Of a DNA stretch of 64,000 nucleotides, positions 1 through 64,000 are shown piece by piece. The stretch spans positions 32,001-96,000 of the forward strand of contig WJMJ01000018.1 in the NCBI GenBank assembly GCA_014728035.1, given 5' to 3'. The notes beneath the pieces were generated by a model, which searched no databases, had not been told where the DNA came from, and saw only the letters and a list, made by a program, of their open reading frames with translations. Position 1 is the stretch's first letter. The number at the start of each line of letters is the position of its first letter. Both the position numbers and the translations under genes were made by a program. Source of the DNA: Promethearchaeota archaeon (GTDB taxonomy: Archaea; Asgardarchaeota; Thorarchaeia; Thorarchaeales; Thorarchaeaceae).

Positions 1-1311
1 GCTCTGGTAGAATTAGGAGCTGATACAAACGTTTCAACTGATAGAAATCAGACTCCTCTTATGTTAGCTGCAGGACTAGGTAAGATGGATATAGCAGTTT
101 ATCTCCTAGAAAACGGAGCTGATCCCGCCATTGCTCGAGTTGATGGTTTTTCGGTGCTAATGGCAGCATGCCAAGGAAATCAGCTGAAACTAGCCAAAAT
201 CTTGGTTGAGCAATATAATTGTGATGTTAATACAATAGCTGATGATGGGTGGAGTGCTCTTTCCTATGCGATACAATATGCAGATGATAAATGTGTGCTG
301 TACCTGCTTGAGAACGGTGCAGAACCAAGATGGGAAAATGAATCGCAAAACGAATTGATCGAAAAAATTATTGAAAACGGAAATATTGAGATTATTGGAA
401 AAATCCTAGACACAGGAGCTAATATTGAAACAAGACTTCGTCGAGGATGGACCCCATTTATGGTAGCTGTTGAAAAAAGCTCCATTGAAACTGTTGAATA
501 TCTAATATCGAAAGGTGCAAATATAGACGCAACAACAAAAGAGGGATTCACTCCTATAATAATCGCCGCTGAGATGGGTCGAAAAGAAGTTGTTGATATC
601 TTGCTAGATAATGAAGCGAACTTCATGGCTAGCAGCACTGGCGGCTACACCAGTCTAATGGCAGCATCAGCTGGTGGATTGGTAGACTTTGTCAAGTTCT
701 TAATTGACAATAATGAAGAACCTACTTACTCGACAAGAAGCGGATGGACTCCTATTGCATTTGCGACGCAAAATGGACAAGTGGATGTCATCGAGATTCT
801 TATAGAAAAAGGAGCTGAAATCGACCCTCAAGATGACAAAGGATACACACCATTGTTGATAGCAATTCTTAAGGATGATGTCAAATGCGCTCGTAAACTA
901 ATTGAACTCGGTGCAAATTTGGAGATACCTGACAAAGAAGGATGGACACCTTTGATTAGTGCTGCATCAAGGGGATTAAAGGAAATCACAGATGTTCTTG
1001 TAGAAAAAGGAGCTGATACGAAATACCGAAGGCCAAATGGTTATGGCTTGTTAATGGCAGCGTCTGTGGGAGGTCTCACGGACCTTGTAAAACTTGCACT
1101 TGAAGAGGGCAGTGATATCAATGAGATTGATGGTGATAGTGTGACTGCGCTTATCTATGCAGCTGAAAACGGTAACCTCGACACTGTGAAATTTCTTATT
1201 GAACATGGTGCAGATCCGAAAATCACTGATAATCAAGGAAATAATGCCTTGGAATGTGCTCGGGCTGTAGGACAACCTGAAGTTATTGAGTTTCTTGAAG
1301 ATTATTATTGA
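1..1311 (+). CDS. Ankyrin-repeat protein (5' end runs off the window)
   Basis: About 13 tandem 33-aa repeats with G-x-T-P/A-L-x-x-A...G...v..Ll..GA consensus. Frame 1 is open from base 1 (ALVELGADTN...TPLMLAA), so the gene begins upstream of the window. Confidence 0.93.
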   Translation, partial: ALVELGADTNVSTDRNQTPLMLAAGLGKMDIAVYLLENGADPAIARVDGFSVLMAACQGNQLKLAKILVEQYNCDVNTIADDGWSALSYAIQYADDKCVLYLLENGAEPRWENESQNELIEKIIENGNIEIIGKILDTGANIETRLRRGWTPFMVAVEKSSIETVEYLISKGANIDATTKEGFTPIIIAAEMGRKEVVDILLDNEANFMASSTGGYTSLMAASAGGLVDFVKFLIDNNEEPTYSTRSGWTPIAFATQNGQVDVIEILIEKGAEIDPQDDKGYTPLLIAILKDDVKCARKLIELGANLEIPDKEGWTPLISAASRGLKEITDVLVEKGADTKYRRPNGYGLLMAASVGGLTDLVKLALEEGSDINEIDGDSVTALIYAAENGNLDTVKFLIEHGADPKITDNQGNNALECARAVGQPEVIEFLEDYY

Positions 1312-1352
1312 AATGTGCAGGGAGGAGTATAAAGAAACTCATCTCATGTTGA

Positions 1353-2876
1353 CTAATTCATCAATATTTGTGACGCCTCAAAAGCATAGTCTAATAGAAC
1401 TCCAGGAAAGATGAATAGAATAATTATAGCCAAAGTAGAGATTATCACAGCAAACAGTGGTATCCGTGGTAATTGCATCCTCTCCACAGGTTCATCTAAT
1501 TCTTCACTGAATATCCCTTCATCCATATAGGTAACTTTCAGGATTCGTAGGTAATAACCTAATGAGAATACTGAGTTAAGCAATCCAATAAGGGCAAGCC
1601 ACCAGAAACCAACTTCAACTGCACTCTGGAATAAAATCAATTTAGACCAGAATCCTGCAGTCAATGGCATACCCGCCAAGGATAATACTAAGATTGCAAG
1701 AGATGCTGCGGCAATAGGAGATTTTCTACTTAGCCCCTTCAAATCATCATATGTGACTTGTTTTCCAAGTCTGATAGTTATGGACCAGATTAAAATGAAT
1801 ATTCCAGTCTTCATAATCGCATGGATAAATGCATGAAAGAGCGCGGCTGAAGCACCAAATTCGGTTCCTGCAGCAATACCTATGAAAAGATAACCCATCA
1901 TAGCAATACTCGAATATGCAAGCATCTTCATGATATTTTGTTCGGAGAGAGCTAGTAAGTTTCCAATAATCATAGTCAGTATCGATACGATTACTAAAAG
2001 TGGCATCCATTCTAATCTAGCTGTGAACATACCTACCATAAGTATCTGAATCAGCGCTGCTATTCCAGCTTTCTTTGTTGCACCAGCAAGATATGCGGTA
2101 ATACTTCCATCTGCAGTGCTGTACGTATCTGGCACCCACATCCACCCAGGAAATACTCCAATTTTGAAGCCAAAAGCTATGATGAAGGTAATCAAGGCCA
2201 AAATGATTGCATATGCTGCTGCGGGTGATACTGAAGATTCAGCCCATATAATAGTAATAGTGGTACCAATTGCTGATAGAGAGGTGACTCCAGTAACACC
2301 AATGATGATAGCGATTCCAAATATTAGAAAAGTAGTCGACAACAATCCCATTACAAAATACTTTGTAGCACCATCAACAGCACCACGATGGGGACCTAAA
2401 GCTACAAGTATGTATGTTGGTGTTGACATTAGTTCCCATGCAATGAAAAGAGCAACAATATCGGTTGCCATAACAACCCATATAGCTCCAGCAAATGACA
2501 TCAGCAAGAGGAAATTATAGGGACCTTTGTCCCCTCCAAATAATGTTGAAGACATCAAGACAAAAACAGCCACGACAAGAATCATGACTATGAAGAAATC
2601 AGAAAATGTGTTTCTTACAAATAGACCTCCAAAAGAAAAGCCATACGTTGCAGAATCGAAAATAAGGACCCAAATTCCAGATGTAATAACTCCAATAAAG
2701 CTGAGAGGTAAAGGATTCTTCTTCATTCCTACTAACAGAACTAGTAAAGAGAAACTCACTAGAGTCAGAGCTGGCAGAGACCCAACCCAATCAACTGGTA
2801 CTATTTGAAGAATGATATCACGCACTGGTGCTAAGACCAGTCTAACAGAATCCAAGATTGATGTGAATTGTAACAT
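1353..2876 (-). CDS. nuoN: Complex I-like antiporter subunit NuoN
   Basis: Polytopic membrane protein with WELMS..YIL, 'GATKYF', GFKIG..P..W.PD.Y, LAYSSIA and G.PLTAGF..K motifs; last gene of the nuo cluster. Confidence 0.9.
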   Translation of the reverse strand: MLQFTSILDSVRLVLAPVRDIILQIVPVDWVGSLPALTLVSFSLLVLLVGMKKNPLPLSFIGVITSGIWVLIFDSATYGFSFGGLFVRNTFSDFFIVMILVVAVFVLMSSTLFGGDKGPYNFLLLMSFAGAIWVVMATDIVALFIAWELMSTPTYILVALGPHRGAVDGATKYFVMGLLSTTFLIFGIAIIIGVTGVTSLSAIGTTITIIWAESSVSPAAAYAIILALITFIIAFGFKIGVFPGWMWVPDTYSTADGSITAYLAGATKKAGIAALIQILMVGMFTARLEWMPLLVIVSILTMIIGNLLALSEQNIMKMLAYSSIAMMGYLFIGIAAGTEFGASAALFHAFIHAIMKTGIFILIWSITIRLGKQVTYDDLKGLSRKSPIAAASLAILVLSLAGMPLTAGFWSKLILFQSAVEVGFWWLALIGLLNSVFSLGYYLRILKVTYMDEGIFSEELDEPVERMQLPRIPLFAVIISTLAIIILFIFPGVLLDYAFEASQILMN

Positions 2877-4393
2877 TATGGAACACCTCCAACTATGAAG
2901 TCTGCTGATGCACGTATCAAATCCAGAATAAGATCAGGCCAGACTCCAAGGAGAATAACAGGAATTAACATGATTATAGGAGCAATTAGATCAGACCATG
3001 GAGCATCTTCAACGTCTTTTTCAGGGTCAGGTTCACTGAAGACTATTCGATTCAGTGTCCATAGTAAATAACCTACAGTGAGAAATATTCCGAATGCAAT
3101 CACTGGCGCCCAGATATATACTACTACTGATCCAAATATGATCAAGGCCTCTGCAACAAACCCACTAAGTCCAGGCAAACCAAATGCTGCAAATGATGCG
3201 AGTATTAGAACTGCGGACATCTTCGGTGCCTTTGTCATAAGACCTTGAATATCAGGAATCTCCCGTGTTCCAGCTGCATATTTCAATTGTCCCGCCATAA
3301 TGAACATGACTGAGATAATGACTCCATGAGACACCATCATGAAGACAGCTCCTTGGATTGCTAGACTTGTTCCTACCGCAACTCCAAGTAGTACCCAAGA
3401 CATATGATTGATGGAAGTATAAGCTACCATGGATTTCATATCGGTCTGAGCTAGTGCAGTGAATGCAGCATAGATGCAAGTGAAAATAGCAAGAATTGCA
3501 AATGGAATGCTTAGCTGTACAAATGCATCTGGTATAAGCCAGAGACCCAATCGAATGAAGCCATACCCACCCATTTTCAACAATATTCCCGCAAGGATAA
3601 CAGAGCCAGGTGTGGGTGCTTTCACATGAGCCCAAGGAAGCCAATTGTGTAATGGGAAGATAGGTAGTTTCACTCCTGCACCCATAAAGACGGCTAATGC
3701 GAATCCAATCTGGATATCGATGGGGAGACCCATTTCTCTTAGTAATAGCATATTGAACGTGTGAGGAGTTGAAACAAAGAACAGGACAAAGAATCCAACC
3801 AACATCACTGCAGAGCCAAGATGTGTGTAGATGAAGAACTTGATAGCTGCATGTTGACTACCTTCTTCACCCCATCTACCAATGATAAAGAACATGGGAA
3901 TCAGAACGAGTTCCCAGAAGATGAAGAACCCAATCAAGTCCAAGGACATAAAGACTCCAAGTAGACCTGACTGTAGAAGAAGTATAAGAGCATAGTAGAG
4001 GCCTTTTGATTTGTTAATGTGATTAGAACTGATTGTTGCTATGAGAACTACAAGATTTGCTAAGATGACCATAGCAACTGAGATTCCATCAACTCCCAAA
4101 TACAACTGAAAGGAGATATCAGAAGAGCCTGTGGTAAGAGTTGCAAACGTGTACTCCCATAAGAATTGCATTCCAGCAAAGGGGTCTCCTTCTGCGTAAG
4201 TTGTGGTAATGGAGAATGCTAGGACAAAAGCTAGCACCAGTTCAATTGATGTAATCAGAAGTGCTATGCCACGAGACCCCCTCGAACCTGCAAAGTATGC
4301 TATGATTGATCCCAGGATTGGTAAGACAACCATCAGTGGAAGGATGTCGTAAGGCAATAAACCCAGAATTGTTTGTACAATATCACTCTGCAT
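2876..4393 (-). CDS. nuoM: Complex I-like antiporter subunit NuoM
   Basis: LGVDGIS, FFIFWELVLIPMFFII..WG, AAIKFFIYT, VKLP.FPLH.WLP.AH..AP, LLKMGGYG and GLPG.SGFV.E motifs. Confidence 0.92.
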   Translation of the reverse strand: MQSDIVQTILGLLPYDILPLMVVLPILGSIIAYFAGSRGSRGIALLITSIELVLAFVLAFSITTTYAEGDPFAGMQFLWEYTFATLTTGSSDISFQLYLGVDGISVAMVILANLVVLIATISSNHINKSKGLYYALILLLQSGLLGVFMSLDLIGFFIFWELVLIPMFFIIGRWGEEGSQHAAIKFFIYTHLGSAVMLVGFFVLFFVSTPHTFNMLLLREMGLPIDIQIGFALAVFMGAGVKLPIFPLHNWLPWAHVKAPTPGSVILAGILLKMGGYGFIRLGLWLIPDAFVQLSIPFAILAIFTCIYAAFTALAQTDMKSMVAYTSINHMSWVLLGVAVGTSLAIQGAVFMMVSHGVIISVMFIMAGQLKYAAGTREIPDIQGLMTKAPKMSAVLILASFAAFGLPGLSGFVAEALIIFGSVVVYIWAPVIAFGIFLTVGYLLWTLNRIVFSEPDPEKDVEDAPWSDLIAPIIMLIPVILLGVWPDLILDLIRASADFIVGGVP

Positions 4394-6586
4394 TTAGATT
4401 ACCCCCAGCCAAATCAATGCGATAATCGCCATGAGTCCAACACCAAAGATAATGACACTAACATAGTCATTCACTCGACCTGTTTGTGCATGTTGACTGA
4501 ACTCAGATGCTTCCACGCTACGGCTCGATACGCCCTCGGCAAACCCATCAACCACATTATCATCAAACCACCGTATCCTTCTAGACAGTCCAATAGCTAG
4601 ATCCGCTGAACGGAAATCAATTCCATCGATAATTCGATTGTCAATTCTTTCTCTCCACCAATTAGCAAAGGAAAGGATTTTTTTCAATATCCAATAGTAT
4701 GCTTCGTTGATATACCAACGATGACGTAGAAAGTTGTAAACTCTTCTTCTAAAGCCATTTTCAGGAATGACTGCATTTGGTGTGTCAGCACCCTTGATGT
4801 AAATAAGATACCCAGGAATACCACCCAGAGCTAATGCACCAAGCGTGATAGTAAACGGTACAAGGCCCGGCATGGTCAATTTAACCAATATCATCTCAAG
4901 CATCGTTTCAGACCATAGAGATGCTGTTAGTACCCCTTCCTCCAATACAATACCTTGAACAAACGGATAGACTGTAAATGCAACGACAGTAAATGCTGCA
5001 AGAATATACAGTGGAACCATCATTGCTGGTCCTGGGTCATGTGGCGTTTGATGGTGGCTTTCTTCTTGTTCATCATCTGCTGAATCTTCCTGTTCAAAGT
5101 TGGAAGAGCCATAGAATGTCATACCCATGAGTCGGAAACTATAGAATATCGTACATGCAGCAGCAACGACTGCAAATGCAAAGAGAACCCATCCTAGTGT
5201 GTTATGTAGTGCAAGCTCGTAAGTGTATTCAATAATAGAATCTTTTGACCAGAATCCTGAGAATGGGGGTAAACCAGAAAGAGCAAGGACCCCTATCCAC
5301 ATCACAATGAAGGTTTTCCGCATATGCTTTTTGAGACCTCCCATCTTGGTCATATATTTCGTATGAACCCCATGAATCACACCACCTGCTGCTAGAAACA
5401 GTAGAGCTTTGAATACCCCATGGCTGATAACATGAAGAATGCTTGAGAGATATGCATGTTCATAATGAGTCAATAGGCCACCTACACCAATAGCCAGCAT
5501 CATATATCCTAACTGACTCAAAGTCGAAAACGCAAGGACTTGTTTTAGCTCATTTGAAACCATACCCATAGTAGCAGTCATGAGTGCAGTAATAGCACCG
5601 ATAATAGCAACTACTGTAAAGAAGGGCAAGGCTGCTTCAAATCCAATAATCTGTAACGGGGCAAAAATCGATTCAGCATGACTTCCTCCTGCAGCTTCTA
5701 CCATGGTCACAAGAAACCTAGCGCTTATGTAGATACCAGCTTTTACCATTGTGGCTGCGTGAATCAATGCAGATACAGCAGTTGGTCCTGCCATAGCTTC
5801 GGGTAACCAGACCTGCAGAGGTGCTTGACCAGATTTTCCAATTGCGCCCATGAACAATAGTAAGAATGTAGGGACTAACATACCAGTAGATGCCATCACA
5901 CTCCACCAATGTTGGGCATCATGAGACATCTCGGTAAATGAAAAGGTTCCAGTAAAGACGAAGAGAAGAAGAATGCCTCCTAGCATGAATGCATCTCCAA
6001 TTCGAGTAACGATGAATGCTTTTGTTCCGCAATGTGTGTTGTATTCACCTTCGGTCTCAAAGTTCAGTAGTGGGTTATCAGAATCGATGTCTGAAGGGTC
6101 GGTTTCAGGAGGATTTCGTTTGTCATTCCAGAAACCAATGAGGCCGTAAGAACAGAAGCCCATTATCTCCCACCCAATAAAAGCGATAAGTAGGCTATCG
6201 CTGAGAACTAATGTAAGCATTCCACCACCAAAAGCAAGCATAAGAAAGAAGAATCTATCACGGTCCTCTTCATGCGCCATGTATTCAGTACTATATACAT
6301 AAATCAGAAAACATAATGTGCTTGCCAATATAGCCATGATGACTGATAGTGGATCTAGAAGAACTGAAAATTCTAAGTTCATAGATTCAATCCAAAGCCA
6401 AGATGTTGTGGTTGCAGGATTATTAATCTCAAATAGTAAGGACCAGCAAAAAGCCATAGCTATACCCATAATGATAGCGGGGGTCCAGTCACGTATTTTT
6501 TCACTGAATTTTCCAACAAGTGGAACTAGTAAAGATCCTGCTAAGGGTAATACAAGAATCAAGTAGTAGGGTAGTCCAAACAACAT
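4394..6586 (-). CDS. nuoL: Complex I-like antiporter subunit NuoL with extended transverse helix
   Basis: WE.MG.CSY.LIGFW, KAF..TRIGD, GKS.Q.PL..WLP.AM.GPT.VSALIHAATMV.AG, H..FKALLFL, GF.SKD, and C-terminal QTG.V..Y; GAGGTGA RBS overlaps the upstream stop. Confidence 0.95.
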   Translation of the reverse strand: MLFGLPYYLILVLPLAGSLLVPLVGKFSEKIRDWTPAIIMGIAMAFCWSLLFEINNPATTTSWLWIESMNLEFSVLLDPLSVIMAILASTLCFLIYVYSTEYMAHEEDRDRFFFLMLAFGGGMLTLVLSDSLLIAFIGWEIMGFCSYGLIGFWNDKRNPPETDPSDIDSDNPLLNFETEGEYNTHCGTKAFIVTRIGDAFMLGGILLLFVFTGTFSFTEMSHDAQHWWSVMASTGMLVPTFLLLFMGAIGKSGQAPLQVWLPEAMAGPTAVSALIHAATMVKAGIYISARFLVTMVEAAGGSHAESIFAPLQIIGFEAALPFFTVVAIIGAITALMTATMGMVSNELKQVLAFSTLSQLGYMMLAIGVGGLLTHYEHAYLSSILHVISHGVFKALLFLAAGGVIHGVHTKYMTKMGGLKKHMRKTFIVMWIGVLALSGLPPFSGFWSKDSIIEYTYELALHNTLGWVLFAFAVVAAACTIFYSFRLMGMTFYGSSNFEQEDSADDEQEESHHQTPHDPGPAMMVPLYILAAFTVVAFTVYPFVQGIVLEEGVLTASLWSETMLEMILVKLTMPGLVPFTITLGALALGGIPGYLIYIKGADTPNAVIPENGFRRRVYNFLRHRWYINEAYYWILKKILSFANWWRERIDNRIIDGIDFRSADLAIGLSRRIRWFDDNVVDGFAEGVSSRSVEASEFSQHAQTGRVNDYVSVIIFGVGLMAIIALIWLGVI

Positions 6587-6597
6587 ATCATATCACC

Positions 6598-8109
6598 TCA
6601 TGGGAGAAGTCCACTTACTCCTTCTAAACCGCTGAGTATAATATCCAAGGCTACACCTGGGAAGATTCCAAAGAACACAATTAACACTCCTAGGATAATC
6701 ATTGGAATGACCATGGAACGGGGTGCTTCAGATACATCTTCAAGTTCATCTGGGTGAGTTCCTAGAAATACCCTCCAGAGAAACCGCAACATGTATCCAG
6801 CACTAACAATCGAACTTGAAACAGCTAAAACGCTAAGAATGAGAAACTCAGGCCGAAGAATTCCAGAAGATGAGACCAGAGCTGCATCAAAACCACCTAG
6901 AAACATCATCCATTCACTTGCGAACCCGGATAATGGAGGACTACCAGCAATACTCATAGCTCCAATAGCTGCTGTAAAAGCAGTGAGGGGCATCTTATTT
7001 GATAGCCCACCCATCTTTGTAATATCACGAAGTCCAGTCTGGTGAATGACAGCTCCAGCAGCCATAAACAATAGTCCTTTGGAGAAAGCATGATTGATTA
7101 GATGGAATAATCCGCCACTAACACCCATAGTTGTATAGACTCCTAGTGAAAACAAAATGTATCCCATCTGTGAAACAGAAGAATAGGCTAGAAGACGCTT
7201 GATATCAATCTGAGCCAAAGCCATGAAACCACCATAGAACATGGTCAGCACTCCGATAACTGCAATCCAAAATGAAAGTGCTGCTGCTGCAGGACCAAGT
7301 AAAATCGACCCGAAACGAACAAGTGCATATGCACCAGTTTCAATCATAGCTCCTGAAAGAAGAACAGAAATTGGAGTTGGAGCTTCAGCATGTACAGGTG
7401 GTAACCACCAATGAATGGGAAAGACTGCCATTTTGACTAAGAATCCAGCAGCCATAAGTATGAAGATAATCTTGAGCAGGTCAGTAACTGCAGAACCAGC
7501 CAATGCAGTCTGAATAACTTGTAATTCAAAAGAGCCTGTGAGCATATAGAGGAAGCCAAAACCTACCAAAATGCACAGAGCGCCCGATTGAGTATATAAC
7601 CAGAACTTCATTGCGGTGCGCTTGCGAGTTTCAGGAAGTCCCCAGAAAAGTATCAGAAAGTAACTTGGAACAAGCATTATTTCCCAAGCGATAAAGAATT
7701 CGATGAGATTTGTTGCTAGAACCACCCACTGCATGCCCATTAGAAAGAAGAGTTGATTTGCAAAGAAAGTGGGTTTATTCTTCGTGTGATCAGTATATCC
7801 GACTGCATAAACCACTGATAGAAAACCAAGAACAACTATGGCAAATACAATAGGAAATGAAACTCCATCTAAGAATAGAGCAAATTCACCAAATACCGCA
7901 GACCACGTTGCAGCTTCTTTTGCAACCCCGCCCTCAATCATGACTCGATAAAATGGTAGAATCATCAATACCATCGAAGCAAATGAAAACCCAACTGCCA
8001 CTTTTCCAGCTGAAGTCTCTAATCGAGATTTGAGGAGATAGATTAACAGAGCTCCTACAAAGAGAACAGCAAGTGAGCTACCCATAAATGGAAAGTTCAC
8101 GAATTGCAC
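6598..8109 (-). CDS. Second NuoM/MrpD-like antiporter subunit (extra pump subunit, M')
   Basis: FFIAWE..LVPSYFLI..WG, AMKF, VKMA.FP.H.WLP..H.EAPTP.S and D.KR.LAYSS.SQMG motifs. Likely start is GTG 8109, overlapping the nuoI stop and preceded by GGAGGT (ORF track starts at 8133). Confidence 0.85.
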   Translation of the reverse strand: MQFVNFPFMGSSLAVLFVGALLIYLLKSRLETSAGKVAVGFSFASMVLMILPFYRVMIEGGVAKEAATWSAVFGEFALFLDGVSFPIVFAIVVLGFLSVVYAVGYTDHTKNKPTFFANQLFFLMGMQWVVLATNLIEFFIAWEIMLVPSYFLILFWGLPETRKRTAMKFWLYTQSGALCILVGFGFLYMLTGSFELQVIQTALAGSAVTDLLKIIFILMAAGFLVKMAVFPIHWWLPPVHAEAPTPISVLLSGAMIETGAYALVRFGSILLGPAAAALSFWIAVIGVLTMFYGGFMALAQIDIKRLLAYSSVSQMGYILFSLGVYTTMGVSGGLFHLINHAFSKGLLFMAAGAVIHQTGLRDITKMGGLSNKMPLTAFTAAIGAMSIAGSPPLSGFASEWMMFLGGFDAALVSSSGILRPEFLILSVLAVSSSIVSAGYMLRFLWRVFLGTHPDELEDVSEAPRSMVIPMIILGVLIVFFGIFPGVALDIILSGLEGVSGLLP

Positions 8110-8540
8110 TAGCGAAACCTCCGTCCTCGCCATTCTAAAGGTTCACGGTCAAGGGTGGTAATCTTATCTGGTCCATAGAGTAAATCTTCACGTTCTCCTT
8201 CGCTGATATCAACAACTTTCGTGTGATAGAGTGCTTCAAATCTACAAGCTTGAACACAGAGCCCACAGAATATACACCGGGTATAATCAAAGTACAATGC
8301 AGCATCTTTCTCATACTTTTGATCAGCTGTGTCAATTGATATAGCTACAACCGGACATGCACGAACACACTGTTTGCATGCTGTACAATTCTCTCTGACA
8401 TGAATGTGTCTACCACGAGTCCGTTCAGGATAGTCTCTATCTTCGAAGGGATAGAAGTAGGTGAAGGGTCTCTTGAAGATCTGTCTGAATACATTTTTAA
8501 GTATTTGAAATATATCACCTAGCGTTGAGAAGAATCCCAT
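8109..8540 (-). CDS. nuoI: Complex I-like 2x[4Fe-4S] subunit NuoI
   Basis: T..YP.E...P.R.RG.H followed by CxxCxxCxxxCP and CIFCGLCxxxC. ATG 8540 follows GGAGGT (the ORF-track start at 8648 lies inside nuoH). Confidence 0.92.
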   Translation of the reverse strand: MGFFSTLGDIFQILKNVFRQIFKRPFTYFYPFEDRDYPERTRGRHIHVRENCTACKQCVRACPVVAISIDTADQKYEKDAALYFDYTRCIFCGLCVQACRFEALYHTKVVDISEGEREDLLYGPDKITTLDREPLEWRGRRFR

Positions 8541-8545
8541 TATTT

Positions 8546-9676
8546 TCAACCTCCGAGAAGCAGCAATCCGGCTAATCCCGGAATATACACAATAGCAAGC
8601 ATTGCTAGCACGACATTGAGTATCGAAAGTGGTAGCAGATATTTCCAACAGTACTCTACAATCTGGTCAGGTCTCAATCGATAGAAAGATGAAGTGACAA
8701 CTATGTAGAGAAAGAAAACGATTAAAAATTTGATAATGAAGTTCATAGCTGGAGGAAGGAAAGGTAATCCAAATGACCCTCCAAAGAACAATGCAACCAT
8801 CATAGCACTGTATAGCATCTGTTCTGCAAATTCAGCAAAATAAGTCATAGTGAAATAAATTCCTGTAAACTCAGTTCTCCATCCAAAAATAATCTCTGAG
8901 TCAGCTACCGGTGAATCGAAGGGGAATGTTCCAACAGATGCGATAGAACTAACCATGAAAGTCACTAGGTTGATGGGGAGTAAAAGAACAAACCAGATAC
9001 TGTTCTGAGCTTGTGCTATACCCATTAAGCTTAGAGACCCAGCCAACATTGCAGGACCTACTGACGAGATTATCATGGGAATCTCCGCAGCAAATTGATT
9101 GTTTGCTGCTCTAAAACCCCCAATGAGAGAATATTTCGATCCGGATACCCAACCTGCTAAGAGTGCAATTACTGGTACTGCAGTTAGAAAGGCAAAGATT
9201 AGAACAAGACTAACACTGAGGTCGGCAATAAACCAAGTTGGAGACCAAGGTATGAATGCAAATGGTAGTAGAACTATCACTAATAGCAAACACGGAAGAA
9301 ATCTGAACATCCAGCGTTTTGCCTTGTCAGGGATAATGGTCTCTTTTGAAACCAGCTTGATTGCATCTGCGAACAACTGGAATCCTCCAAATTTACCAAT
9401 ATGAAATGGTCCTCGTCTGTCTTGTATCCGCCCCCACATTTTCCGGGTGAACCAGACAGAAAAAATAATTCCCAGTACAATAAATACGAGACCAGGAAAG
9501 AGTATGGCCCTGAAAAGAAACCAAAAGTTATCAATGACTGCTGCCCAAGCAAATACAAAGATTCCCCAGATGCCATTGAAGACCCAGACAATGATTCCGT
9601 GTAACCACATAATGACATCATATAGCCAAGTTGGAATGCCTGCAAGCCATTGAAAGAAATCTATCTGTAACATCAT
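8546..9676 (-). CDS. nuoH: Complex I-like subunit NuoH
   Basis: RK..GRIQ.R.GP...G..G..Q..ADAIKL..KE, SKYSL.GG.R, PFD.P.A.SE and R.RPDQ....W motifs; start after GGAGTG. Confidence 0.93.
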   Translation of the reverse strand: MMLQIDFFQWLAGIPTWLYDVIMWLHGIIVWVFNGIWGIFVFAWAAVIDNFWFLFRAILFPGLVFIVLGIIFSVWFTRKMWGRIQDRRGPFHIGKFGGFQLFADAIKLVSKETIIPDKAKRWMFRFLPCLLLVIVLLPFAFIPWSPTWFIADLSVSLVLIFAFLTAVPVIALLAGWVSGSKYSLIGGFRAANNQFAAEIPMIISSVGPAMLAGSLSLMGIAQAQNSIWFVLLLPINLVTFMVSSIASVGTFPFDSPVADSEIIFGWRTEFTGIYFTMTYFAEFAEQMLYSAMMVALFFGGSFGLPFLPPAMNFIIKFLIVFFLYIVVTSSFYRLRPDQIVEYCWKYLLPLSILNVVLAMLAIVYIPGLAGLLLLGG

Positions 9677-9684
9677 AATCACTC

Positions 9685-10818
9685 CTATCTGTCCCACCAA
9701 CCTGGGTATGGATCTAAACTTCCGAATATCACAATGAAATCAGCAAACTTGTTTCCAGGAACAAGATGCTTCAACGAATAATATGAGTTGAAACAAGGGC
9801 CTCGTATTTTTGCTCGATAGGGTGTTTGTGATTTATTCATTGTGCGAAGATACAGAGAAGTAATACCACGAGTACCTTCCACACGTCCATACGCTTCTCC
9901 TTCTGGAAGACGATTTGCTTTTCCACGTGCTTTGGGGTTGTATATCTCACCCTCTGGAAGGAGTGGAAGTAGTTGACGAATAATCTCTACCGAGGTTTCG
10001 ATTTCCTTGAATCTCTGGACCATCCGATCATAAGAATCACTTTCTCCAGGATGCTCCTTGTTAACATATGTTGGAACCTCCCAGTCCACCATGTCATAGG
10101 CTAAGTTCTCGTCAGGTGAATCTTTTCGAAGATCCATTGGAACACCACATGCACGGATATTTGGACCGCTTAATCCCCATCGCAGTGCTTGATTTGTGGT
10201 GAATTGTCCAATACCTCGAGTTCTTACTTTGAAGGTTGGACTTCGTAATAACATATCCCGAAATTTTGGCATCCGATCTTCTAACCGTTTCACTGCTCTA
10301 TTCAGTTTCTTTAGAAATTTATCAGTGAAATCATACTTGACTCCGCCAGGTGTATTGTAAGATACCGCATGTCGTGAGCCAGTTAATTCTTCAAAAGCAT
10401 CAAGGAAAAATTCTCGATCCACCCAGGGCCATAGAAGCATAGTGAATAAACCAAGTTCTGCTGCAAATTGCCCCCACCAAAATTGTAGACTATGAATTCG
10501 ACTAGCCTCCATCATGATAGTACGCATTACTTTTGCTCGTTCAGGAATGTCTATACCGGCTATTCGCTCTACAGCTGAAACATATGGATATTCTGCTAGA
10601 AACGCCTCTAGCATGCAAAGGCGTTCCATAATGAGCGCACCTTGTCTGAAATTCCGAAACTCAAGACACTTCTCTGCAGAACGATGGAAGTATCCAGCAT
10701 TGGGATCACATTCAACAATATAGTCCCCAACTAGTGTGAGTTTGGCTGCCCAACCATGAGCTGAAACGTGTTGAGGACCGAACCAGATCTCAGTAGCTTC
10801 TTCAAGTACGTCCTTCAC
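9685..10818 (-). CDS. nuoD: Complex I-like subunit NuoD (no NiFe site)
   Basis: GPQH...HG, GY.HR..EK, E.SRI.S, G.SGP..RA.G...DLRK, E..RG, PYR.KIR.P and C-terminal SLD......DR; both NiFe CxxC motifs are absent. Confidence 0.9.
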   Translation of the reverse strand: MKDVLEEATEIWFGPQHVSAHGWAAKLTLVGDYIVECDPNAGYFHRSAEKCLEFRNFRQGALIMERLCMLEAFLAEYPYVSAVERIAGIDIPERAKVMRTIMMEASRIHSLQFWWGQFAAELGLFTMLLWPWVDREFFLDAFEELTGSRHAVSYNTPGGVKYDFTDKFLKKLNRAVKRLEDRMPKFRDMLLRSPTFKVRTRGIGQFTTNQALRWGLSGPNIRACGVPMDLRKDSPDENLAYDMVDWEVPTYVNKEHPGESDSYDRMVQRFKEIETSVEIIRQLLPLLPEGEIYNPKARGKANRLPEGEAYGRVEGTRGITSLYLRTMNKSQTPYRAKIRGPCFNSYYSLKHLVPGNKFADFIVIFGSLDPYPGWWDR

Positions 10819-11336
10819 CTGTTAGCACCTCCATCTGATGTAGTTGATTTGACCTCAGTCTCTTCTAACCTACTTCTATCAGTCTTGAAACTCTTTCTTA
10901 AGGGGTACTTTCCCTCTAGTTCTTCTGGAAGTAACAATAATCGTAAATCAGGATGTCCTTCGAAATATACTCCAAACATCTCATGTGTTTCTCGCTCATG
11001 CCATTCCATTCCAGGAAAAATATCAGAAATACTTGGAATAGTTGGTGTATCTACTGGAAGAGGGACACGTATCTGGCATAGAACCTGATTTGAATGTGAC
11101 CAGAAATAATAGATAACTTCGAATCCTGAATCCTCCAGATCCACTCCAAGTATTGTTTCAGGAAAGAGGTCAGAGTACGCAGCATCTAACATCTTCACTA
11201 TATCAACGATGTATTCTGGTGAGGTATCAATTTGAACTGTCTGGAAGCCTGCGGTGCGAGCCTCAATCCCCTTGAATTTTTGTTTCAGCTCATGCACCAA
11301 TTGAGCTCCAGAAATTCCACCCTCAGGGTTAGACAC
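10815..11336 (-). CDS. nuoC: Complex I-like subunit NuoC
   Basis: PSI..IFPG..W.ERE..EMFG..F.GHPDLR.LLL......PLRK signature. Likely start is GTG 11336 after GGAGGA (ORF track 11384). Confidence 0.92.
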   Translation of the reverse strand: MSNPEGGISGAQLVHELKQKFKGIEARTAGFQTVQIDTSPEYIVDIVKMLDAAYSDLFPETILGVDLEDSGFEVIYYFWSHSNQVLCQIRVPLPVDTPTIPSISDIFPGMEWHERETHEMFGVYFEGHPDLRLLLLPEELEGKYPLRKSFKTDRSRLEETEVKSTTSDGGANR

Positions 11337-11649
11337 TTCGAGTTTCCTCCTGATGAATTGTTTGTCCAAGATCCACTGTTCCATACCGTCGATGATACAT
11401 AAGCATCAGAACCATTGCTAAAGCGGTATGAGCTGCTGCGATAGTGATGATGAGAATAGTTAGGCCTTGCCCAGTAAACGTGAATGGTGTATTATACAAT
11501 GCAAAGGCAATGAGAGCGATTGTTACACCATTGCCAATAATTTCAGCACCGATGAGTACACGAATGAGGTTTCGTTTAACCATCATTCCATACACACCTA
11601 ATCCTATCAGCATAAATGACAAGATCAGATACCATGACATTGGAATCAC
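11329..11649 (-). CDS. nuoK: Complex I-like subunit NuoK
   Basis: Three hydrophobic segments with G.YG....RNLI..LI..EI..NG, GQ and IAAA motifs. Confidence 0.88.
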   Translation of the reverse strand: MIPMSWYLILSFMLIGLGVYGMMVKRNLIRVLIGAEIIGNGVTIALIAFALYNTPFTFTGQGLTILIITIAAAHTALAMVLMLMYHRRYGTVDLGQTIHQEETRSV

Positions 11650-12260
11650 TCTTCATCATCTCCTTTAATCTCAGAGTACCCTGGATGAGTTACAGCTTCG
11701 ATTCCAAACTCTCCTTTGATAGGTTCTAGACGTTCAGCCTTTTCCATCTTCATAATTACCACAGCACCAACAAGAGCAGTCAGAATAATTAGCGCACTCA
11801 TCTGAATATAGATACCATGACCACCCCATAACCATTGAGCTAGACCCTCAAGACTCTGAGAGAGGTCTATATTCTCTATTGCAAAGCTTTCAGGCCATGG
11901 AAAGAGAAGAGCAAGAGTACCGGATAAGATCATCACAATAGTTGCAGTAAGAATGCCCAGTTGTTTTGCACGAGATGTTGGAAACACCTCCAATGTACTA
12001 TCTTGAGCTCGTGGCAATAGTAGAACAGCAAAAATAATCAATGCACTGATGCCGCCAGTATAGACTGCGATCTGCATCCCTGCAATGAATGGTGCTTCTA
12101 GGAGCAAATAGAAACCTGCAACAACTGACGCCATAATTCCGAAAAAGAATGCTGCATAAACAATATCTTCATGTTCCAATGCAAGATATGCAAGGATTAG
12201 CACTAAACCTGCAAGTAGCAAAAACTCAACTTGTTCAAAGAGGGTCTCAATTCCTTGCAT
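11646..12260 (-). CDS. nuoJ: Complex I-like subunit NuoJ
   Basis: VYAA...G.Y.LL.APF.A..QI.VY.GG...L..FA..L and L.ALVGAV motifs. Confidence 0.88.
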   Translation of the reverse strand: MQGIETLFEQVEFLLLAGLVLILAYLALEHEDIVYAAFFFGIMASVVAGFYLLLEAPFIAGMQIAVYTGGISALIIFAVLLLPRAQDSTLEVFPTSRAKQLGILTATIVMILSGTLALLFPWPESFAIENIDLSQSLEGLAQWLWGGHGIYIQMSALIILTALVGAVVIMKMEKAERLEPIKGEFGIEAVTHPGYSEIKGDDEE

Positions 12261-12710
12261 TTAGTCTACCTCCCTCTGCATAGATGCTTCACTTTCAGCT
12301 TTTGCTTTCCGATACAATTCAACCGTTTCTTTCCCTGAAAGAAATGTTTCTGGAAGCCTTCGTATTGCATACCAGATTCCGAACATGAAAATTGCAATAA
12401 AGATAATCGATTGCCAAACCGCAAATTCAGTAAGACGTAATGAGGAACTTGAAAGCAACCAGAGGAATGCTCCCAATACATCAACCACTAAGAACAGAAT
12501 TGTATAGGTAAGATAGTTATATGGAAAAGATATTCTAGCTGGACCAATGGGTTCCTCTCCACACTCATAGGTGGAAGTCTTTTCAGAATTCTGAAGTACA
12601 TGTGGCCGTAATACCCATGAAGCGAATAACATCACGATAACAAGAACCGCTGCTAGTAATCCCCAGACTAATACCGGAATGAAGTCTATGAAGAGCCTCA
12701 CTATTTCCAC
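12261..12710 (-). CDS. nuoA: Complex I-like subunit NuoA (with C-terminal extension)
   Basis: K.STYECG..P.G.A...F...Y....ILF..D signature; first gene of the operon. Confidence 0.9.
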   Translation of the reverse strand: MEIVRLFIDFIPVLVWGLLAAVLVIVMLFASWVLRPHVLQNSEKTSTYECGEEPIGPARISFPYNYLTYTILFLVVDVLGAFLWLLSSSSLRLTEFAVWQSIIFIAIFMFGIWYAIRRLPETFLSGKETVELYRKAKAESEASMQREVD

Positions 12711-12845
12711 CTTGTTTTTGTATACGAGGGTATCTACATGGCTTCAGATTAACACTGTGTTTGCTCGCACAATGATTGAAATCTTTCAACCACTAGAGGA
12801 GCAAGTATCGAGGTCTATCATAAAAACTTACTGACTTTTCCATCT

Positions 12846-12859
12846 CGAAAGTCTTATAG
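12846..12859 (+). promoter_or_regulatory. Putative archaeal BRE+TATA promoter
   Basis: CGAAAG-TC-TTATAG about 30 nt upstream of the 12891 ORF. Confidence 0.4.
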
Positions 12860-12890
12860 AGTGAGGTGTTAGAAAGAGTCAGTGATATAG

Positions 12891-13250
12891 GTGGCTTTGA
12901 TGGAAAAGGAAAATCACGTCGGAGTGTTTCATTACATTGCTCTGGCTCTTGGAATTGTTTCACTTACCACTTATGCATGGTGGGTATTCTTTGCTGGCAC
13001 TTGGCTGTTTGACTTGATGGATATCCTGTTTATTGCATCAGGAGTTGCTATGATACCAATCACACTCATAATAGGCAAAGCGGACTCTCGTTCTGGTAGA
13101 GTAGTCTTCACCATCATCTCAGGAGCCCTTGGAGGTGTGCATGGCTATTTAGATCTAGCATTCTTCCCAACCACCGGCGCAATGATGTTTCTACTATTTG
13201 GAATTGGACTTCTTATGACTGCATCTGCACTTATATGGATGGAGAAGTAA
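12891..13250 (+). CDS. Small 4-TM membrane protein, divergent from the nuo operon
   Basis: Four hydrophobic segments in 119 aa; promoter-like motif upstream. Confidence 0.7.
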   Translation: MALMEKENHVGVFHYIALALGIVSLTTYAWWVFFAGTWLFDLMDILFIASGVAMIPITLIIGKADSRSGRVVFTIISGALGGVHGYLDLAFFPTTGAMMFLLFGIGLLMTASALIWMEK

Positions 13251-13272
13251 TTGCAAAGGAGCATGTTAGACT

Positions 13273-14280
13273 CTATCTATCATTGTTCATTGGTGAGAAT
13301 TGTACAATTGCCCAAGTAACATGGGTAGGAATTGCAGGAAGCGCATCAATCTTAATCTCGAAGATTTCGCTAGATGCGGTTGGTTCAATAAACGAATCCT
13401 CCTCGAACAAAATAGAAGTCTCAAAAAATGATGCAGACATATCTTCAAGTCTATTTTTGAATCCAAATTCCAGCTCGTATTCCTCAAGGATTTCTGCGTT
13501 CTCATCTTCATTATCTGGAAAGAAATAGGTTAGAAAGTAAGCTACTCCATTAAGACACCTTTTCAGTTCCTTGAGAAATTCTTCACTTTGTGTGATGTTA
13601 GTTAGACCGAGATTAGTTGTGAAAACCCCAATTGATCTATCTTTGAAAGGCATTTTTTTAGCATCAAATGCAATCAGACTTACTTTGTCATAAAGTCCAA
13701 AATGTTCTAATCGTTCCTTATTTCTCTGAAGAATACTTGGACTGATATCACTCAGAATAACAGGATTATCCAGCTGTGAAAACATTTCTGCAAATCCACC
13801 CATCCCAGAAGCAATATCGATGATTACATCACTTTTGTCAGAGAGCAATTTTTTCAATTGTGCTTTTTTCTTCTGATACGCCAGATTATAAGAGTCAGTA
13901 TAAATCTCCACTTCAGACCGTATTTCCTCCGCTCGATCATAATCTCCTCTTTCATCAAGAATCATTGAACGTAGGAATTTATCTGCAGGATTCAAAGTTG
14001 ATAAATCACTCTGCATGAGTTTTTCTTCATACTCAGAATTGGTATCCAATGCCTTTGCGAGGTTACTTTGTACAACTCTCCAGAAATCAGCATCGTTTGA
14101 AACATCTAGAAGAAAGACAGCAATTCCATCTTTTACAAAATAATGAGTATCACATTCACTACAAGAAACCTCAGCCTCGATAATTCTGTTTTCTGTTTCG
14201 GTTTGGATACTCCATTCTAAATCATTATGGCACTGAGGGCAATAGAATAGTGTCTGAATGGATTTTAGCATGATTCTCAA
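13273..14280 (-). CDS. Class I SAM-dependent methyltransferase with N-terminal Trm112-like zinc-ribbon domain
   Basis: N-terminal CPQC..L......C.EC...Y.V.DGI (Trm112-like); IIDIASGMGG, SDIS and DAKKMPF.D.S methyltransferase motifs. Confidence 0.8.
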   Translation of the reverse strand: MRIMLKSIQTLFYCPQCHNDLEWSIQTETENRIIEAEVSCSECDTHYFVKDGIAVFLLDVSNDADFWRVVQSNLAKALDTNSEYEEKLMQSDLSTLNPADKFLRSMILDERGDYDRAEEIRSEVEIYTDSYNLAYQKKKAQLKKLLSDKSDVIIDIASGMGGFAEMFSQLDNPVILSDISPSILQRNKERLEHFGLYDKVSLIAFDAKKMPFKDRSIGVFTTNLGLTNITQSEEFLKELKRCLNGVAYFLTYFFPDNEDENAEILEEYELEFGFKNRLEDMSASFFETSILFEEDSFIEPTASSEIFEIKIDALPAIPTHVTWAIVQFSPMNNDR

Positions 14281-14418
14281 ATTTTGAAAGAAATAGTAAT
14301 TAAAAAGAAATCACTTCTACGCAAATTTCGAATTAATAAACAAGTACGTAATGTAATTCAAAATTTCAGTCCCAGACTTTAAGAGATATCATTTCATAAT
14401 ATAACCTGAGATGAGAGA

Positions 14419-14655
14419 ATGAATACTTCAAAGGTAATCGGTATTCTTACAGGGTTAATTGGATGCATAATTTTAGCCATTAGTGGTTGGTTCATTGTAT
14501 TTGGAATCCAGTGGGTAGTCTGGAATGCACCATTATCTATGAATCCTCCTAGCGATATCGCATGGTTGGTTGTTTCTGCTACGCCTCTTGGATTTTTTTT
14601 ACTTGGATTAGGATTCATGATGATACTATGGAGCAAAACTCTATTCTTTGAATGA
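14419..14655 (+). CDS. Small 2-TM hypothetical membrane protein
   Basis: Two hydrophobic helices in 78 aa; GAGAG upstream. Confidence 0.55.
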   Translation: MNTSKVIGILTGLIGCIILAISGWFIVFGIQWVVWNAPLSMNPPSDIAWLVVSATPLGFFLLGLGFMMILWSKTLFFE

Positions 14656-14734
14656 TTCTCACTTCTTATGAGTAGAGCTGGTTGGCAATATTAGCAAGGA
14701 GTAGGATGAAATAAGACAAGAAATCAAATGAAAT

Positions 14735-15235
14735 TCAACCCGGTAGCGATTTCTCATCATTTTCTTTAAGTATTTCTTGCGCGAGTTCACCATAGATATC
14801 TTCACGAGTTGATAGCCAAGTTAGAAATCTTTCAAATTCACCTTCAGGTGCACTCCATTTTGGATCGTTCAGATATTCCTGAAGATACTCAAGTCCCTCT
14901 CTGGGACTCATATTTTCAATCGCTTCCATAAATCCATCAAATGAACTGACATCTCTATGAACCATCACACCTATCATCTGAATATGTATGAAAAAAAAGC
15001 CCATCAAAATCAACAATAACAAATTAATGCTTCCGAACACTTCAATCCAAAATGGACTACCAGACATAAGAACAGCAGCTCTTGTAGATACTATAAGAAT
15101 AGTTACTGACAACATCCAGAAGATGAAGAACAACAGTCGGACACTAATTTGAGTATCATAATACTTTACAATTGATAGATATGCTAAGAAGGCTAGAGAA
15201 AAAAATGAAACAATAATGCCAATAACCTCTAACAA
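14735..15235 (-). CDS. Hypothetical membrane protein (3 TM plus acidic tail)
   Basis: Hydrophobic N-terminal half and helical charged tail; GAGGT upstream. Confidence 0.6.
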   Translation of the reverse strand: MLEVIGIIVSFFSLAFLAYLSIVKYYDTQISVRLLFFIFWMLSVTILIVSTRAAVLMSGSPFWIEVFGSINLLLLILMGFFFIHIQMIGVMVHRDVSSFDGFMEAIENMSPREGLEYLQEYLNDPKWSAPEGEFERFLTWLSTREDIYGELAQEILKENDEKSLPG

Positions 15236-15399
15236 TCATACATACCTCATCTGCAATTCTAAGGATAATGAAATAAATTATCAATTATTTCAAAATTCCG
15301 ATTTTGCTTAATTTGGTTTCAAATAAAGGACCAAAATATCCTAGATAGATAAAAAAGCAGAAATGAAACAATTAGAATGTTATACTCAATCATGGAATA

Positions 15400-17259
15400 T
15401 TGCCGAGTGAATTGTCTATGAGTATGAGAGATAAATTTCAGAAAGTCAGAAGTAAGAAATTATTCAATGAGATTAAAGAACATATGATTATGGGCCAATT
15501 CAAAGATGCACTTGAGAAAATCAATTCACTTGACGTGCAATATCTTCCTGATTCTGAGCAAGTTGAACTAAGAATTGAAGCTTGGAAGATAATGTGCATC
15601 ACACGTCAGGGCAAGTACCAAGAAGGATTGAAACTTGCTGATGCGTTTATTCAATCTTGTGTAGAAGAAGAATTATGCAGGGAACCTATTCTTGACACAA
15701 TAATTGCAAAATCCTATTCATATAGTGCACTAGGAAAGATAGATGATGGTTTGGATATGTGTAAAAAGGCTGAACAAATCCTCAAGAATCTCGACCTGAC
15801 AACAAGAGAAAATCGAGCACGTTTGGCGAGCGTTTTGACAATCCAAGGATTAAATGCATTACATCAAGGAGACCTTGAATTAGCAATTGAGATATATTCA
15901 CAGAGTTATCCAATTCTAGATGAACTTGGAAACAAGAAAAGTGCTTCCGCAGCACTACACAATATAGGCAGTACATACCGAGTAATGGGAGATCTTGATA
16001 GAGCTCTAGAATACGTTGAAATGTCGAAAGCAATTTCAGAAGAAATCGAGTACATTCCGAACCTAGCTGGTGCATACACCACAACTGGAATTATCTTCTA
16101 TCAAAAAGGGCAACTCGAAAAAGCATCGGATAATCTCGATAAAAGTCTAGAGATGTTCAGGGATATCGGGCATAGAGTGTATCTGGCCAGAGGTCTATAT
16201 TATGCAGTGGTGATTGCTGTTGCTCAAGAAGACTTGAAGAGAGCAGATGAATATCTGAATCAGATGAGCGCAATTAACAATGAATTGGATAGCCTTCTCA
16301 TAAGTCAGCATTACCGTGTAGCAAAAGCATTATGGCACAAATCTAAGGGAGAACCAACGGATTTGCAAATAGCCCACGATCTTTTCGAACAAGTTGTGAA
16401 TGAGAAGATTACTTTCTTTGAGGTTACATTTCAATCACTGCTCAGTCTAAGCGACCTTCTCTTAGAACAAATGAAATCTTCAGATAGCGAAGAACACATG
16501 GGAAGTATCAAAGAGTATGCTGAGATGGCTCTTGAGATTGCAGTTAGTCAAGGTTCTCATTGGCTTGAAGCTGAAACTTACTGTTTACAAGCACAAATAG
16601 CTTTGATTGAGATAGACTATGAGAAAGCTAAACAGTTACTAACCAAAGCCCAACTAATTGCAGATGATAAGGGATTACATCAGTTAGCTAGAAGAATTTC
16701 CAAGGAATTTGACGAATTGCTTAGGAAAGAAGAGAGATGGACAGAGATTAGCAAAAGTGGAGCATCAGTTTCAGAAAGACTAGAAATCGCTCAGATAAAT
16801 GAACGAGTAGAAAGGATGGCGAAAATCCAAGAGGCTGTTACACCAGATGAAGAAAAAGATCAACCAATTCAGTTCATGCTTCTTTCAGCTCATGAAGGAT
16901 ACTGCATTGTTTCTAAAGAATTCGAGACATCCTTTAAGGTAGACGAGTCCCTTGTGAGTGGATTTCTAAGTGCAATTACAAGTTTCAGTGATGAAGTTTT
17001 TTCATTACCACTTGATAGAATTAAAGTAGGCGAATTTATCTTACTCTTTAGAGCCATTATGCCCTTTCTGTTCTGCTATGTATTCAAAGGAGAGTCTTAC
17101 TCAGCATTGAAGAAAGTAGAACAAATAATCGAATATCTAAAAGAGGATGAAGTATTATGGATGTCTTTACGTGAAACAATAGAATCTGGAAAACTTAATA
17201 ATCAGGTCAATCAGGAAGTGCAAAGAATTGTTACCGATGTATTCCAGATAGTTGCATAA
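15400..17259 (+). CDS. TPR-repeat protein with C-terminal longin/roadblock-like domain
   Basis: TPR consensus (A.ALHNIG..Y...GDLD.ALEY) repeated; C-terminal 'G..I....F......DE.LVSGFLSAI.SF..EVF....D.I' segment typical of Asgard longin-like domains. Confidence 0.8.
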   Translation: MPSELSMSMRDKFQKVRSKKLFNEIKEHMIMGQFKDALEKINSLDVQYLPDSEQVELRIEAWKIMCITRQGKYQEGLKLADAFIQSCVEEELCREPILDTIIAKSYSYSALGKIDDGLDMCKKAEQILKNLDLTTRENRARLASVLTIQGLNALHQGDLELAIEIYSQSYPILDELGNKKSASAALHNIGSTYRVMGDLDRALEYVEMSKAISEEIEYIPNLAGAYTTTGIIFYQKGQLEKASDNLDKSLEMFRDIGHRVYLARGLYYAVVIAVAQEDLKRADEYLNQMSAINNELDSLLISQHYRVAKALWHKSKGEPTDLQIAHDLFEQVVNEKITFFEVTFQSLLSLSDLLLEQMKSSDSEEHMGSIKEYAEMALEIAVSQGSHWLEAETYCLQAQIALIEIDYEKAKQLLTKAQLIADDKGLHQLARRISKEFDELLRKEERWTEISKSGASVSERLEIAQINERVERMAKIQEAVTPDEEKDQPIQFMLLSAHEGYCIVSKEFETSFKVDESLVSGFLSAITSFSDEVFSLPLDRIKVGEFILLFRAIMPFLFCYVFKGESYSALKKVEQIIEYLKEDEVLWMSLRETIESGKLNNQVNQEVQRIVTDVFQIVA

Positions 17260-17373
17260 TAGAAGGCATTGTAGGATAAACTTGAGAAATTAGTAATTTC
17301 TCATAACAAGGCTTATCCTTTTCTTCCCAATAGATATTCTGAATCTTTGTACATGCCTTGTGGTGGTATTGTA

Positions 17374-19365
17374 ATGTTTCATATTTCAAAAAAAATAATT
17401 CTTTATTCTATTCTAACATTAATGATATGTCAGCCCATTATTCCTATTGATAAAACAGGAACCTACTCATCTGTATCTACCGATACTCCACCTTCTAGCA
17501 TCTTTGTAGAGAACATTCTAGAAGATCCATCTCTAGATTCTGAACCCGAAGTTGTAATAGAAGGCGATTCTGGAGAATTTTCATATGTCTACCATAAGGC
17601 AGATGATGAGAACGATTTCAATCATATGAACCTTACATGGGAGCACAGCTCAGGTAATGAGTTAGATTTTAGAACGGGAGGAAATGAAGCGATGCCAGAC
17701 TATTGGGATTTCATCTACTTTTATCAAGAATTTGAGTGGCAAGATAACGAACTTCCATTAGATGCAACTCTTCATCTAAATTATAATATCAATTCAACTG
17801 GTTCATTTGTTTTAGAAAATGGTGGACAAAACACTTTTCGGTGTTATGTGTGGTTAATTGATTCTTCAGAAAATTGGATAATGCTTTACGAATCGTTTCC
17901 ACCCTATATTGAAGAGTATCAACAAAAAGAATATTATCTGAATTACTTCCAAATTAGGGATGCCTGGGGAGGGACCATTGAAGATAGTAGTGGGGAACAA
18001 GAAGATCCTTCAGACACAGTTAGATTTGCAGTTGGTTTAGCACCAGAATATTATGAAACATATCCATTTGACGATTTCAATGGGTCTGTGACCTTGAGTA
18101 TTAGAGAAATGAAGTTGTTCACTTATATGAAAACAGAACCTACAGAATCAGATATTCTTGACCCCATATATAACACAACTTGGCATTATCCTCCTGAGAA
18201 TGTATTCCCAGATATCTCGAACGAATATAATGAATCCTTGATGGATTTTAGGGATCTAACAATTGCGGATGATGGATTTGTATATGTCTTATGTCAAGCA
18301 CGCAATACCTTCGATCTATATTCCACTGGAAGGTCTTATTCCTACCAGATCCTGATGAAATACTCTCCAGAACTTGAACTTGTATGGACATCACGGAATG
18401 CAAATCTAACCTACGGATTTGACATAATTACCTATGATGGATTTATTTACACAACAGGGAATAAATGGAATCCATCTCATAGTTCAAAAGACCTATTATT
18501 TACAAAATGGTCCTTAGAAGGAGAGAAGGTTTGGGAAACCCAATGGGGTACATTCCATGATGAACTGGGAATGAGTATAGGAGTATCAGAGGACGGAGGA
18601 TTCTATGTGTTAGGAGGGCAATACAATCATACACTGGAACCAATGTTGGATAGATCAGTATTCCTAAAATTTGATTCTTCAGGTTCAGTAGAATGGAATA
18701 ATACTAACGAATTTCCTGCACGCGGTGGAAATTACGAAATTTTTATGGTGTCTGATGGTATATTTTGGGGGCCCAGTTATATCATGAAACTAGACTTCAA
18801 CTGTGAACAAGTATGGAATATTTCTACATTCCACTATAAGTATTGGGTGGATAATGCAGGCGACTTGTATACAATTAGGACTAGTACCGCACCTGATACC
18901 AATATAGAGGAACTCAATGTTACCAAATGGGAATCAAATGATGAAATTGAATGGAGTTCAAATTATTCATTAATTTACAAAGATGGCAGAAGTGATAATA
19001 TCGAGGGTCTGGATATAACTGTTAACTCAGCTGGTGATGTCTATGTTTTGGTTTTGGGTCGTAGTCTTAGCTGGGATAATCATCTCTTGAAGTACAATCA
19101 AGATGGAACCCTTATGTCCGACAAATTAGTCTGTCCGGAGGTTGATGAAGCAATGCTGTGGCAGACAACGAAGATGATGTTAAAAGAGAATGGAGTGCTA
19201 TATATTGGATACACTGAACTATGCTCTAAGGGGATAAAGTTAGAGGCGTATGTGGCTGATCAAGAATTATTCGACCAAGGATGGATAATTCTAGTAATTA
19301 TTGCAATCATCGGAATAGTGTCTGTTGCTTTGCTCCTAATTATTTACCAGACTAAAATACGATAA
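17374..19365 (+). CDS. Secreted/surface protein with beta-propeller-like C-terminal half and C-terminal TM anchor
   Basis: N-terminal hydrophobic signal; repeats of 'I...DG.vYv.G / K...G..W'; C-terminal TM followed by a basic tail. Confidence 0.7.
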   Translation: MFHISKKIILYSILTLMICQPIIPIDKTGTYSSVSTDTPPSSIFVENILEDPSLDSEPEVVIEGDSGEFSYVYHKADDENDFNHMNLTWEHSSGNELDFRTGGNEAMPDYWDFIYFYQEFEWQDNELPLDATLHLNYNINSTGSFVLENGGQNTFRCYVWLIDSSENWIMLYESFPPYIEEYQQKEYYLNYFQIRDAWGGTIEDSSGEQEDPSDTVRFAVGLAPEYYETYPFDDFNGSVTLSIREMKLFTYMKTEPTESDILDPIYNTTWHYPPENVFPDISNEYNESLMDFRDLTIADDGFVYVLCQARNTFDLYSTGRSYSYQILMKYSPELELVWTSRNANLTYGFDIITYDGFIYTTGNKWNPSHSSKDLLFTKWSLEGEKVWETQWGTFHDELGMSIGVSEDGGFYVLGGQYNHTLEPMLDRSVFLKFDSSGSVEWNNTNEFPARGGNYEIFMVSDGIFWGPSYIMKLDFNCEQVWNISTFHYKYWVDNAGDLYTIRTSTAPDTNIEELNVTKWESNDEIEWSSNYSLIYKDGRSDNIEGLDITVNSAGDVYVLVLGRSLSWDNHLLKYNQDGTLMSDKLVCPEVDEAMLWQTTKMMLKENGVLYIGYTELCSKGIKLEAYVADQELFDQGWIILVIIAIIGIVSVALLLIIYQTKIR

Positions 19366-19506
19366 AATAGTATTAAAAACAGTAGAATAATGAATGAAAT
19401 GATGATTTGCAATTTAGTTCAAAGAATCATTCTTCCTAACAATGATGAGAATTCATGTCTATTGCTAAGTTAATATATGAAAGCGTCCTTCAACAATGTG
19501 ATTAAA

Positions 19507-19794
19507 ATGCCAAAAGTTTGTTCAGAATGTGGAGATGCGATTCCTTCGGCAACAGCAAAACATCTTCAAAAACAGAGGTCTGACGACCGACTGGTCTGTC
19601 CTAAGTGTGTAAGCAAGCTTATCAAATCAAAAGAGTTGCATCACCCGATGTGTGAAAAATGTCGTGAACCAATAGATCCAGCTCTGCTACAAGCATATGC
19701 GGTATCAGGTCATAATGAGAACATGCCCTCATTCTGTGAGAAGTGTGGCAAGAAGGGCTCACCAAAACTTCCACCAAAACGTTTGTATGATTGA
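19507..19794 (+). CDS. Small zinc-finger protein (four CxxC)
   Basis: CSEC, CPKC, CEKC and CEKC pairs forming two similar halves. Confidence 0.65.
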   Translation: MPKVCSECGDAIPSATAKHLQKQRSDDRLVCPKCVSKLIKSKELHHPMCEKCREPIDPALLQAYAVSGHNENMPSFCEKCGKKGSPKLPPKRLYD

Positions 19795-20109
19795 ATAGCT
19801 CTCTTTGTTGGAATTTTTATCTTTGTGAGAATCTCAACAGCTGTATTTTGAATAACTCTATAATTAGATTAAAAATCGGATTTTCGCAATGTTAGAATCT
19901 TTAAATGAAACGCATGAGTAGAATACTCAGTGGCAAGATAGAAAGTATAAGTTAAATTGTGAATGGCTTTTCTCGGATGATATCGACCACATTTGACCAT
20001 TTTACATGTCGAATGGAAGATTCAGATTGCAAATTGTATATTACAAATCACAATCTATCCCGATATCGCAGACATGGATTTTGTAGGAAGTAATCAGATA
20101 CCAAAAATT

Positions 20110-20556
20110 CTAGTTTTCTGGAGGATATCTAGATGCATCTTCTTGCAACATACCTGAGGTTGTAGATTCTTCAAGAGTAGGCATGATAGAAAATCCAGCT
20201 GCTATGAAAAGAGCACCACCAACCCCCCAGGAAACCAAGAATAGGGCATCAGAGAATGTTACTGTACCATCGAGAGGGGGCATAAGCAATACGACAATAA
20301 ACATCATTGTAGCTATGACACCGGAGATTGCTAACATTGTTGGTTTTATTTTGCTCCTTTCTGGTTTGAGATACCCACCCAGACTAAAAATGAGAATTAA
20401 TGGTGCAGAGAGCAACCATGCTAGAAATGGAAATCTTTCCAGAATGTAACCAGGATTTGTGACCTCCAGATAGAGAAAATTGAAAAAATACGTGCTGAGG
20501 AGTAGTACACCTAACCAAAGAATGCAATATGATTCGCTGTCTTCTCTTAGTTTCAT
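20110..20556 (-). CDS. 4-TM membrane protein, translationally coupled to the GlcD-NuoB fusion gene
   Basis: Four hydrophobic segments; the RBS (TAGGTG) overlaps the stop codon of the upstream fusion gene; ATG at 20556. Confidence 0.7.
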   Translation of the reverse strand: MKLREDSESYCILWLGVLLLSTYFFNFLYLEVTNPGYILERFPFLAWLLSAPLILIFSLGGYLKPERSKIKPTMLAISGVIATMMFIVVLLMPPLDGTVTFSDALFLVSWGVGGALFIAAGFSIMPTLEESTTSGMLQEDASRYPPEN

Positions 20557-20565
20557 GATACACAC

Positions 20566-22506
20566 CTATGACAAGATACCTAACGCATCCTGATTTTCAT
20601 TCTTCATTTGCCAGTGAGTTGTTCCTGCTCTGATCTTATTCTGAAGAATCAGATGTGCTCGTATGAAATCTGAAGGCTTTGGCGGACAACCAGGTAGGTA
20701 AACATCAACTGGCACTACTTTATCTGGGGGAGTCATAAGTGAATATCCATCCCAAAATAGACCACCACTTGCAGCACATTGTCCAAAAGATATGACGAAT
20801 TTAGGCTCGGGCATTTGTTCGTAAATTCTTCTTAGACGGGGTGCCATCTTCTTCGTTAAACTACCCGATATCCACAGTACATCAGTCTGGCGAGGTCCAA
20901 ACAATGGAAGCATACCAAATCGTTCTACATCCCATCTGGATGCAACTCCAGCAGCACCATCAACCATACAACATCCAAGACCATATTGCACAGGCCATGG
21001 ACTATGAGCTCTCCCCCAGCGAAGAAGCCACTTTATTGGAGGTACGTTCTGAAACCACTTTAACAGAATCGGTGCAATCCTTCCAAATCCATTTCTAAGA
21101 AAATCAAAAGCAATCCACATGAAGTACTTTCCAATTCGAAGAATGAATGGAAGCCAATAAGCGAATATCTTCCCTGGATTCGATATTTCCTTTGGGTCAA
21201 ATTTCAATTTTGCACTTCGAATTCTGGCTAGTCTTTTCTTACCAAAGTATTCAGGAGCATAATTGGCAAACCATATTCCTGTAGAGTGGGCATGACCACC
21301 ATGCCGCTGTGCAATCTTGAAAATGACAAAACTCTGAGCCCAAGAAAGCATATAGAATCGTCTTCGTTCATCTTCCAAAAAATAACCCATCATCGTGACA
21401 CCTGCTTTAGATGTCACGTAACCATCCACACCAGCTTTAGCAGAGGCTTGTTCAAATTGAAAATCATCCAAGATTGCGTGAAGATTCTCAAGTGGAGCAA
21501 AGGCCTGACCAACAACGAGAGTGGGACCCGCCTTTTTGATCTTCATTGGATAGAAACGATCTTCCCATTCATGCTCCGCAACATGACGATCATAGATAGT
21601 TCCATGATATTCTTCAGTGACCTCACAAACAATTCGTAAACCAGCTTTGCGTTCATCCTCATTTCCATCAAAAGCAAATACAACAACACAGTGATGAACA
21701 GGGTAGGGGAAGGGTTCCTCCTCTTCCCATATCTTCTTCTTGAGATCAACATACTTGCTCTCTTTGAATTTGATTGTGTGAGGAATGGGAGCTTCTTCTA
21801 TTACCTTTTCAATAGCCATATTCATCAAATAATTTTCAGGAAAACTCACTACAATAGGGTCTATTGGAGTTAGAGGTTTACACTTCAGTTTAACCTTGGT
21901 AATTATTCCCAGAATTCCTTCTGTATCGCAAAATAGATCACGTTCTTTTGTCCTAACAATTTTTCCAGTAGGAAGAACAACTTCAAACTCAAGAACGCTG
22001 TCGTTAACAATACCGTATTTTAGTGAGCCAATACCATCTCCACCTTGTGCCACCCAGCCACCAATCGTAGCTGAAAGACCTGATGAGGGGTAGCATCTAA
22101 GATCGAGGTTTTGACGGTTTAGTTCATGTTGTAGATTTGCCCAAGATATACCAGGTTCTGTCCAGACCCATTCTTCTTCTGTATTGATTTCGAGAACGGC
22201 ATCCATCTCACGCATATCTACAATTATTCCCCCTTTCCGGGGAATAGCGCCTCCGTAGCCTGAGGTTCCTGCTCCCCGAGGTACTAATGGAATTTTCTCA
22301 TCATTAGCAAATTTGTAAAGAGCCTGCACCTCTCGAGGAGTTCTAGGACGCACTAACGCATCAGGGGTATTATTCATCAACCAGCCTACTTGTTTCGGAA
22401 GAGATCCGACATCTTGAGAATGGATTATAAGCTCGTGCTTTGCTGTAACTACACGACCTTGGAAAATCTCCAGAAGATTTTCAATCTGTTTATCCTTTAA
22501 TCCCAT
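20566..22506 (-). CDS. Fusion of a GlcD/D-lactate-dehydrogenase-like FAD oxidoreductase (FAD_binding_4 + FAD-oxidase_C) with C-terminal NuoB
   Basis: The N-terminal domain has PRGAGTS..GG..P, ATIGGW...GG.G..S.KYG and EG.LGIITK and ends at DP..I.NPGK. The C-terminal ~150 aa have W.R..S.WP...GL.CC, D.ERFG....PRQ.D, KMAP.LRR.YEQMPEPK.VI..G.CA.SGG.F and PVDVY.PGCPP.P, which identify NuoB. One uninterrupted frame. Confidence 0.93.
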   Translation of the reverse strand: MGLKDKQIENLLEIFQGRVVTAKHELIIHSQDVGSLPKQVGWLMNNTPDALVRPRTPREVQALYKFANDEKIPLVPRGAGTSGYGGAIPRKGGIIVDMREMDAVLEINTEEEWVWTEPGISWANLQHELNRQNLDLRCYPSSGLSATIGGWVAQGGDGIGSLKYGIVNDSVLEFEVVLPTGKIVRTKERDLFCDTEGILGIITKVKLKCKPLTPIDPIVVSFPENYLMNMAIEKVIEEAPIPHTIKFKESKYVDLKKKIWEEEEPFPYPVHHCVVVFAFDGNEDERKAGLRIVCEVTEEYHGTIYDRHVAEHEWEDRFYPMKIKKAGPTLVVGQAFAPLENLHAILDDFQFEQASAKAGVDGYVTSKAGVTMMGYFLEDERRRFYMLSWAQSFVIFKIAQRHGGHAHSTGIWFANYAPEYFGKKRLARIRSAKLKFDPKEISNPGKIFAYWLPFILRIGKYFMWIAFDFLRNGFGRIAPILLKWFQNVPPIKWLLRWGRAHSPWPVQYGLGCCMVDGAAGVASRWDVERFGMLPLFGPRQTDVLWISGSLTKKMAPRLRRIYEQMPEPKFVISFGQCAASGGLFWDGYSLMTPPDKVVPVDVYLPGCPPKPSDFIRAHLILQNKIRAGTTHWQMKNENQDALGILS

Positions 22507-22690
22507 TAGCAAACCTCTGAGGAGACTCTATTGCTTAGGAACAAACAGACCGATTTCATACATAAAAAGATAGCGAGTGATAAAAAAGGAACATGACAGA
22601 TAATTCCTCTTTCGGATACGTTAAAGATATTAGATGTGGTAAAGGAATGAAAAGATGTTCTGCTTTGTGTAAAAAGATGGAGCGATTTGA

Positions 22691-23914
22691 ATGGAATTTC
22701 CTTCACTAAAGAAACATGGATTAGATATCAACGCATTTACCTGTGCACAATGTAGTTTTTGCCAAGTGGGTCACGGAGCTTGTCCTACATACAAGGTAAA
22801 ACGTGTCGATAGCTACTCAGGGAAAGGTAAAATGCTAATCACTCGAGCATTAGCACAAAAGCGAATCAAAGAGAAGGAAGGTCTCCCGGGACTACGAGAT
22901 GCCATATTTGGATGCACCCTTTGCGGAGGATGCGAAGAAATTTGCCAAGTAGATATTCCGTTCGTAAAGATATACCAATTGATGCGGTCAGATTTCAAAG
23001 ATTTAGGAATGTGGCCTGAAGAATTGGAAGATGCTAAAGCAACTCTCACAAAGTCACGAAATATCCAAGGGCAACCACAAATGGACAGAATTGAAGGGTG
23101 GTCTTATTGGCATCCAGATGAAGATTATCTTCTGGATCGAGAAGGTGTGAAAAACAAAACTGCTTTCTTCTTGGGATGCGCTTCTTCATTCAAAGCAGTT
23201 CCAATTCAAGCCTCCATTGCCACAGCTATGATCATGGAGAAAATTGATGAGGAGTTCACCATGTTGGGGGAGGAGGAGTGGTGTTGCGGAGCCCCCCTAA
23301 TCATGACTGGGGATTTTGAAGGAGCAAAAGAATATGCAATGCATAACATCCAAAAATACCAAGAGCTAGGTGTTGAACGCATTTTCACGAATTGTCCGGG
23401 TTGTTACAAGATGTGGGCTCATGAGTACCATGAATTTCTGGGAATTGAGCATGAATTCGAAATAATCTACGGTGCAGACTTTTTCATGCGTTTACTTGAC
23501 TCTGGCAAATTCAATAATATCAGTAGCGATTACGAGGCAACAATTACATTCCACGACGGATGTGACGCGGGTAGAAATGCAGGTTTCTATGAGGAACCTC
23601 GAAAGGTACTGGAAAATTTACCGGGGATTACTTTGGAAGAATTACCTCATAATAAAGAAAATTGTTATTGTTGTGGTTCTGGTGGAGTTTTACGAGCTAT
23701 CGATAATGAATTTGCATTGAGTATAAACCACCTTAAGGTAGAAGATATCGAACAGACGAATACAGAGATAGTTGTATCTGCATGTCCTTCTTGTGTAGAC
23801 TTCATGCACAATCAACTCCCAAGTGCAGGCTCAGAAAAAGCTTCAATGGATCTTGCAGTAATAATAGCAAAATCGTTAGGTCTTGAGTGGGATGGATTAG
23901 ATGAAGTATACTAG
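22691..23914 (+). CDS. GlcF/HdrD-like Fe-S oxidoreductase (2x[4Fe-4S] plus two CCG domains)
   Basis: CAQCSFC......CP and CTLCGGCEEIC; GC, E.CCG, CPGC, HD.C..GR, CCG.GG and ACP.C motifs. Confidence 0.9.
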   Translation: MEFPSLKKHGLDINAFTCAQCSFCQVGHGACPTYKVKRVDSYSGKGKMLITRALAQKRIKEKEGLPGLRDAIFGCTLCGGCEEICQVDIPFVKIYQLMRSDFKDLGMWPEELEDAKATLTKSRNIQGQPQMDRIEGWSYWHPDEDYLLDREGVKNKTAFFLGCASSFKAVPIQASIATAMIMEKIDEEFTMLGEEEWCCGAPLIMTGDFEGAKEYAMHNIQKYQELGVERIFTNCPGCYKMWAHEYHEFLGIEHEFEIIYGADFFMRLLDSGKFNNISSDYEATITFHDGCDAGRNAGFYEEPRKVLENLPGITLEELPHNKENCYCCGSGGVLRAIDNEFALSINHLKVEDIEQTNTEIVVSACPSCVDFMHNQLPSAGSEKASMDLAVIIAKSLGLEWDGLDEVY

Positions 23915-23915
23915 T

Positions 23916-25019
23916 CTAATCCATGAATGATCTAATGTTAGATAGAATAGCTAGAAAGAGAGTCACTAGTAGCACAATCTCCCATGGAATCATTAAGCCT
24001 ACCAATAGATAGGATAGACAAAGAAGAATTCCTGTCAGCATATGGTTCTGAATAGTTCCTGCATTTGCAGGTACGAGTTCTGGAATATCATTATGGCTGG
24101 ATAAACATATCATTGATGATTTGACAGCTAAAGGAACGGTTACTAGAATGAGAAGAGTATGAAGTTGGACAAGCCCAAAAATTACTCCAATAATTATTGG
24201 AAGGTACGTTGCCGCCATGATTACAACATATCCTTTCGCAGCTCTTTTTCTTCCTAATCTTACAACCAATGTTTTCTTTTCTGCATCACGGTCTGCATCA
24301 TGGTCAGGAAATTCATTAATATAAAGAACGGCCATAATTAGAAAAGCAACAGGTAATGAAGCAATAATTGGTTCTAGTAATTCATAAACCAGCAGAAGAG
24401 GTATCGACATTATCGGTTCTTGAAGAATATTCTGAATTTGAATAGGATATTGTACATAATAAGACCCAACCACCATCAATGTTCCGAAATTCAATGCGAT
24501 GAAGAATTCTCCAATACCTCTAGTTACCAACCGAAATGGTGGAGCAGTATAAAAGAAACCACTTCCAATACCAACAATACCTAGAATAAGAATGAATACA
24601 CCAAGTTGCAAAAACAGATAGATACCGATACTTGCTCCGATTGCGAAGAAAACTAGTGAGCCGGATAGAACCTCACGAGGAGATAAGAATCCTTTCTGAA
24701 TCATTCTACTACCTCCAGTATAAGGCCGAATGAATTCTTTGTTGATATCATCAGAACCAGTCATATCCGTAGTATGATCAAAATAATCGTTGGATACATT
24801 CGCACCTATATGTAGACAAATTGCAGCAATCAGAGTTAGAAGAAAATAATCAAGCCTGAAAACAGAATGGAGACCCCATGCAATAGCTGCTCCGAGAAAC
24901 ACAGGGATAGTTGAAGCAGTTAGAAATGGTGCTCGAAGTTCGATTAGCCATGCTTTAATCTTTCCAGGATGCACCTCATCTACATCTGGGATATATTCGT
25001 CTTCAGTCACAGGAATCAA
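23916..25019 (-). CDS. menA: 1,4-dihydroxy-2-naphthoate prenyltransferase (UbiA family, MenA-like)
   Basis: LRAPFL.A...PV.LG, N..NDYFD, GGSR, YT.PP, G.GE and N...D...D....K.TL.VRLG motifs. Confidence 0.85.
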   Translation of the reverse strand: MIPVTEDEYIPDVDEVHPGKIKAWLIELRAPFLTASTIPVFLGAAIAWGLHSVFRLDYFLLTLIAAICLHIGANVSNDYFDHTTDMTGSDDINKEFIRPYTGGSRMIQKGFLSPREVLSGSLVFFAIGASIGIYLFLQLGVFILILGIVGIGSGFFYTAPPFRLVTRGIGEFFIALNFGTLMVVGSYYVQYPIQIQNILQEPIMSIPLLLVYELLEPIIASLPVAFLIMAVLYINEFPDHDADRDAEKKTLVVRLGRKRAAKGYVVIMAATYLPIIIGVIFGLVQLHTLLILVTVPLAVKSSMICLSSHNDIPELVPANAGTIQNHMLTGILLCLSYLLVGLMIPWEIVLLVTLFLAILSNIRSFMD

Positions 25020-25126
25020 CTATTGGTTTTTGATGCAGAAAGTTCCTTAATGACTGTATTGAAAAGTCCAAAATCACAATTGCTAATAGGATAATTGCGT
25101 AAGGAACGCATACCGGAGGAACTCTC

Positions 25127-26185
25127 TTGGAGGATAAAACTCAGAACCGGCCGCATCATGATGCATCAGATAGTGGTGGTCTGAGTAAGGAAGTACTACA
25201 CCATGATAAGGCGTTTCAAACATTATATAGACATTCTGGCCTTATTGAACGAGCAAGCAAGATTGAAAAGGCAATTCAAGATTTCATTCAAGAAAATATG
25301 GGGCAGCCTGAAATTCTCTATCAAGCAGCAAATCATCTTATTTTAGCAGGAGGAAAACGAACACGTTCACTTCTATCCTTGTTAGCTTGTGAAGCCGTAG
25401 ACGGAGATATTGAGAGAGCCCTTCCACTCACCATTGCAGCCGAGCTTTTACAAACAGCCTCACTGATTCATGATGACATTATTGATGCAGGAACAACTCG
25501 TAGAGGTGTTGAAGCTGTACATGAAAAATACGGAGATCACATCGCAATTCTAGCGGGAGACCTACTGATAGCAAAAGCGATAGAGATGATTGGTGAACAT
25601 GGAACAACTGAACTTCTACGTCATATTGGAAACGGTGGCGTTAGAATGTGTGAAGGAGAAGCCATCGACCTAGCATTAAGCACCGAAAAACCAAATGTGT
25701 ATTCTAAAGACCAATACTTTAAGATGATCGAGCTAAAGACAGTAGCATTTCTTAGCGAGTCAGCAAGATTAGGAGCTATGATGGGAGAAGGAAATGAAAA
25801 GCAAGTTGAAGCACTCTCAGAATTTGGTGAATATCTAGGATATGCATTTCAGATTCAAGATGATGTACTGGACTTGAGAGCTTCAATTGAAGAAATCGGG
25901 AAATCTCCATTTGCAGACCTAAAGACAAGGAGAAGCAATTTTCTTCTGGTTCATTCTCTAGAAACATCTGATAATTCTACAAGAAAATCAATCTGTGATG
26001 CTCTTGATAAAGGTCAATACGAACAGGCAGCGAATCTAGTTTTTGCTACAGGTGCCGAGGAAGAAGCAAAAAAGATTGCTAAAGAATACGTTGAGAAAGC
26101 CAAAAAAGTATTGAAAAAAGAAGAGTTGCAAAAAATCGAGTTACTCTTTGAGTTTGCAGATTCAGTTGTATCGCGTCAAAGATAA
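25127..26185 (+). CDS. trans-polyprenyl diphosphate synthase (probably long-chain)
   Basis: GGKR.R, first DDxxD (ASLIHDDIID...RRG), AILAGD, KT and second DDxxD (AFQIQDDVLD). Confidence 0.9.
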   Translation: MEDKTQNRPHHDASDSGGLSKEVLHHDKAFQTLYRHSGLIERASKIEKAIQDFIQENMGQPEILYQAANHLILAGGKRTRSLLSLLACEAVDGDIERALPLTIAAELLQTASLIHDDIIDAGTTRRGVEAVHEKYGDHIAILAGDLLIAKAIEMIGEHGTTELLRHIGNGGVRMCEGEAIDLALSTEKPNVYSKDQYFKMIELKTVAFLSESARLGAMMGEGNEKQVEALSEFGEYLGYAFQIQDDVLDLRASIEEIGKSPFADLKTRRSNFLLVHSLETSDNSTRKSICDALDKGQYEQAANLVFATGAEEEAKKIAKEYVEKAKKVLKKEELQKIELLFEFADSVVSRQR

Positions 26186-26198
26186 TTGCTTTTCTTTT

Positions 26199-27395
26199 TT
26201 AATCTAGTATCTTCATTAAAGGGACAATAATTTTCGATCCTAGTAAAACTGGAAAAGGTAACCTACATCGGATTAGCGGCTCAAGTAGAAAGGGGCCTGC
26301 TATTCCCATACTCAAATGTGTAATCAAATCGTTCGAGAGTATCTTATCTGCAATCTCACGAACCTTAACCGCATCAAATAATGTCTGCCCCATTTCTCTT
26401 TTCCATCGAATCTCGTAGTTTGATAATGAAGAAGAAGTATCCATCGAATCGATTATTGATTCGGCCGCAATTTCACCTCCAATAATAGCAGTAGGAATAC
26501 CTCCACCATTTGAAGCCATAACATGACCTGCTGCATCACCAACTAAGAGGGTGTTTTTTGTTGCTGTTATAGAAGCTGGGCCACCAATAGGAATGAGAGC
26601 TGATACTGAATGTTTCAAGGATGCATGCCTCATACATGGTTCAATCAATGGATTTCGCTTCATGAGATTCTTTAAGAAAACACGTAGAGGAAGACTCCGT
26701 TCATTGTAGAACTGCCTTAAGCCTAAGCCTAAATTCACTGACCCACCTCCTTTGGGAATAATCCATGCATATCCTCCAGGTGCAACCTGTTGACCGAAGT
26801 ACATCTCAGTTACAGACTGGTCACAAGCTGTGTCATCTAGTACGAATTGAATCGATTGACTAAATTGTGAATTAGAATGGAAATTCCCAATTGATTGGGA
26901 AATGATTGATTTGGGCCCATCAGCACCAACTATATATTTTGCAGCGAGCTCTTTAGTTCCTCGATTAGTCTTTACTAACAACCGATTCGATTCACTCTTT
27001 TCTAACACCCGAAACTGCAAATGTAGCTCAGCTCCTTGTTCAACTGCTCTTTTGACCAAGTGTTTGTCAAATCGAGCCCTATCGATGATATTTGCATTGA
27101 ACCTGAAACGCGTAATATTACCTCGTGGTGAAATCAAATGAGTCCAGTAAGTTCGATTAGTAATCAATTTGTCTGGAATGGTGGCAATTCGCTTCGCTCT
27201 TGGTGAATTAGGGAAGATATCTGAACATTCTCCCGGAGTTGGAAAATATTCTCCGCATTGTATAGGCATCCCAATTTCTTTTCTACGATCTAATAGCCCC
27301 ACTCTAATGTCATTCTCTGAAAGTATTCGAGCAGTAGTACTTCCAGCAGGTCCAGCACCGACGACTATTACGTCGTAGTCAATCTTTGCCATCAA
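26199..27395 (-). CDS. Geranylgeranyl reductase family flavoprotein
   Basis: VVGAGPAG, CG, IDR..FD..L, GADG..S, PGGY.WI.PK and LVGDAAG......GGGI motifs. Confidence 0.88.
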   Translation of the reverse strand: MMAKIDYDVIVVGAGPAGSTTARILSENDIRVGLLDRRKEIGMPIQCGEYFPTPGECSDIFPNSPRAKRIATIPDKLITNRTYWTHLISPRGNITRFRFNANIIDRARFDKHLVKRAVEQGAELHLQFRVLEKSESNRLLVKTNRGTKELAAKYIVGADGPKSIISQSIGNFHSNSQFSQSIQFVLDDTACDQSVTEMYFGQQVAPGGYAWIIPKGGGSVNLGLGLRQFYNERSLPLRVFLKNLMKRNPLIEPCMRHASLKHSVSALIPIGGPASITATKNTLLVGDAAGHVMASNGGGIPTAIIGGEIAAESIIDSMDTSSSLSNYEIRWKREMGQTLFDAVKVREIADKILSNDLITHLSMGIAGPFLLEPLIRCRLPFPVLLGSKIIVPLMKILD

Positions 27396-27413
27396 AAATC
27401 TCCAACATAGGAC

Positions 27414-27764
27414 TTACCATTGCTCCGAAAAGAATACCATCCAAGCAACGATCGCTTCTAGATTGCTTGAAACTGATTCATCCAATCTGAATAGTGTAGA
27501 ACCACTTGATGTGGCAACATAATCAGACCCAAGACGAAATCTTGTGGATCCTGAAGAACTCATAATAGAAGAACTGTTATATCTGCCAATGGTGCTACCA
27601 GAAAAATTAGTTACATAACCGTCACGCACTCGTCCAATCGTACTTCCAGAACTACTCATAACTGAACCAGATGAAAACCGACCGATTGTGCTTCCTGAAG
27701 AGTTTGTGATATAGTCACCTCGAATATATCCGATAGTCGAACCACTGCTGTTCATAATTCTCAT
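27414..27764 (-). CDS. Small protein with six 16-aa 'SSGSTIG' beta-hairpin repeats
   Basis: Repeats IMNSSGSTIGYIRGDY / ITNSSGSTIGRFSSGS / VMSSSGSTIGRVRDGY and so on. Likely start is ATG 27764; the longer ORF-track call overlaps mutS. Confidence 0.7.
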   Translation of the reverse strand: MRIMNSSGSTIGYIRGDYITNSSGSTIGRFSSGSVMSSSGSTIGRVRDGYVTNFSGSTIGRYNSSSIMSSSGSTRFRLGSDYVATSSGSTLFRLDESVSSNLEAIVAWMVFFSEQW

Positions 27765-27896
27765 AATAATCCTGTTCTCTATGGTTTTAACCGATAAATG
27801 TCTAACTATACACAATTTGCACTTGGAAATGTATTTGTAGCAGTTAGCATGAAACCAAAACACTACAAGGATTTGATTTCGTAGTGGAGAGATACT

Positions 27897-30497
27897 GTGA
27901 AAAAGCACACTCCTATGCAACGCCAATATCTAGAACTAAAAAGGCAGTATAAGGATTGCATTCTTCTTTTCAGACTAGGTGATTTCTATGAGATGTTCAA
28001 CGAGGATGCGAAGAAAGCTAGTCAAACCCTTGATATAGTTCTGACAGCAAGAGGGGAAGGAGTAGATAAATGGCCTATGTGTGGTGTTCCATATCATTCG
28101 GTTGAGGGGTATATAGCGAAGTTACTAGAGGCTGGTTATACAGTAGCAATCGCTGAACAGGTAGAGGATGCCTCTGAAGCGAAAGGTCTCGTAAAGAGGG
28201 ACGTTGTCAGAGTTATCACTCCCGGAACAATCCTTGAAAGCTCTATGTTAGAGGACAGCTCGAATAACTATCTCGCTGCTGTAGTCGAGCATGATAACGA
28301 AATTGGCATTGCCGCAGTCGATGTATCCACTGGAGAATTCGTAACAACACAGTTCAAGGGAAATCTACTTGGTGATCGTACTCTTAATGAGCTCGGTAGA
28401 TTGGGACCAGCAGAGGTGCTTCTTCCTGAGTCTACAATGGGGTCTCAGAGTGTCATCAGAACTTTCGAACCTCTGGACGCAAAAATTACGTTTAGAAGCG
28501 ATTTAGATTTTTCAGCTAGACAAGCAGAAGATCGATTAAAAGAACAGTTCAAAGTGACAACTTTGGATGGATTTGGTTTAAGTGACAAAAGAGTTGCAAT
28601 CGGTGCTGCTGGAGCAGTACTCGCATATCTTCATGATGTCCATAAAGCTAATGCTGTTACATTATCTGGGATTCGGACATATTCAATTGACAAACACATG
28701 ATTGTAGACCGAACAACTCAACGAAACTTGGAACTGCTCAAGAATGCAAGAGATGGATCTAAGAGAGGAACCTTACTCAGTGTACTGGATAAATCAAATA
28801 CACCGATGGGTAGAAGGATGCTCAGAAAATGGATTCTACAACCACTAATGGACATCGAACAAATAGACCAAAGACTTGACGCTATTGATGAGTTTGCCAG
28901 AAGCGCAATTGAACGGCAAGAAACTTCGAAAAGTCTCTCTAATCTTGGAGACCTCGAACGGATAACCAGCAGGGTAGTATTTGGAACTGGCGGAGCAAGA
29001 GACCTAGTTGCTTTGAGAAATGCTTTGGTGAGAATCCCAAAAATAAAGAAACGATTACAATCTTGTGAAGCAAAATTGGTTTGTAAATTAAATTCAGAAA
29101 TCAATCCGTTGAAAGAACTAAAAAAGACACTTGATACTGCACTTGTAGATGACCCACCAGTTAGTGTAAGAGAAGGGGGTATGATCAAAGATGGTTATAG
29201 TGATGAATTAGACCAGCTGAAACGAGGAATCTCGGACGATAAGAAATGGATTGCTTCCTTACAAGTTAGAGAACGTAGAAGAACAGGAATAAAATCTCTT
29301 AAAGTAGGCTTCAACAAAGTATTTGGCTATTATATCGAGGTGACCAAGGCAAATACTGACAAAATTCCAGATGATTATGAAAGAAAACAGACATTGACCA
29401 ATTCAGAGCGATACATCATCCCTGAACTAAAAGAAAAAGAAGCTAGCGTTCTGGCAGGTGAGGAAAAAATCAACCAGCTGGAATATAAACTATTTGAGGA
29501 GCTTAGGGACTTTGTAAAGAAACATGTTAGTGACCTAAGAAAGAATGCTGATGCTATCGCTACTATCGATGTGATTACATCTCTAGCAGAAGTTGCTGTT
29601 CTCAGAAAATACACTCGACCAAAACTAACTTCAGGAAAAAAAATCAAAATTGTTGATGGAAGACACCCCTCCATGGAAATGATACTTGGTCCAAATGAAT
29701 TTGTGCCAAATAGTATGGAAATTGGAGATGGCGGAGCTACTCTACTCATTGTCACAGGTCCAAATATGGCAGGCAAATCGACTTATATGCGTCAAGGAGC
29801 CATTATTACGCTCTTAGCTCAGATGGGAAGTTTCGTCCCTGCTAAATCCGCCGAGATTGGACTTGTTGATCGTATCTTCACAAGAGTAGGTGCTTTCGAT
29901 GATTTAACTGCGAGACAAAGCACTTTCATGGTTGAGATGGTCGAGACTGCTAATATCCTAAATAACGCCACTGACAAGAGTCTGGTAATCCTTGATGAAA
30001 TAGGTAGAGGAACTTCAACATTTGATGGAATGGCACTAGCATGGGCAGTAGCTGAGCAGATAGTTCAAATAAAATGTCGTACCCTATTTGCTACACACTT
30101 TCATCAGCTAACAGACATGGCATCTTCATATCATGGAGTTAAGAACGTTCATACCTTGGCTAGAGAAACTGGGGAGTCTATAGTATTTCTTCATAAGGTT
30201 GTTGAAGGAGGTACAGATAGAAGCTATGGTGTTCATGTTGCATCTTTAGCTGGAGTCCCACTTTCAGTAGTAAGACGAGCTCAACAATTACTAGTCAAGC
30301 TCGAAAAAGACAGCACAGTTGAATTGGGAGAGGGAATGCAAGATGCAGAAGAAGCCATTCAAACGAGTCTAGAAGCTTTAACAGTGGATGACCCTATTGT
30401 AGAACGTATCAAGCATATAGACCTCGATCGTATCACCCCAATCGATGCTTTGTTAAAACTGAAAGAGATGCAAGAAGAAGCGAAGGGACGAGGTTAG
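27897..30497 (+). CDS. mutS: DNA mismatch repair protein MutS (MutS1)
   Basis: TPM..QY..LK, GDFYE.F (mismatch-binding F-x-E), TGPNMAGKSTYMRQ, STFMVEM, DEIGRGTST and SYG..VA.LAG.P motifs. Confidence 0.97.
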   Translation: MKKHTPMQRQYLELKRQYKDCILLFRLGDFYEMFNEDAKKASQTLDIVLTARGEGVDKWPMCGVPYHSVEGYIAKLLEAGYTVAIAEQVEDASEAKGLVKRDVVRVITPGTILESSMLEDSSNNYLAAVVEHDNEIGIAAVDVSTGEFVTTQFKGNLLGDRTLNELGRLGPAEVLLPESTMGSQSVIRTFEPLDAKITFRSDLDFSARQAEDRLKEQFKVTTLDGFGLSDKRVAIGAAGAVLAYLHDVHKANAVTLSGIRTYSIDKHMIVDRTTQRNLELLKNARDGSKRGTLLSVLDKSNTPMGRRMLRKWILQPLMDIEQIDQRLDAIDEFARSAIERQETSKSLSNLGDLERITSRVVFGTGGARDLVALRNALVRIPKIKKRLQSCEAKLVCKLNSEINPLKELKKTLDTALVDDPPVSVREGGMIKDGYSDELDQLKRGISDDKKWIASLQVRERRRTGIKSLKVGFNKVFGYYIEVTKANTDKIPDDYERKQTLTNSERYIIPELKEKEASVLAGEEKINQLEYKLFEELRDFVKKHVSDLRKNADAIATIDVITSLAEVAVLRKYTRPKLTSGKKIKIVDGRHPSMEMILGPNEFVPNSMEIGDGGATLLIVTGPNMAGKSTYMRQGAIITLLAQMGSFVPAKSAEIGLVDRIFTRVGAFDDLTARQSTFMVEMVETANILNNATDKSLVILDEIGRGTSTFDGMALAWAVAEQIVQIKCRTLFATHFHQLTDMASSYHGVKNVHTLARETGESIVFLHKVVEGGTDRSYGVHVASLAGVPLSVVRRAQQLLVKLEKDSTVELGEGMQDAEEAIQTSLEALTVDDPIVERIKHIDLDRITPIDALLKLKEMQEEAKGRG

Positions 30498-30529
30498 AGA
30501 TATATACATTCCAGGAGTATTCTCCAGAA

Positions 30530-31321
30530 ATGATGATTCCGGAGGAAGAGAAGGAAAAGAGACTCAAAACCTATTCAGCTATATGTTGCATAGAGTTCAT
30601 TGTAATCTTACTAGTGGGATTTCTCATAGATTTTGATAATGACCTGCAATTCTATATATTCATGGCGATGATAGTAGGATTTTCTGTATTATGTATTAAC
30701 CATGGCTATAATTCTCTGATAAAACCTGAAATCGATTTAGATAAACTCAAGACAGCAGAGCCTTATCTACAGGGTGAAACTATCTGGTCTAACGAAGTGA
30801 TTCAAGCTCCTCTCAGTGATGATGCTGAATATTTGCTGAAATTATCAAAAGATGGAAACAAATATGGGATTCTAAAACGAGGGGATAGCATAGAAGTAAT
30901 TGACGAGATTCCACCAAGTACCATAGAGCTGTTTTCGAATCCGCGAAATCTAGATGCATTTCTCTATTACAAAATCGAAGAACATACAAGATTGCGGTCA
31001 CTTATCAAGTCATCAATAATCATTGGAGTAGTGTGGTTTGTTGTTGGTTACTGGGTATTATCCCCTCTATTTCAGATTCTCCCGCTCTCCTTCTTTAATT
31101 GGTTTGGAATATTGGAATCCATTACCATTTTTGGTACTTTATTTCTAGTAGTAAGTCTAAGATGGATACATCATTTGAAAACAATTGATACTGACATGTA
31201 TCTTCAGTATACAGAATTTGTTGAGGTATTGGAGATTCTAAGAGATAATGCTCCTACATCATATAAAAGAAGAGAATACCAAGAAAAATTAGACAGAATC
31301 AGAGAACAGGGCTATATCTAG
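30530..31321 (+). CDS. Hypothetical membrane protein (2+2 TM)
   Basis: Two pairs of hydrophobic helices separated by a soluble loop. Confidence 0.6.
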   Translation: MMIPEEEKEKRLKTYSAICCIEFIVILLVGFLIDFDNDLQFYIFMAMIVGFSVLCINHGYNSLIKPEIDLDKLKTAEPYLQGETIWSNEVIQAPLSDDAEYLLKLSKDGNKYGILKRGDSIEVIDEIPPSTIELFSNPRNLDAFLYYKIEEHTRLRSLIKSSIIIGVVWFVVGYWVLSPLFQILPLSFFNWFGILESITIFGTLFLVVSLRWIHHLKTIDTDMYLQYTEFVEVLEILRDNAPTSYKRREYQEKLDRIREQGYI

Positions 31322-31486
31322 TTTTGTGAATTCTATCAAGATAAGAAATCAAATCAATAGCATCTCAGAAACTTAGTTGAAGTATAACCGATACAATTAG
31401 AAAGCAATATCTAAATTATAATTTAGAAAGAAGCAAGCATCAAAAGATTTGATTATTTCTTCAGAACTGAATTTGTGGTGAAATAA

Positions 31487-31789
31487 TTGGGAATTAAAAG
31501 ACATCTGAAAAAGATGAATGACCTACGTGAAAAACAGAAAGAATGCTTGGAGAAGCAAGAGAAAAGGTTCAAGAACTTGTTTGACGATTTATTCATGACC
31601 GATAACTACATTGCACTTGAGATCATGCAAGAACATCTGTACTTACATCCATTTAAAGAAAAAGCACTCGAGGAACTTCGTGTATTAGTGCGAGGTTACG
31701 GAAAAAACTATCATGTCATTCCAATTGTCAGTGAAGGAAAACTGTACGTGACTTTTGCTCGACCTCCATATCCCCCTCCAGAAAGATAA
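31487..31789 (+). CDS. Hypothetical protein
   Basis: 100-aa ORF with GTGGTGA RBS-like motif upstream; no recognised domain. Confidence 0.5.
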   Translation: MGIKRHLKKMNDLREKQKECLEKQEKRFKNLFDDLFMTDNYIALEIMQEHLYLHPFKEKALEELRVLVRGYGKNYHVIPIVSEGKLYVTFARPPYPPPER

Positions 31790-31940
31790 GGGATATTTCA
31801 GTAGAGAAAAGCTCCACTGGATATTAGTTATTGTAATCCTTTCATCCTTGACAAATAACCCATCGTAGGTGTAATAATGTCACTTCCCTAACTTGTGAAT
31901 GTTGGCTATTCATGCATTACTGCTAAATCAGATTGGTAGA

Positions 31941-31954
31941 GTGAAGCTTAAATA
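31941..31954 (+). promoter_or_regulatory. Putative BRE+TATA for the rpe-tkt-tal operon
   Basis: GTGAAG-C-TTAAATA about 90 nt upstream of the rpe ATG. Confidence 0.35.
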
Positions 31955-32044
31955 TCGCGAAAGTAGTCCCGAGCTTGAAAGACAGAACGGTTTCAAATGA
32001 AATACCTGACTTTCTCCCAACTGAAATTCCGAGTAGGACTTCCC

Positions 32045-32707
32045 ATGAAGCAAATAATCGCTCCTTCAATTTTATCAGCAGATTTTACAAATTTAGAACG
32101 TGATATTAAAGCCGCAGAGAGAGGTGGTGCTGATTATTTCCATATTGATGTAATGGATGGCCACTTTGTTCCAAATATATCCTACGGCTCCATCATGGTG
32201 AGAACCATGAAAAAAATAACAAATATCCCTCTCGATGTTCACCTGATGATTGAAGACCCTGACAAGTATATTCCGGAGTTTATAGACGCTGGAGCTGACT
32301 TGGTAATCCCACATGTTGAGGCACCATATGACATCTATCGGTCTGTACAGTTGATCAATAATTTAGGGGCACAAGCTGGAGTTGCACTAAACCCCGGTAC
32401 ACCTCTTTGTTGCATTGAACCATTGATTGAACAGATTGAAGCTGTATTGATAATGAGTGTTTGTCCAGGTTTCGGAGGGCAATCATTTCAGCCAGAAAGT
32501 CTGAAGAAGGTCAGACAGCTCAGAGAGATGCTTGATGATCTCAAACCAAGTGTTCATGTTGCTATTGATGGTGGAATCGGACGAAATAATATCCAAGAAG
32601 TACAAAGAGCGGGAGCTAACTTCTTTGTGATGGGTTCTGCGGTATTTCGTCAAGACGATATTGAGAAGACAGTAAAAGAACTGAAGGGAGTAGTCGAGAG
32701 TAGATGA
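32045..32707 (+). CDS. rpe: Ribulose-phosphate 3-epimerase
   Basis: IAPSILSADF, HIDVMDGHFVPN, DVHLMI, MSV.PGFGGQ.F and IDGG motifs; ATG 32045. Confidence 0.96.
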   Translation: MKQIIAPSILSADFTNLERDIKAAERGGADYFHIDVMDGHFVPNISYGSIMVRTMKKITNIPLDVHLMIEDPDKYIPEFIDAGADLVIPHVEAPYDIYRSVQLINNLGAQAGVALNPGTPLCCIEPLIEQIEAVLIMSVCPGFGGQSFQPESLKKVRQLREMLDDLKPSVHVAIDGGIGRNNIQEVQRAGANFFVMGSAVFRQDDIEKTVKELKGVVESR

Positions 32708-33546
32708 ACATAGATGAGCTGAGAAGACAATCCATTCAAAATCGAATAGATATCATTGAGATGATAGCTGAGGCTGGCTCAGGCCATCCAGGAGGGTCCC
32801 TTTCCTGCATCGATATTCTAACAGTTCTGTACTTTGAAAAAATGAATATCGATCCATCAAATCCTGAATGGGAAGATCGTGACCGATTTGTTCTCTCTAA
32901 AGGACACGCGGCTCCAGCCCTATATGCCTGTCTAGCTGAGAGGGGGTATTTTTCCAAACGTACATTGTTGACTCTTAGAAAACTCAAATCAATTCTTCAG
33001 GGACATCCCGACTGTGTTCGAACTCCTGGGGTTGATACTTCTTCAGGCTCTCTAGGACAGGGATTATCAATAGCAAACGGGATGGCACTTGCTGCTAAAA
33101 TTGATGAGAAAGACTATTTTGTCTATACTGTCTTAGGTGATGGAGAAATTCAAGAGGGGCAAATATGGGAGGCTGCTATGACTGCATCACATCACGCTCT
33201 TGGAAATCTCATTGCTTTTGTTGACTGGAATGGATTACAGATTGATGGTCGATGTGATGACTTGAAATGTATCTGTCCAATAGAAGACAAATTTCTAGCT
33301 TTTGGTTGGTATGTGATATCAATTGACGGACATGATTTCGAGCAAATTGCAGTGGCTATTGATGAAGCACAGGGTATCGAAGACAGACCTACAATGATCG
33401 TCGCAAAGACAATCAAAGGGAAAGATGTGAGCTTCATGGAAGATAACATTGGTTTTCATGGAAAAGCTCCAAATGATGAAGAGACTGAACAAGCACTGCA
33501 AGAACTCAAATTATTGCTTGAGCAAAATGGAGGGTCTGTTGAATGA
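32704..33546 (+). CDS. Transketolase, N-terminal (ThDP-binding) subunit
   Basis: SGHPGGSLS, RDRFVLSKGH, LQGHP, GSLGQG and GDGE..EG..WEA motifs; 4-nt overlap with rpe. Confidence 0.95.
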   Translation: MNIDELRRQSIQNRIDIIEMIAEAGSGHPGGSLSCIDILTVLYFEKMNIDPSNPEWEDRDRFVLSKGHAAPALYACLAERGYFSKRTLLTLRKLKSILQGHPDCVRTPGVDTSSGSLGQGLSIANGMALAAKIDEKDYFVYTVLGDGEIQEGQIWEAAMTASHHALGNLIAFVDWNGLQIDGRCDDLKCICPIEDKFLAFGWYVISIDGHDFEQIAVAIDEAQGIEDRPTMIVAKTIKGKDVSFMEDNIGFHGKAPNDEETEQALQELKLLLEQNGGSVE

Positions 33547-34505
33547 AAAAGGGAACCCTTTACGAAACACGAGGAGCATACGGTGAAACTTTAGTCGAAC
33601 TTGGAAACGAAATGGGAAAGAAAATTATTGTGCTTGATGCGGACCTATCAGGATCAACAAGAACAAGCAAATTCGCAGAGAAATTTCCGGATCAATTCTT
33701 CAATATGGGGATAGCAGAGCAGGACATGATGGGAACAGCTGCAGGATTAGCACTATCAGGTAAGACTGTCTTCACTAGTACTTTTGCAATCTTTGCAGCT
33801 GGACGACCGTACGAACAGATAAGAAATTCAATTGCATATTCAAAACTTGATGTAAAGATAGTAGCATCACATGGAGGAATTTCAGTTGGGCCTGATGGCT
33901 CATCTCATCAAGCAATCGAAGATATTTCCTTAATGCGAGCAATACCAAACATGCGGGTAGTAGTTCCTTGTGATGCACGTGAAACAGTTGGAGCAATTAA
34001 AACAGCAGCCCGGACTCCAGGACCATTTTATATCAGAGTGATGAGACCGAAGACGAAGGTTATCTGTGATGAGGATTATAGATTCAGTCTCGGAAAAGCT
34101 CATACTATGAGAGCTGGATCAGATATAACCATGGTTGCATGTGGTCTAATGGTAGAGATGGCTCTGGATGCAGCAGATTTTCTAAGCAAAGAAGGAATAG
34201 AATGCGAAGTGATTAATTCTTCAACCATAAAACCTCTTGACGAGGATACAATCACTCGTAGCACTCTCAATACTGGTGCTTGTATAACTCTGGAGGAAAA
34301 CACAATTATTGGTGGTCTGGGTTCTGCTGTAGCAGAGCTCCTTGGAGAAAGAAATCCGGTACCTATGCATAGAATTGGTATTCAAGATAAATTCGGTCAA
34401 TCCGGAACACCTAAGGAGCTTATGGATACATATGGATTGAACCGTGCTCATATAGTGTATGCAGTACGAGAAACCCTCGCAAGAAAAGTCGAAAACGGGA
34501 GATAA
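33543..34505 (+). CDS. Transketolase, C-terminal subunit
   Basis: DADL..ST, GIAEQ, G.DG.SHQ..ED, IKPLD and GGLGSAVAE motifs; ATGA overlap. Confidence 0.95.
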
Positions 34506-34512
34506 CAGAAAA

Positions 34513-35160
34513 ATGAAATTCTTTATAGATACAGCAAATGTTGACGCAATCAGGAAGGCTCATGCAAGAGGAATGGTTGACGGAGTAACAACCAATCCCT
34601 CACTTGTAGCCAAAGAAGGAAAGGACTTCAGAAAAATCGTCGATGAGATTGCATCTTTTGTCAAAGGTCCAATTAGTCTTGAAGTTGTTAGTGAAGATGC
34701 TGATGGCATGTTCAAAGAGGCCCAAGAACTCAACGGATGGATTGACAATGCTGCAATAAAAATACCCATGACCTGGGAAGGTCTCAAAGCAACACGAATG
34801 TGTGCAGAAGCAGATATTGATACAAATGTGACTTTAGTCTTCAGTGCAAATCAAGCTCTGCTTGCTGCAAAAGCAGGAGCCACTTTCGTATCACCATTCA
34901 TTGGTAGATTGGATGATATAGGCCACACTGGAATGGATCTAATTGCAGAAACCGTCCAAATCTTCACAAATTATGCAATGGAAACCGAGATAATAGTAGC
35001 AAGTATTAGACATCCAATCCATGTCAAAGAAGCAGCCATGCTTGGGGCTGATATTGCCACAATCCCACCATCGGTTCTTGAAAAGATGGTGACACATCCA
35101 CTCACTGATGTAGGAATTGAAAGATTTCTAGCAGATTGGGAGAAAGTAAAAAGTAAATAA
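34513..35160 (+). CDS. tal: Transaldolase (short TalC/FSA family)
   Basis: [47 protein letters not shown] and HPLTD.G...FL.DW motifs. Context favours transaldolase over FSA. Confidence 0.92.
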
Positions 35161-35228
35161 ACTGCCAAACTGAAATGGGAAGACAGATATGGTGCTTAGA
35201 CCATGTCTTTCCTATCAGGGTGCAGATT

Positions 35229-36782
35229 ATGGAGATAGAGGCAGACCTCGTTGTTTTCAATGGCAATATAATTACTATGGATCCAGAGCTTCCAAATGCT
35301 TCCTGTTTTGCAACAAAAAGTTGGAAATTTTTCGCAGTTGGAGAGGAAGAACACATCCAAGACCTGATTATGACTGCAAAAAGAGTAATTGATCTTGGAG
35401 GAAAGACTGTCTTACCTGGATTCATCGATGCTCACACTCACATTACATCTGCTGGAATACGTGAAGATCATATCCATTTACACGCAATGAAATCCATTGA
35501 TGAAATCAAAAAGACGATTAGCGAAGCCCTTCACAAATACAAGAAAGAGTCGTGGATTTTAGGCCATGGCTGGGACGAAAGCAAGTGGCCAGAGAAACGA
35601 TATATTACTATGACGGATTTAGACGAGGTTAGCACTGAACACGCAATTTTACTTGATCGAATCGATGGACATCTAACATCGGTTAACTCGATGGCATTTA
35701 AGAAGTTGAAACTTGATGAAAAACATGAGGGAATTATTAGAGACAAGAAGGGGAATCCAACAGGTATTCTAAAGGATATTGAAGGCCTCCATAATGAAAT
35801 TTCCATCTCTGAAGAAGAAATACAAAAAGGAATTCTTTCAGCAGGTAGAATTGCAACACGCCATGGAATTACCACAGTTGTAGATAATGCTGTATCGGGA
35901 ATGCTAAGACATTTACGAACAGCAGAATTTGAAAATGACTTGCACGCAAGATTTGTTGTGAATCCACCAGACAAAATGATGACCCCAATGATAAAATTAG
36001 GAATCACCTCATGTTGGGGTAGCCCAATGTTGAAGATTGGAGGGGTGAAAATCTTTGTTGACGGTTCTATTGGAGCAAGAACAGCATATGTATCAGAACC
36101 TTATAACGACGATCCTGAAAATCGAGGGATATTAGTTTATGATAAGAAGAAACTGAAACGTATTGTTAGAAACGCCATCTCCAACGACATTCAAACAGTG
36201 ATTCACGCAATTGGTGATGAAGCAATAGAGATGGTCATAACAGTCTTTGAAGAAATAAAGGACAAGGAAGCAATCCGTCGCCAAAGACACAGGATAGAAC
36301 ACGCAGAGATGATATCAGAATACCAGATCAGACGTGCGGTAAGCCAAGGTCTCATCTTATCAATGCAACCAAATTTTGTAGGAGAATGGCAACAAAAAGA
36401 TGGCATGTACGTTGATAGATTAGGGGAAGAACGAACAAGAGGTATGAATATGTTCAGAGTAGCTCTTGACAATGGTGCAAGGGTCTGTTTTGGTTCTGAT
36501 GGAATGCCATATGGCCCATTGTATGGTATTTGGTCTGCTGTTACACATCACAACGATAGAGTAAGATTAGAATTAGAAGAAGCGATTCGTTGTTACACAA
36601 TGGAAGGAGCATATTCTGTTTTCATGGAACACACTATTGGTAGCATAAAAGTTGGTAAACGTGCAGATTTTGTTGTTCTTTCAGATAATATAGCAAAAAT
36701 TCCAAAAGAGCAAATAAAGGATATCACTATAGAATCAACATTTGTTGGGGGAATAGAAGAATTTTCTGCTCATCGTCAGTGA
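35229..36782 (+). CDS. Amidohydrolase (YtcJ-like, Amidohydro_3)
   Basis: DLGGKTVLPGFIDAHTH, K.F.DGS.G.RTA, HAIGD, HRIEHA, GSD and GSI..GK.ADFV.L motifs. Confidence 0.9.
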   Translation: MEIEADLVVFNGNIITMDPELPNASCFATKSWKFFAVGEEEHIQDLIMTAKRVIDLGGKTVLPGFIDAHTHITSAGIREDHIHLHAMKSIDEIKKTISEALHKYKKESWILGHGWDESKWPEKRYITMTDLDEVSTEHAILLDRIDGHLTSVNSMAFKKLKLDEKHEGIIRDKKGNPTGILKDIEGLHNEISISEEEIQKGILSAGRIATRHGITTVVDNAVSGMLRHLRTAEFENDLHARFVVNPPDKMMTPMIKLGITSCWGSPMLKIGGVKIFVDGSIGARTAYVSEPYNDDPENRGILVYDKKKLKRIVRNAISNDIQTVIHAIGDEAIEMVITVFEEIKDKEAIRRQRHRIEHAEMISEYQIRRAVSQGLILSMQPNFVGEWQQKDGMYVDRLGEERTRGMNMFRVALDNGARVCFGSDGMPYGPLYGIWSAVTHHNDRVRLELEEAIRCYTMEGAYSVFMEHTIGSIKVGKRADFVVLSDNIAKIPKEQIKDITIESTFVGGIEEFSAHRQ

Positions 36783-36791
36783 GGAGATTCG

Positions 36792-38588
36792 ATGTCGAGA
36801 GTAAGAGTGTTAGATGATGCTCTAGTAACATTGATTGCGGCTGGAGAGGTTATTGAGCATCCAGCTTCAGTTGTCAAAGAACTTATCGAAAATGCCTTGG
36901 ATGCTGGAGCTACACATGTTGATGTAGAGATTCAGGCGGGTGGAATTGACAGTATCAAGGTCTCAGACAATGGTTCAGGAATTCTTTCCGAAGATGTGCC
37001 AATATGCATACTCAGACACTCAACAAGCAAAATATCAGATCGTGCAGATCTTGATTCGATAGCTACCTATGGATTTCGCGGCGAAGCACTTGCAACAATG
37101 ACTGCTGTTGCTGATGTCAAAATTGTAACCCGTCATAAAACCGAAGATATTGGTTCACAGTTGATTGCAAGAACGGGAGAGAAACCAGTAGTGCACTCTT
37201 CAAACAGGTCAGCAGGAACCTTAGTAGAAGTTACCAATCTTTTTTCCCAAGTGCCAGCCAGAAGAAAACACCTCGATAGCGAGAAAGTGGAAGGTCAACG
37301 AGTTCATGAAGTTATAATGAAACATGCAATTGTTAGGAATGATATTGGCTTTAGACTAGTCCGGGATGATATAGTCGTTCTTGATTGTCCAGAAGACCAG
37401 AGTTCGAGAGAAAGAGTTGCTTTGCTCTGGGGTAGTGATATCGCAAAGAATCTGGTTGAAGTTAATCATAGAGAAAGCGATATCAGTATCGCAGGTTTCA
37501 TCGTCCGACCTCCGGTCTCAAGAGGAAATCGGGGAAGAGAATATTTCTCGGTCTTAAAACGCCCCATTGAAGATCAGAGACTTAGTAAAGCGGTTGAAAG
37601 CGCATATTCCACTCTGTTGATGTCAAGCCGGTTTCCTATCTGTTGTTTGGATATATCTCCTCCTATATCTCATGTAGATGCAAATGTACACCCTGCAAAA
37701 AGAGAGGTACGTATTCAAAATATTGACGAACTTGTCAGCACAGTTCGACGAGCTGTGAAGCTTGCCCTTGATTTGGAAACACCACCTGAAGTGACTGATA
37801 CCCTTGATGCCTTCGTTGATGAAGATATAATGCCCTATCAGCGTGAGAGCCAATTTTCCGAATCCTCTGATAGATATGAAGAAACACTAGTAGAACAACA
37901 AAGTTTCGGAGAGATAGCTCCAGCAGCAGATATCTTACATCTAGAGGAGGTCGGAGGAGTCTTTAGAATAATTGGTCAAATTATGAAGGTATATCTACTC
38001 TTAGAATTTGATGAGGCCCTTGTAATTATAGATCAGCATGCAGCTCATGAACGTGTGCTCTATGAAAATTTGAGAAAGCAAGTCAACGAAGGGGAAACCG
38101 TTGTTCAAGAACTGTTAGAACCTATTGTGCTACATTTAGATGCTAATGATGCTGAAAGAATATTGGAACTTGCTGGTGTTCTAGAAAATATAGGATACTC
38201 TGTCAGCAGTTTTGGAGGAAATGAAATCCTCGTGTCTAGTCTTCCTGAAATTCTTGGAAAACGTGCGAATGAGGATGAGCTCATATCTTTGGTGGACAGA
38301 ATACTGGATATTGGAGAAGATGTGACGGAGAAATTTATGGATGACCTATTGCGAGTAACTGCTTGTCACTCAGCTATACGGGCAGGACAAACATTGAGCA
38401 ATAGTGAAATCCGAAAACTCCTCCTAGATTTATCGAAAACACCGAATCGGTATAACTGTGCTCACGGAAGACCAACCATCCTCCGAATCGAGAGAGAAGA
38501 ATTGGACAGAAGATTTGGAAGAATAGGAGTAGCCTATTTCAAGCGCTACAAAGCGAGACATAGAATCGAAGATGATTCTGAGTATTGA
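36792..38588 (+). CDS. mutL: DNA mismatch repair endonuclease MutL
   Basis: IAAGEVIE.PASVVKEL.EN.LDAGA, DNG.GI, TSKI, GFRGEAL and D.NVHP.K motifs; endonuclease motifs DQHAAHER..YE, ACH and C.HGRP. Confidence 0.96.
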   Translation: MSRVRVLDDALVTLIAAGEVIEHPASVVKELIENALDAGATHVDVEIQAGGIDSIKVSDNGSGILSEDVPICILRHSTSKISDRADLDSIATYGFRGEALATMTAVADVKIVTRHKTEDIGSQLIARTGEKPVVHSSNRSAGTLVEVTNLFSQVPARRKHLDSEKVEGQRVHEVIMKHAIVRNDIGFRLVRDDIVVLDCPEDQSSRERVALLWGSDIAKNLVEVNHRESDISIAGFIVRPPVSRGNRGREYFSVLKRPIEDQRLSKAVESAYSTLLMSSRFPICCLDISPPISHVDANVHPAKREVRIQNIDELVSTVRRAVKLALDLETPPEVTDTLDAFVDEDIMPYQRESQFSESSDRYEETLVEQQSFGEIAPAADILHLEEVGGVFRIIGQIMKVYLLLEFDEALVIIDQHAAHERVLYENLRKQVNEGETVVQELLEPIVLHLDANDAERILELAGVLENIGYSVSSFGGNEILVSSLPEILGKRANEDELISLVDRILDIGEDVTEKFMDDLLRVTACHSAIRAGQTLSNSEIRKLLLDLSKTPNRYNCAHGRPTILRIEREELDRRFGRIGVAYFKRYKARHRIEDDSEY

Positions 38589-38633
38589 AAATATTGAAGT
38601 AGAGAAAAGCCGCTACATTCATATTGTCAAATT

Positions 38634-39503
38634 CTAATCTTTTTCATCACTTCGTTTGTCACGTACCTTGTCCATAAATTCTCCAGTGATAACGGTAATT
38701 CCCTCCTTTTTAGCTTCCTCAACTACACCAGCAAAAACGCGCTTCAAAAATATGCGCGGCACACGTACAAGTTTAGCAGCAGCCTCCTCAGTCCATTGGA
38801 CACTTGGATCAAATCTCTTAGCAGCAAACATAATCGAATTAACATTGGTATCATGACGATCAGTTATCTGGACTTTGTAAGGTTTTTTGGCCTCTGTAAA
38901 CCAGAAATACATGTTATCTCTAAATCCATAATCAATGGGAAGTTTTGGAAATTTCTTTGCTTCCATGCCATGGATGATTGCCTCGCGATATTCATTTTTG
39001 AGAAAGATCTCGTCAACACGTAGTAGAAAGTGGTTACATTCAGGGGTTACCTCTAATGGAAAACTATCGTCCCATGTGCATTCCATTATCTGAACAGACT
39101 CTTCTACAATTTCAGGATATTGAATTCCTGTTTTCTTTTCTTTTCGCATGGAAGGAATCAAACTGAAAATACTATGCTTCATTTTCTCCTCTGTTGATTC
39201 ACCAGGCCACCCAAGCTCAACACAGCACTCCATGTACTTTTTATCATCAGGAATAAAATTCAAAGCACAAAAACCAGTTCTCCGGATATTCTCAGCTGTA
39301 TTACTTGTAGCTCTGGAAATAAACATCATCGCGTGTTCTCCTGATTCACCTGCAATGATATGTGGGAAGACAAGAGAATAAGGGCCAAGGTTAGTCATTC
39401 CTGATTCTGAAACAGTACTTACCAATACAACCGGCATTGGAAAGAAAGAACTTGTTTGATAGAAATTATCAAGTATGGGAATTGATTCAAAATCTGTTGT
39501 CAT
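38634..39503 (-). CDS. Flavin-reductase-like (split barrel) protein with C-terminal PCP_red-like helical domain
   Basis: P.PVVLVST....G..NL.PYS and T..NI..TG...LN motifs; C-terminal W..EA...L.RVP..F...V...V...A...G...IT.E.M. Confidence 0.7.
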   Translation of the reverse strand: MTTDFESIPILDNFYQTSSFFPMPVVLVSTVSESGMTNLGPYSLVFPHIIAGESGEHAMMFISRATSNTAENIRRTGFCALNFIPDDKKYMECCVELGWPGESTEEKMKHSIFSLIPSMRKEKKTGIQYPEIVEESVQIMECTWDDSFPLEVTPECNHFLLRVDEIFLKNEYREAIIHGMEAKKFPKLPIDYGFRDNMYFWFTEAKKPYKVQITDRHDTNVNSIMFAAKRFDPSVQWTEEAAAKLVRVPRIFLKRVFAGVVEEAKKEGITVITGEFMDKVRDKRSDEKD

Positions 39504-39680
39504 AGTCTTTTATGGATACATGATACCTTTTTTACTCTCTCAAAAATACAATCATTATTTATTATAATAATGATAATAGTATACCGAAGTAATGACTGTA
39601 TCATTGCGTTGTTTGATGCTTTGATAAATGTAAATAAAGAAAAATAGAATCATGAGTTATGTAATCACAAAAAAAACAAG

Positions 39681-40580
39681 ATGGTCTTAAACACCATAAT
39701 TCTCCCAAATGCTTCTGCTGAGAATGACGCAGTTCTGCTAGCTAAGAGTGTAAGAAAGAATGGCGGTAGTTTCTCTCGATTTCCAATTAAAATGTTCCAA
39801 CCAGTTTCAGATAAAGAGGTTTCATCTAAAGTTCAAAAACTCCTCAAGAATCTTGATGTGGAGATAATTCAATTTAAAATTAAGAGAGATGAGTTGAAAT
39901 TCCCTTTCATGACAGAAGCAATTGCAATGGCTGAAGCTGAAAAATACGGACTGAAAAACTCAGAGCAGATTCTATGGTTAGCGAAAAATACCGTGATCAT
40001 CAAAGAACCAATCGAATTACTACTAAAAGAAAATGAACAGCTAAGGTATAAACCTGTTCATCATTTGCTCATAGGATCACGTTATAGCGAAAACAAAGAT
40101 TCGTTTTGGGATTTGGTGTATCAAGTATGCGGAGTAGAGAAAAACAAGATATTTTCCATGAAAACCCACATCGATAATGAAGAAATCAGACCATATTTTA
40201 ATGCAGGATGTCTGGTTACAAAACCAGAAGCCGAACTATTTCAAAAATATCTGGATATCTTTCAGAGTGTGTATTTACAAGATTCATTCAAGAAATTCTA
40301 TCAAAAGAATAAACTATTCATGATATTTATCCATCAAGCTATTCTCTCTGGAACAATAATAGCAAACTTTCAGAAAGATAGGATGGTAGAATTACCACAC
40401 GTTTACAATTACCCAGTTCATTTATTCAACGAAGATAGAACGAAGAGCCGTCCTAGAATTCTGGACGACGTGGTAACCTTCCGACATGAAGGATTTTATC
40501 AAAAAGATGATTGGATGAAGAAGATGCCAGCTTCAAGCAGGTTGAAAAAATGGCTTGGTGATAATCTTATTCATGGATAA
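39681..40580 (+). CDS. Hypothetical protein, glycosyltransferase family 8-like
   Basis: L..S.R..GG, YFNAG, HQA.L and LP..YNYP motifs recall GT8-type folds; the DxD position appears degenerate (WLAKN). Confidence 0.5.
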   Translation: MVLNTIILPNASAENDAVLLAKSVRKNGGSFSRFPIKMFQPVSDKEVSSKVQKLLKNLDVEIIQFKIKRDELKFPFMTEAIAMAEAEKYGLKNSEQILWLAKNTVIIKEPIELLLKENEQLRYKPVHHLLIGSRYSENKDSFWDLVYQVCGVEKNKIFSMKTHIDNEEIRPYFNAGCLVTKPEAELFQKYLDIFQSVYLQDSFKKFYQKNKLFMIFIHQAILSGTIIANFQKDRMVELPHVYNYPVHLFNEDRTKSRPRILDDVVTFRHEGFYQKDDWMKKMPASSRLKKWLGDNLIHG

Positions 40581-40849
40581 TTTACTACATTTTCTCTCAA
40601 TTCTTGAGTAGAGAATGTTTTAGCTATAAACGACAAACCATAGAAGTTGAGTCCTGTAACACCAACTAGACTGTTTTCCTGTCTAGCAGTAAGTATTCTT
40701 TTTTGGACAAAATGTGTAAGTATGAATTTCAATGCTTGTTCAATACTGCCAAACAAAGATCCAAATTTGGTTGATAGAGAATGGTACAATATTTGAGATA
40801 AAATCAATTTCTCATCTTCAGACAAATCTGGAAAACGCATTATATCCAT
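40571..40849 (-). pseudogene. Probable truncated GNAT-family acetyltransferase fragment
   Basis: 'KF...FGS.E.A...' and 'LVGV.GL' resemble GNAT N-termini; the ORF ends before any acetyl-CoA motif and overlaps the convergent gene. Confidence 0.35.
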
Positions 40850-41008
40850 AAATCATTGAAATTCACTAGATAAATAAAATCTTGTATGGAAAAGATTGAC
40901 TAGAGAGATAACATACAAAACGTTCTTTTGAATTGGTAGTGAACCACCCGCAACCCAAAATTATTCCAATCAAACTATATGCCGAAATTTTGAAATCTGG
41001 GAGAATTT

Positions 41009-41386
41009 CTAAGAAATGTCAGGATCTTCTTGTATCTTTATTCTGACCATTTCTATTAGCTCATCAACAGATGATACACTGTTCATCTCTTCAACTGAAA
41101 TAAAATAAGAAAGGTCTCCATTCATCAGCAAAAAAGCAGAGGGAAAAGAAGGATCATCAAAGGAATGTCGATTATTGAACTCGTCTTTATGCAAAACCTC
41201 TACAGGGATGTCTAATGAATCAATGAAATTCTGCCATTCATTTCTCATACCCGTGTTGCTATATGTGACTGCACACAGATTGCACTGATAGGTATCAGGA
41301 GAAATTAGCCTATGAAAGAAATCTTTGGTCGCATTCAAGAGTCCACTATCAGCATTGTAAACGAAAATAATTTTTGAATTTGGCAT
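41009..41386 (-). CDS. Conserved hypothetical thioredoxin-like small protein
   Basis: IFVYNADSG..N...D..H..ISP.TY.CNLC..TY...W..F...L......H.DEF pattern of a widespread bacterial uncharacterised family. Confidence 0.65.
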   Translation of the reverse strand: MPNSKIIFVYNADSGLLNATKDFFHRLISPDTYQCNLCAVTYSNTGMRNEWQNFIDSLDIPVEVLHKDEFNNRHSFDDPSFPSAFLLMNGDLSYFISVEEMNSVSSVDELIEMVRIKIQEDPDIS

Positions 41387-41663
41387 GCTAAGATATAGAA
41401 ACAAATCTATTTGAATAAATGCATTCAAGAAGTTAGATATTGTAGTTTTATTGTTATAGATAGAGGTACGGTTTAATGAGATATAGTTCTAAAGTAAATG
41501 AATACCGGCGACCCAATGAGGTGAAGAACCCAGATAGTTTGCTAGAGAAAATACCAAAATATGCATCATGTGTATTTGAAATATCTGTAAGAATGGAATA
41601 TTTTCATTACAACAGGTGTAAATGGAAGCTAGAAGATAATATTTTCTTTGAGAGTTGGTAATT

Positions 41664-42641
41664 ATGGGAGTCAAACATCGAATCATGAAATCGATCATCC
41701 TAAGATTTGGAATACCTCGAATCAAGCGGATGATGGAGAAACAGAAAGCAATTCAGGATAGACCAGATGCCATCCGACCCACAGCTAACTCTCCAACAAG
41801 ATTTGAGATTCCACTTGAAATGATGAATCTTATCTCAACACGTGATGATATTGAGATGAAGCATATGTTGCCAGTACGAAGACTTCTCTCGGTTATGAAA
41901 AATATTCATCGCTCAGTTGATTCGCTTGAAGAAAACCCCATGAACCCAAAGATATCTATCACCTCAGAAGAAGTAACAAAGTTGGAAGAATATGCTCAAG
42001 GGCAAGGAGTTTCAAGTCTGGGTTATGTGAAGCTTCCTCAAAATTTGATATTTCAGAAATTTGGAGTCATCTATGAAAATGCAATCATTCTCACAATGGA
42101 AATGAGCAAGGAGAAAATAGACAAGGCTCCCAGTCAGAGTACCATGAATATGGTGTTCAAAACATACGATGAACTCGGACAAGCAGGAAACCAAATAGCG
42201 GAATATCTAAGAATTAAAGGATATGCAGCTCAGGCAGATCATCCATTAGGAGGTCTCGTATTGTTTCCACCGTTAGCACAACTAGCAGGACTTGGATGGA
42301 TTGGGAAACATGGACTACTCATAACTCCTAAATACGGACCACGTGTGCGACTAGCTGCTGTCTATACTAGCATTGCAAACCTTTCAATAAAAGAAAATAA
42401 TGAACATGATTGGATTGCTGATTACTGTGCTCTATGTGGAAGGTGTATCAAAGAATGTCCACCTCAAGCAATACTAGAGGACACAGTTGTCCATGAATCA
42501 GGACTTGTCACAAACATCAGACAACAGGAATGCTTCGAATATTTCGGGCAATATTATGGCTGTTCCATATGTGTAAAGGTGTGTCCATTTTCTAGGAGTG
42601 CCACAATGTATCAACGTTTGAAAAAAGTCACTCAACGATGA
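41664..42641 (+). CDS. QueG/reductive-dehalogenase-like cobalamin, 2x[4Fe-4S] protein
   Basis: A..AGLG.IGK.GLLITP.YGPRVRL..V.T followed by CxxCxxCxxxCP and C(x10)CxxCxxxCP. Confidence 0.78.
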   Translation: MGVKHRIMKSIILRFGIPRIKRMMEKQKAIQDRPDAIRPTANSPTRFEIPLEMMNLISTRDDIEMKHMLPVRRLLSVMKNIHRSVDSLEENPMNPKISITSEEVTKLEEYAQGQGVSSLGYVKLPQNLIFQKFGVIYENAIILTMEMSKEKIDKAPSQSTMNMVFKTYDELGQAGNQIAEYLRIKGYAAQADHPLGGLVLFPPLAQLAGLGWIGKHGLLITPKYGPRVRLAAVYTSIANLSIKENNEHDWIADYCALCGRCIKECPPQAILEDTVVHESGLVTNIRQQECFEYFGQYYGCSICVKVCPFSRSATMYQRLKKVTQR

Positions 42642-42760
42642 GTCTATGGCTAGCTCTAATTTTAAATCACAGCCTATCGAAAGGATAAATCTTGATTAGA
42701 GTTGAGTTTGGGAAGATTCGTAATTAACACGCACTCGTAAAATCGAAGAGATGCTGCATT

Positions 42761-43057
42761 ATGAAATCAATTTGTGATCTATGTGGTAGAAACCACAATG
42801 CAGATAGCATGTGGAAGAAGAAAGATGAACAATACTGTGTTCATTGTGCCGCACTGCAAGTGCTCAAGATTCAGTACAATCTTATTCCTCATGAAGCACA
42901 CGAAGAGATTGCCCGGATAAGTGTTGAAATTGAGAGGATGATATATCGTAAACGGGATGATGAAACGTTACCTTTGATTAGGAAATGCTTGATAATGGTC
43001 AATGGTATGACAGTTCCTGAGAGCATGGCTTCTCTTGTAAACGGTTCCAAGAAGTAG
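42761..43057 (+). CDS. Small protein with N-terminal zinc finger
   Basis: CDLC...CVHC; BRE/TATA-like CGAAAGGATAAAT at about 42678. Confidence 0.55.
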   Translation: MKSICDLCGRNHNADSMWKKKDEQYCVHCAALQVLKIQYNLIPHEAHEEIARISVEIERMIYRKRDDETLPLIRKCLIMVNGMTVPESMASLVNGSKK

Positions 43058-43142
43058 TATGGAATAGTTTTTGTGAATCCATATCTAATAATTCACTAAA
43101 CTCAAATAGACCTTACCAGCAAAGAGAAATCAGTGATCTACA

Positions 43143-43454
43143 ATGAGTCAAGATTCACAATCTTTACCTGAATATCTTCCTAATTTAGTAATTTTCTCCG
43201 TACTCTTGGTCGTTGAATACTGGGCATATGTAACTCACCTTGGTAATCTAGCTTTCTCTGGTGATTATGGGCCACTAGTAGGAATACCAATGATTATAGG
43301 CCTCGTTATCATGCTATTTGTTATTCTTGGGCTCTATTCAATTAGTAAGAGTTCCGAGATGCACAAGAAATTGCTCCCAATTGCCTTGATTCTCCTTCTT
43401 GTACAGATGGTACTAATGCTGTTCGAGTATCTCATACCAGCAATAGAAGCATAA
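43143..43454 (+). CDS. Small 3-TM membrane protein
   Basis: Three hydrophobic segments in 103 aa. Confidence 0.6.
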   Translation: MSQDSQSLPEYLPNLVIFSVLLVVEYWAYVTHLGNLAFSGDYGPLVGIPMIIGLVIMLFVILGLYSISKSSEMHKKLLPIALILLLVQMVLMLFEYLIPAIEA

Positions 43455-43510
43455 TCACAAAAATAAAGAAAATACTCCCCTAAGGTTACATGGGGAGTTA
43501 TCCCACTTTT

Positions 43511-43981
43511 TTGAAGTATTACCAATGAAAGGCAGTTGGAGCCATAGTGTATCGAGGTCCAGAAATTTTGATTGTTGGTAAAGTGAAAATAAAAGACGCA
43601 CCCAGTGGCTCAAAAGATATTCCCATCCAATGGTTACTTCCTGGTGGAGGAATATTAGACTGTGATAGGTCCGAGATTGATGTAATCAAAAGAGAACTGC
43701 ATGAAGAAACAGGCTCAACGAGTTTCAGAATAGTTCAAGAACTTGATGACAAGATCTGTTTCCAATTTCCTCCAGAAATACGTGAGAGTTCAGGTTTTCT
43801 TGGACAAGAAACAATAATCTTTCTAGTGGAATATATTGGAATTGGAGATGACCTGATTCCAATTGATGATGAAATTGATAGAGTCGAATTTGTTACAAAA
43901 GAAAATCTATTTGAGAGAATATTTGTCAAAGAGATGAGAGAGTATCTTGAAGAAAGACTGTCCAATCTCATCCAAGCTTAA
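43511..43981 (+). pseudogene. NUDIX hydrolase, possibly interrupted by an in-frame TGA near the N-terminus
   Basis: W.LPGGG.......I.REL.EETG Nudix box. The upstream frame reads TTG-K-Y-Y-Q-TGA(43526)-KAVGAIV. The alternative is an intact but N-truncated CDS from GTG 43547. Confidence 0.6.
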
Positions 43982-45425
43982 TTCTGTTAGTGGCGGTTCC
44001 CAAATACAATTTTGTAAATCCTTCATGTAAGTGATGCCTCAAGTACTCAAAAGTGACGAAGTGTTTCCCTTGCTCAAATTCATCAATATTATGAGTATGT
44101 AGAAAAGTTGCAGCTTGTGATTCATACTCGATTACTCCTTCAACCATAGTCATTAGAACATCTAAGTTAGCTAGCTCACTAGCTGGTACTGAAAGAGGAT
44201 TTCCAGATAACACAACCAAATCAGCTAATTTCCCAACTTCAATACTTCCTTTGATATCTTCCTGAAAAGTGCCATATGCTGCATCAATGGTCAACAAACG
44301 AAGAGCTTGTTCTATCGCAAGCGTTTGGTCCATCATCCAATCAGTAGGAGTCAACCCGTTTACACCCATACGAGTTACTGCCATAGAAAGTATTTTTGGT
44401 ACAGAACGAATATCCATCTGATTCCAAGGATAATCAGTACTTCCAATTGCAGGTGCACCAGATTCGATGATGTCTCTCCATCTCGCAACGAGATGAGAAT
44501 TTTGTTCCAACAGCGGAAATGAACCAGCTTGATTCCAGTCAGACGTAAACCATGAGAGCTGAAATGATGGAAGAATCTGAAGACTACTAATTCTATTAAT
44601 TTGGTCATCTCGAAGATAGACTAGGTGCTCGATTCGATGACGATAGAGATCATTTGATTCACCATCCAAAACGGATTCATAAACGTCCAACACAACATCT
44701 GTGGAATTGTCTACTACACTATGGATAGCAATCTGAAAGCCCAAATCATGAGCCTCCTGCACCAAACTCTTCAATTCAGAAGCATTGAAGTAATGAATCG
44801 GTCTCACATACGAACCATCCATAAAGAGTTTCACACCACCAATCCGTAATTTTGAACTGAACTCTTGGCCGGGTTGGTATGCTTTGTACCAATCACCGAA
44901 TCGCTCAAACTGCCAGCTTAGTGGCAGATATGCATTTACATGTAACCGAAGTCTATTCTGTTGATCTAATGCTTGCAATTCGTCTAACCGGTCTTGATTA
45001 ACAAAAAGCTCAGATACACTTGTCCAACCAGATTCAAGTAAATGATTAACTACTTCGTCGATATCACCGATATCAGTCAGGTATCTATCACCAAAATCAT
45101 GAGTATGAGAGTCAATGAAACCGGGTAGTATGGTGTTTCCTCCTAAATCAAAAACTGTTGTATTTGGTCCTCTCATAGCTAGAATTTCAGTATCACCTCC
45201 GACTGCAATGATTGAACCATTATGAATCGCAATTGCTTCAGCTTGAGCAGGTGAGTTTTCCATGGTGATTACTTCTGCATTATACAGTATCATATCTGGT
45301 TCTGGAGTATCTAGTAGATTAAAAGAGAATTGTAGAAAAACAAAACCCGTTGAACCAATTAGTATTATCATAACAATTCCAATCCAGATTCTGGACCTTT
45401 CAGTACTCATTGATCTTTTCACCAT
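43968..45425 (-). CDS. Amidohydrolase (Amidohydro_3) with N-terminal membrane anchor
   Basis: N-terminal TM; DLGG.T.LPGFIDSH.H, KLF.DG, RHRIEH and GSIEVGKLADLVVL motifs. Confidence 0.88.
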   Translation of the reverse strand: MVKRSMSTERSRIWIGIVMIILIGSTGFVFLQFSFNLLDTPEPDMILYNAEVITMENSPAQAEAIAIHNGSIIAVGGDTEILAMRGPNTTVFDLGGNTILPGFIDSHTHDFGDRYLTDIGDIDEVVNHLLESGWTSVSELFVNQDRLDELQALDQQNRLRLHVNAYLPLSWQFERFGDWYKAYQPGQEFSSKLRIGGVKLFMDGSYVRPIHYFNASELKSLVQEAHDLGFQIAIHSVVDNSTDVVLDVYESVLDGESNDLYRHRIEHLVYLRDDQINRISSLQILPSFQLSWFTSDWNQAGSFPLLEQNSHLVARWRDIIESGAPAIGSTDYPWNQMDIRSVPKILSMAVTRMGVNGLTPTDWMMDQTLAIEQALRLLTIDAAYGTFQEDIKGSIEVGKLADLVVLSGNPLSVPASELANLDVLMTMVEGVIEYESQAATFLHTHNIDEFEQGKHFVTFEYLRHHLHEGFTKLYLGTATNRIKLG

Positions 45426-45546
45426 TACAACGAGCTTTCTTATTGAAAAAGCTGGGTCTGTTATTGATGCAAACTATACTATTAAAATGTAGGTTACCAA
45501 TGTAAAACGAATTAAATGGATGAAACAATCTAACCTTGAAAAAAAT

Positions 45547-45561
45547 GCGAAGGTTTTTACT
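45547..45561 (+). promoter_or_regulatory. Putative BRE+TATA promoter (leaderless-type spacing)
   Basis: GCGAAGG-TTTTTACT about 25 nt upstream of ATG 45579. Confidence 0.4.
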
Positions 45562-45578
45562 AGAAAAATACATACCAT

Positions 45579-46034
45579 ATGTATCCTAGATTGGACTTTG
45601 CTTACGCTGCCACCGAGGAGTCCGAATACATGGGCACTGTATGGTTTATCGCAAAAGAATATTTGAAACGGCTTCAGGTGGATTTTGAGGAGCATGGAAG
45701 AAAGACCTTCAGTCTCTTTCCATTTGGACAGACAAAAACAGAACAGATTGAAATTTTTCCGGGAACTCACTGGATAACCTTAACCACGCGATTGCTTGAT
45801 CTTTGTGATACACCAGACGAAGTGAAGCAAACCTTCTTTCAAACTCTTTTGAAGGCAAATGCAAAACTCGCAGAGGTCAGCTTTGGAATTGATAAGAAAG
45901 AGTGTGTGATAATTAGAAGTGCAATTCCAGTAATCGGAATTAGTTATGACTCATTCAATGCAACCTACGAGGCCCACAAAAACGGAGTCAAGTTCTTTCA
46001 GAAAAGCCTGGCACCACTTGTTGAATCAAAATAG
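45579..46034 (+). CDS. YbjN/type III chaperone-like fold protein
   Basis: W.......L...........LL.AN......FGID......I pattern typical of the YbjN/CesT-like family. Confidence 0.55.
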   Translation: MYPRLDFAYAATEESEYMGTVWFIAKEYLKRLQVDFEEHGRKTFSLFPFGQTKTEQIEIFPGTHWITLTTRLLDLCDTPDEVKQTFFQTLLKANAKLAEVSFGIDKKECVIIRSAIPVIGISYDSFNATYEAHKNGVKFFQKSLAPLVESK

Positions 46035-46037
46035 TTA

Positions 46038-46068
46038 CAAAAAGGAGAGAAGAGGGGACGAACCCCTC
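46038..46068 (-). terminator. Hairpin terminator after the 1979-aa surface protein gene
   Basis: GAGGGG-ttcgt-CCCCTC followed by TTCTCTCCTTTTT on the minus strand, between convergent genes. Confidence 0.65.
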
Positions 46069-46075
46069 AATTATG

Positions 46076-49000
46076 CTATTTTTTCCGTCTGGAAGCTAGT
46101 AGCGCAATTATGACCACCACAATAGCCGCACTGCCCAGAAGGACAATGACATCCATAGGTATGTCTCCAATCGGAGCTGAAGGTTCTGTAGTAGTTGTTG
46201 TCGTTGTTGGTACTGTTACAGGACCTTGACCAACAATGTATGAACCAACCTGTGATGCATAACTATCGCCATCTGCGATAACCACCACTTTGAAGAACAC
46301 CTGCGTGTCTTCTGGGAAGGGACCAATCAGTCCGGTCCAGTGTGAACCATATACATTGGTCATATCTACACTAATCCAATTTGATTCATCCCTGCTATCA
46401 CCATAGAGAAGATAGACCTCTACATTTTCAAGTTCAGTAGAGATATCTACGCCAATCTCTACAGGGTCATCAGCAGTAGGAATAGTTGGATTGATTGACA
46501 ATGATGAGAAATCAACTCCAGTTATGGGCCCACTTTGGCCACTGCCAGATGCTGATGAATAACCAACAAAGACAGGATCCTGGTAGACGCTATAGCCACC
46601 CCATTCAGGGAATCCTATTGTGACATAGAACATGTTCGTACTGAAGGACCAACCTGTGGCACTCTGTCCGTTATCAGACTGGAATGAGTTCTGGAACGTA
46701 CCCATTGGTGTAGTATAGCTCAATACATCGTAGCGTTGAGATGTATTCTTACCCCAATCATAAGCAACTCCACCCATTATCATCTCAGCAAACTTAGCAC
46801 CAGAGGTGGCAAAGTTGAACGTTTCAGAGGAAACAGTTGTGTCTGATGTTGCAGCAGTACCATTAGCATCTACCGTGTATACATCATTCATTGAGACCTC
46901 AGCAAAGTAGTTCAAAGCTAATGAACGGTTAATTAGATTGTCACGTCCACCAGAGCGGTCTACGTCCCAATTACCAACATAGTTGTCTACTTTCAGGTCA
47001 GCATAGTTGTTCATGGCTCCAGCAGTTTCATTGATGTGACCTTGGAAGTGAACAAGGAATGAAAGTTCGTCTATACTAACCTTAGTTGGACGTTCATCAA
47101 AAGTTCTCAAATCCGAACCTGCCTGAACACCATCATACCAACCCCAATAACCATCCAAAGTATATGGGAATACTGTACCATTAACCTCAGTAAAAGTTAC
47201 ACCCCAAGTGACTTCATCAGTCAGGTTAAGACGTATGGAATCAGTGTCGTTGGTATTGCCATAAGCTTCACCAGGAGTAACAAAACCTACGCTGGTAACA
47301 GAATCTGGAATCAAGTAATGGGAGAGTTCTCCACTACCTGGGTCATCTGGAAATACATCCATCTGATTGTTTTCATTCTCATCTTCCCAAATCATCAATC
47401 CGCTATATTCGTAGTGCATGTTTATACCAAGCCAATGCTCAATATCATTCACTACGTATGAGGTACCATAATTCTGTCCAACACCAAAACTAAGCCAAGT
47501 CCAAGATTGTTCATTGGAAGATATCCAATCCCAACCATTTGCTTCAGCTTCAGCCAGAATATCAGCCCATGTAACATTCTCAGCCATCCATGAAAGATCC
47601 CAGTAACCAGGTTGTGGTTCACCTTCTTCCGTCAGTAATATGGCTTTGACCTCATCCATCTCACTGGCATTCAGTTGAGTGAATGTAGTAGCATCATACC
47701 AGTAGAAGGACTGATTCCATTCGTATGTCCATGTGAAGGTATCTAGACCCATCCAGGAATGAATGTCCATATTATCACCATAGGCAGTTACGTTGGGATC
47801 CCAATCAATATTGACTGACATCCTATCCCAGGTGTGATTCCAGCTGTCTGTAGAGGAGTATTCCTCTTGCACGAAGTATTGGTCATTTGTAGTTTCAAGA
47901 TTTCCATCTAAGTCTAGAGCACCATTACTCGGATTGGTAGTCCAGGATTGAAGTCCCCACATACCCCATTGCGGTACGCCAATAATAAGCTCGTTGAAGT
48001 TCTTGTTAGTAGTACTATCAATTGGCTCAGGTCCATAAATCATCGGATAACCCCATCGTTGTCGTAGTCTCTTGATGCTCTCCATATTAGCAGATGCAGT
48101 CACGTTAGCACCTTCATATGTGAAATTGTATAGTGCACGAGTACCGCGTTCCATATTTAGGAAGATATCTCCAGATGAGCTAGCATTAACAAGACGAAAA
48201 GTCCAGACAGTATAGCCATACCACTCATGTTCATAGGTTTCGCCATTAAAGTCGAAAACCCAATCATGGGTTGTACTATTTCTATAGGCATAAGCCATAT
48301 GAGTAGCTACAATAGGTAATTGTTCCCAGTTTGTTAGATTAATCCAAGTTCCATTCAAAGCTTTGTAGTAATAGTAAGTCACATTATCAATGAATTGTGA
48401 CTCAGGATACGTCATCTGTGAATAGAATGTAGTTCCGTTTACATTATACTCGTTCACTCTGAATACATTAGTTTCTTCAACTAACCAATCAGTTGAGTTG
48501 GTCACAAGATCTAGATATTCGTGAGTGTCATTGTAATAGATTGGCCAATCTGAATCGGTATATTCGGGGATATATTGAATTGACTCAATTACATTAAACG
48601 TAAGTGAATCATCGAAAGTACCAATATCTCCTAGGCGTCCAATCTGAACTGGATCCCAGATCTCTGTTCCATTTGCAGTGGTATATGGAATATTGGTGTA
48701 CTCATCTAATTCAAAAGATGTGCCACTGATATCAATCCAGGTGTCCCATTCTGTCAAATTATAGACTGGATAGTAAGTTCCTTGATATTTTGCAAATTTG
48801 AGACTTGGTACCAGTCCACCATCACTTTCAGTTCGTTCTACATCCCAGTAGTACTCAGCATTAGCTCCATCGTATGGCATCTCATATTCAACACCGTCGA
48901 TTTCAGTATACCATGCTCGATGAACACGCCAGCTCTCCAGAACTAGAGTTCGTTCGGAACCATCGTATTCCACATTGTAATAGTATTGTGGATAACTAAC

Positions 49001-51976
49001 ATAGGTCAAGACACCATCTATGGTCGTCTGATAACGATATCGATAGTTCACAGAATCATAGACTTCTTCAACCTCATAGAGGTTTCCGTCGGTATCAGTC
49101 ATATAGTATGTATTATCACGACTTGACCACCACCATTGAGAGAGCTCAAGTGTGCTACTCTCGCCATAACGAACAAACTTGTTCTGATTATACCGGTCTA
49201 CTTCTACTCTATCATAGAATTCAAAACTTTGAAGGTTCCATTTTTCGTATTCTATGCCACCTTGATGAACTACTCCATCAATATCAATCCAATAGATATA
49301 CTTAGTACTTCCATGAAGCCAAGATAGATGCTGTTCCATTGTTGTTAGGAAGCTGTCTCCAGTTGTAGTTGTAACATTGTAAATGTATGCAACATCATCA
49401 TATGTCACATAAATCTTTGATTCGTTCTTAAGTTCGTAGTAGTAGTAATCCCGGTCATTCACTGGATCCCAGTGATCGTAGAAGAAGAATTGCTCCCACG
49501 TATTTCCACTACTAGGATCATAGTTTTCGTATACTTTAATGGGGAGAATCTCGCCATCGATTTTGATGTAAGGAATCTCCTTACCCATTAGATAATCTGA
49601 TCCCTCATTTGTACAAAGAGTATTGTTGTAGTAAGCTAATTGGTTTTCAATTGGTGCAACATAGATTTGTTCACCATTGTGTTCGAAGCTATTAACCCAC
49701 TCTCTATCCCATGATAGAACATCGTAGTAATCCCATGGTTGAGTGTAGTCTTCATGCCAAGTATTATTCATAAATGAAAAGTCCCACCAATAACTGGTGT
49801 CAGCAACAGTTTCACTCATGTTTACTAAGAATGAAACGACCAGATCACCACCATCGGTCCAGTTATTGAAACTGGATATCTGACAGAAATCAGCTGGAAT
49901 AGCTGCTTCAGGACTCCTTGCAGGTATGTAGTTCTCCTGCCATTCATGTTCTAGTTGGTTGTAATACCACCATTGCCAATGCCAGTCTTCAATCTCTGTC
50001 CACTGCCATTCCCAATACTCACCATATGCCCAATCCCAAGTGTTGGTAGCTGAATTATATTCATAGTGCCAACCCGTGATATTTGTGTAGACATAGTCCC
50101 AGTAAGTACCATAGGTGTAGTTGTATTTCTCAGTCTTGTTGAATGCTGTGAATGTTGGATTACCAAGCATATCGAGAGTGACCTCATATGTCAGGTGAGA
50201 ATATCGAGATTCATCTTCGGTCCAATAGCCATCATGAGCTTCCAGCGAGAATCTTACTCCATCAATGGAGTTAGCAACTTGTAATCCTCCTTGAAGTCTT
50301 CCCTTAACCAAGAAGTTTTCACCCTTATCAGTCTGGAACATCCAACCAGTAGGTGATGTACCATCCGCATTGAGTATTTTTGCAATAGTAACAGGAGTTT
50401 CGATTGCAATCTCCTTAGCGTCTTGATACTCGTTCCAAGTCATCGGTGCATTATCTCCACCTGTATTTGGGCAATATTGATATCCATCAATACCCATTAT
50501 ACGATCCTCAAAATAGAAGGTGTATTGATTAGTAACAGGCATAGCCTGAGTGAAGTGGCCTACGAAATCCACAACTAACTCTCCACGAGCCTCAAAAGTT
50601 GTACATGCAGTATCATTTAGCTCGAAAAGTATTGGAAAGTCATCAGGTAAGGATTGTAGAACTAATTCCTCTTCATCCCAGACTCCCTCAACATAGTGAT
50701 CATAAGGATATACCCATGCTGTATACCCAGTCATAGTTTCAAAATTCCCTGTGGAAGCATTATAGATTAAATAGAGGTTTAGTTTTCGTGTATCATTTCT
50801 TAGAACTACTTCAGCTTCACTAGATTCAGTCGTTTCATTCCAGTACCATTCTAGTGCGTAATATTGCACATCTTCGAAGGTAGCAATATCAACCCAGTCT
50901 ATACGTTGATACTCTCCAAATACTTCTTCTTCATAGGAAACCTCAACTGTATCATCCCATACATAGGTGTCAAGAGTGTCATTGTAAACCCAACCACCAG
51001 TAGTGGTTCTTGTTTCCCAGTGTAGTCCAGAGTCGTTGACCATGGTTTCAATAGAATAGGGCATATCGAATATCAGAGCAGCGTAATCGATTTCACCAGT
51101 TATATTAAATCGCATTGTGAAATCGGTATTACGACTGACAGAATATAGAGTATCTCCATCTTGGTCAATTTTCTGAAGTGTATAGGAACCACCATAGGAG
51201 AAGCTCCAAGCATCTTCCCATGGAATACCAACAGCGATTCCTTGAAACTCGTAACCGCTTCCGTAATTGTATGTACCGATTGAGTTCCAATCTTCATCAA
51301 AAACCATCATATCAAGTTGGAAGAGACCAAGTGGTGCATACTGATTGAATTGTGTCTTGAATTCTACATAGTATGTATTATCATCAGTATAATTTTTACA
51401 GTTGTCTACGTCAAGGTCCATAAATGGATCAGTTGGATACGGGTTATCCAAGCTATAATTGTATAGATTAGTCCATATTGACCATGGTTCCCATGTAAAA
51501 TCAAAATCTTCGTAACCAAGTGTAAAATCAGCACTGAAATTTCCCCAGTTATCGGTCATGTACCAACCACGTAATTCTACCTTGCCTAGTTCTCCATCTT
51601 CAAAGACATTTTTCGGAACAATTACTTTGATAGTAAACCATTCTTCAACATTGACATACTCATCCATTTGCATAAGATGACCAGTCGAATTGTATATCTC
51701 GAATCGAGGAGATGGACCGAATAACCAATTTTTGTTTTCCCATGACCATTCATCGCTTGTAGAATTCGCGTCCTGATTCCATGAAACATACGTTCCATTT
51801 TCCGAGTGTGGTATATATGGTTCATATGCTGGTTGAGATTGAACAGTAGTCACTCCTGTCGTGTATTCATAAGATGGGACAGGTACTGCTGCGTTCGATC
51901 CAACTGCTAACATGGAGACCAGAAATAACGCGACGGATACAAGTGACAGAATCGTCTTTTGTTTATGTTGTCGCAT
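46076..51976 (-). CDS. Giant secreted surface glycoprotein-like protein, paralog A
   Basis: Signal peptide; W/Y/D/N/T-rich with many N-x-S/T sequons; one C-terminal Ig-like domain, Thr linker, TM and RRKK tail; ATG 51976 after GGGAG. Confidence 0.85.
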   Translation of the reverse strand: MRQHKQKTILSLVSVALFLVSMLAVGSNAAVPVPSYEYTTGVTTVQSQPAYEPYIPHSENGTYVSWNQDANSTSDEWSWENKNWLFGPSPRFEIYNSTGHLMQMDEYVNVEEWFTIKVIVPKNVFEDGELGKVELRGWYMTDNWGNFSADFTLGYEDFDFTWEPWSIWTNLYNYSLDNPYPTDPFMDLDVDNCKNYTDDNTYYVEFKTQFNQYAPLGLFQLDMMVFDEDWNSIGTYNYGSGYEFQGIAVGIPWEDAWSFSYGGSYTLQKIDQDGDTLYSVSRNTDFTMRFNITGEIDYAALIFDMPYSIETMVNDSGLHWETRTTTGGWVYNDTLDTYVWDDTVEVSYEEEVFGEYQRIDWVDIATFEDVQYYALEWYWNETTESSEAEVVLRNDTRKLNLYLIYNASTGNFETMTGYTAWVYPYDHYVEGVWDEEELVLQSLPDDFPILFELNDTACTTFEARGELVVDFVGHFTQAMPVTNQYTFYFEDRIMGIDGYQYCPNTGGDNAPMTWNEYQDAKEIAIETPVTIAKILNADGTSPTGWMFQTDKGENFLVKGRLQGGLQVANSIDGVRFSLEAHDGYWTEDESRYSHLTYEVTLDMLGNPTFTAFNKTEKYNYTYGTYWDYVYTNITGWHYEYNSATNTWDWAYGEYWEWQWTEIEDWHWQWWYYNQLEHEWQENYIPARSPEAAIPADFCQISSFNNWTDGGDLVVSFLVNMSETVADTSYWWDFSFMNNTWHEDYTQPWDYYDVLSWDREWVNSFEHNGEQIYVAPIENQLAYYNNTLCTNEGSDYLMGKEIPYIKIDGEILPIKVYENYDPSSGNTWEQFFFYDHWDPVNDRDYYYYELKNESKIYVTYDDVAYIYNVTTTTGDSFLTTMEQHLSWLHGSTKYIYWIDIDGVVHQGGIEYEKWNLQSFEFYDRVEVDRYNQNKFVRYGESSTLELSQWWWSSRDNTYYMTDTDGNLYEVEEVYDSVNYRYRYQTTIDGVLTYVSYPQYYYNVEYDGSERTLVLESWRVHRAWYTEIDGVEYEMPYDGANAEYYWDVERTESDGGLVPSLKFAKYQGTYYPVYNLTEWDTWIDISGTSFELDEYTNIPYTTANGTEIWDPVQIGRLGDIGTFDDSLTFNVIESIQYIPEYTDSDWPIYYNDTHEYLDLVTNSTDWLVEETNVFRVNEYNVNGTTFYSQMTYPESQFIDNVTYYYYKALNGTWINLTNWEQLPIVATHMAYAYRNSTTHDWVFDFNGETYEHEWYGYTVWTFRLVNASSSGDIFLNMERGTRALYNFTYEGANVTASANMESIKRLRQRWGYPMIYGPEPIDSTTNKNFNELIIGVPQWGMWGLQSWTTNPSNGALDLDGNLETTNDQYFVQEEYSSTDSWNHTWDRMSVNIDWDPNVTAYGDNMDIHSWMGLDTFTWTYEWNQSFYWYDATTFTQLNASEMDEVKAILLTEEGEPQPGYWDLSWMAENVTWADILAEAEANGWDWISSNEQSWTWLSFGVGQNYGTSYVVNDIEHWLGINMHYEYSGLMIWEDENENNQMDVFPDDPGSGELSHYLIPDSVTSVGFVTPGEAYGNTNDTDSIRLNLTDEVTWGVTFTEVNGTVFPYTLDGYWGWYDGVQAGSDLRTFDERPTKVSIDELSFLVHFQGHINETAGAMNNYADLKVDNYVGNWDVDRSGGRDNLINRSLALNYFAEVSMNDVYTVDANGTAATSDTTVSSETFNFATSGAKFAEMIMGGVAYDWGKNTSQRYDVLSYTTPMGTFQNSFQSDNGQSATGWSFSTNMFYVTIGFPEWGGYSVYQDPVFVGYSSASGSGQSGPITGVDFSSLSINPTIPTADDPVEIGVDISTELENVEVYLLYGDSRDESNWISVDMTNVYGSHWTGLIGPFPEDTQVFFKVVVIADGDSYASQVGSYIVGQGPVTVPTTTTTTTEPSAPIGDIPMDVIVLLGSAAIVVVIIALLASRRKK

Positions 51977-52181
51977 TTTCGTCAGTTCTCCCAGTGTACC
52001 TTGTATAACTCTCACTCAGCATAGGGTGTCAAATGTGCTCGAATAAATGGAGAGTCTTCAAGGTATATGGTGCGTCTTACAGAGTCTATGAAATACTCGT
52101 AAAACTAGAAATATAAACTCATACGGGATATACCATCCTTTAGAGCCCTGAAAATGTTCTATTTTTCGAATAGGATGGTGA

Positions 52182-52220
52182 TAAAAAAGAATAGATAGAG
52201 ACAGACTTGCTGTCTGCCTC
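52182..52220 (-). terminator. Hairpin terminator after the 2266-aa surface protein gene
   Basis: Minus strand GAGGCAGAC-agcaa-GTCTGTCTC followed by TATCTATTCTTTTTT. Confidence 0.6.
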
Positions 52221-52232
52221 TTTTATCCTATG

Positions 52233-55200
52233 CTATTTGCGTTTCTTGACAAGAAAGACTATCATCAGGATGACAACTACACCTGCAGCTCCAGCAACTA
52301 TCATCATCGTACTGCCCACATCAATTGGGGGACCATCAGTGAATGTAGTTGTTATGGTTGTGGATGAGGATGCTTCTTCTACGGTGTAAGTATCAGAAGC
52401 TGATATCCGCTCATTGCCGAGGGAGTCATAAGCAACAATGCGATAAGTGACTGTAGTTTGGTCAGCTTGTCCCGGAATTTCTCCAGAATAAACATCACCG
52501 CTAGCAGTCATTGTCACATTTACCCAATCATCATCACCAATCTTGTACTGAAGAACAACATCACCTAAACCAGAGTCATCACGTACCGTAGCTGATACAG
52601 TAACAACATCATCGGGTCTTGGTACTTCAGGCGAATATGCCATATTGTTGATCGATGGACCGCTTGTATCAGGACCAATTAGTTGGAAGTGGAAATCATA
52701 GTCAGCAGACTCAACCCAATTGCCAGCACCATCAATTGCGATAACAGTGTATGTAATGTAAGATCCTTCTTCTTGATTAGGAATAGTGCCTGTATAGGTA
52801 CTTCCACTATCGAGAACCATCGTTACATTGTGTTCTACTGCCTCACTATCCGAGTATGATAGAATTACTTCGGATAGACCCGAACCACCGGAATCAGTCA
52901 CATCCGCACTGACAATTGCTATCTCCTTACCTTCACCATCAGTACCGTTTATAGCACTGACATTTGTTACTTGAGGAGCGATATTGTCAGGGAAGTTATG
53001 ACTACGTGGTGAAGATGCTGCTTCATTGCCGGCGTTATCAATAGCAACTACAACATAGTTGAAGGTGTATTGATTGTCGTCTGTACGGTCTATATCGACT
53101 TCCCACTGGTCAGTATTGCTGTTGTATGTTGCACTGGTATTAGTTCCTGAGCTGGTATCCATAACTAGTACTTCTGCCACTCCTGAACCACTATCAGATA
53201 CTTCAATATCAAGATGCAAAGTTTCAGCTGTGCTACTCTCAGTTATGCTGTCAATCGAGGGTGGAGTAACATCAGTACTTCCTGAGGAAGAATATCCTAC
53301 AAACACAGGGTCAACTGTTACGGTGTAACCATCCCACCACTTGAAGTTAATCAGAGTGTAGAATTGATTTGAGGATACACTGAATGTGGTTGCTGTTCCA
53401 CCAACATCTGACATGTACGTTGCTTCAAAAGCACTAAGTGGAACTGTTTGAGAGTCAACTGTTGCATTGTATGATGCGTTCTTAGCCCAAGTATATGGTG
53501 ATCCACCGAGATTCATTGCAGCTACTGGAACACTTCCATTAAGCTTGGCAGTGAAATTACTCGAGGCACTTGTTCCGGTGTTTTGTATTTCAGAGTTGAA
53601 ATCATCGTGATAAGTCGCATTATACGGTTGTTCACCTAAAATGATTGACACATCACTATAGAATGCTAATCCAAGACTGTAACCAGAAAGGACACTTCGT
53701 CCACCAGGTGCGTCAACATCCCAGTTGCCTACGGTCATATCGTATTTGACTTCAGCAGTGTTGGTTGATTCACCCGTATCAGTTCCAGTGAAATGAACTG
53801 AAATTCCAATCTCATCAACCGATGCCCCACTAGGACGGCTATCAAATGAGTTCAGGTCAGTATTGTAATACTGTCCCTGATACCAGTCCCAATAGGAATA
53901 GTCTCCGAATGGAAATACTACACCTGAAACATTATTGAAAGTAACACCAAAGGTTATGGTTTCATTAACAGGACGATATGCTTCTCCAGTATCACTCGAG
54001 TTGCTCCACGCCTCACCGGGTCGTACAAAGCTTACTGATTCTACATCAACAGGCATCCAATAGTGAGTCACTTCTGAATCATCAAGATTTGCGGTATTCA
54101 GCTCCATGATATTGCTATCATCAGTATCGTTCCAAGCAAACATTCCTGCGTACTCGTACCATATACTGACATCAGCAAAGAAGGTATCAGTTCCATTTGT
54201 AAACTGGGTCTGATATTCTTCTGAGATCTCCCACCATAGCCAACTCCATTCCTGACTGCTTTCGGGAACCCAGTCCCATCCCTGCTCGATAGCCTGTTGT
54301 TTCAGAGCTATTGAGGAGAAGTTCTCAGCCATCCAAGCAACGCCCCAATAACCAGCATTGGGATGTCCCTCAGTATTGAAGATTGTCGTGTTGATGAAGT
54401 CAAATCGTGAAGAATTCACAACCTCGCCAGAATCAGCTTCGTACCATGTGAAGTTATCCCACCAATTGGAAGTATAGTTTACAGTGTACATTCCTGTGTA
54501 GGAAGACATGTAGACCTCATCACCATAGATCGATACGTTATCTGGATCCCAGAGGATATTTACCTTAAGGTACTCCTGAGTCACATTATACGTGTCAGTA
54601 CTATTCCAAGTATTTCTGACAAAGAACTGATCATCAGAAGTTTCAAGATTACCATCGAGGTCAATAGCTCCATTATTTGGATTGGTGGCCCATGTTGCTA
54701 CACCCCACATTCCATAGTCCGGACTGCCGGTCACAAAGGACCATTGTTCCTTAACGATAGAGATTGGCAAAGGTACATAGTCGAGCTTCTTGGAATGACC
54801 CCAGACCTTGTAGGCTTTGTAGATCATATCACGAGAACCATTTATGATGTACTCTTGTGCATTGTGACTGAAATTGAACTTTGGTAGACTGAATTCACGA
54901 CCTTGTTCGAGGGGTTTAATCTCTAAAGTGTCAGTTGAGTTAACCAATGCCAGATATTCTTCAACATCAAGATTCCAGAAATCATCTTGGGGTACCCAAT
55001 TCTGAATATCAATATCCCAATGTTGGATAGTGTAATTCGTGTAGTTATACCAGTATCCATCAAATAGAAACTGATCAATATCCGTGGAGATATTGTAGTC
55101 GCTTGGTTCTAATACCTCAATTGTAAATTCTCGCCATTCATACCATCTATGTTGAGTACCATTGAGGTCGTATATATACCAGAATTCGGGTTCGTAGTAT

Positions 55201-58200
55201 GGATTACCATCTCCATCATAGTTTAGAACAGCCTTATCTGCAATCCATGGATCAGGAGTGTAAATTATTGTTCCATTATCCAATGTAACATTGAAGAAAT
55301 ACCCTCGTTTGAGCCATGTATAGTTCAGATAATTTCCGTTGATAGTCTCCACGTAGTCATATTGTGGATTTGCAGTAGTGTTGGTATCGAATATTTGAGC
55401 ATCATGCTGATTATTAATATAACCAGACACAAGATCAATGTACCCAGCTACTTCGAAATCTCGAGTCTGAGGATTTGTCGAACCATAAGCAATACTCCAA
55501 CCACAATGCCGAATGTCAGGTATGAACATTCCATCTCGGTTAGTAGTAACCCATGGATACTCATCCTCTATTGGATTCCACCGGGAACTCTCATTGGTAC
55601 CGTACCTAGTAAGATTGTAATCAGTAGCACCCACAGTAGCTATGTATCCAGGATAAAAATACCCATAGAGATTGTCATAGTACTGTACATCCTCTTTGAT
55701 TGCTTCAACCCATTGACCTTCGATGTTTACTCGAATGTCCGCAGGTGTCTGATATTCCAAGTTCCAGAAGGACCAGACCTCAGCACCAGGATAGGGTAAT
55801 TGCTGTTCAGTTCCACCCACCTCAGTGTATGCAAAGAAGTCAATAGTCTGTTCAGGAACATTGATGTCATAACCGTTCCAAGAGCCATAATACATACGAT
55901 ACGGCCATGGACCACGGAACAGCCAATTAAGTTCTGTACCGTTGTAATAGTAATATTCCCAATTGTCAGTTAGAGGACAATACATTTCATAGACATGAAG
56001 TTCTTGCCAAGTCTGATTGACATAGAGGACATAATGATCAAATTGCCAGAATGGTTCTGTTGCTACATTGATTGGAATAGTCCCATTTGCATAGATAACT
56101 AGGTTACCTTCTCGGACCGGAGTAGTCTCGTTCATGTTCACAACTGTCGCTGTATCCCATGTACTCGAATCAGCAAATATTCTCGTGCCATTTAGAGCAT
56201 AGACATACAATTGTTCACTAAGTTTCCAATCTGCATAATGTCGCGAGTCAGAGGCATTCCTTGATGAAAGGAACCAGGTGCCATCTGAAAAGGTAGTATT
56301 GAAAATTCTACTTTGATAACCAGATTCGATGTATATCTTCGTACCATTTAGTAAACGATAGTAGTAGATGCTATTTCCTGTGTAGCCACCAGTACTCGGG
56401 TCATAGGCATCATCATCCCACTCTTCGAAAATAATAGTGTCCCAGGTATAGCCAGACTGATCGGTTTGGGTTAGGGTTTTCACATAATGCTTCATCCCAT
56501 CCAACCAAATCCAAGAATCCTTGCGCGTTTCATATAGACTGTGTGTGATATTGTCTCTCAAAACAAAGTCCTGTGAAGGTGTGTCAACATAGTATTGCTG
56601 ACCATCACTACTGTTGTAATAGCTATATACTGAGTCTTCTACCCAGCCAACAACAGTATGTTCACCCCAATCTGATTCATAATCTGTAACTAGGGTAAGA
56701 TTACCATAGAAGTACTCCCAATCCCATTCCATCTCAGGCATATCGGGTTGGACTTGTAAATCAAATACAACTCTCAAGTCGTTGCCAATTGTTGTGTAAT
56801 TCAGATTACTCGGAGTGAGGAACGTACCTGGCATAACAGTTTCGTTTGACTGTCGAGGTACCCAATCGTTTGTCCAATCATTTGCGGTGAAATTCCAAAT
56901 CTTATGTTCCCAATGCCAATCAGTTATCTCAACAAGTTGCCATTCATATATTCCAGAACCGGGAGCAACCTCATTATATTGCCAGTCCCAATAGGTACTA
57001 TTTTCATAGCTTGTTCGTTCTGTAAAGTTGTAAGCTTTTACCTGAAAATCACCTTCAGGAGTGACTTTTACGAATATCTCAACTTCAGACCACTGATTCC
57101 AATCAGATGTTCCGCTGCTACCCCATTTGTCATCCCATGCTCTCAGAACGAAAGCAACACCATCAATATCAGAAGCATAGCTTGCGCCACCTTGTAATCT
57201 AGACTTGACAGTGAAATTGTCGAGGCTATCAACAGCAAACATCCAAGATGGATCATAAGGTTGACCCTCATGTAAGAGACGAACAACTGCTGTTGGACTC
57301 TCAACTGAAAGCTGATGTAAAGCTTGGTAGGCTGTTGCATCAGTTGATGAGGCTGTAGGTAGATATACATTCGGAACTAATCGTTTTCCATCTATACTTA
57401 GTACTTTATCTTCAACCCAAAGTGGTTGTGAATCCCCGCCAGTGGGCAGGATTTCTTCGCTGACATGACCACGAAATGTAACGTAATCAAATCCATCAAT
57501 TGTATAGTTTTGACTTGTAGTAGTGTTTAGAATGTATGGTTTAGGAGCTTCGATATCAGTAGGCCAATCCTCATAGAATGTTTCTTGATACCATTGAGGA
57601 CTATACCCACTAGGATCAGAAGGATCTACAACTAGAGTTTCATTATCAATTGTATACGAATATTTTGAACTCCAAGTTCCATCACTGAAATTGAAAATCA
57701 GAGCTTGGCGAGCCCAAGCGAAAGACATCCATTCATATTGTATGACCCAATCTGAGCCACTCCACTCGTAGTGAACCTTTCGATATTCACGACCTGGATC
57801 AATCCATTTGGTCCGAGTCTCCCAGTGAAAACCATGTTTGTAAACCGTTGATGTTACTGAAACCGTATCGTTCCAATAATAGGTTTCACTTGTAGAATTA
57901 TATTCCCATCCACCAGTAACTTCTTGGGTTTCGGTGTATGGACCATAGACCCACTCTTCATCTTCCACAGATTGTGGAAGATCGATGTATACAATCACCG
58001 CACCAGGATTTTCACTCTTGATTTTGGCTGTCATATTGAAGTCTACACCACGTGTAGCAGAATAGACTGGATTGCCATCATCATCGTAACGATCCCAATA
58101 ATAGTAACCGCCAGCACCCTGTTGAATGACCTCCTCAAAAGTCATACCGACTGCTCTGGCACTTAGTTCATCATTCTCACTTTCTGCAAGCGTATTAATA

Positions 58201-59027
58201 TTCTCATCCAAAGCTACTGCTGAAATCTGATACACCCCTAGTGGAGTGGTTGAATTGAATTTTAGTTGGAAAGTAGTCCAGTAATTTTCAGATCCTATTT
58301 GATACTCTGAGTTACCTGCATCCAACTCGACAAAGGAATCAACTGGTTCACCAAGTTGCATCCAGATAAATTCCTCAAGACTTCCTGGTTCAGGAGCGAG
58401 TTTTGCCTCTGTAAGTTGTGCAATCGGACTTGATGTCACTGAATCGGTACCCGCTGGAGATTTTGTTCCACCGCCACCATCATCTCCGCCAGAACCACCA
58501 TCTATTGTAGCATTCTGGGAGGAGTACATCACCCAAGTATCTGTTGGAATCTCATAGATACCAAAGAACATAATACCATTTTGACTAATTGGTCCTTCCT
58601 GCATCTGTTCAGATATATTCCAATACATTCCCATCAAAGCGATTGAATGTGGGACTTTTCCTTGGAGAGCATTCATTGGTAATTTCAGTTGGAACTTTGC
58701 CCAACCATCTATCTGTATCTCATCAGTAAGAGAGATAAGAGAATTCGAACTGGCATTTCTGACAGACCATGTAATCTTTGGTCCGAATTGCCAGTGACTA
58801 TGTGAAAAGGATTCCGTCCACTCTTCGCTTGTTGTACCTTGTTCCCAATCAACGTAAGTATAATTGGTTGGAATTGTTGCAGAAGGACTAGTTAATTTAG
58901 TATCTGCAATATTTCCTAAGGAAGTATCATGTACCATAGTATTAGTACCAAGAGGTACATTGGTAAGTGATACCAAGAATAGTACAATTGCGAACAGTGA
59001 CAGTACTCTACTGTTCGGTTTAATCAT
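52233..59027 (-). CDS. Giant secreted surface glycoprotein-like protein, paralog B
   Basis: Same architecture as paralog A but with three C-terminal Ig-like repeats (D..pP.I...v.D.sG...A.D..GN), TM and KKRK tail; ATG 59027 after GAGGTG. Confidence 0.85.
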   Translation of the reverse strand: MIKPNSRVLSLFAIVLFLVSLTNVPLGTNTMVHDTSLGNIADTKLTSPSATIPTNYTYVDWEQGTTSEEWTESFSHSHWQFGPKITWSVRNASSNSLISLTDEIQIDGWAKFQLKLPMNALQGKVPHSIALMGMYWNISEQMQEGPISQNGIMFFGIYEIPTDTWVMYSSQNATIDGGSGGDDGGGGTKSPAGTDSVTSSPIAQLTEAKLAPEPGSLEEFIWMQLGEPVDSFVELDAGNSEYQIGSENYWTTFQLKFNSTTPLGVYQISAVALDENINTLAESENDELSARAVGMTFEEVIQQGAGGYYYWDRYDDDGNPVYSATRGVDFNMTAKIKSENPGAVIVYIDLPQSVEDEEWVYGPYTETQEVTGGWEYNSTSETYYWNDTVSVTSTVYKHGFHWETRTKWIDPGREYRKVHYEWSGSDWVIQYEWMSFAWARQALIFNFSDGTWSSKYSYTIDNETLVVDPSDPSGYSPQWYQETFYEDWPTDIEAPKPYILNTTTSQNYTIDGFDYVTFRGHVSEEILPTGGDSQPLWVEDKVLSIDGKRLVPNVYLPTASSTDATAYQALHQLSVESPTAVVRLLHEGQPYDPSWMFAVDSLDNFTVKSRLQGGASYASDIDGVAFVLRAWDDKWGSSGTSDWNQWSEVEIFVKVTPEGDFQVKAYNFTERTSYENSTYWDWQYNEVAPGSGIYEWQLVEITDWHWEHKIWNFTANDWTNDWVPRQSNETVMPGTFLTPSNLNYTTIGNDLRVVFDLQVQPDMPEMEWDWEYFYGNLTLVTDYESDWGEHTVVGWVEDSVYSYYNSSDGQQYYVDTPSQDFVLRDNITHSLYETRKDSWIWLDGMKHYVKTLTQTDQSGYTWDTIIFEEWDDDAYDPSTGGYTGNSIYYYRLLNGTKIYIESGYQSRIFNTTFSDGTWFLSSRNASDSRHYADWKLSEQLYVYALNGTRIFADSSTWDTATVVNMNETTPVREGNLVIYANGTIPINVATEPFWQFDHYVLYVNQTWQELHVYEMYCPLTDNWEYYYYNGTELNWLFRGPWPYRMYYGSWNGYDINVPEQTIDFFAYTEVGGTEQQLPYPGAEVWSFWNLEYQTPADIRVNIEGQWVEAIKEDVQYYDNLYGYFYPGYIATVGATDYNLTRYGTNESSRWNPIEDEYPWVTTNRDGMFIPDIRHCGWSIAYGSTNPQTRDFEVAGYIDLVSGYINNQHDAQIFDTNTTANPQYDYVETINGNYLNYTWLKRGYFFNVTLDNGTIIYTPDPWIADKAVLNYDGDGNPYYEPEFWYIYDLNGTQHRWYEWREFTIEVLEPSDYNISTDIDQFLFDGYWYNYTNYTIQHWDIDIQNWVPQDDFWNLDVEEYLALVNSTDTLEIKPLEQGREFSLPKFNFSHNAQEYIINGSRDMIYKAYKVWGHSKKLDYVPLPISIVKEQWSFVTGSPDYGMWGVATWATNPNNGAIDLDGNLETSDDQFFVRNTWNSTDTYNVTQEYLKVNILWDPDNVSIYGDEVYMSSYTGMYTVNYTSNWWDNFTWYEADSGEVVNSSRFDFINTTIFNTEGHPNAGYWGVAWMAENFSSIALKQQAIEQGWDWVPESSQEWSWLWWEISEEYQTQFTNGTDTFFADVSIWYEYAGMFAWNDTDDSNIMELNTANLDDSEVTHYWMPVDVESVSFVRPGEAWSNSSDTGEAYRPVNETITFGVTFNNVSGVVFPFGDYSYWDWYQGQYYNTDLNSFDSRPSGASVDEIGISVHFTGTDTGESTNTAEVKYDMTVGNWDVDAPGGRSVLSGYSLGLAFYSDVSIILGEQPYNATYHDDFNSEIQNTGTSASSNFTAKLNGSVPVAAMNLGGSPYTWAKNASYNATVDSQTVPLSAFEATYMSDVGGTATTFSVSSNQFYTLINFKWWDGYTVTVDPVFVGYSSSGSTDVTPPSIDSITESSTAETLHLDIEVSDSGSGVAEVLVMDTSSGTNTSATYNSNTDQWEVDIDRTDDNQYTFNYVVVAIDNAGNEAASSPRSHNFPDNIAPQVTNVSAINGTDGEGKEIAIVSADVTDSGGSGLSEVILSYSDSEAVEHNVTMVLDSGSTYTGTIPNQEEGSYITYTVIAIDGAGNWVESADYDFHFQLIGPDTSGPSINNMAYSPEVPRPDDVVTVSATVRDDSGLGDVVLQYKIGDDDWVNVTMTASGDVYSGEIPGQADQTTVTYRIVAYDSLGNERISASDTYTVEEASSSTTITTTFTDGPPIDVGSTMMIVAGAAGVVVILMIVFLVKKRK

Positions 59028-59193
59028 AAACACCTCTTATTCTGAAGTATAAAGCTATCTCAGCGTGCAAAGGAGCAGTTCTGATATATCATACTCCTTT
59101 ATTTCAGAGATAGTTTTCTCTGTTAACAGTCTTACAATACATAATATAAGCCTACGTTGGTTGAAGGTATACGATTTTCGGACATATGATAAC

Positions 59194-59228
59194 AAAAAAG
59201 AGAAAAAGTACCGGAATTTTCCGGTACT
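59194..59228 (-). terminator. Hairpin terminator after the SpoIIM-domain gene
   Basis: AGTACCGGA-loop-TCCGGTACT inverted repeat followed by TTTTCTCTTTTTTG on the minus strand. Confidence 0.65.
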
Positions 59229-59236
59229 GGATATAA

Positions 59237-61912
59237 TTATCCAAAGATTAATCGCTCAACAAAGCCTCTTACCAGACCTGAAACCTCAGTTTCAACCAAA
59301 GCAGCAAGTCCTAAGAAGAATGCACCAAGAATATAGGTTCTCCATACTCTACCATCGGTCAACAGCACTCTAGTCTTTTCTGGGATAGAATCGAATTCCT
59401 CATTCATAATACTTGGCGATAAATCACGAGCTATTCGCAGAGAAGCTGCAGCAATGAATAAGAAAGCAGGTATTTCTATCACAAAGTGAGGAAGAATTCC
59501 AGCCCAGAAGAGAATTGGATTATCCTTTATCATTGCAAGGCCTCCAACAGTCAATGCTGTAGAGAGAACTTCTGAGATTGCCAGAGACATAAGGCTGAAT
59601 TTGATGTATAACAATAATGTATCCTGTTGCTGTACTTCAGGTCTATTTCCGTAAAATACTTTGTATAATATTGCAATAATCATGGGTAAGATGATCAAAG
59701 CAATCAGAGTGAATTGGTCATCATACACAAAGTATTCGAGTACGAACAAAATAAGCAATGGTGGGAACCACCATCCGCCATCCGTACCTCGTAGCTTGTT
59801 TATAATCCAAATTAGGAAATACCCTCCAAATAGAATACATAGGAGAATTCCCACAATCAATCCAATAAATGCCTCAGGACTCCATGGATGAACTAAGACA
59901 AAAACACCATTTAAGAGAATGAAGGATACAATCAAACCAGCTGCAACAGTAAATGCCACAAGAAACAACGAGTAGATTGCATTCGTTTTCTCATCAGATT
60001 CCTGTCTTCTCATTGCAATAAGCCATAATATGAGGGACCAAAAAATCGGCCCAATTAGTAGCATGAGTAAGGTTCGGATCAAGTTGTGTTCTAAAATAAT
60101 GGGAAATATTGAACCACCAGTTGCTTCAATAGTCCATTCACCAAACACAAATTCAAGACCATTAGGATCTCCAATCTCACCTAATACGGACATAACCAGA
60201 TACTCCAAAATTCCAGGTGGAACAACAAGAGATAGAGCTGCAATACCTATTACAGATATTATCAATCCACCAACAAACATCACAACGACATCACGAACAT
60301 CAGAGGAATGAACATTCACTAAAGGTGTGGTGTCTAGATTGTGTTTTTCTCGATATATATCACTAGATTTCAGGTAATGCATAACAAACATAGTACCGAA
60401 AATATAGAGTGGTACGTTAATCAGAAATTCTGACAGATACCGATATATCATGTCACCTTCAGTGGGGAATGCCATTGTTGGTCGTAGACTAAGAAACTCA
60501 ATATCAGGGGCGATAACATGACCTACAGAAATATTGAGAATATAATCTAATCCTGGAAGAATTAACCAAGTACCAATAGCGAGGAGTAATCCTCCAATAA
60601 TTGCAAAACCTTCCACCTCACCTCCAATTCTTTTGCGTACGAAGTGCCCAACAACTCCTAGGAAGAGAATCATACAGAATGGAATCAGGAGAATCAATAG
60701 AATCCATCTCACGGCATTTAGAAATCCAACAGACGTTGTGGGATTAGATAATGCATTTGCAACAGAAGATTCCACATTTTCCGGAAATATTCTCAGGGGC
60801 ATCATTGATTCAGCTGAATAATGTAAAGTAACTGCAAAGATTGCACCCACATAAGCTGCGATACCAATTCCTGAAACAATAACGGAATATCCATAATTAG
60901 ATAGGGTTGCTTTGATATCAATACTGGAAACTTTTGAACGTACCTGGGTTAGAGCTTCAAAAGTTCGCTTATAGAAGCGGATAGCGAAATCCTCAACTAA
61001 TGGAAATACTACGATAGCAAATAGGATTGGTGGAAAAGCAATAATGAAACCAATAGCATAGCTCGTAAGTACAAATTCCAGTGTTGTTGGAGTTCCAATA
61101 ACTTCTACAATCGAGAGTAAAATAGTACCAATTGAAAGGAGTAAGTTAAGCCTAAAGAACCATCCTAGAACACCCCTCATCATTTCGTCGCCAATTTTTC
61201 TGTTACCAAGAGTAAGACCTGCACCTTTTGCAAGTCGATTAGACGAAGGATATCCAAATCGATAAATCCAAGTCAAGAACACTATAATTCCATATGCGTA
61301 GAAAGAAGGTGGACTACTCATATACAGACCAATTGATGGTAATAAAGTAGCAAGTCCGATTATCAGATAATCCTTCCACGATTCACTATAAGCTTTAGAA
61401 ATCACTTCTGGATTGAGAGGTTCTTTGTCCGGAATATCGAATTCAACATTATGGATTCTATCTCTAAATCCTGAGAAGCCATCTGTTTCTGGTTCTCTAC
61501 CAATAACTCTCTTGATAACATTGGAGAATTTTCGCTTTATTGGATCTTGTAGAGCTAACTTGATTGCCAGTACAAGCATCCCGAAAAGCACAGCAAAGAA
61601 CGCAACCATTACCCATGTAAGAAAGTCTTGTAATGCACTCGCAAAGTGAAATATGAAATCAAGAAGAAGAGCATCACCAATTTCGTTACTTGCAAAGGGA
61701 GGGAGTTCAAATAACCCCGAACTCAAATCGGTGTATGTAATCAAAAAGAAAATATTCCATAGGAAGTAGAATACTGCCCGAATGTATAAAATTGCAAGAA
61801 AAGCTTCAACATATCTGTTACGCTTTGATCTAAATACAATCAAATAAATCAATGTCGAAATCAAAGCAGGGAGTAGCTGAAACAAGACTGTTACTAAGTT
61901 TATTTCTGCCAT
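59237..61912 (-). CDS. Large polytopic membrane protein with C-terminal SpoIIM (DUF95)-like domain
   Basis: About 20 hydrophobic segments; C-terminal ILPH...EIPA....A....AALVE motif; ATG 61912 after GAGGTG. Confidence 0.75.
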   Translation of the reverse strand: MAEINLVTVLFQLLPALISTLIYLIVFRSKRNRYVEAFLAILYIRAVFYFLWNIFFLITYTDLSSGLFELPPFASNEIGDALLLDFIFHFASALQDFLTWVMVAFFAVLFGMLVLAIKLALQDPIKRKFSNVIKRVIGREPETDGFSGFRDRIHNVEFDIPDKEPLNPEVISKAYSESWKDYLIIGLATLLPSIGLYMSSPPSFYAYGIIVFLTWIYRFGYPSSNRLAKGAGLTLGNRKIGDEMMRGVLGWFFRLNLLLSIGTILLSIVEVIGTPTTLEFVLTSYAIGFIIAFPPILFAIVVFPLVEDFAIRFYKRTFEALTQVRSKVSSIDIKATLSNYGYSVIVSGIGIAAYVGAIFAVTLHYSAESMMPLRIFPENVESSVANALSNPTTSVGFLNAVRWILLILLIPFCMILFLGVVGHFVRKRIGGEVEGFAIIGGLLLAIGTWLILPGLDYILNISVGHVIAPDIEFLSLRPTMAFPTEGDMIYRYLSEFLINVPLYIFGTMFVMHYLKSSDIYREKHNLDTTPLVNVHSSDVRDVVVMFVGGLIISVIGIAALSLVVPPGILEYLVMSVLGEIGDPNGLEFVFGEWTIEATGGSIFPIILEHNLIRTLLMLLIGPIFWSLILWLIAMRRQESDEKTNAIYSLFLVAFTVAAGLIVSFILLNGVFVLVHPWSPEAFIGLIVGILLCILFGGYFLIWIINKLRGTDGGWWFPPLLILFVLEYFVYDDQFTLIALIILPMIIAILYKVFYGNRPEVQQQDTLLLYIKFSLMSLAISEVLSTALTVGGLAMIKDNPILFWAGILPHFVIEIPAFLFIAAASLRIARDLSPSIMNEEFDSIPEKTRVLLTDGRVWRTYILGAFFLGLAALVETEVSGLVRGFVERLIFG

Positions 61913-62006
61913 AAACACACCTCAGTGTTATCTGAAAATAACTTCAGCTCTCGCGAATAGAAAAAGGTTCGGTGGACAGACTAATTTACTTGAAAGATAT
62001 TCTCTA

Positions 62007-62022
62007 CCGAAAGCTTCAAATA
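62007..62022 (+). promoter_or_regulatory. Putative BRE+TATA of the ferritin gene
   Basis: CCGAAAG-C-TTCAAATA upstream of the AGGAG RBS and ATG 62077. Confidence 0.35.
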
Positions 62023-62076
62023 GTAAACTATTGTTAAATAGAATCAGAGCAATCCAGAACAGGAGAAATAAAGCAA

Positions 62077-62604
62077 ATGGAAATTAGCAAAGAGTTAGCA
62101 GATATGATTAATGACCAACTTAATTTTGAGATATACAGTGGTTATATCTATCTAGCAATGGGTGCTTGGTTTGAAGACCAGAATCTAAGTGGATTCGCAC
62201 GTTGGATGGAAATACAGTTTGATGAGGAATATGCGCACGCAATAAGATTCTGGAGACATCTTTACGAAAGAGGTGCAAAAGTCGAATTGAAAGCGATTGA
62301 AGCACCTAAGACCGAATGGACCTCTCCTCTAGAAGCATTTCAAGATGCATATGAACATGAGAAATTAGTCACTGAGCGGATCTACAAAATTGGAGAACTC
62401 GCTGAGCAACAGAAAGATAGAGCAACTTTGTCATTTCTGAATTGGTTCTATGACGAACAAGTCGAAGAAGAAGACAAAACTATGACAATTCGTGATACAT
62501 TGAAAATGATTGGCGATAGTATTCCCGCTCTCCTACAACTAGACGCAAAACTTGGAGCAAGACCACCAGTGTCAGGAGTACCTCAAGAATCAACAGAACC
62601 ATAG
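62077..62604 (+). CDS. ftnA: Ferritin (non-heme, FtnA-type)
   Basis: N.Q.N.E.YS.Y.YL.M, E..HA, HE..VT..I and FL.WF..EQ.EEE ferroxidase motifs. Confidence 0.93.
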   Translation: MEISKELADMINDQLNFEIYSGYIYLAMGAWFEDQNLSGFARWMEIQFDEEYAHAIRFWRHLYERGAKVELKAIEAPKTEWTSPLEAFQDAYEHEKLVTERIYKIGELAEQQKDRATLSFLNWFYDEQVEEEDKTMTIRDTLKMIGDSIPALLQLDAKLGARPPVSGVPQESTEP

Positions 62605-62623
62605 AAGATTCACGAATAAACAG

Positions 62624-62654
62624 GCGGCTCTATGAGCCGCACATCATTTTTCTT
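62624..62654 (+). terminator. Hairpin terminator after ferritin
   Basis: GCGGCTC-tat-GAGCCGC followed by ACATCATTTTTCTT. Confidence 0.6.
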
Positions 62655-62706
62655 AAGATAGTATAACTTATTTTCTACCCTTCCATTCAATTTCATTGTG
62701 TAAGCC

Positions 62707-64000
62707 ATGTTACCAAAGAAAGTAATAGACTCTGTAAATGAAGTTGTATCAGGTGTAAAAGCCAAGGATAATGTTGCCCATATATCAGGATTTCATCGGA
62801 TACAAGTTACATCTCAAATTGACTTGGCAATTGACTGGGTTAAAGATGAAATTGATAGGTTAAGTGGAATTGAAACCAAAGTATTCGAATATGACTCAGA
62901 TGGTGTTTCTTCAATCGAAACGTGGGACTCTCTTTACTCGTGGAATCCTGAAAGCGGGATGTTACGACTAATTGAACCTGAGAGTAAGATTCTAGCAGAC
63001 TTTGGAGCTGAGAAAATTTCACTTGCTGCTCACTCAACAACAGCCGATTGTGAAGCTGAAGTGGTCTACGTTGGAAAAGGCACCAAGGACTCTGATTATG
63101 ATGAGAAAGATATCAAAGGGAAAATTGTTCTAGCTACAGGAAAGGCAAAATATGTACATCAAAAAGCATGCATTGAACGTAATGCAATTGGAGTGCTTAC
63201 CTATATACCACCTTCTGGAAAGAACGAAATAGCCTCGATTCGAAGATATGAAGGTCTTTGGCCTAATTCCGAAGAAGCTGAAAAAACCAAATTTGGATTT
63301 GCTTTGACTCAATCTGATGGTATTAAACTAAAATCATGGCTCGATAAAGGAAAGTCAGTAAAAGTAAAAGCAAGAATCAAGGCAGAATTAGGAACAGGAA
63401 AGCAAAGAATTCTTTCAGCACTGATTAAGGGAAAAGATGATTCAAAAGAAGTCTGGGCCTTCGCACATATTTGTCATCCCCATCCAGGTGCTAATGATAA
63501 TGCCTCGGGCGCAGGGTCATTACTTGAAGCAGTAAGAACAATTCAACACATGTTTAATGAAGGCACGATAGAGAAACCAGAATATTCGATCAGATTCCTT
63601 TGGGGTGCAGAGTGGCATTCAACAATTTATCTTATTGAGAATGAAAAGGATATTTTGAAAAAATGTGTTGCAATGATTAACATGGACATGGTGGGAACTA
63701 ATCCTGCGTTATCTGGTAGCATATTCAAAGTATATCGAACTCCATTCTCCTTACCTTCTTCATTGAACAATGTTGTAAGATACTGGTTGGAGCTGGAAGG
63801 TAAGAAGCTACCAAAAGCATCTGAAGGAGGAAGTATCACCCCACACACCTATGGATATTCACGATATAGTGCTGGAAGTGACCATTTTCTATTCACAGAT
63901 GCAACAATTGGTATACCTTCAGTAATGCTCAATCAGTATCCTGACAAATTCTATCATACCTCTACTGATACAATCGACAAGATTGATCCATCACAGATGG
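62707..64000 (+). CDS. M28-family/DUF4910 aminopeptidase-like protein with PA domain (3' end runs off the window)
   Basis: Translated by hand from ATG 62707: FHRIQ, PA domain (VYVGKG...DY...DIKGKIVL), AHICHPHPGANDNASG, AE, NMDMVG, GSDH and YHTS.D. Absent from the ORF track because no stop codon falls inside the window. Confidence 0.85.
   Translation, partial: MLPKKVIDSVNEVVSGVKAKDNVAHISGFHRIQVTSQIDLAIDWVKDEIDRLSGIETKVFEYDSDGVSSIETWDSLYSWNPESGMLRLIEPESKILADFGAEKISLAAHSTTADCEAEVVYVGKGTKDSDYDEKDIKGKIVLATGKAKYVHQKACIERNAIGVLTYIPPSGKNEIASIRRYEGLWPNSEEAEKTKFGFALTQSDGIKLKSWLDKGKSVKVKARIKAELGTGKQRILSALIKGKDDSKEVWAFAHICHPHPGANDNASGAGSLLEAVRTIQHMFNEGTIEKPEYSIRFLWGAEWHSTIYLIENEKDILKKCVAMINMDMVGTNPALSGSIFKVYRTPFSLPSSLNNVVRYWLELEGKKLPKASEGGSITPHTYGYSRYSAGSDHFLFTDATIGIPSVMLNQYPDKFYHTSTDTIDKIDPSQM

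Follow-up and report, generated by a model that had tools for sequence, protein, structure and literature searches.

How does a complex-I-type pump without an NADH module exchange electrons with its surroundings when its nuoB gene is missing from the operon? The question is raised by a metagenome-assembled genome of a Promethearchaeota archaeon of the class Thorarchaeia (completeness 97.9%, contamination 8.5%), in which the window analysed here, a stretch of 64,000 nucleotides, carries an 11-gene membrane operon in the order nuoA-J-K-C-D-H-I-M'-L-M-N. The same window holds a gene for a 648-aa flavoprotein::NuoB fusion, a divergent gene for a CCG protein, and a block of MenA-like, prenyl synthase and geranylgeranyl-reductase-family (GGR) genes. 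A sequence-only reading had named all of these genes and an Asgard origin, and both the coordinates and the origin were confirmed. We tentatively consider the system, at a probability of about 0.42 that also covers the mechanism proposed below, to be a Thorarchaeia-specific form of the 11-subunit complex-I-type ion pump that lacks NuoEFG, with a fourth antiporter-like subunit (2M), in which NuoB was relocated from the operon to the C-terminus of a membrane-associated flavoprotein of the LDHD fold, with the CCG protein as partner. The genes of the operon are:

1353-2876, minus strand: nuoN, antiporter-like (Proton_antipo_M; best NCBIfam match NDH_I_N at 282.8 bits, below the cut-off of 332.6)
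2876-4393, minus strand: canonical nuoM (NDH_I_M 439.6 bits, cut-off 263.8)
4394-6586, minus strand: nuoL, 730 aa, with extended lateral helix (NDH_I_L 474.8 bits, cut-off 407.5)
6598-8133, minus strand: M', extra NuoM/MrpA-like pump subunit (NDH_I_M 307 bits, cut-off 263.8)
8109-8648, minus strand: nuoI, with two [4Fe-4S] motifs (Fer4 families; NuoI models below cut-off)
8546-9700, minus strand: nuoH (NADHdh 288 bits)
9685-10818, minus strand: nuoD, with a non-canonical acceptor pocket (residue comparison, Thermus numbering)
10815-11384, minus strand: nuoC (Complex1_30kDa)
11329-11649, minus strand: nuoK (Oxidored_q2)
11646-12260, minus strand: nuoJ (Oxidored_q3)
12261-12710, minus strand: nuoA (Oxidored_q4)

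No nuoB lies between nuoK and nuoC in the window, and four of the genes (M', L, M and N) are antiporter-like. The 2M complex I described by Chadwick et al. in 2018 from Nitrospirota and others reportedly has a second NuoM and a NuoL helix that is longer by ~26 residues. The Thorarchaeia operon likewise encodes M', L, M and N, in that order, as four antiporter-like subunits, and the lateral-helix (HL) region of its NuoL exceeds that of the genome's own non-2M paralogue (C108) by 26 residues. Unlike the known 2M complex, the Thorarchaeia version is archaeal, headless and associated with a flavin/CCG module, and its M' is closest to the MrpA/MbsH' type (nearest solved relatives MrpA, MbsH' and MbhH), with the TM5 Glu and TM7 Lys retained and the TM8 Lys replaced by Glu. 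The real start of nuoI is probably internal to the called ORF; its orthologues are 143 aa long.

The NuoB that the operon lacks is found in the fusion, next to the gene of the CCG protein:

20566-22512, minus strand: LDHD-fold flavoprotein::NuoB fusion, 648 aa (Pfam and NCBIfam domains)
22691-23914, plus strand: HdrD/GlcF-like 2x[4Fe-4S]+2xCCG protein (motifs; no TM helix)

FAD_binding_4 (residues 50-188) and FAD-oxidase_C (233-449) domains are followed by an amphipathic linker (~450-492) and the NuoB domain (494-632), which has all four N2 cysteines (GLGCC, GQCA, PGCPP) in the complex-I-type arrangement. This is the sole complex-I-type (tandem-Cys) NuoB of the genome; a second, free-standing NuoB-like gene is of the CxxC type and lies beside a true [NiFe] group-4 hydrogenase. 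The fusion ORF is unbroken in most of 60 genomes, the fusion was seen in Thorarchaeia only, and no published description of it was found in the literature searched. A structure model (pLDDT 90.5) has LDHD (TM 0.82) and LctD (TM 0.81) as its closest folds. As in Fe-S-linked D-lactate/2-hydroxyacid dehydrogenases (GlcDF, Dld-II/YdiJ fusions), an FAD_binding_4 plus FAD-oxidase_C fold goes with a 2x[4Fe-4S]+2xCCG module, either as partner or fused. In contrast to those enzymes, the Thorarchaeia subfamily is fused to NuoB, and across the whole of it the His/His/Glu metal site of D-lactate and D-2-hydroxyacid dehydrogenases is not alignable. The fusion also scores far under the YdiJ and GlcD cut-offs (140 bits against 568 for GlcD) and is not a canonical GlcD. 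Of the GlcD/GlcF-type 2-hydroxyacid couple first read from the sequence, the pairing with a CCG partner stood and the GlcD assignment did not.

The CCG gene diverges from the fusion gene at a spacing of 178 bp, and its product carries two CxxCxxCxxxC and two complete CX34-35CCX35-36CXXC motifs. In close relatives, flavoprotein, Fer4 and CCG domains share one polypeptide, and the genome has seven flavoprotein/CCG pairs, one of which is fused to NuoB. Complex prediction for the flavoprotein domain with the CCG protein gave an ipSAE of 0.87 (best control 0.00), a mark that 58 of the 80 solved complexes and 2 of the 110 mismatched pairs in the benchmark reached; these counts are rough because our own alignments were used. 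Three runs shared at least 96% of contacts, with a partner pLDDT of at least 90. The CCG protein is thereby predicted to bind the flavoprotein domain, with its ferredoxin domain modelled against the FAD face.

Between the fusion and nuoA lie two further features:

12711-20109, no strand: genus-specific insertion, missing between hyp151 and nuoA in three other genomes (G010, G062 and G024)
20110-20565, minus strand: hyp151, conserved 4-TM protein without His (four hydrophobic segments; no family match)

Among 87 genomes of the class, 56 have both the fusion and orthologous NuoD, 4 the fusion only, 6 NuoD only and 21 neither; completeness does not exceed 95% in any of the ten discordant genomes. 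The two genes lie on the same strand, 3.0-3.7 kb apart, in 40 of 45 same-contig pairs, in the order fusion-hyp151-nuoA-J-K-C-D. Fusion and pump are strongly linked, and the headless 2M operon, the GlcD-like::NuoB fusion and the CCG protein, co-distributed across the class, form one conserved unit. The claim of a single integrated 26-kb locus needs revision: the MenA-like, prenyl synthase and GGR genes are only loosely tied to this unit, and the 7.4-kb insertion, which spans from nuoA toward the fusion, lies outside it. The insertion contains genes for a Trm112-like/UbiE-like methyltransferase, a 3-TM protein, a TPR protein, a 672-aa surface protein and a Zn-ribbon protein, and a genome of the same genus (G026) has a similarly wide fusion-to-nuoD gap of 8.6 kb. 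The hyp151 gene adjoins nuoA in five of five relatives examined, stays with nuoA in G007, where the fusion is 26 kb off, and is a candidate extra membrane subunit. In a sister family (G001), the 2M operon includes nuoB as a separate gene between nuoK and nuoC.

No NuoE, NuoF or NuoG domains were found in this 97.9%-complete genome, and a search elsewhere in it for a canonical NuoEFG or a co-distributed FpoF returned none: a single orphan FrhB/FpoF-family gene on another contig is below family cut-offs and occurs in 17 of 17 genera of the class, with or without the pump. Six further flavoprotein/CCG pairs and EtfAB are candidate electron donors, and the group-4 hydrogenase could serve as a sink for ferredoxin. 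With NuoEFG absent, the flavoprotein/CCG pair might itself substitute for it as the input (N) module, passing electrons from FAD through NuoI and N2 to quinone with forward pumping; the flavoprotein is covalently within the peripheral arm, and the CCG protein would supply a chain of four clusters. We consider this unlikely. By textbook potentials, a lactate-like couple and menaquinone are ~115 mV apart, too little to pay for five protons per two electrons. The earlier energetic argument, that such a gap is too small for five pumps, is sound. For E. coli complex I, residues 43-53, the first ordered ones of NuoB, are modelled only in the structure of the entire complex (PMC8357420); if they are read as an interface position, the fusion point, which is at the N-terminal, membrane-proximal end of NuoB, would be close to NuoH and the cavity and far from the distal cluster of NuoI. 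Tyr87 of NuoD, moreover, is missing.

In Thermus numbering, NuoD retains His38 and Asp401, has Asp139 changed to Glu, Tyr87 to Met and Phe146 to Leu, and carries Cys at position 86 and Tyr at position 403, a motif also conserved in its orthologues. In a published comparison, Tyr87 and Phe146 count as the first signatures of reactivity with quinone or methanophenazine and are missing in the non-quinone-using mbx complexes (PMC4758237). Searches for a naphthoquinone head-group pathway found no MenD, no MqnA/D and no MenB above cut-off, and those for quinol oxidisers found none of the NrfD type or the cytochrome bd type. Given the missing enzymes and the Met in place of Tyr87, the menaquinone-like carrier first proposed was not upheld. 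As in MBS/MBX of Thermococcales, NuoD has one vestigial [NiFe] cysteine (position 86) and lacks Tyr87; its best solved match is MbsL (6u8y_L), and M' is nearest to MrpA and MbsH'. These features could suggest a sulfane-sulfur (polysulfide) reductase of the MBS kind with a membrane arm of the complex-I type, which we regard as highly improbable. The Cys doublet of complex I is present in the NuoB domain, which scores 146 bits against complex I versus 105 against MbsJ, whereas the MBS proximal cluster is three-Cys (PMC7684303). His38, absent in MBS, is present in NuoD here, the second vestigial Cys is not, the membrane arm is of the Nuo type (A, J, K, H, and L with the lateral helix), and the fused flavoprotein would be left unexplained.

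The prenyl block consists of three genes:

23916-25019, minus strand: MenA-like UbiA prenyltransferase (TIGR00751 menA 104.4 bits, cut-off 102.15)
25127-26185, plus strand: polyprenyl diphosphate synthase (polyprenyl_synt 205 bits)
26199-27395, minus strand: GGR-family flavoprotein (GG-red-SF 228 bits, cut-off 158.8)

The MenA-like protein falls under the cut-off of the remaining MenA equivalogs, and the polyprenyl synthase has small residues at -5/-4 of the first DDxxD. The three genes are adjacent in many genomes and lie 20-30 kb away from the fusion in some. The block persists in genera without pump and flavoprotein, and in two pump-less genera the MenA/prenyl-synthase pair follows a carotenoid cluster; the pair is loosely tied to the pump system and not specific to it. 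Genus g14 retains GGR-prenyl synthase-MenA-CCG-flavoprotein without the 2M operon, from which it follows that the flavoprotein/CCG module works without the pump. Clustering with the prenyl genes in the window and in g14 would fit a pair that makes, modifies or repairs a prenylated cofactor, the fusion serving assembly or delivery rather than respiration. A close standalone flavoprotein homologue sits between UbiD and a 4HBT thioesterase; in the nearest fused relative outside Thorarchaeia (41% identity), the fusion partner is NrfD, likewise a quinone-site subunit, and the neighbourhood includes a divergent CCG gene and a UbiE-type methyltransferase; and the fusion model likewise resembles the ether-lipid enzyme AGPS (TM ~0.79). 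Nevertheless, we find this role quite unlikely: there would be no precedent for a biosynthetic enzyme fused 1:1 to a structural Fe-S subunit, a four-cluster CCG partner suits sustained electron transfer, and the relatives share the domain architecture of Fe-S-linked D-lactate dehydrogenases (by Atlas label only).

A possible, if somewhat unlikely, alternative is a forward ferredoxin-driven pump in which the flavin/CCG module acts as an integrated terminal reductase without a free carrier, electrons passing from ferredoxin via NuoI and N2 to the CCG clusters and FAD and on to a soluble acceptor (e.g., a 2-oxoacid or disulfide). Such a model was postulated for the Methanomassiliicoccales Fpo-like complex with HdrD (cited in PMC4758237). 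Both systems would pair a headless pump with an HdrD-type CCG protein, and, as in the Methanoplasma Fpo-like complex, NuoD lacks Tyr87 and Phe146 and has His38 together with the NuoB Cys doublet (PMC4758237). In contrast, the Thorarchaeia link is fixed by the gene fusion and by conserved synteny and includes a flavoprotein, and these genomes are without methanogenesis context or heterodisulfide. The fusion of its partner ties the HdrD-like protein to NuoB, neither a quinone head-group pathway nor a quinol oxidase was found, and a related 2M operon labelled Njordarchaeota has NarI/HdrE-like and CCG genes directly upstream. However, that membrane NarI/HdrE-like subunit suggests a lipid carrier there, the g14 block beside MenA means that the module must have another redox partner, the prenyl genes adjoin one another in many genomes, and the acceptor is putative.

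The explanation that we prefer is a ferredoxin-linked 2M pump coupled at the level of the quinone cavity to a flavin/CCG oxidoreductase. Its architecture and the pairing are demonstrated, whereas carrier, ferredoxin and direction are inferred. Ferredoxin would exchange electrons with the pump at NuoI, by analogy with proposals for other headless complexes, and the other end of the pump, the N2 cavity, would exchange them with a prenylated membrane carrier. Held beside the cavity entrance by the fusion, the flavin/CCG module may act as a carrier-linked oxidoreductase for a putative organic substrate, so that pump and module would make a short chain linking ferredoxin, carrier and substrate in either direction. 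Coupling at the carrier is suggested by the pump-less g14 module, the NrfD-fused relative and the fusion point near the cavity; the missing NuoE/F/G and quinol oxidiser, the candidate donors and the group-4 hydrogenase point to ferredoxin and to reverse flow. In that direction, which is slightly favoured, substrate electrons would reach the carrier and then, by way of the proton gradient and the 2M pump, ferredoxin, with H2 production or CO2 reduction as the possible output; at five protons per electron pair, the reverse step would be feasible at a modest gradient. The loss of Tyr87 and Phe146, the missing head-group pathway, the unspecific MenA pair and the restriction of the fusion to one of seven flavoprotein/CCG pairs count against this explanation. 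The three alternatives raised earlier (reverse flow, a ferredoxin donor and bifurcation) are each possible, and the sequence does not fix the direction.

Like the 11-subunit NuoEFG-less complex I and Fpo-like complexes of anaerobes and archaea, the Thorarchaeia system has all 11 core subunits, a tandem-Cys N2 site, the NuoL lateral helix, no NADH module and ferredoxin as presumed partner. It differs from them in a NuoB that is the C-terminal domain of a flavoprotein encoded outside the operon, a NuoD without Tyr87, and a conserved extra 4-TM gene before nuoA. Through the NuoB fusion, headless complex I gains a concrete and testable candidate electron partner.

The headless 2M complex I of the window, i.e., one without NuoE, NuoF and NuoG, has its NuoB subunit joined to a flavoprotein. 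With an ORF listing and Pfam and NCBIfam scans, every gene named in the sequence-only reading was confirmed in the window, and the features that concern the pump and its neighbours are as follows:

1353-12710, minus strand: nuo operon, running from 12710 to 1353 in the order nuoA, J, K, C, D, H, I, M', L, M, N, where M' is an extra NuoM/MrpA-like antiporter subunit
20110-20565, minus strand: hyp151, a conserved 4-TM protein
20566-22512, minus strand: fusion, a single 648-aa frame with FAD_binding_4 (residues 50-188), FAD-oxidase_C (233-449) and NuoB (494-632)
22691-23914, plus strand: CCG protein, 407 aa, starting 178 bp from the fusion on the opposite strand, with two ferredoxin motifs and two complete CCG motifs

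Neither the ORF listing nor the Pfam and NCBIfam scans show a nuoB between K and C of the operon. All 11 core subunits (A, B, C, D, H, I, J, K, L, M and N) are encoded, with B supplied solely by the C-terminal domain of the fusion. A 2M complex I is recognised by a second NuoM-like subunit together with a NuoL lateral-helix extension of ~26 residues, and the operon has both: M' (307 bits) and M (439.6 bits) each pass the NuoM subfamily (NDH_I_M) cut-off of 263.8 bits, and NuoL (474.8 bits against a cut-off of 407.5) has 26 more residues in its lateral-helix region than the non-2M NuoL-like paralogue of the same genome. In M', Glu of TM5 and Lys of TM7 are retained and Lys of TM8 is replaced by Glu; among solved structures, its best relatives are MrpA, MbsH' and MbhH. 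Membrane-arm subunits A, J and K match the Pfam families of complex I chains 3, 6 and 4L, respectively, and the best NCBIfam matches of H, L, M and N are Nuo-type models. hyp151 has no histidines and retrieved no informative family or Atlas match. Flanking the operon is an ankyrin-repeat protein of at least 436 aa (1-1311, plus strand), which runs off the window start.

The absence of a head module, as claimed from the window, extends to the whole genome, a 4.33-Mb MAG (97.9% complete, 8.5% contamination) whose homologues of the window proteins bear Thorarchaeota names. Searches with Complex1_51K, 2Fe-2S_thioredx and NADH-G_4Fe-4S_3 found no NuoF, NuoE or NuoG genome-wide in this 97.9%-complete MAG. 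We rejected the sole FrhB/FpoF-family gene of the genome, on contig C69, as a specific head of the FpoF type encoded elsewhere: it scores 189 against the FrhB cut-off of 269 and 137 bits against the FpoF cut-off of 475, its neighbours are unrelated, and it is found in 17 of the 17 genera of the class, including those that lack the complex. Also rejected was a second complex I, as the B-C-D-H-I set at C103:77329-81107 (small, 30K, large, NuoH-like and 2x[4Fe-4S] subunits) is a group-4 membrane-bound [NiFe] hydrogenase module, whose large subunit has both CxxC pairs and whose small subunit is of CxxC type. Because this other NuoBCDHI-like set is a hydrogenase, the fusion is the only complex-I-type NuoB available. 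A K-L-M-N-like antiporter module is found on a separate contig from the hydrogenase (C108:11024-16469).

The NuoB domain of the fusion is complete, aligning to Nqo6, PSST and NdhK at ~146 bits, and holds all four cysteines of the N2 cluster including the consecutive doublet (GLGCC, GQCA, PGCPP); a hydrophobic/amphipathic linker (~450-492) precedes it. In E. coli complex I, the first ordered NuoB residues (43-53) are built only in the entire complex (PMC8357420), and because we read these residues as an interface position, the tether point of the fusion would lie near NuoH and the cavity mouth. When proteins of 356-1134 aa were searched with the NuoB part, the three-domain architecture came up in 46 Thorarchaeota-type clusters and in none outside the Thorarchaeota type. 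Of the 150 clusters (50% identity) nearest to the flavoprotein domain, the Thorarchaeota one alone carries a NuoB domain. The database name of the fusion proteins is merely 'NuoB', and we found no description of the fusion in the literature searched, a search that was not exhaustive and leaves newness unproven. In an Asgard complex I preprint (10.1101/2024.07.04.601786), the passages matching our search terms discuss the Heimdallarchaeia [NiFe]-type NuoD and do not mention the fusion. Within the complex I family, the fusion is a variant that spans the clade and appears not to have been described.

To survey co-distribution, 87 Thorarchaeia species genomes were searched with the fusion and with NuoD, an orthologous NuoD being one with at least 72% identity. 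Both proteins were found in 56 genomes, the fusion only in 4, NuoD only in 6 and neither in 21, with the ten discordant genomes being 65-95% complete. At the level of the 17 genera of the class (g1-g17), both are present in g1-g12 and neither in g13-g17. As these genomes are kin, the 56 co-occurrences represent one clade and not 56 independent events. The fusion and nuoD lie on the same strand and 3.0-3.7 kb apart in 40 of the 45 same-contig cases, and the gene order in the fetched loci is the CCG gene, divergent from the fusion, followed by hyp151 and nuoA-J-K-C-D-H-I-M'-L-M-N. In G007, where the fusion is 26 kb off, hyp151 still adjoins nuoA. The 7.4 kb that separate nuoA from hyp151 in the window are missing in the other genera examined (G010, G062, G024), and a genome of the same genus as the window (G026) has a comparably large gap of 8.6 kb. 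In G024 (C5:83582-99782, locus L028), both the fusion and nuoD are broken up into overlapping frames and a TGA interrupts menA, which we read as an indel-type assembly error or decay of the system there and not as a natural split form. The synteny and the co-distribution in the 87 genomes bear out the sequence-only reading in joining a flavin/CCG couple and a headless 2M pump as a conserved unit.

In a sister family (G001), nuoB is a free gene for 152 aa and sits between K and C of the 2M operon. The closest non-Thor NuoD relatives (~50% identity; one labelled Njordarchaeota) have the order J-K-C-D-H-I-M'-L-M-N with no nuoB, as in the window operon, and from the Njord-type 2M operons (L031:1-12989 of JGI 3300031604; further ones in L039 and L040) both nuoB and nuoA are missing. 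Directly upstream of the L031 operon are a 483-aa CCG gene and a NarI/HdrE-like membrane gene, the latter a weak match.

Per Pfam and a structural model (pLDDT 90.5), the flavoprotein domain has the two-domain VAO-type FAD fold of GlcD, D-lactate and D-2-hydroxyacid dehydrogenases, and the model superposes best on mouse D-lactate dehydrogenase (LDHD, TM 0.82) and LctD of the Acetobacterium Ldh-Etf complex (TM 0.81), with alkyl-DHAP synthase next. In sequence alignment, the His/His/Glu metal site (HxGDGNxH, GEHG) is missing, the aligned segments being GYVTSKAGV and HAHSTG, and its motifs are missing too from the 50 closest cluster representatives, which have other conserved motifs instead. With the metal-site motifs of D-2-hydroxyacid dehydrogenases replaced, the flavoprotein should therefore not be filed as GlcD; at 140 bits it also falls far below the TIGR00387 (GlcD) cut-off of 568, and the 'GlcD/2-hydroxyacid' label first given to it was an overreach. 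Its subfamily is large and uncharacterised, with 330 representatives at E<1e-30 whose sole name is 'FAD-binding and (Fe-S)-binding domain-containing protein', and many relatives have Fer4 and CCG in the same chain as the flavoprotein. Six further pairs of a FAD_binding_4-family flavoprotein and a CCG protein in the genome (C37:34217-36750, C45:33033-35601, C71:4265-6819, C94:81961-84984, C151:94036-97033 and C38:767-3751) are a large paralogous set of Fe-S-linked dehydrogenases.

The CCG protein of the window has the HdrD/GlcF-type layout of two [4Fe-4S] motifs followed by two CCG domains, with ferredoxin-type cysteines at 18/21/24/31 and 75/78/81/85 and CXnCCXnCXXC cysteines at 163/198/199/235/238 and 291/327/328/365/368, ligands that are invariant or nearly so (at least 90%) across the alignment. 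A predicted complex of this protein with the flavoprotein domain scored 0.87 against 0.00 for the best control; solved complexes attained this mark in 58 of 80 cases and mismatched pairs in 2 of 110 (rough counts only, as our own alignments were used). The prediction runs concur in at least 96% of contacts with a partner pLDDT of at least 90 and place the ferredoxin-like domain of the CCG protein on the FAD face, a model which supports binding of the CCG protein to the flavoprotein domain.

The second-closest outside relative, with 41% identity to the flavoprotein domain of the window, is an archaeal 867-aa fusion to NrfD, a quinone-site membrane subunit (L032:5758-13780; NCBI GCA_046760505.1, contig JBHIEG010000010.1). 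Its operon encodes two multihaem cytochromes c, a Fer4_11 Fe-S protein and the NrfD::flavoprotein, with a divergent Fer4_8+CCG gene and a UbiE-type methyltransferase alongside, and it is a second, independent fusion of the flavoprotein subfamily to a quinone-site subunit. A standalone relative is flanked by UbiD and a 4HBT thioesterase. A biosynthetic role of the flavoprotein/CCG module is unlikely.

Genus g14 keeps a GGR-prenyl synthase-MenA-CCG-flavoprotein block (GGR being a geranylgeranyl-reductase-family flavoprotein; L023:4445-10941 in G076 and L024:5881-12377 in G075) with the flavoprotein unfused at 499 aa, and the two genomes (90-94% complete) have no 2M nuo operon. As the block is kept without a pump, the module is therefore autonomous. 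Simple replacement of the N-module by flavoprotein/CCG, a reading that the missing NuoEFG invites, is less likely. The tail of the g14 flavoprotein (...PPLKWLRNR) resembles how the NuoB helix starts, both in the fusion (PPIKWLLRWGR) and in free NuoB (GLKSWARK), and there is no NuoB remnant downstream of it. This short-motif likeness suggests that the tail may be the truncation of a former fusion, as against an ancestral unfused state.

Aligned to Thermus Nqo4 (Thermus numbering), the NuoD of the window keeps His38 and Asp401 and has Glu for Asp139, Cys at position 86, Met for Tyr87 (ERLCMLEA, where canonical sequences have R[LM]DY), Leu for Phe146 and Tyr at position 403. The pattern is fixed in all Thor NuoD orthologues examined, and in all of them the pair of quinone head-group ligands is incomplete, with His38 present and Tyr87 not. 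Residues 86-87 are Ser-Met in the Njord type, Asp-Tyr in canonical sequences and Cys-Val, with a C-terminal Cys, in mbx/MBS-like ones. Fpo is reported to have Tyr87, Phe146 and Asp401 already, residues that the same paper regards as the first sign of reactivity with quinone or methanophenazine and notes to be missing in mbx (Degli Esposti 2015, PMC4758237).

The best solved match of NuoD is MbsL, which raises the possibility of an MBS-like sulfur reductase. Cys86 and Cys403 are vestigial [NiFe] ligands, and whereas MBS and MBX have two such cysteines in the large subunit, the NuoD of the window keeps Cys86 only. In contrast to the Mrp-type membrane module and three-Cys proximal cluster of MBS/MBX (for MBS, PMC7684303), the window system has a Nuo-type arm and the complex-I NuoB doublet, and its NuoD has the His38 that MBS lacks. 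As MBS is without His38 and has a three-Cys proximal cluster, the window complex is not an MBS, and a sulfur reductase of that kind is unlikely. With a complex-I-type NuoB and membrane arm, His38, one vestigial Cys and no Tyr87, the Thor pocket thus stands between those of the MBS and the Fpo/Nuo type, and bears on the evolution of the complex I quinone site.

Beyond the CCG protein, the window encodes in order a MenA-like prenyltransferase, a polyprenyl synthase and a GGR-family flavoprotein. The MenA-like protein scores 104.4 bits against the TIGR00751 cut-off of 102.15 and falls below the cut-offs of other MenA equivalogs, and searches of its own genome found no MenD, no MqnA/D and no MenB above cut-off, nor an NrfD-family or cytochrome bd quinol oxidiser. 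With these genes not found and Tyr87 replaced by Met, a 'menaquinone' carrier was more than the evidence allows; a carrier with some other head group could explain the altered NuoD pocket. In the prenyl synthase, the -5/-4 residues (A, S) are small, as they are in the other paralogue of the genome, and are thus no guide to the chain length of its product. The MenA-like gene is present in g1-g15, wider than the pump, and in g13 and g15 the orthologous prenyl-synthase/MenA pair comes after crtB-crtI-lyeJ-cruF (L041:4375-10982; L042:4711-11233). The link of flavoprotein/CCG to MenA is recurrent but loose, and with the pair in a carotenoid context in g13 and g15, one integrated 26-kb locus claims too much.

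The carotenoid cluster of the own genome is on another contig (C125:971-5343); in Thorarchaeia this haloarchaeal-type cluster comprises phytoene synthase, phytoene desaturase, a UbiA-family elongase-like protein and a Caroten_synth/CruF-like protein. In the window, a 5-fold beta-flower protein (27414-27926, minus strand) lies between the GGR gene and mutS, and between mutS (27897-30497) and mutL (36792-38588) is a set of non-oxidative pentose-phosphate genes. Further on (46076-59033, minus strand), two neighbouring ORFs are very large (1979 and 2266 aa), and the C-terminus of an 893-aa ORF is SpoIIM-like.

By analogy with other headless complexes (e.g., PMC9723677), ferredoxin would exchange electrons at NuoI. 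The module and the pump would exchange electrons through a prenylated carrier, or directly at N2. By textbook potentials, a lactate-type couple and menaquinone are ~115 mV apart, which cannot drive five protons and upholds the earlier objection that this gap is small for an extra pump; ferredoxin and such a carrier are ~350-400 mV apart, which matches five protons in either direction. Candidate donors in the genome are seven flavoprotein/CCG pairs and EtfAB, and the candidate ferredoxin sink is the group-4 hydrogenase. Given these many donors, the sink and no quinol oxidase found, we slightly favour reverse flow, in which the proton gradient would drive electrons from substrate to ferredoxin. 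A forward chain from ferredoxin to the module, like the Methanomassiliicoccales model, is nearly as likely.

The most far-reaching interpretation, to which we give roughly one chance in four, is that this may be a new class of hard-wired respiratory unit, with an organic-substrate flavoprotein/HdrD-like module at the N2 cavity mouth of a five-proton pump. It would act as a gradient-driven substrate:ferredoxin oxidoreductase (or catalyse the reverse reaction) via a novel non-naphthoquinone prenylated carrier, to which Cys86, Met87 and Leu146 of NuoD would be an adaptation.

The electron partners of 11-subunit NuoEFG-less complex I relatives are a long-standing question in anaerobe and archaeal bioenergetics, and those proposed so far (ferredoxin; HdrD in Methanomassiliicoccales) rest mostly on inference. 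Here, evolution marks the partner, as practically every member of 12 genera has a flavoprotein covalently joined to NuoB, and the fused flavoprotein, the adjoining HdrD-like protein and a pump-less control genus make the question directly testable. If true, the most far-reaching interpretation would describe an Asgard-specific way of raising mid-potential electrons to ferredoxin. The system also has a bearing on energy conservation in the Asgard archaea, the closest prokaryotic relatives of eukaryotes.

Follow-up and report, generated by a model that had tools for sequence, protein, structure and literature searches.

Complex I variants with a second NuoM, the 2M enzymes, were reportedly described by Chadwick et al. 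2018 (ISME J 12:2668), and examples are said to include CI_1 of Nitrospira moscoviensis ('clade 3') and the enzyme of heterotrophic marine Thaumarchaeota ('clade 2'). Papers on these enzymes describe a second M-type antiporter-like gene together with a lengthened NuoL in the nuo cluster (PMC9040806, PMC6606698, PMC7300363) and give a 26-residue insertion in the lateral helix (HL) as the hallmark of the 2M NuoL (PMC9040806, PMC6606698). They also note that NuoE and NuoF are often missing, and propose that ferredoxin is the partner and that each cycle moves one H+ more (PMC9040806, PMC6606698, PMC7300363). Such complexes are known in Thaumarchaeota, heterotrophic marine Thaumarchaeota among them, and in Angelarchaeales (PMC7300363, PMC9038741), so that the occurrence in an archaeon, which the original prediction pointed out, is not new in itself. 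In the five-pump Complex_I_3 of 'Ca. Manganitrophaceae', a further 26-residue HL unit accompanies a further pump (PMC9040806). Asgard archaea are also known to have group 4 [NiFe]-hydrogenases whose arm resembles that of complex I and includes an HL, as described in Freyarchaeia/Atabeyarchaeia (PMC11291895) and in Heimdallarchaeia (bioRxiv 10.1101/2024.07.04.601786).

The window, which is the whole stretch of 64,000 nucleotides analysed here, was confirmed at the level of sequence to encode a 2M-type complex I, a type already known, other archaea included. It carries an additional NuoM-type gene, giving four pumps, and an insertion of about 26 residues in the lateral helix of NuoL. Unlike the described 2M complexes, it belongs to an Asgard archaeon, its gene order is A-J-K-C-D-H-I-M'-L-M-N (minus strand, 12710-1353), and its NuoB is fused to a GlcD-type flavoprotein. 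No published description of a 2M complex I in Asgard archaea was found in the literature searched. The genes are as follows.

20566..22512, minus strand: GlcD-type FAD oxidase-NuoB fusion, 648 aa (PF01565+PF02913+PF01058)
12261..12710, minus strand: NuoA-like, 149 aa (PF00507, E 9e-20)
11646..12260, minus strand: NuoJ-like, 204 aa (PF00499, E 2e-20)
11329..11649, minus strand: NuoK-like, 106 aa (PF00420, E 4e-20)
10815..11384, minus strand: NuoC-like, 189 aa (PF00329, E 4e-31)
9685..10818, minus strand: NuoD-like, 377 aa, without CxxC nickel-iron ligands (PF00346, E 3.5e-65)
8546..9700, minus strand: NuoH-like, 384 aa (PF00146, E 9e-86)
8109..8648, minus strand: NuoI-like, 2x[4Fe-4S] (PF00037/PF12838)
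6598..8133, minus strand: M', 511 aa, fourth antiporter-like subunit (PF00361, 243 bits; TIGR01972, 307 bits, cut-off 263.8)
4394..6586, minus strand: NuoL-like distal subunit, 730 aa (PF00662+PF00361; TIGR01974, 474.8 bits, cut-off 407.5)
2876..4393, minus strand: canonical-type NuoM, 505 aa, TM8 Lys, TM12 Glu (TIGR01972, 439.6 bits)
1353..2876, minus strand: NuoN-like, 507 aa (best NCBIfam TIGR01770, 282.8 bits, below the cut-off of 332.6)

Four antiporter-like genes had been predicted in place of three, and the open reading frames and the Pfam/NCBIfam matches bear this out, with M', L, M and N following one another on the minus strand and each matching PF00361. Neighbours within this group overlap or lie at most 11 nt apart, the start of NuoM abuts the stop of L, and the last 25 nt of nuoI are shared with the start of M'. 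In our trees the canonical-type M falls in a clade marked 100* with E. coli NuoM, and the NuoN-like subunit clusters with E. coli NuoN. The GlcD-NuoB gene lies 8 kb off the operon here, whereas in about 31 related loci it stands immediately upstream of nuoA, and its product is likely to be the NuoB of the four-pump complex. UbiA- and UbiE-type quinone-related genes were also observed near the operon.

With NuoEFG missing and NuoB present as a flavoprotein fusion, an NADH dehydrogenase was ruled out. A group 4 membrane-bound [NiFe]-hydrogenase was likewise rejected, as a search of the whole NuoD protein found no C..C motif, whereas the paralog on contig C103 of the same genome has CGIC and CFSC. 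This paralog belongs to the one Asgard group 4-type hydrogenase of the genome (contigs C103 and C108). The Asgard group 4 hydrogenases share with the window enzyme an L-type subunit that bears a lateral helix, and their middle subunit is of the M' type. They differ from it in their true NiFe large subunit (CGIC, CFSC), in having two to three pumps rather than four and in the length of their HL spacers (37 or 61-64 aa). Among headless relatives of complex I, cyanobacterial NDH-1 and Fpo lacking FpoF share the 11 core subunits, the lack of NuoEFG and ferredoxin as the likely donor, and NdhF1 (6hum_F) is the best solved match to L (287 bits); their pumps number three, however, and only one HL unit lies at the aligned position. 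The Manganitrophaceae Complex_I_3 is bacterial and has MrpD-like subunits in place of NuoL, in contrast to the four-pump enzyme of the window.

The L subunit has the features of the NuoL/ND5/NdhF family, with PF00662 and PF00361 followed by a C-terminal lateral helix and a TM16 anchor. The elements of this C-terminal region are listed below.

4481..4753, minus strand: lateral helix HL of L, residues 612-702 (AF2 model)
4622..4645, minus strand: HL motif copy 1, IDNRIIDG, residues 648-655
4544..4567, minus strand: HL motif copy 2, FDDNVVDG, residues 674-681
4400..4480, minus strand: TM16 anchor of L, residues 703-729 (AF2 helix)

In the AF2 model, HL comprises two helices, 612-621 and 624-683, and then a stretch of low confidence; pLDDT is 30-58 in HL in these single-chain models, from which helix extents were taken but not distances. 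The D..(I/V)(I/V)DG motif occurs twice before QTG (701-703), and D654 and D680 are exactly 26 residues apart, just as the original prediction had read it. Both motifs are kept in 44 orthologous L sequences with zero length variation between them; D654 and G655 are invariant, and conservation reaches at least 90% at D649, I653, F674, D675, D676, D680 and G681. The self-similarity of HL peaks at an offset of 26, with a score of 20.7 against 9.3 +/- 4.0 in column shuffles, and 2 of 300 shuffles equalled or exceeded the observed score. Homologs of the HL region in a word-based search were proteins of Thorarchaeota only.

Our alignments show a net insertion of exactly 26 residues both against the three-pump L of the same genome and against NdhF1, so that the absence of an insertion relative to three-pump NuoL, which would have spoken against the prediction, was not observed. 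Copy 1 aligns with the single I-E-x-x-x-I-D-x-F-N-Y unit of three-pump L. In the HMMER comparison with T. elongatus NdhF1, chain residues 596-612 match query 640-656 and chain residues 597-646 match query 667-716; both copies hit the same NdhF1 segment, and their offsets of 44 and 70 differ by 26. TM15 and TM16 are separated by 104 aa in the window L and by 75 aa in the three-pump L of the same genome, and the HL spacers are 89 and 63 aa respectively, compared with 60 aa in E. coli NuoL and 63 aa in an Elusimicrobia L. A MAFFT alignment with E. coli NuoL places D654-G655-I656-D657 opposite a D-P-L-N stretch, which includes the P564-L565-N566 kink (numbering match read from the alignment), a reported site of contact with NuoM (PMC3274701). 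An insertion of 26 residues rotates the helix by about 80 degrees and the amphipathic phase is lost unless the helix kinks.

M' carries the channel residues E151 (TM5), K234 (TM7), E265 (TM8), K352 (TM11) and E407 (TM12), all of which are invariant in 46 Thorarchaeota orthologs. The TM8 position is a glutamate in M' but a lysine in M, N and L, and M' has the TM12 Glu that is specific to M. A tree of M and M' with NuoM, MrpD and HyfB had been proposed as a check, and it placed M' among the M type: M' lies within a strongly supported M-type clade apart from MrpA, MrpD, HyfB, HyfD, HyfF, NuoL and NuoN, and is separated from the Sinorhizobium MrpA and MrpD. An independent Mrp system was ruled out by these trees together with a census of the genome, in which the seven PF00361 genes are the four described here and three in the hydrogenase arm. 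No MrpB, C, E, F or G genes were found in or near the operon, and the position of M' between nuoI and nuoL is not that of an Mrp (CPA3) antiporter. A recent tandem duplication was also rejected, as M' is 31.7% identical to the adjacent M and belongs to a different M-type clade; in this too the window departs from the 2M complexes described. The proposal of M' as a real fourth subunit thus stands insofar as M' is conserved, embedded in the operon, of the M antiporter-like type and accompanied by the HL insertion, but M' is no simple duplicate of nuoM. M' is of an M type widespread in archaea, the sole M of hydrogenase arms and of Thermoproteota K-M-L-N clusters. Its placement before L, which the original prediction had pointed out, is thus ordinary for such archaeal clusters, and it may be the canonical M, lying between L and N, that was added.

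Within the family, 54 of 86 genomes, from 12 of the 16 genera, carry M', always directly upstream of L, and M' and the long-HL L are adjacent and co-occur in all 12 of these genera. The remaining 4 genera (15 genomes) have neither. In a complete Thorarchaeota chromosome these four genes are the only PF00361 genes. The four-pump form occurs in Thorarchaeota and in at least three further Asgard families.

Across Asgard clusters, the length of the HL spacer follows the number of pumps: 37 aa with two pumps (two clusters, one complete and the other cut by a contig end), 61-64 aa with three (15 loci), 89-91 aa with four (Thorarchaeota, G400, G314 and G301) and 117 aa with five (G309 with five adjacent genes, and G104 with four adjacent and one orphan pump). 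Each added pump thus comes with an increment of about 26-28 aa. With their 117-aa spacers, the five-pump clusters of Asgard archaea (L089 and L091) follow the same logic as the Manganitrophaceae Complex_I_3. A tree of L inferred after removal of the HL columns shows at least eight switches of spacer class, some of them between close sisters (64 versus 117, 61 versus 86 and 64 versus 91 aa), the pump counts being firm for the three- versus five-pump pair and less so for the other pairs. Probable ammonia-oxidiser-like Thermoproteota clusters (A-B-C-D-H-I-J-K-M-L-N), which were used as three-pump controls, have a spacer of 65 aa. Exceptions were observed outside Asgard: one Thermoproteota genome, the completeness of which is not established, has a spacer of 89 aa with three PF00361 genes, and an Fpo-like cluster has a spacer of 141 aa with three adjacent and two remote pumps.

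We consider it probable that the operon encodes a headless complex I-like pump with four antiporter-like subunits, in which M' lies under the lengthened HL and adds one ion per turnover. It lacks NuoEFG, and its NuoD is without a NiFe site. Points against this reading are the exceptions to the spacer rule outside Asgard, the spacer of 117 aa beside only four adjacent pump genes in G104, the low pLDDT of HL and the turn of about 80 degrees that an added unit gives the helix. We infer how it would assemble, in what subunit order and stoichiometry and with which donor and acceptor, as follows. The membrane arm would be formed by L, M', M and N with L distal, and HL would be built from repeated units of about 26 residues, each with a putative (D/E)-x3-(I/V)-D-G/x-(I/F)-(D/N) contact motif, and be anchored by TM16 at its proximal end. 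At 1.5 A per residue, one extra unit of 26 aa would measure about 39 A, which approximates the width of a single subunit. HL would therefore span three neighbours rather than two, and M' would accordingly lie under HL between the core of L and the anchor, the simplest order being L-M'-M-N. With its full protonatable channel set in the swapped pattern E-K-E-K-E, M' would be expected to carry one more ion per turnover, raising the ion/electron ratio from 4 to about 5 H+ per 2 e-. The enzyme could afford this only if its donor has a low potential, as ferredoxin does, or if it works in the reverse direction. To our knowledge, assembly of the extra subunit and a raised H+/e- ratio are unproven in the published 2M enzymes too.

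M and M' might instead be alternative middle subunits that give three-pump L-M-N or L-M'-N enzymes, perhaps each for one ion or condition, with the long HL serving otherwise. Since the M' type is the sole M in three-pump hydrogenase arms and in Thermoproteota K-M-L-N clusters, M' could fill the M position alone. This arrangement is nevertheless highly improbable, as M and M' are strictly co-conserved in one tightly packed operon, the trees of canonical M and M' branch identically for Thorarchaeota, G400 and G314, and HL is 26 residues longer in every lineage with both M genes and of three-pump length where one is present. It is also very unlikely that M' is co-expressed but placed outside the span of HL, whether distal to L, at the side of the arm or as a separate Mrp-like cation/proton exchanger. 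By sequence, the solved structures that M' matches best are MrpA and the antiporter-like subunits of MBS and MBH (209-187 bits), with E. coli NuoM scoring lower (172 bits), yet the trees and the gene census given above set M' apart from Mrp systems, and a distal M' would need no longer HL.

The 26-residue repeat might, furthermore, be a neutral or lineage-specific expansion of the helix that is independent of pump number. In favour of such an expansion, the two copies have only three identical residues in the window, and the Thermoproteota exceptions point the same way. We regard it as extremely improbable, because the length of HL is fixed in 44 orthologs whereas loops elsewhere in L differ by over 100 aa, purifying selection acts on both motifs, and the spacers are quantised at 37, 63, 89 and 117 aa and track pump number in independent sister pairs.

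Beyond the four-pump arrangement, we tentatively suggest that HL could be a modular ruler, with a unit of about 26-28 residues for each neighbouring pump and units repeatedly gained and lost among close relatives. Its series would be 37, 63, 89, 117 and perhaps 141 aa, and the Asgard quinone-type complexes would have been geared up to four or five pumps through the pairing of an archaeal M of hydrogenase type and an M of bacterial type. If this holds, the sequence of L by itself would reveal how many pumps any complex I-like enzyme has, and thereby its H+/e- gearing. The link between helix length and pump number offers a simple rule, readable from sequence, for predicting pump number in uncharacterised complex I-like enzymes, and the closely related L subunits with differing helix lengths form a natural series for structural tests of how HL clamps the arm.

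The usual picture of Thorarchaeota is one of fermentation or acetogenesis with a modest chemiosmotic apparatus. For this group, the conservation of a quinone-type relative of complex I with four pumps implies a high-gear coupling site, which could draw more energy from low-potential electrons or spend membrane potential to make them. Asgard archaea are the closest known relatives of eukaryotes, and such a site would bear on how these archaeal relatives conserved energy.

Eleven genes were found to run consecutively on the minus strand of the window, from 12710 to 1353 (NuoA, J, K, C, D, H, I, M', NuoL, NuoM and NuoN); neighbouring genes overlap or are separated by no more than 11 nt. The host assembly is a 4.33-Mb metagenome-assembled genome in which the window lies on contig C130. 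The four antiporter-like genes of the original prediction, M' (of M type), NuoL, NuoM and NuoN, were confirmed as consecutive members of this operon.

Antiporter-like subunits, motifs of the NuoL lateral helix and NuoB fusion in the window
6598-8133, minus strand: M', 511 aa
4394-6586, minus strand: NuoL, 730 aa
minus strand: NuoM, 505 aa
minus strand: NuoN, 507 aa
4622-4645, minus strand: motif copy 1, IDNRIIDG, NuoL residues 648-655
4544-4567, minus strand: motif copy 2, FDDNVVDG, NuoL residues 674-681
20566-22512, minus strand: GlcD-type FAD oxidase-NuoB fusion, 648 aa

The lateral amphipathic helix (HL) of NuoL carries the doubled motif followed by QTG (residues 701-703), as had been described. 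When 44 orthologous L proteins of related genomes are aligned, both copies are kept without an indel between them; D654 and G655 are invariant, and conservation reaches 90% or more at D649, I653, F674, D675, D676, D680 and G681. Total L length among the orthologs varies from 684 to 844 aa due to other loops; the range is explained by an acidic, His-rich loop, EQEDSADDEQEESHHQTPHD, of highly variable length. A second insertion, NDKRNPPETDPSDIDSDNPLLNFETEGEY, is partly common to hydrogenase-type L; the two loop regions are located at residues about 497-520 and 155-185.

The same genome has a separate complex I-like system, a group 4 [NiFe]-hydrogenase whose membrane arm has three pumps. Its genes are divided between two contigs, and it served as the in-genome control for a three-pump L.

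Second complex I-like system
C103:76959-81461 (L015): hydrogenase module A-B-C-D-H(-I), large subunit with CGIC and CFSC
C108:10456-16469 (L014): membrane arm J1-J2-K-L(671 aa)-M-N, NuoJ split, three pumps

The 671-aa L has one HL unit only; aligned with the window L in MAFFT, it shows a gap of exactly 26 residues that falls after the RWYIN anchor and before (Q/M)TG. With HMMER, Thermosynechococcus NdhF1 (PDB 6hum_F) matches the window L twice, chain residues 596-612 with 640-656 and 597-646 with 667-716, so that the offsets differ by exactly 26. Self-comparison of the HL profile of the orthologs also gave 26 as the best offset, with a score of 20.7 against 9.3 +/- 4.0 in shuffled columns, which was reached by 2 of 300 shuffles. 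Because the conserved motifs, the MAFFT gap, the HMMER offsets and the self-comparison agree, the net insertion of 26 residues relative to a three-pump NuoL is real, and it is best read as the tandem gain of one unit. Residues D654-G655-I656-D657 align with a D-P-L-N stretch of E. coli NuoL that contains P564-L565-N566 (numbering match read from the alignment), a kink reported to contact NuoM (PMC3274701). A second such motif would fit a second M-type neighbour. For the window L, AF2 (pTM 0.75) predicts TM15 at 575-598 and two helices spanning 612-621 and 624-683, then a low-confidence stretch and TM16, the HL anchor, at 703-729; in the three-pump L (pTM 0.78) TM15 is at 552-573, HL at 595-647 and TM16 at 649-670. 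The predicted TM15-TM16 stretches (104 versus 75 aa) illustrate the alignment result only, since HL confidence is low in both single-chain models.

We noticed that the length of HL, measured in L subunits of Asgard genomes together with their gene neighbourhoods, changes with the number of antiporter-like genes counted, at 26-28 residues per pump.

HL spacer (residues aligned to window L 618-706) by pump number
2 pumps (L, N): 37 aa; L098 (complete cluster) and L097 (contig end right after N)
3 pumps (K-L-M-N, hydrogenase type): 61-64 aa; 15 loci, including the C108 L of the same genome
4 pumps: 89-91 aa; the window, Thorarchaeota-type loci and genomes G400, G314 and G301
5 pumps: 117 aa; genomes G309 and G104

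The four pumps of G301 are a genome total, with L and M' on one contig and two further pump genes on another. G309 has five neighbouring pump genes, one broken by TAA, and G104 has four adjacent ones and an orphan pump gene (631 aa) elsewhere. Two loci of G289, L095 (spacer 86) and L096 (spacer 61), lie on short or truncated contigs and were left out of the pump-number scoring. Outside Asgard, the spacer is 60 in E. coli NuoL and 63 in an Elusimicrobia three-pump L. On an L tree built from the core with HL columns excluded, the spacer class changes at least eight times, and close sisters were found with spacers of 64 versus 117, 61 versus 86 and 64 versus 91. Longer helices show visible repeat units, as in locus L091 (IELGIIDKFHY... 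/ LETRGFNGLSY... / DFIDIRIVDGIANG). This locus (G309:C151, 5573-13806) is an Asgard A-B-C-D-H-I-J-K cluster that continues with a pair of M'-type genes and then L (738 aa, spacer 117), M and N, and its first M'-type gene is interrupted by TAA into ORFs of 149 and 347 aa. Two exceptions were observed in a sample of Thermoproteota. One, a possibly incomplete genome, has a spacer of 89 with three PF00361 genes only; the other, L110 (G563:C1, 5943-16915), has a spacer of 141 and four clear repeat units, yet three adjacent pump genes, with two more located 140 kb away. L110 is an Fpo-like B-CD-H-I-J-K-L-M-N cluster, after which comes a gene for an FpoF/FrhB-like protein containing CBS domains. A quantised helix ruler extending from two to five pumps may be new.

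M' scores above the TIGR01972 (NuoM) cut-off, where the MrpA and HyfB models score nearly the same, and its nearest solved structures by sequence are MrpA and the antiporter-like subunits of MBS and MBH, with NuoM behind. Trees group M' with E. coli NuoM and with the M of the Thorarchaeota-type clusters, of the hydrogenase arms and of an Elusimicrobia cluster; this M-type clade is strongly supported and leaves out NuoL, MrpA, HyfB, HyfD, NuoN, MrpD and HyfF. At E <= 1e-120, M' was found in 54 of 86 genomes and 12 of 16 genera of the family, and it lies immediately upstream of L, as had been claimed, in every checked case with both on one contig; the few M'/L mismatches checked involve contig ends or incompletely assembled genomes. 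No M' was found in the 15 genomes searched of the other four genera, nine of which have a hydrogenase-type L and six no L match. A complete Thorarchaeota-type chromosome contains exactly four PF00361 genes, all inside this cluster, and together with the M'-L adjacency this excludes an independent Mrp system. A lone M'-type gene (45% identical) was observed outside any nuo-like cluster on a Bathyarchaeia contig (L068, 1275-3369), beside a HycI-type hydrogenase maturation protease.

The M-type subunit M' contains E151 (TM5), K234 (TM7) and the M-specific E407 (TM12), and departs from canonical M in having E265 in place of Lys on TM8 and K352, absent in canonical M, on TM11. All five are invariant in 46 Thorarchaeota-type orthologs, and the sole M of many Asgard three-pump hydrogenase arms shows this E-K-E-K-E pattern too. 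M' shares 31.7% identity with the neighbouring M and 37.6% with the M that its own genome carries in the hydrogenase arm. In quick IQ-TREE searches (SH-aLRT support only, several reference rows on long branches), canonical M of Asgard four- and five-pump clusters groups with E. coli NuoM (100*), while M' of Thorarchaeota-type genomes, G400 and G314 forms its own clade (98*), nested in an archaeal grade of M-type subunits that includes the sole M of Thermoproteota A-B-C-D-H-I-J-K-M-L-N clusters. As the M' clade has the same internal branching as canonical M, it follows that the four-pump operon is older than the split of these Asgard families. Either M could be the addition, M' relative to the bacterial order L-M-N or canonical M, between L and N, relative to the archaeal K-M-L-N. 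Such a mixed origin of M and M' may be new.

Within the eleven-gene cluster neither NuoB nor NuoEFG was found. The NuoB of the complex is likely to be the GlcD-type fusion, whose gene immediately precedes nuoA in some 31 related Thorarchaeota-type loci; in the window it lies 8 kb from the operon, and in the closest relative (L039) it does not directly precede nuoA either. Head-to-head with it is a 407-aa HdrD/GlcF-like protein (22691-23914, plus strand) with Fer4_8 and two CCG domains. A [NiFe]-hydrogenase large subunit was ruled out as the identity of the NuoD homolog because CxxC is wholly absent from it. The operon region is flanked by genes for a UbiE/COQ5-type methyltransferase with an N-terminal zinc ribbon (13273-14280, minus strand) and a UbiA-family prenyltransferase (23916-25019, minus strand), which hint at a prenylated quinone as electron acceptor. 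Right after nuoN and convergent to it lies a gene for a 416-aa protein (61-1311, plus strand) made almost entirely of ankyrin-type-like repeats, as judged by eye.

A second NuoM and a longer NuoL are the hallmarks of 2M complex I, which is thought to translocate an extra proton or to power reverse electron flow to ferredoxin (PMC6606698). Its HL insertion is 26 aa, with another 26 aa accompanying a fifth pump in Manganitrophaceae (PMC9040806). The four pumps and the 26-aa insertion of the predicted 2M-type complex were upheld, but an archaeal host is not new (PMC7300363, PMC9038741). Published accounts of Asgard complex I-like enzymes give them an HL helix with a pair of antiporters, or an arm that is shorter than that of complex I (PMC11291895; bioRxiv 10.1101/2024.07.04.601786), and in the literature searched no Asgard complex with four pumps was found described. 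We therefore place the operon as a further member of the known 2M kind.

In the proposed arrangement, L would be the distal subunit and its HL would pass back over three neighbours to be anchored by TM16, with the added unit covering M'. The putative order L-M'-M-N would retain both the L-M' pairing of hydrogenase arms and the M-N pairing of canonical complex I. Four antiporter-like channels together with the E-channel would be expected to move about 5 H+ per 2 e-. At standard potentials, ferredoxin and menaquinone are about 0.4 V apart; a transfer of 2 e- from the one to the other yields about 77 kJ, enough to move about 5 H+ against 150-180 mV. Neither NADH nor lactate can supply this much as donor. 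The energetics of a ferredoxin-type donor thus fit the absence of NuoEFG.
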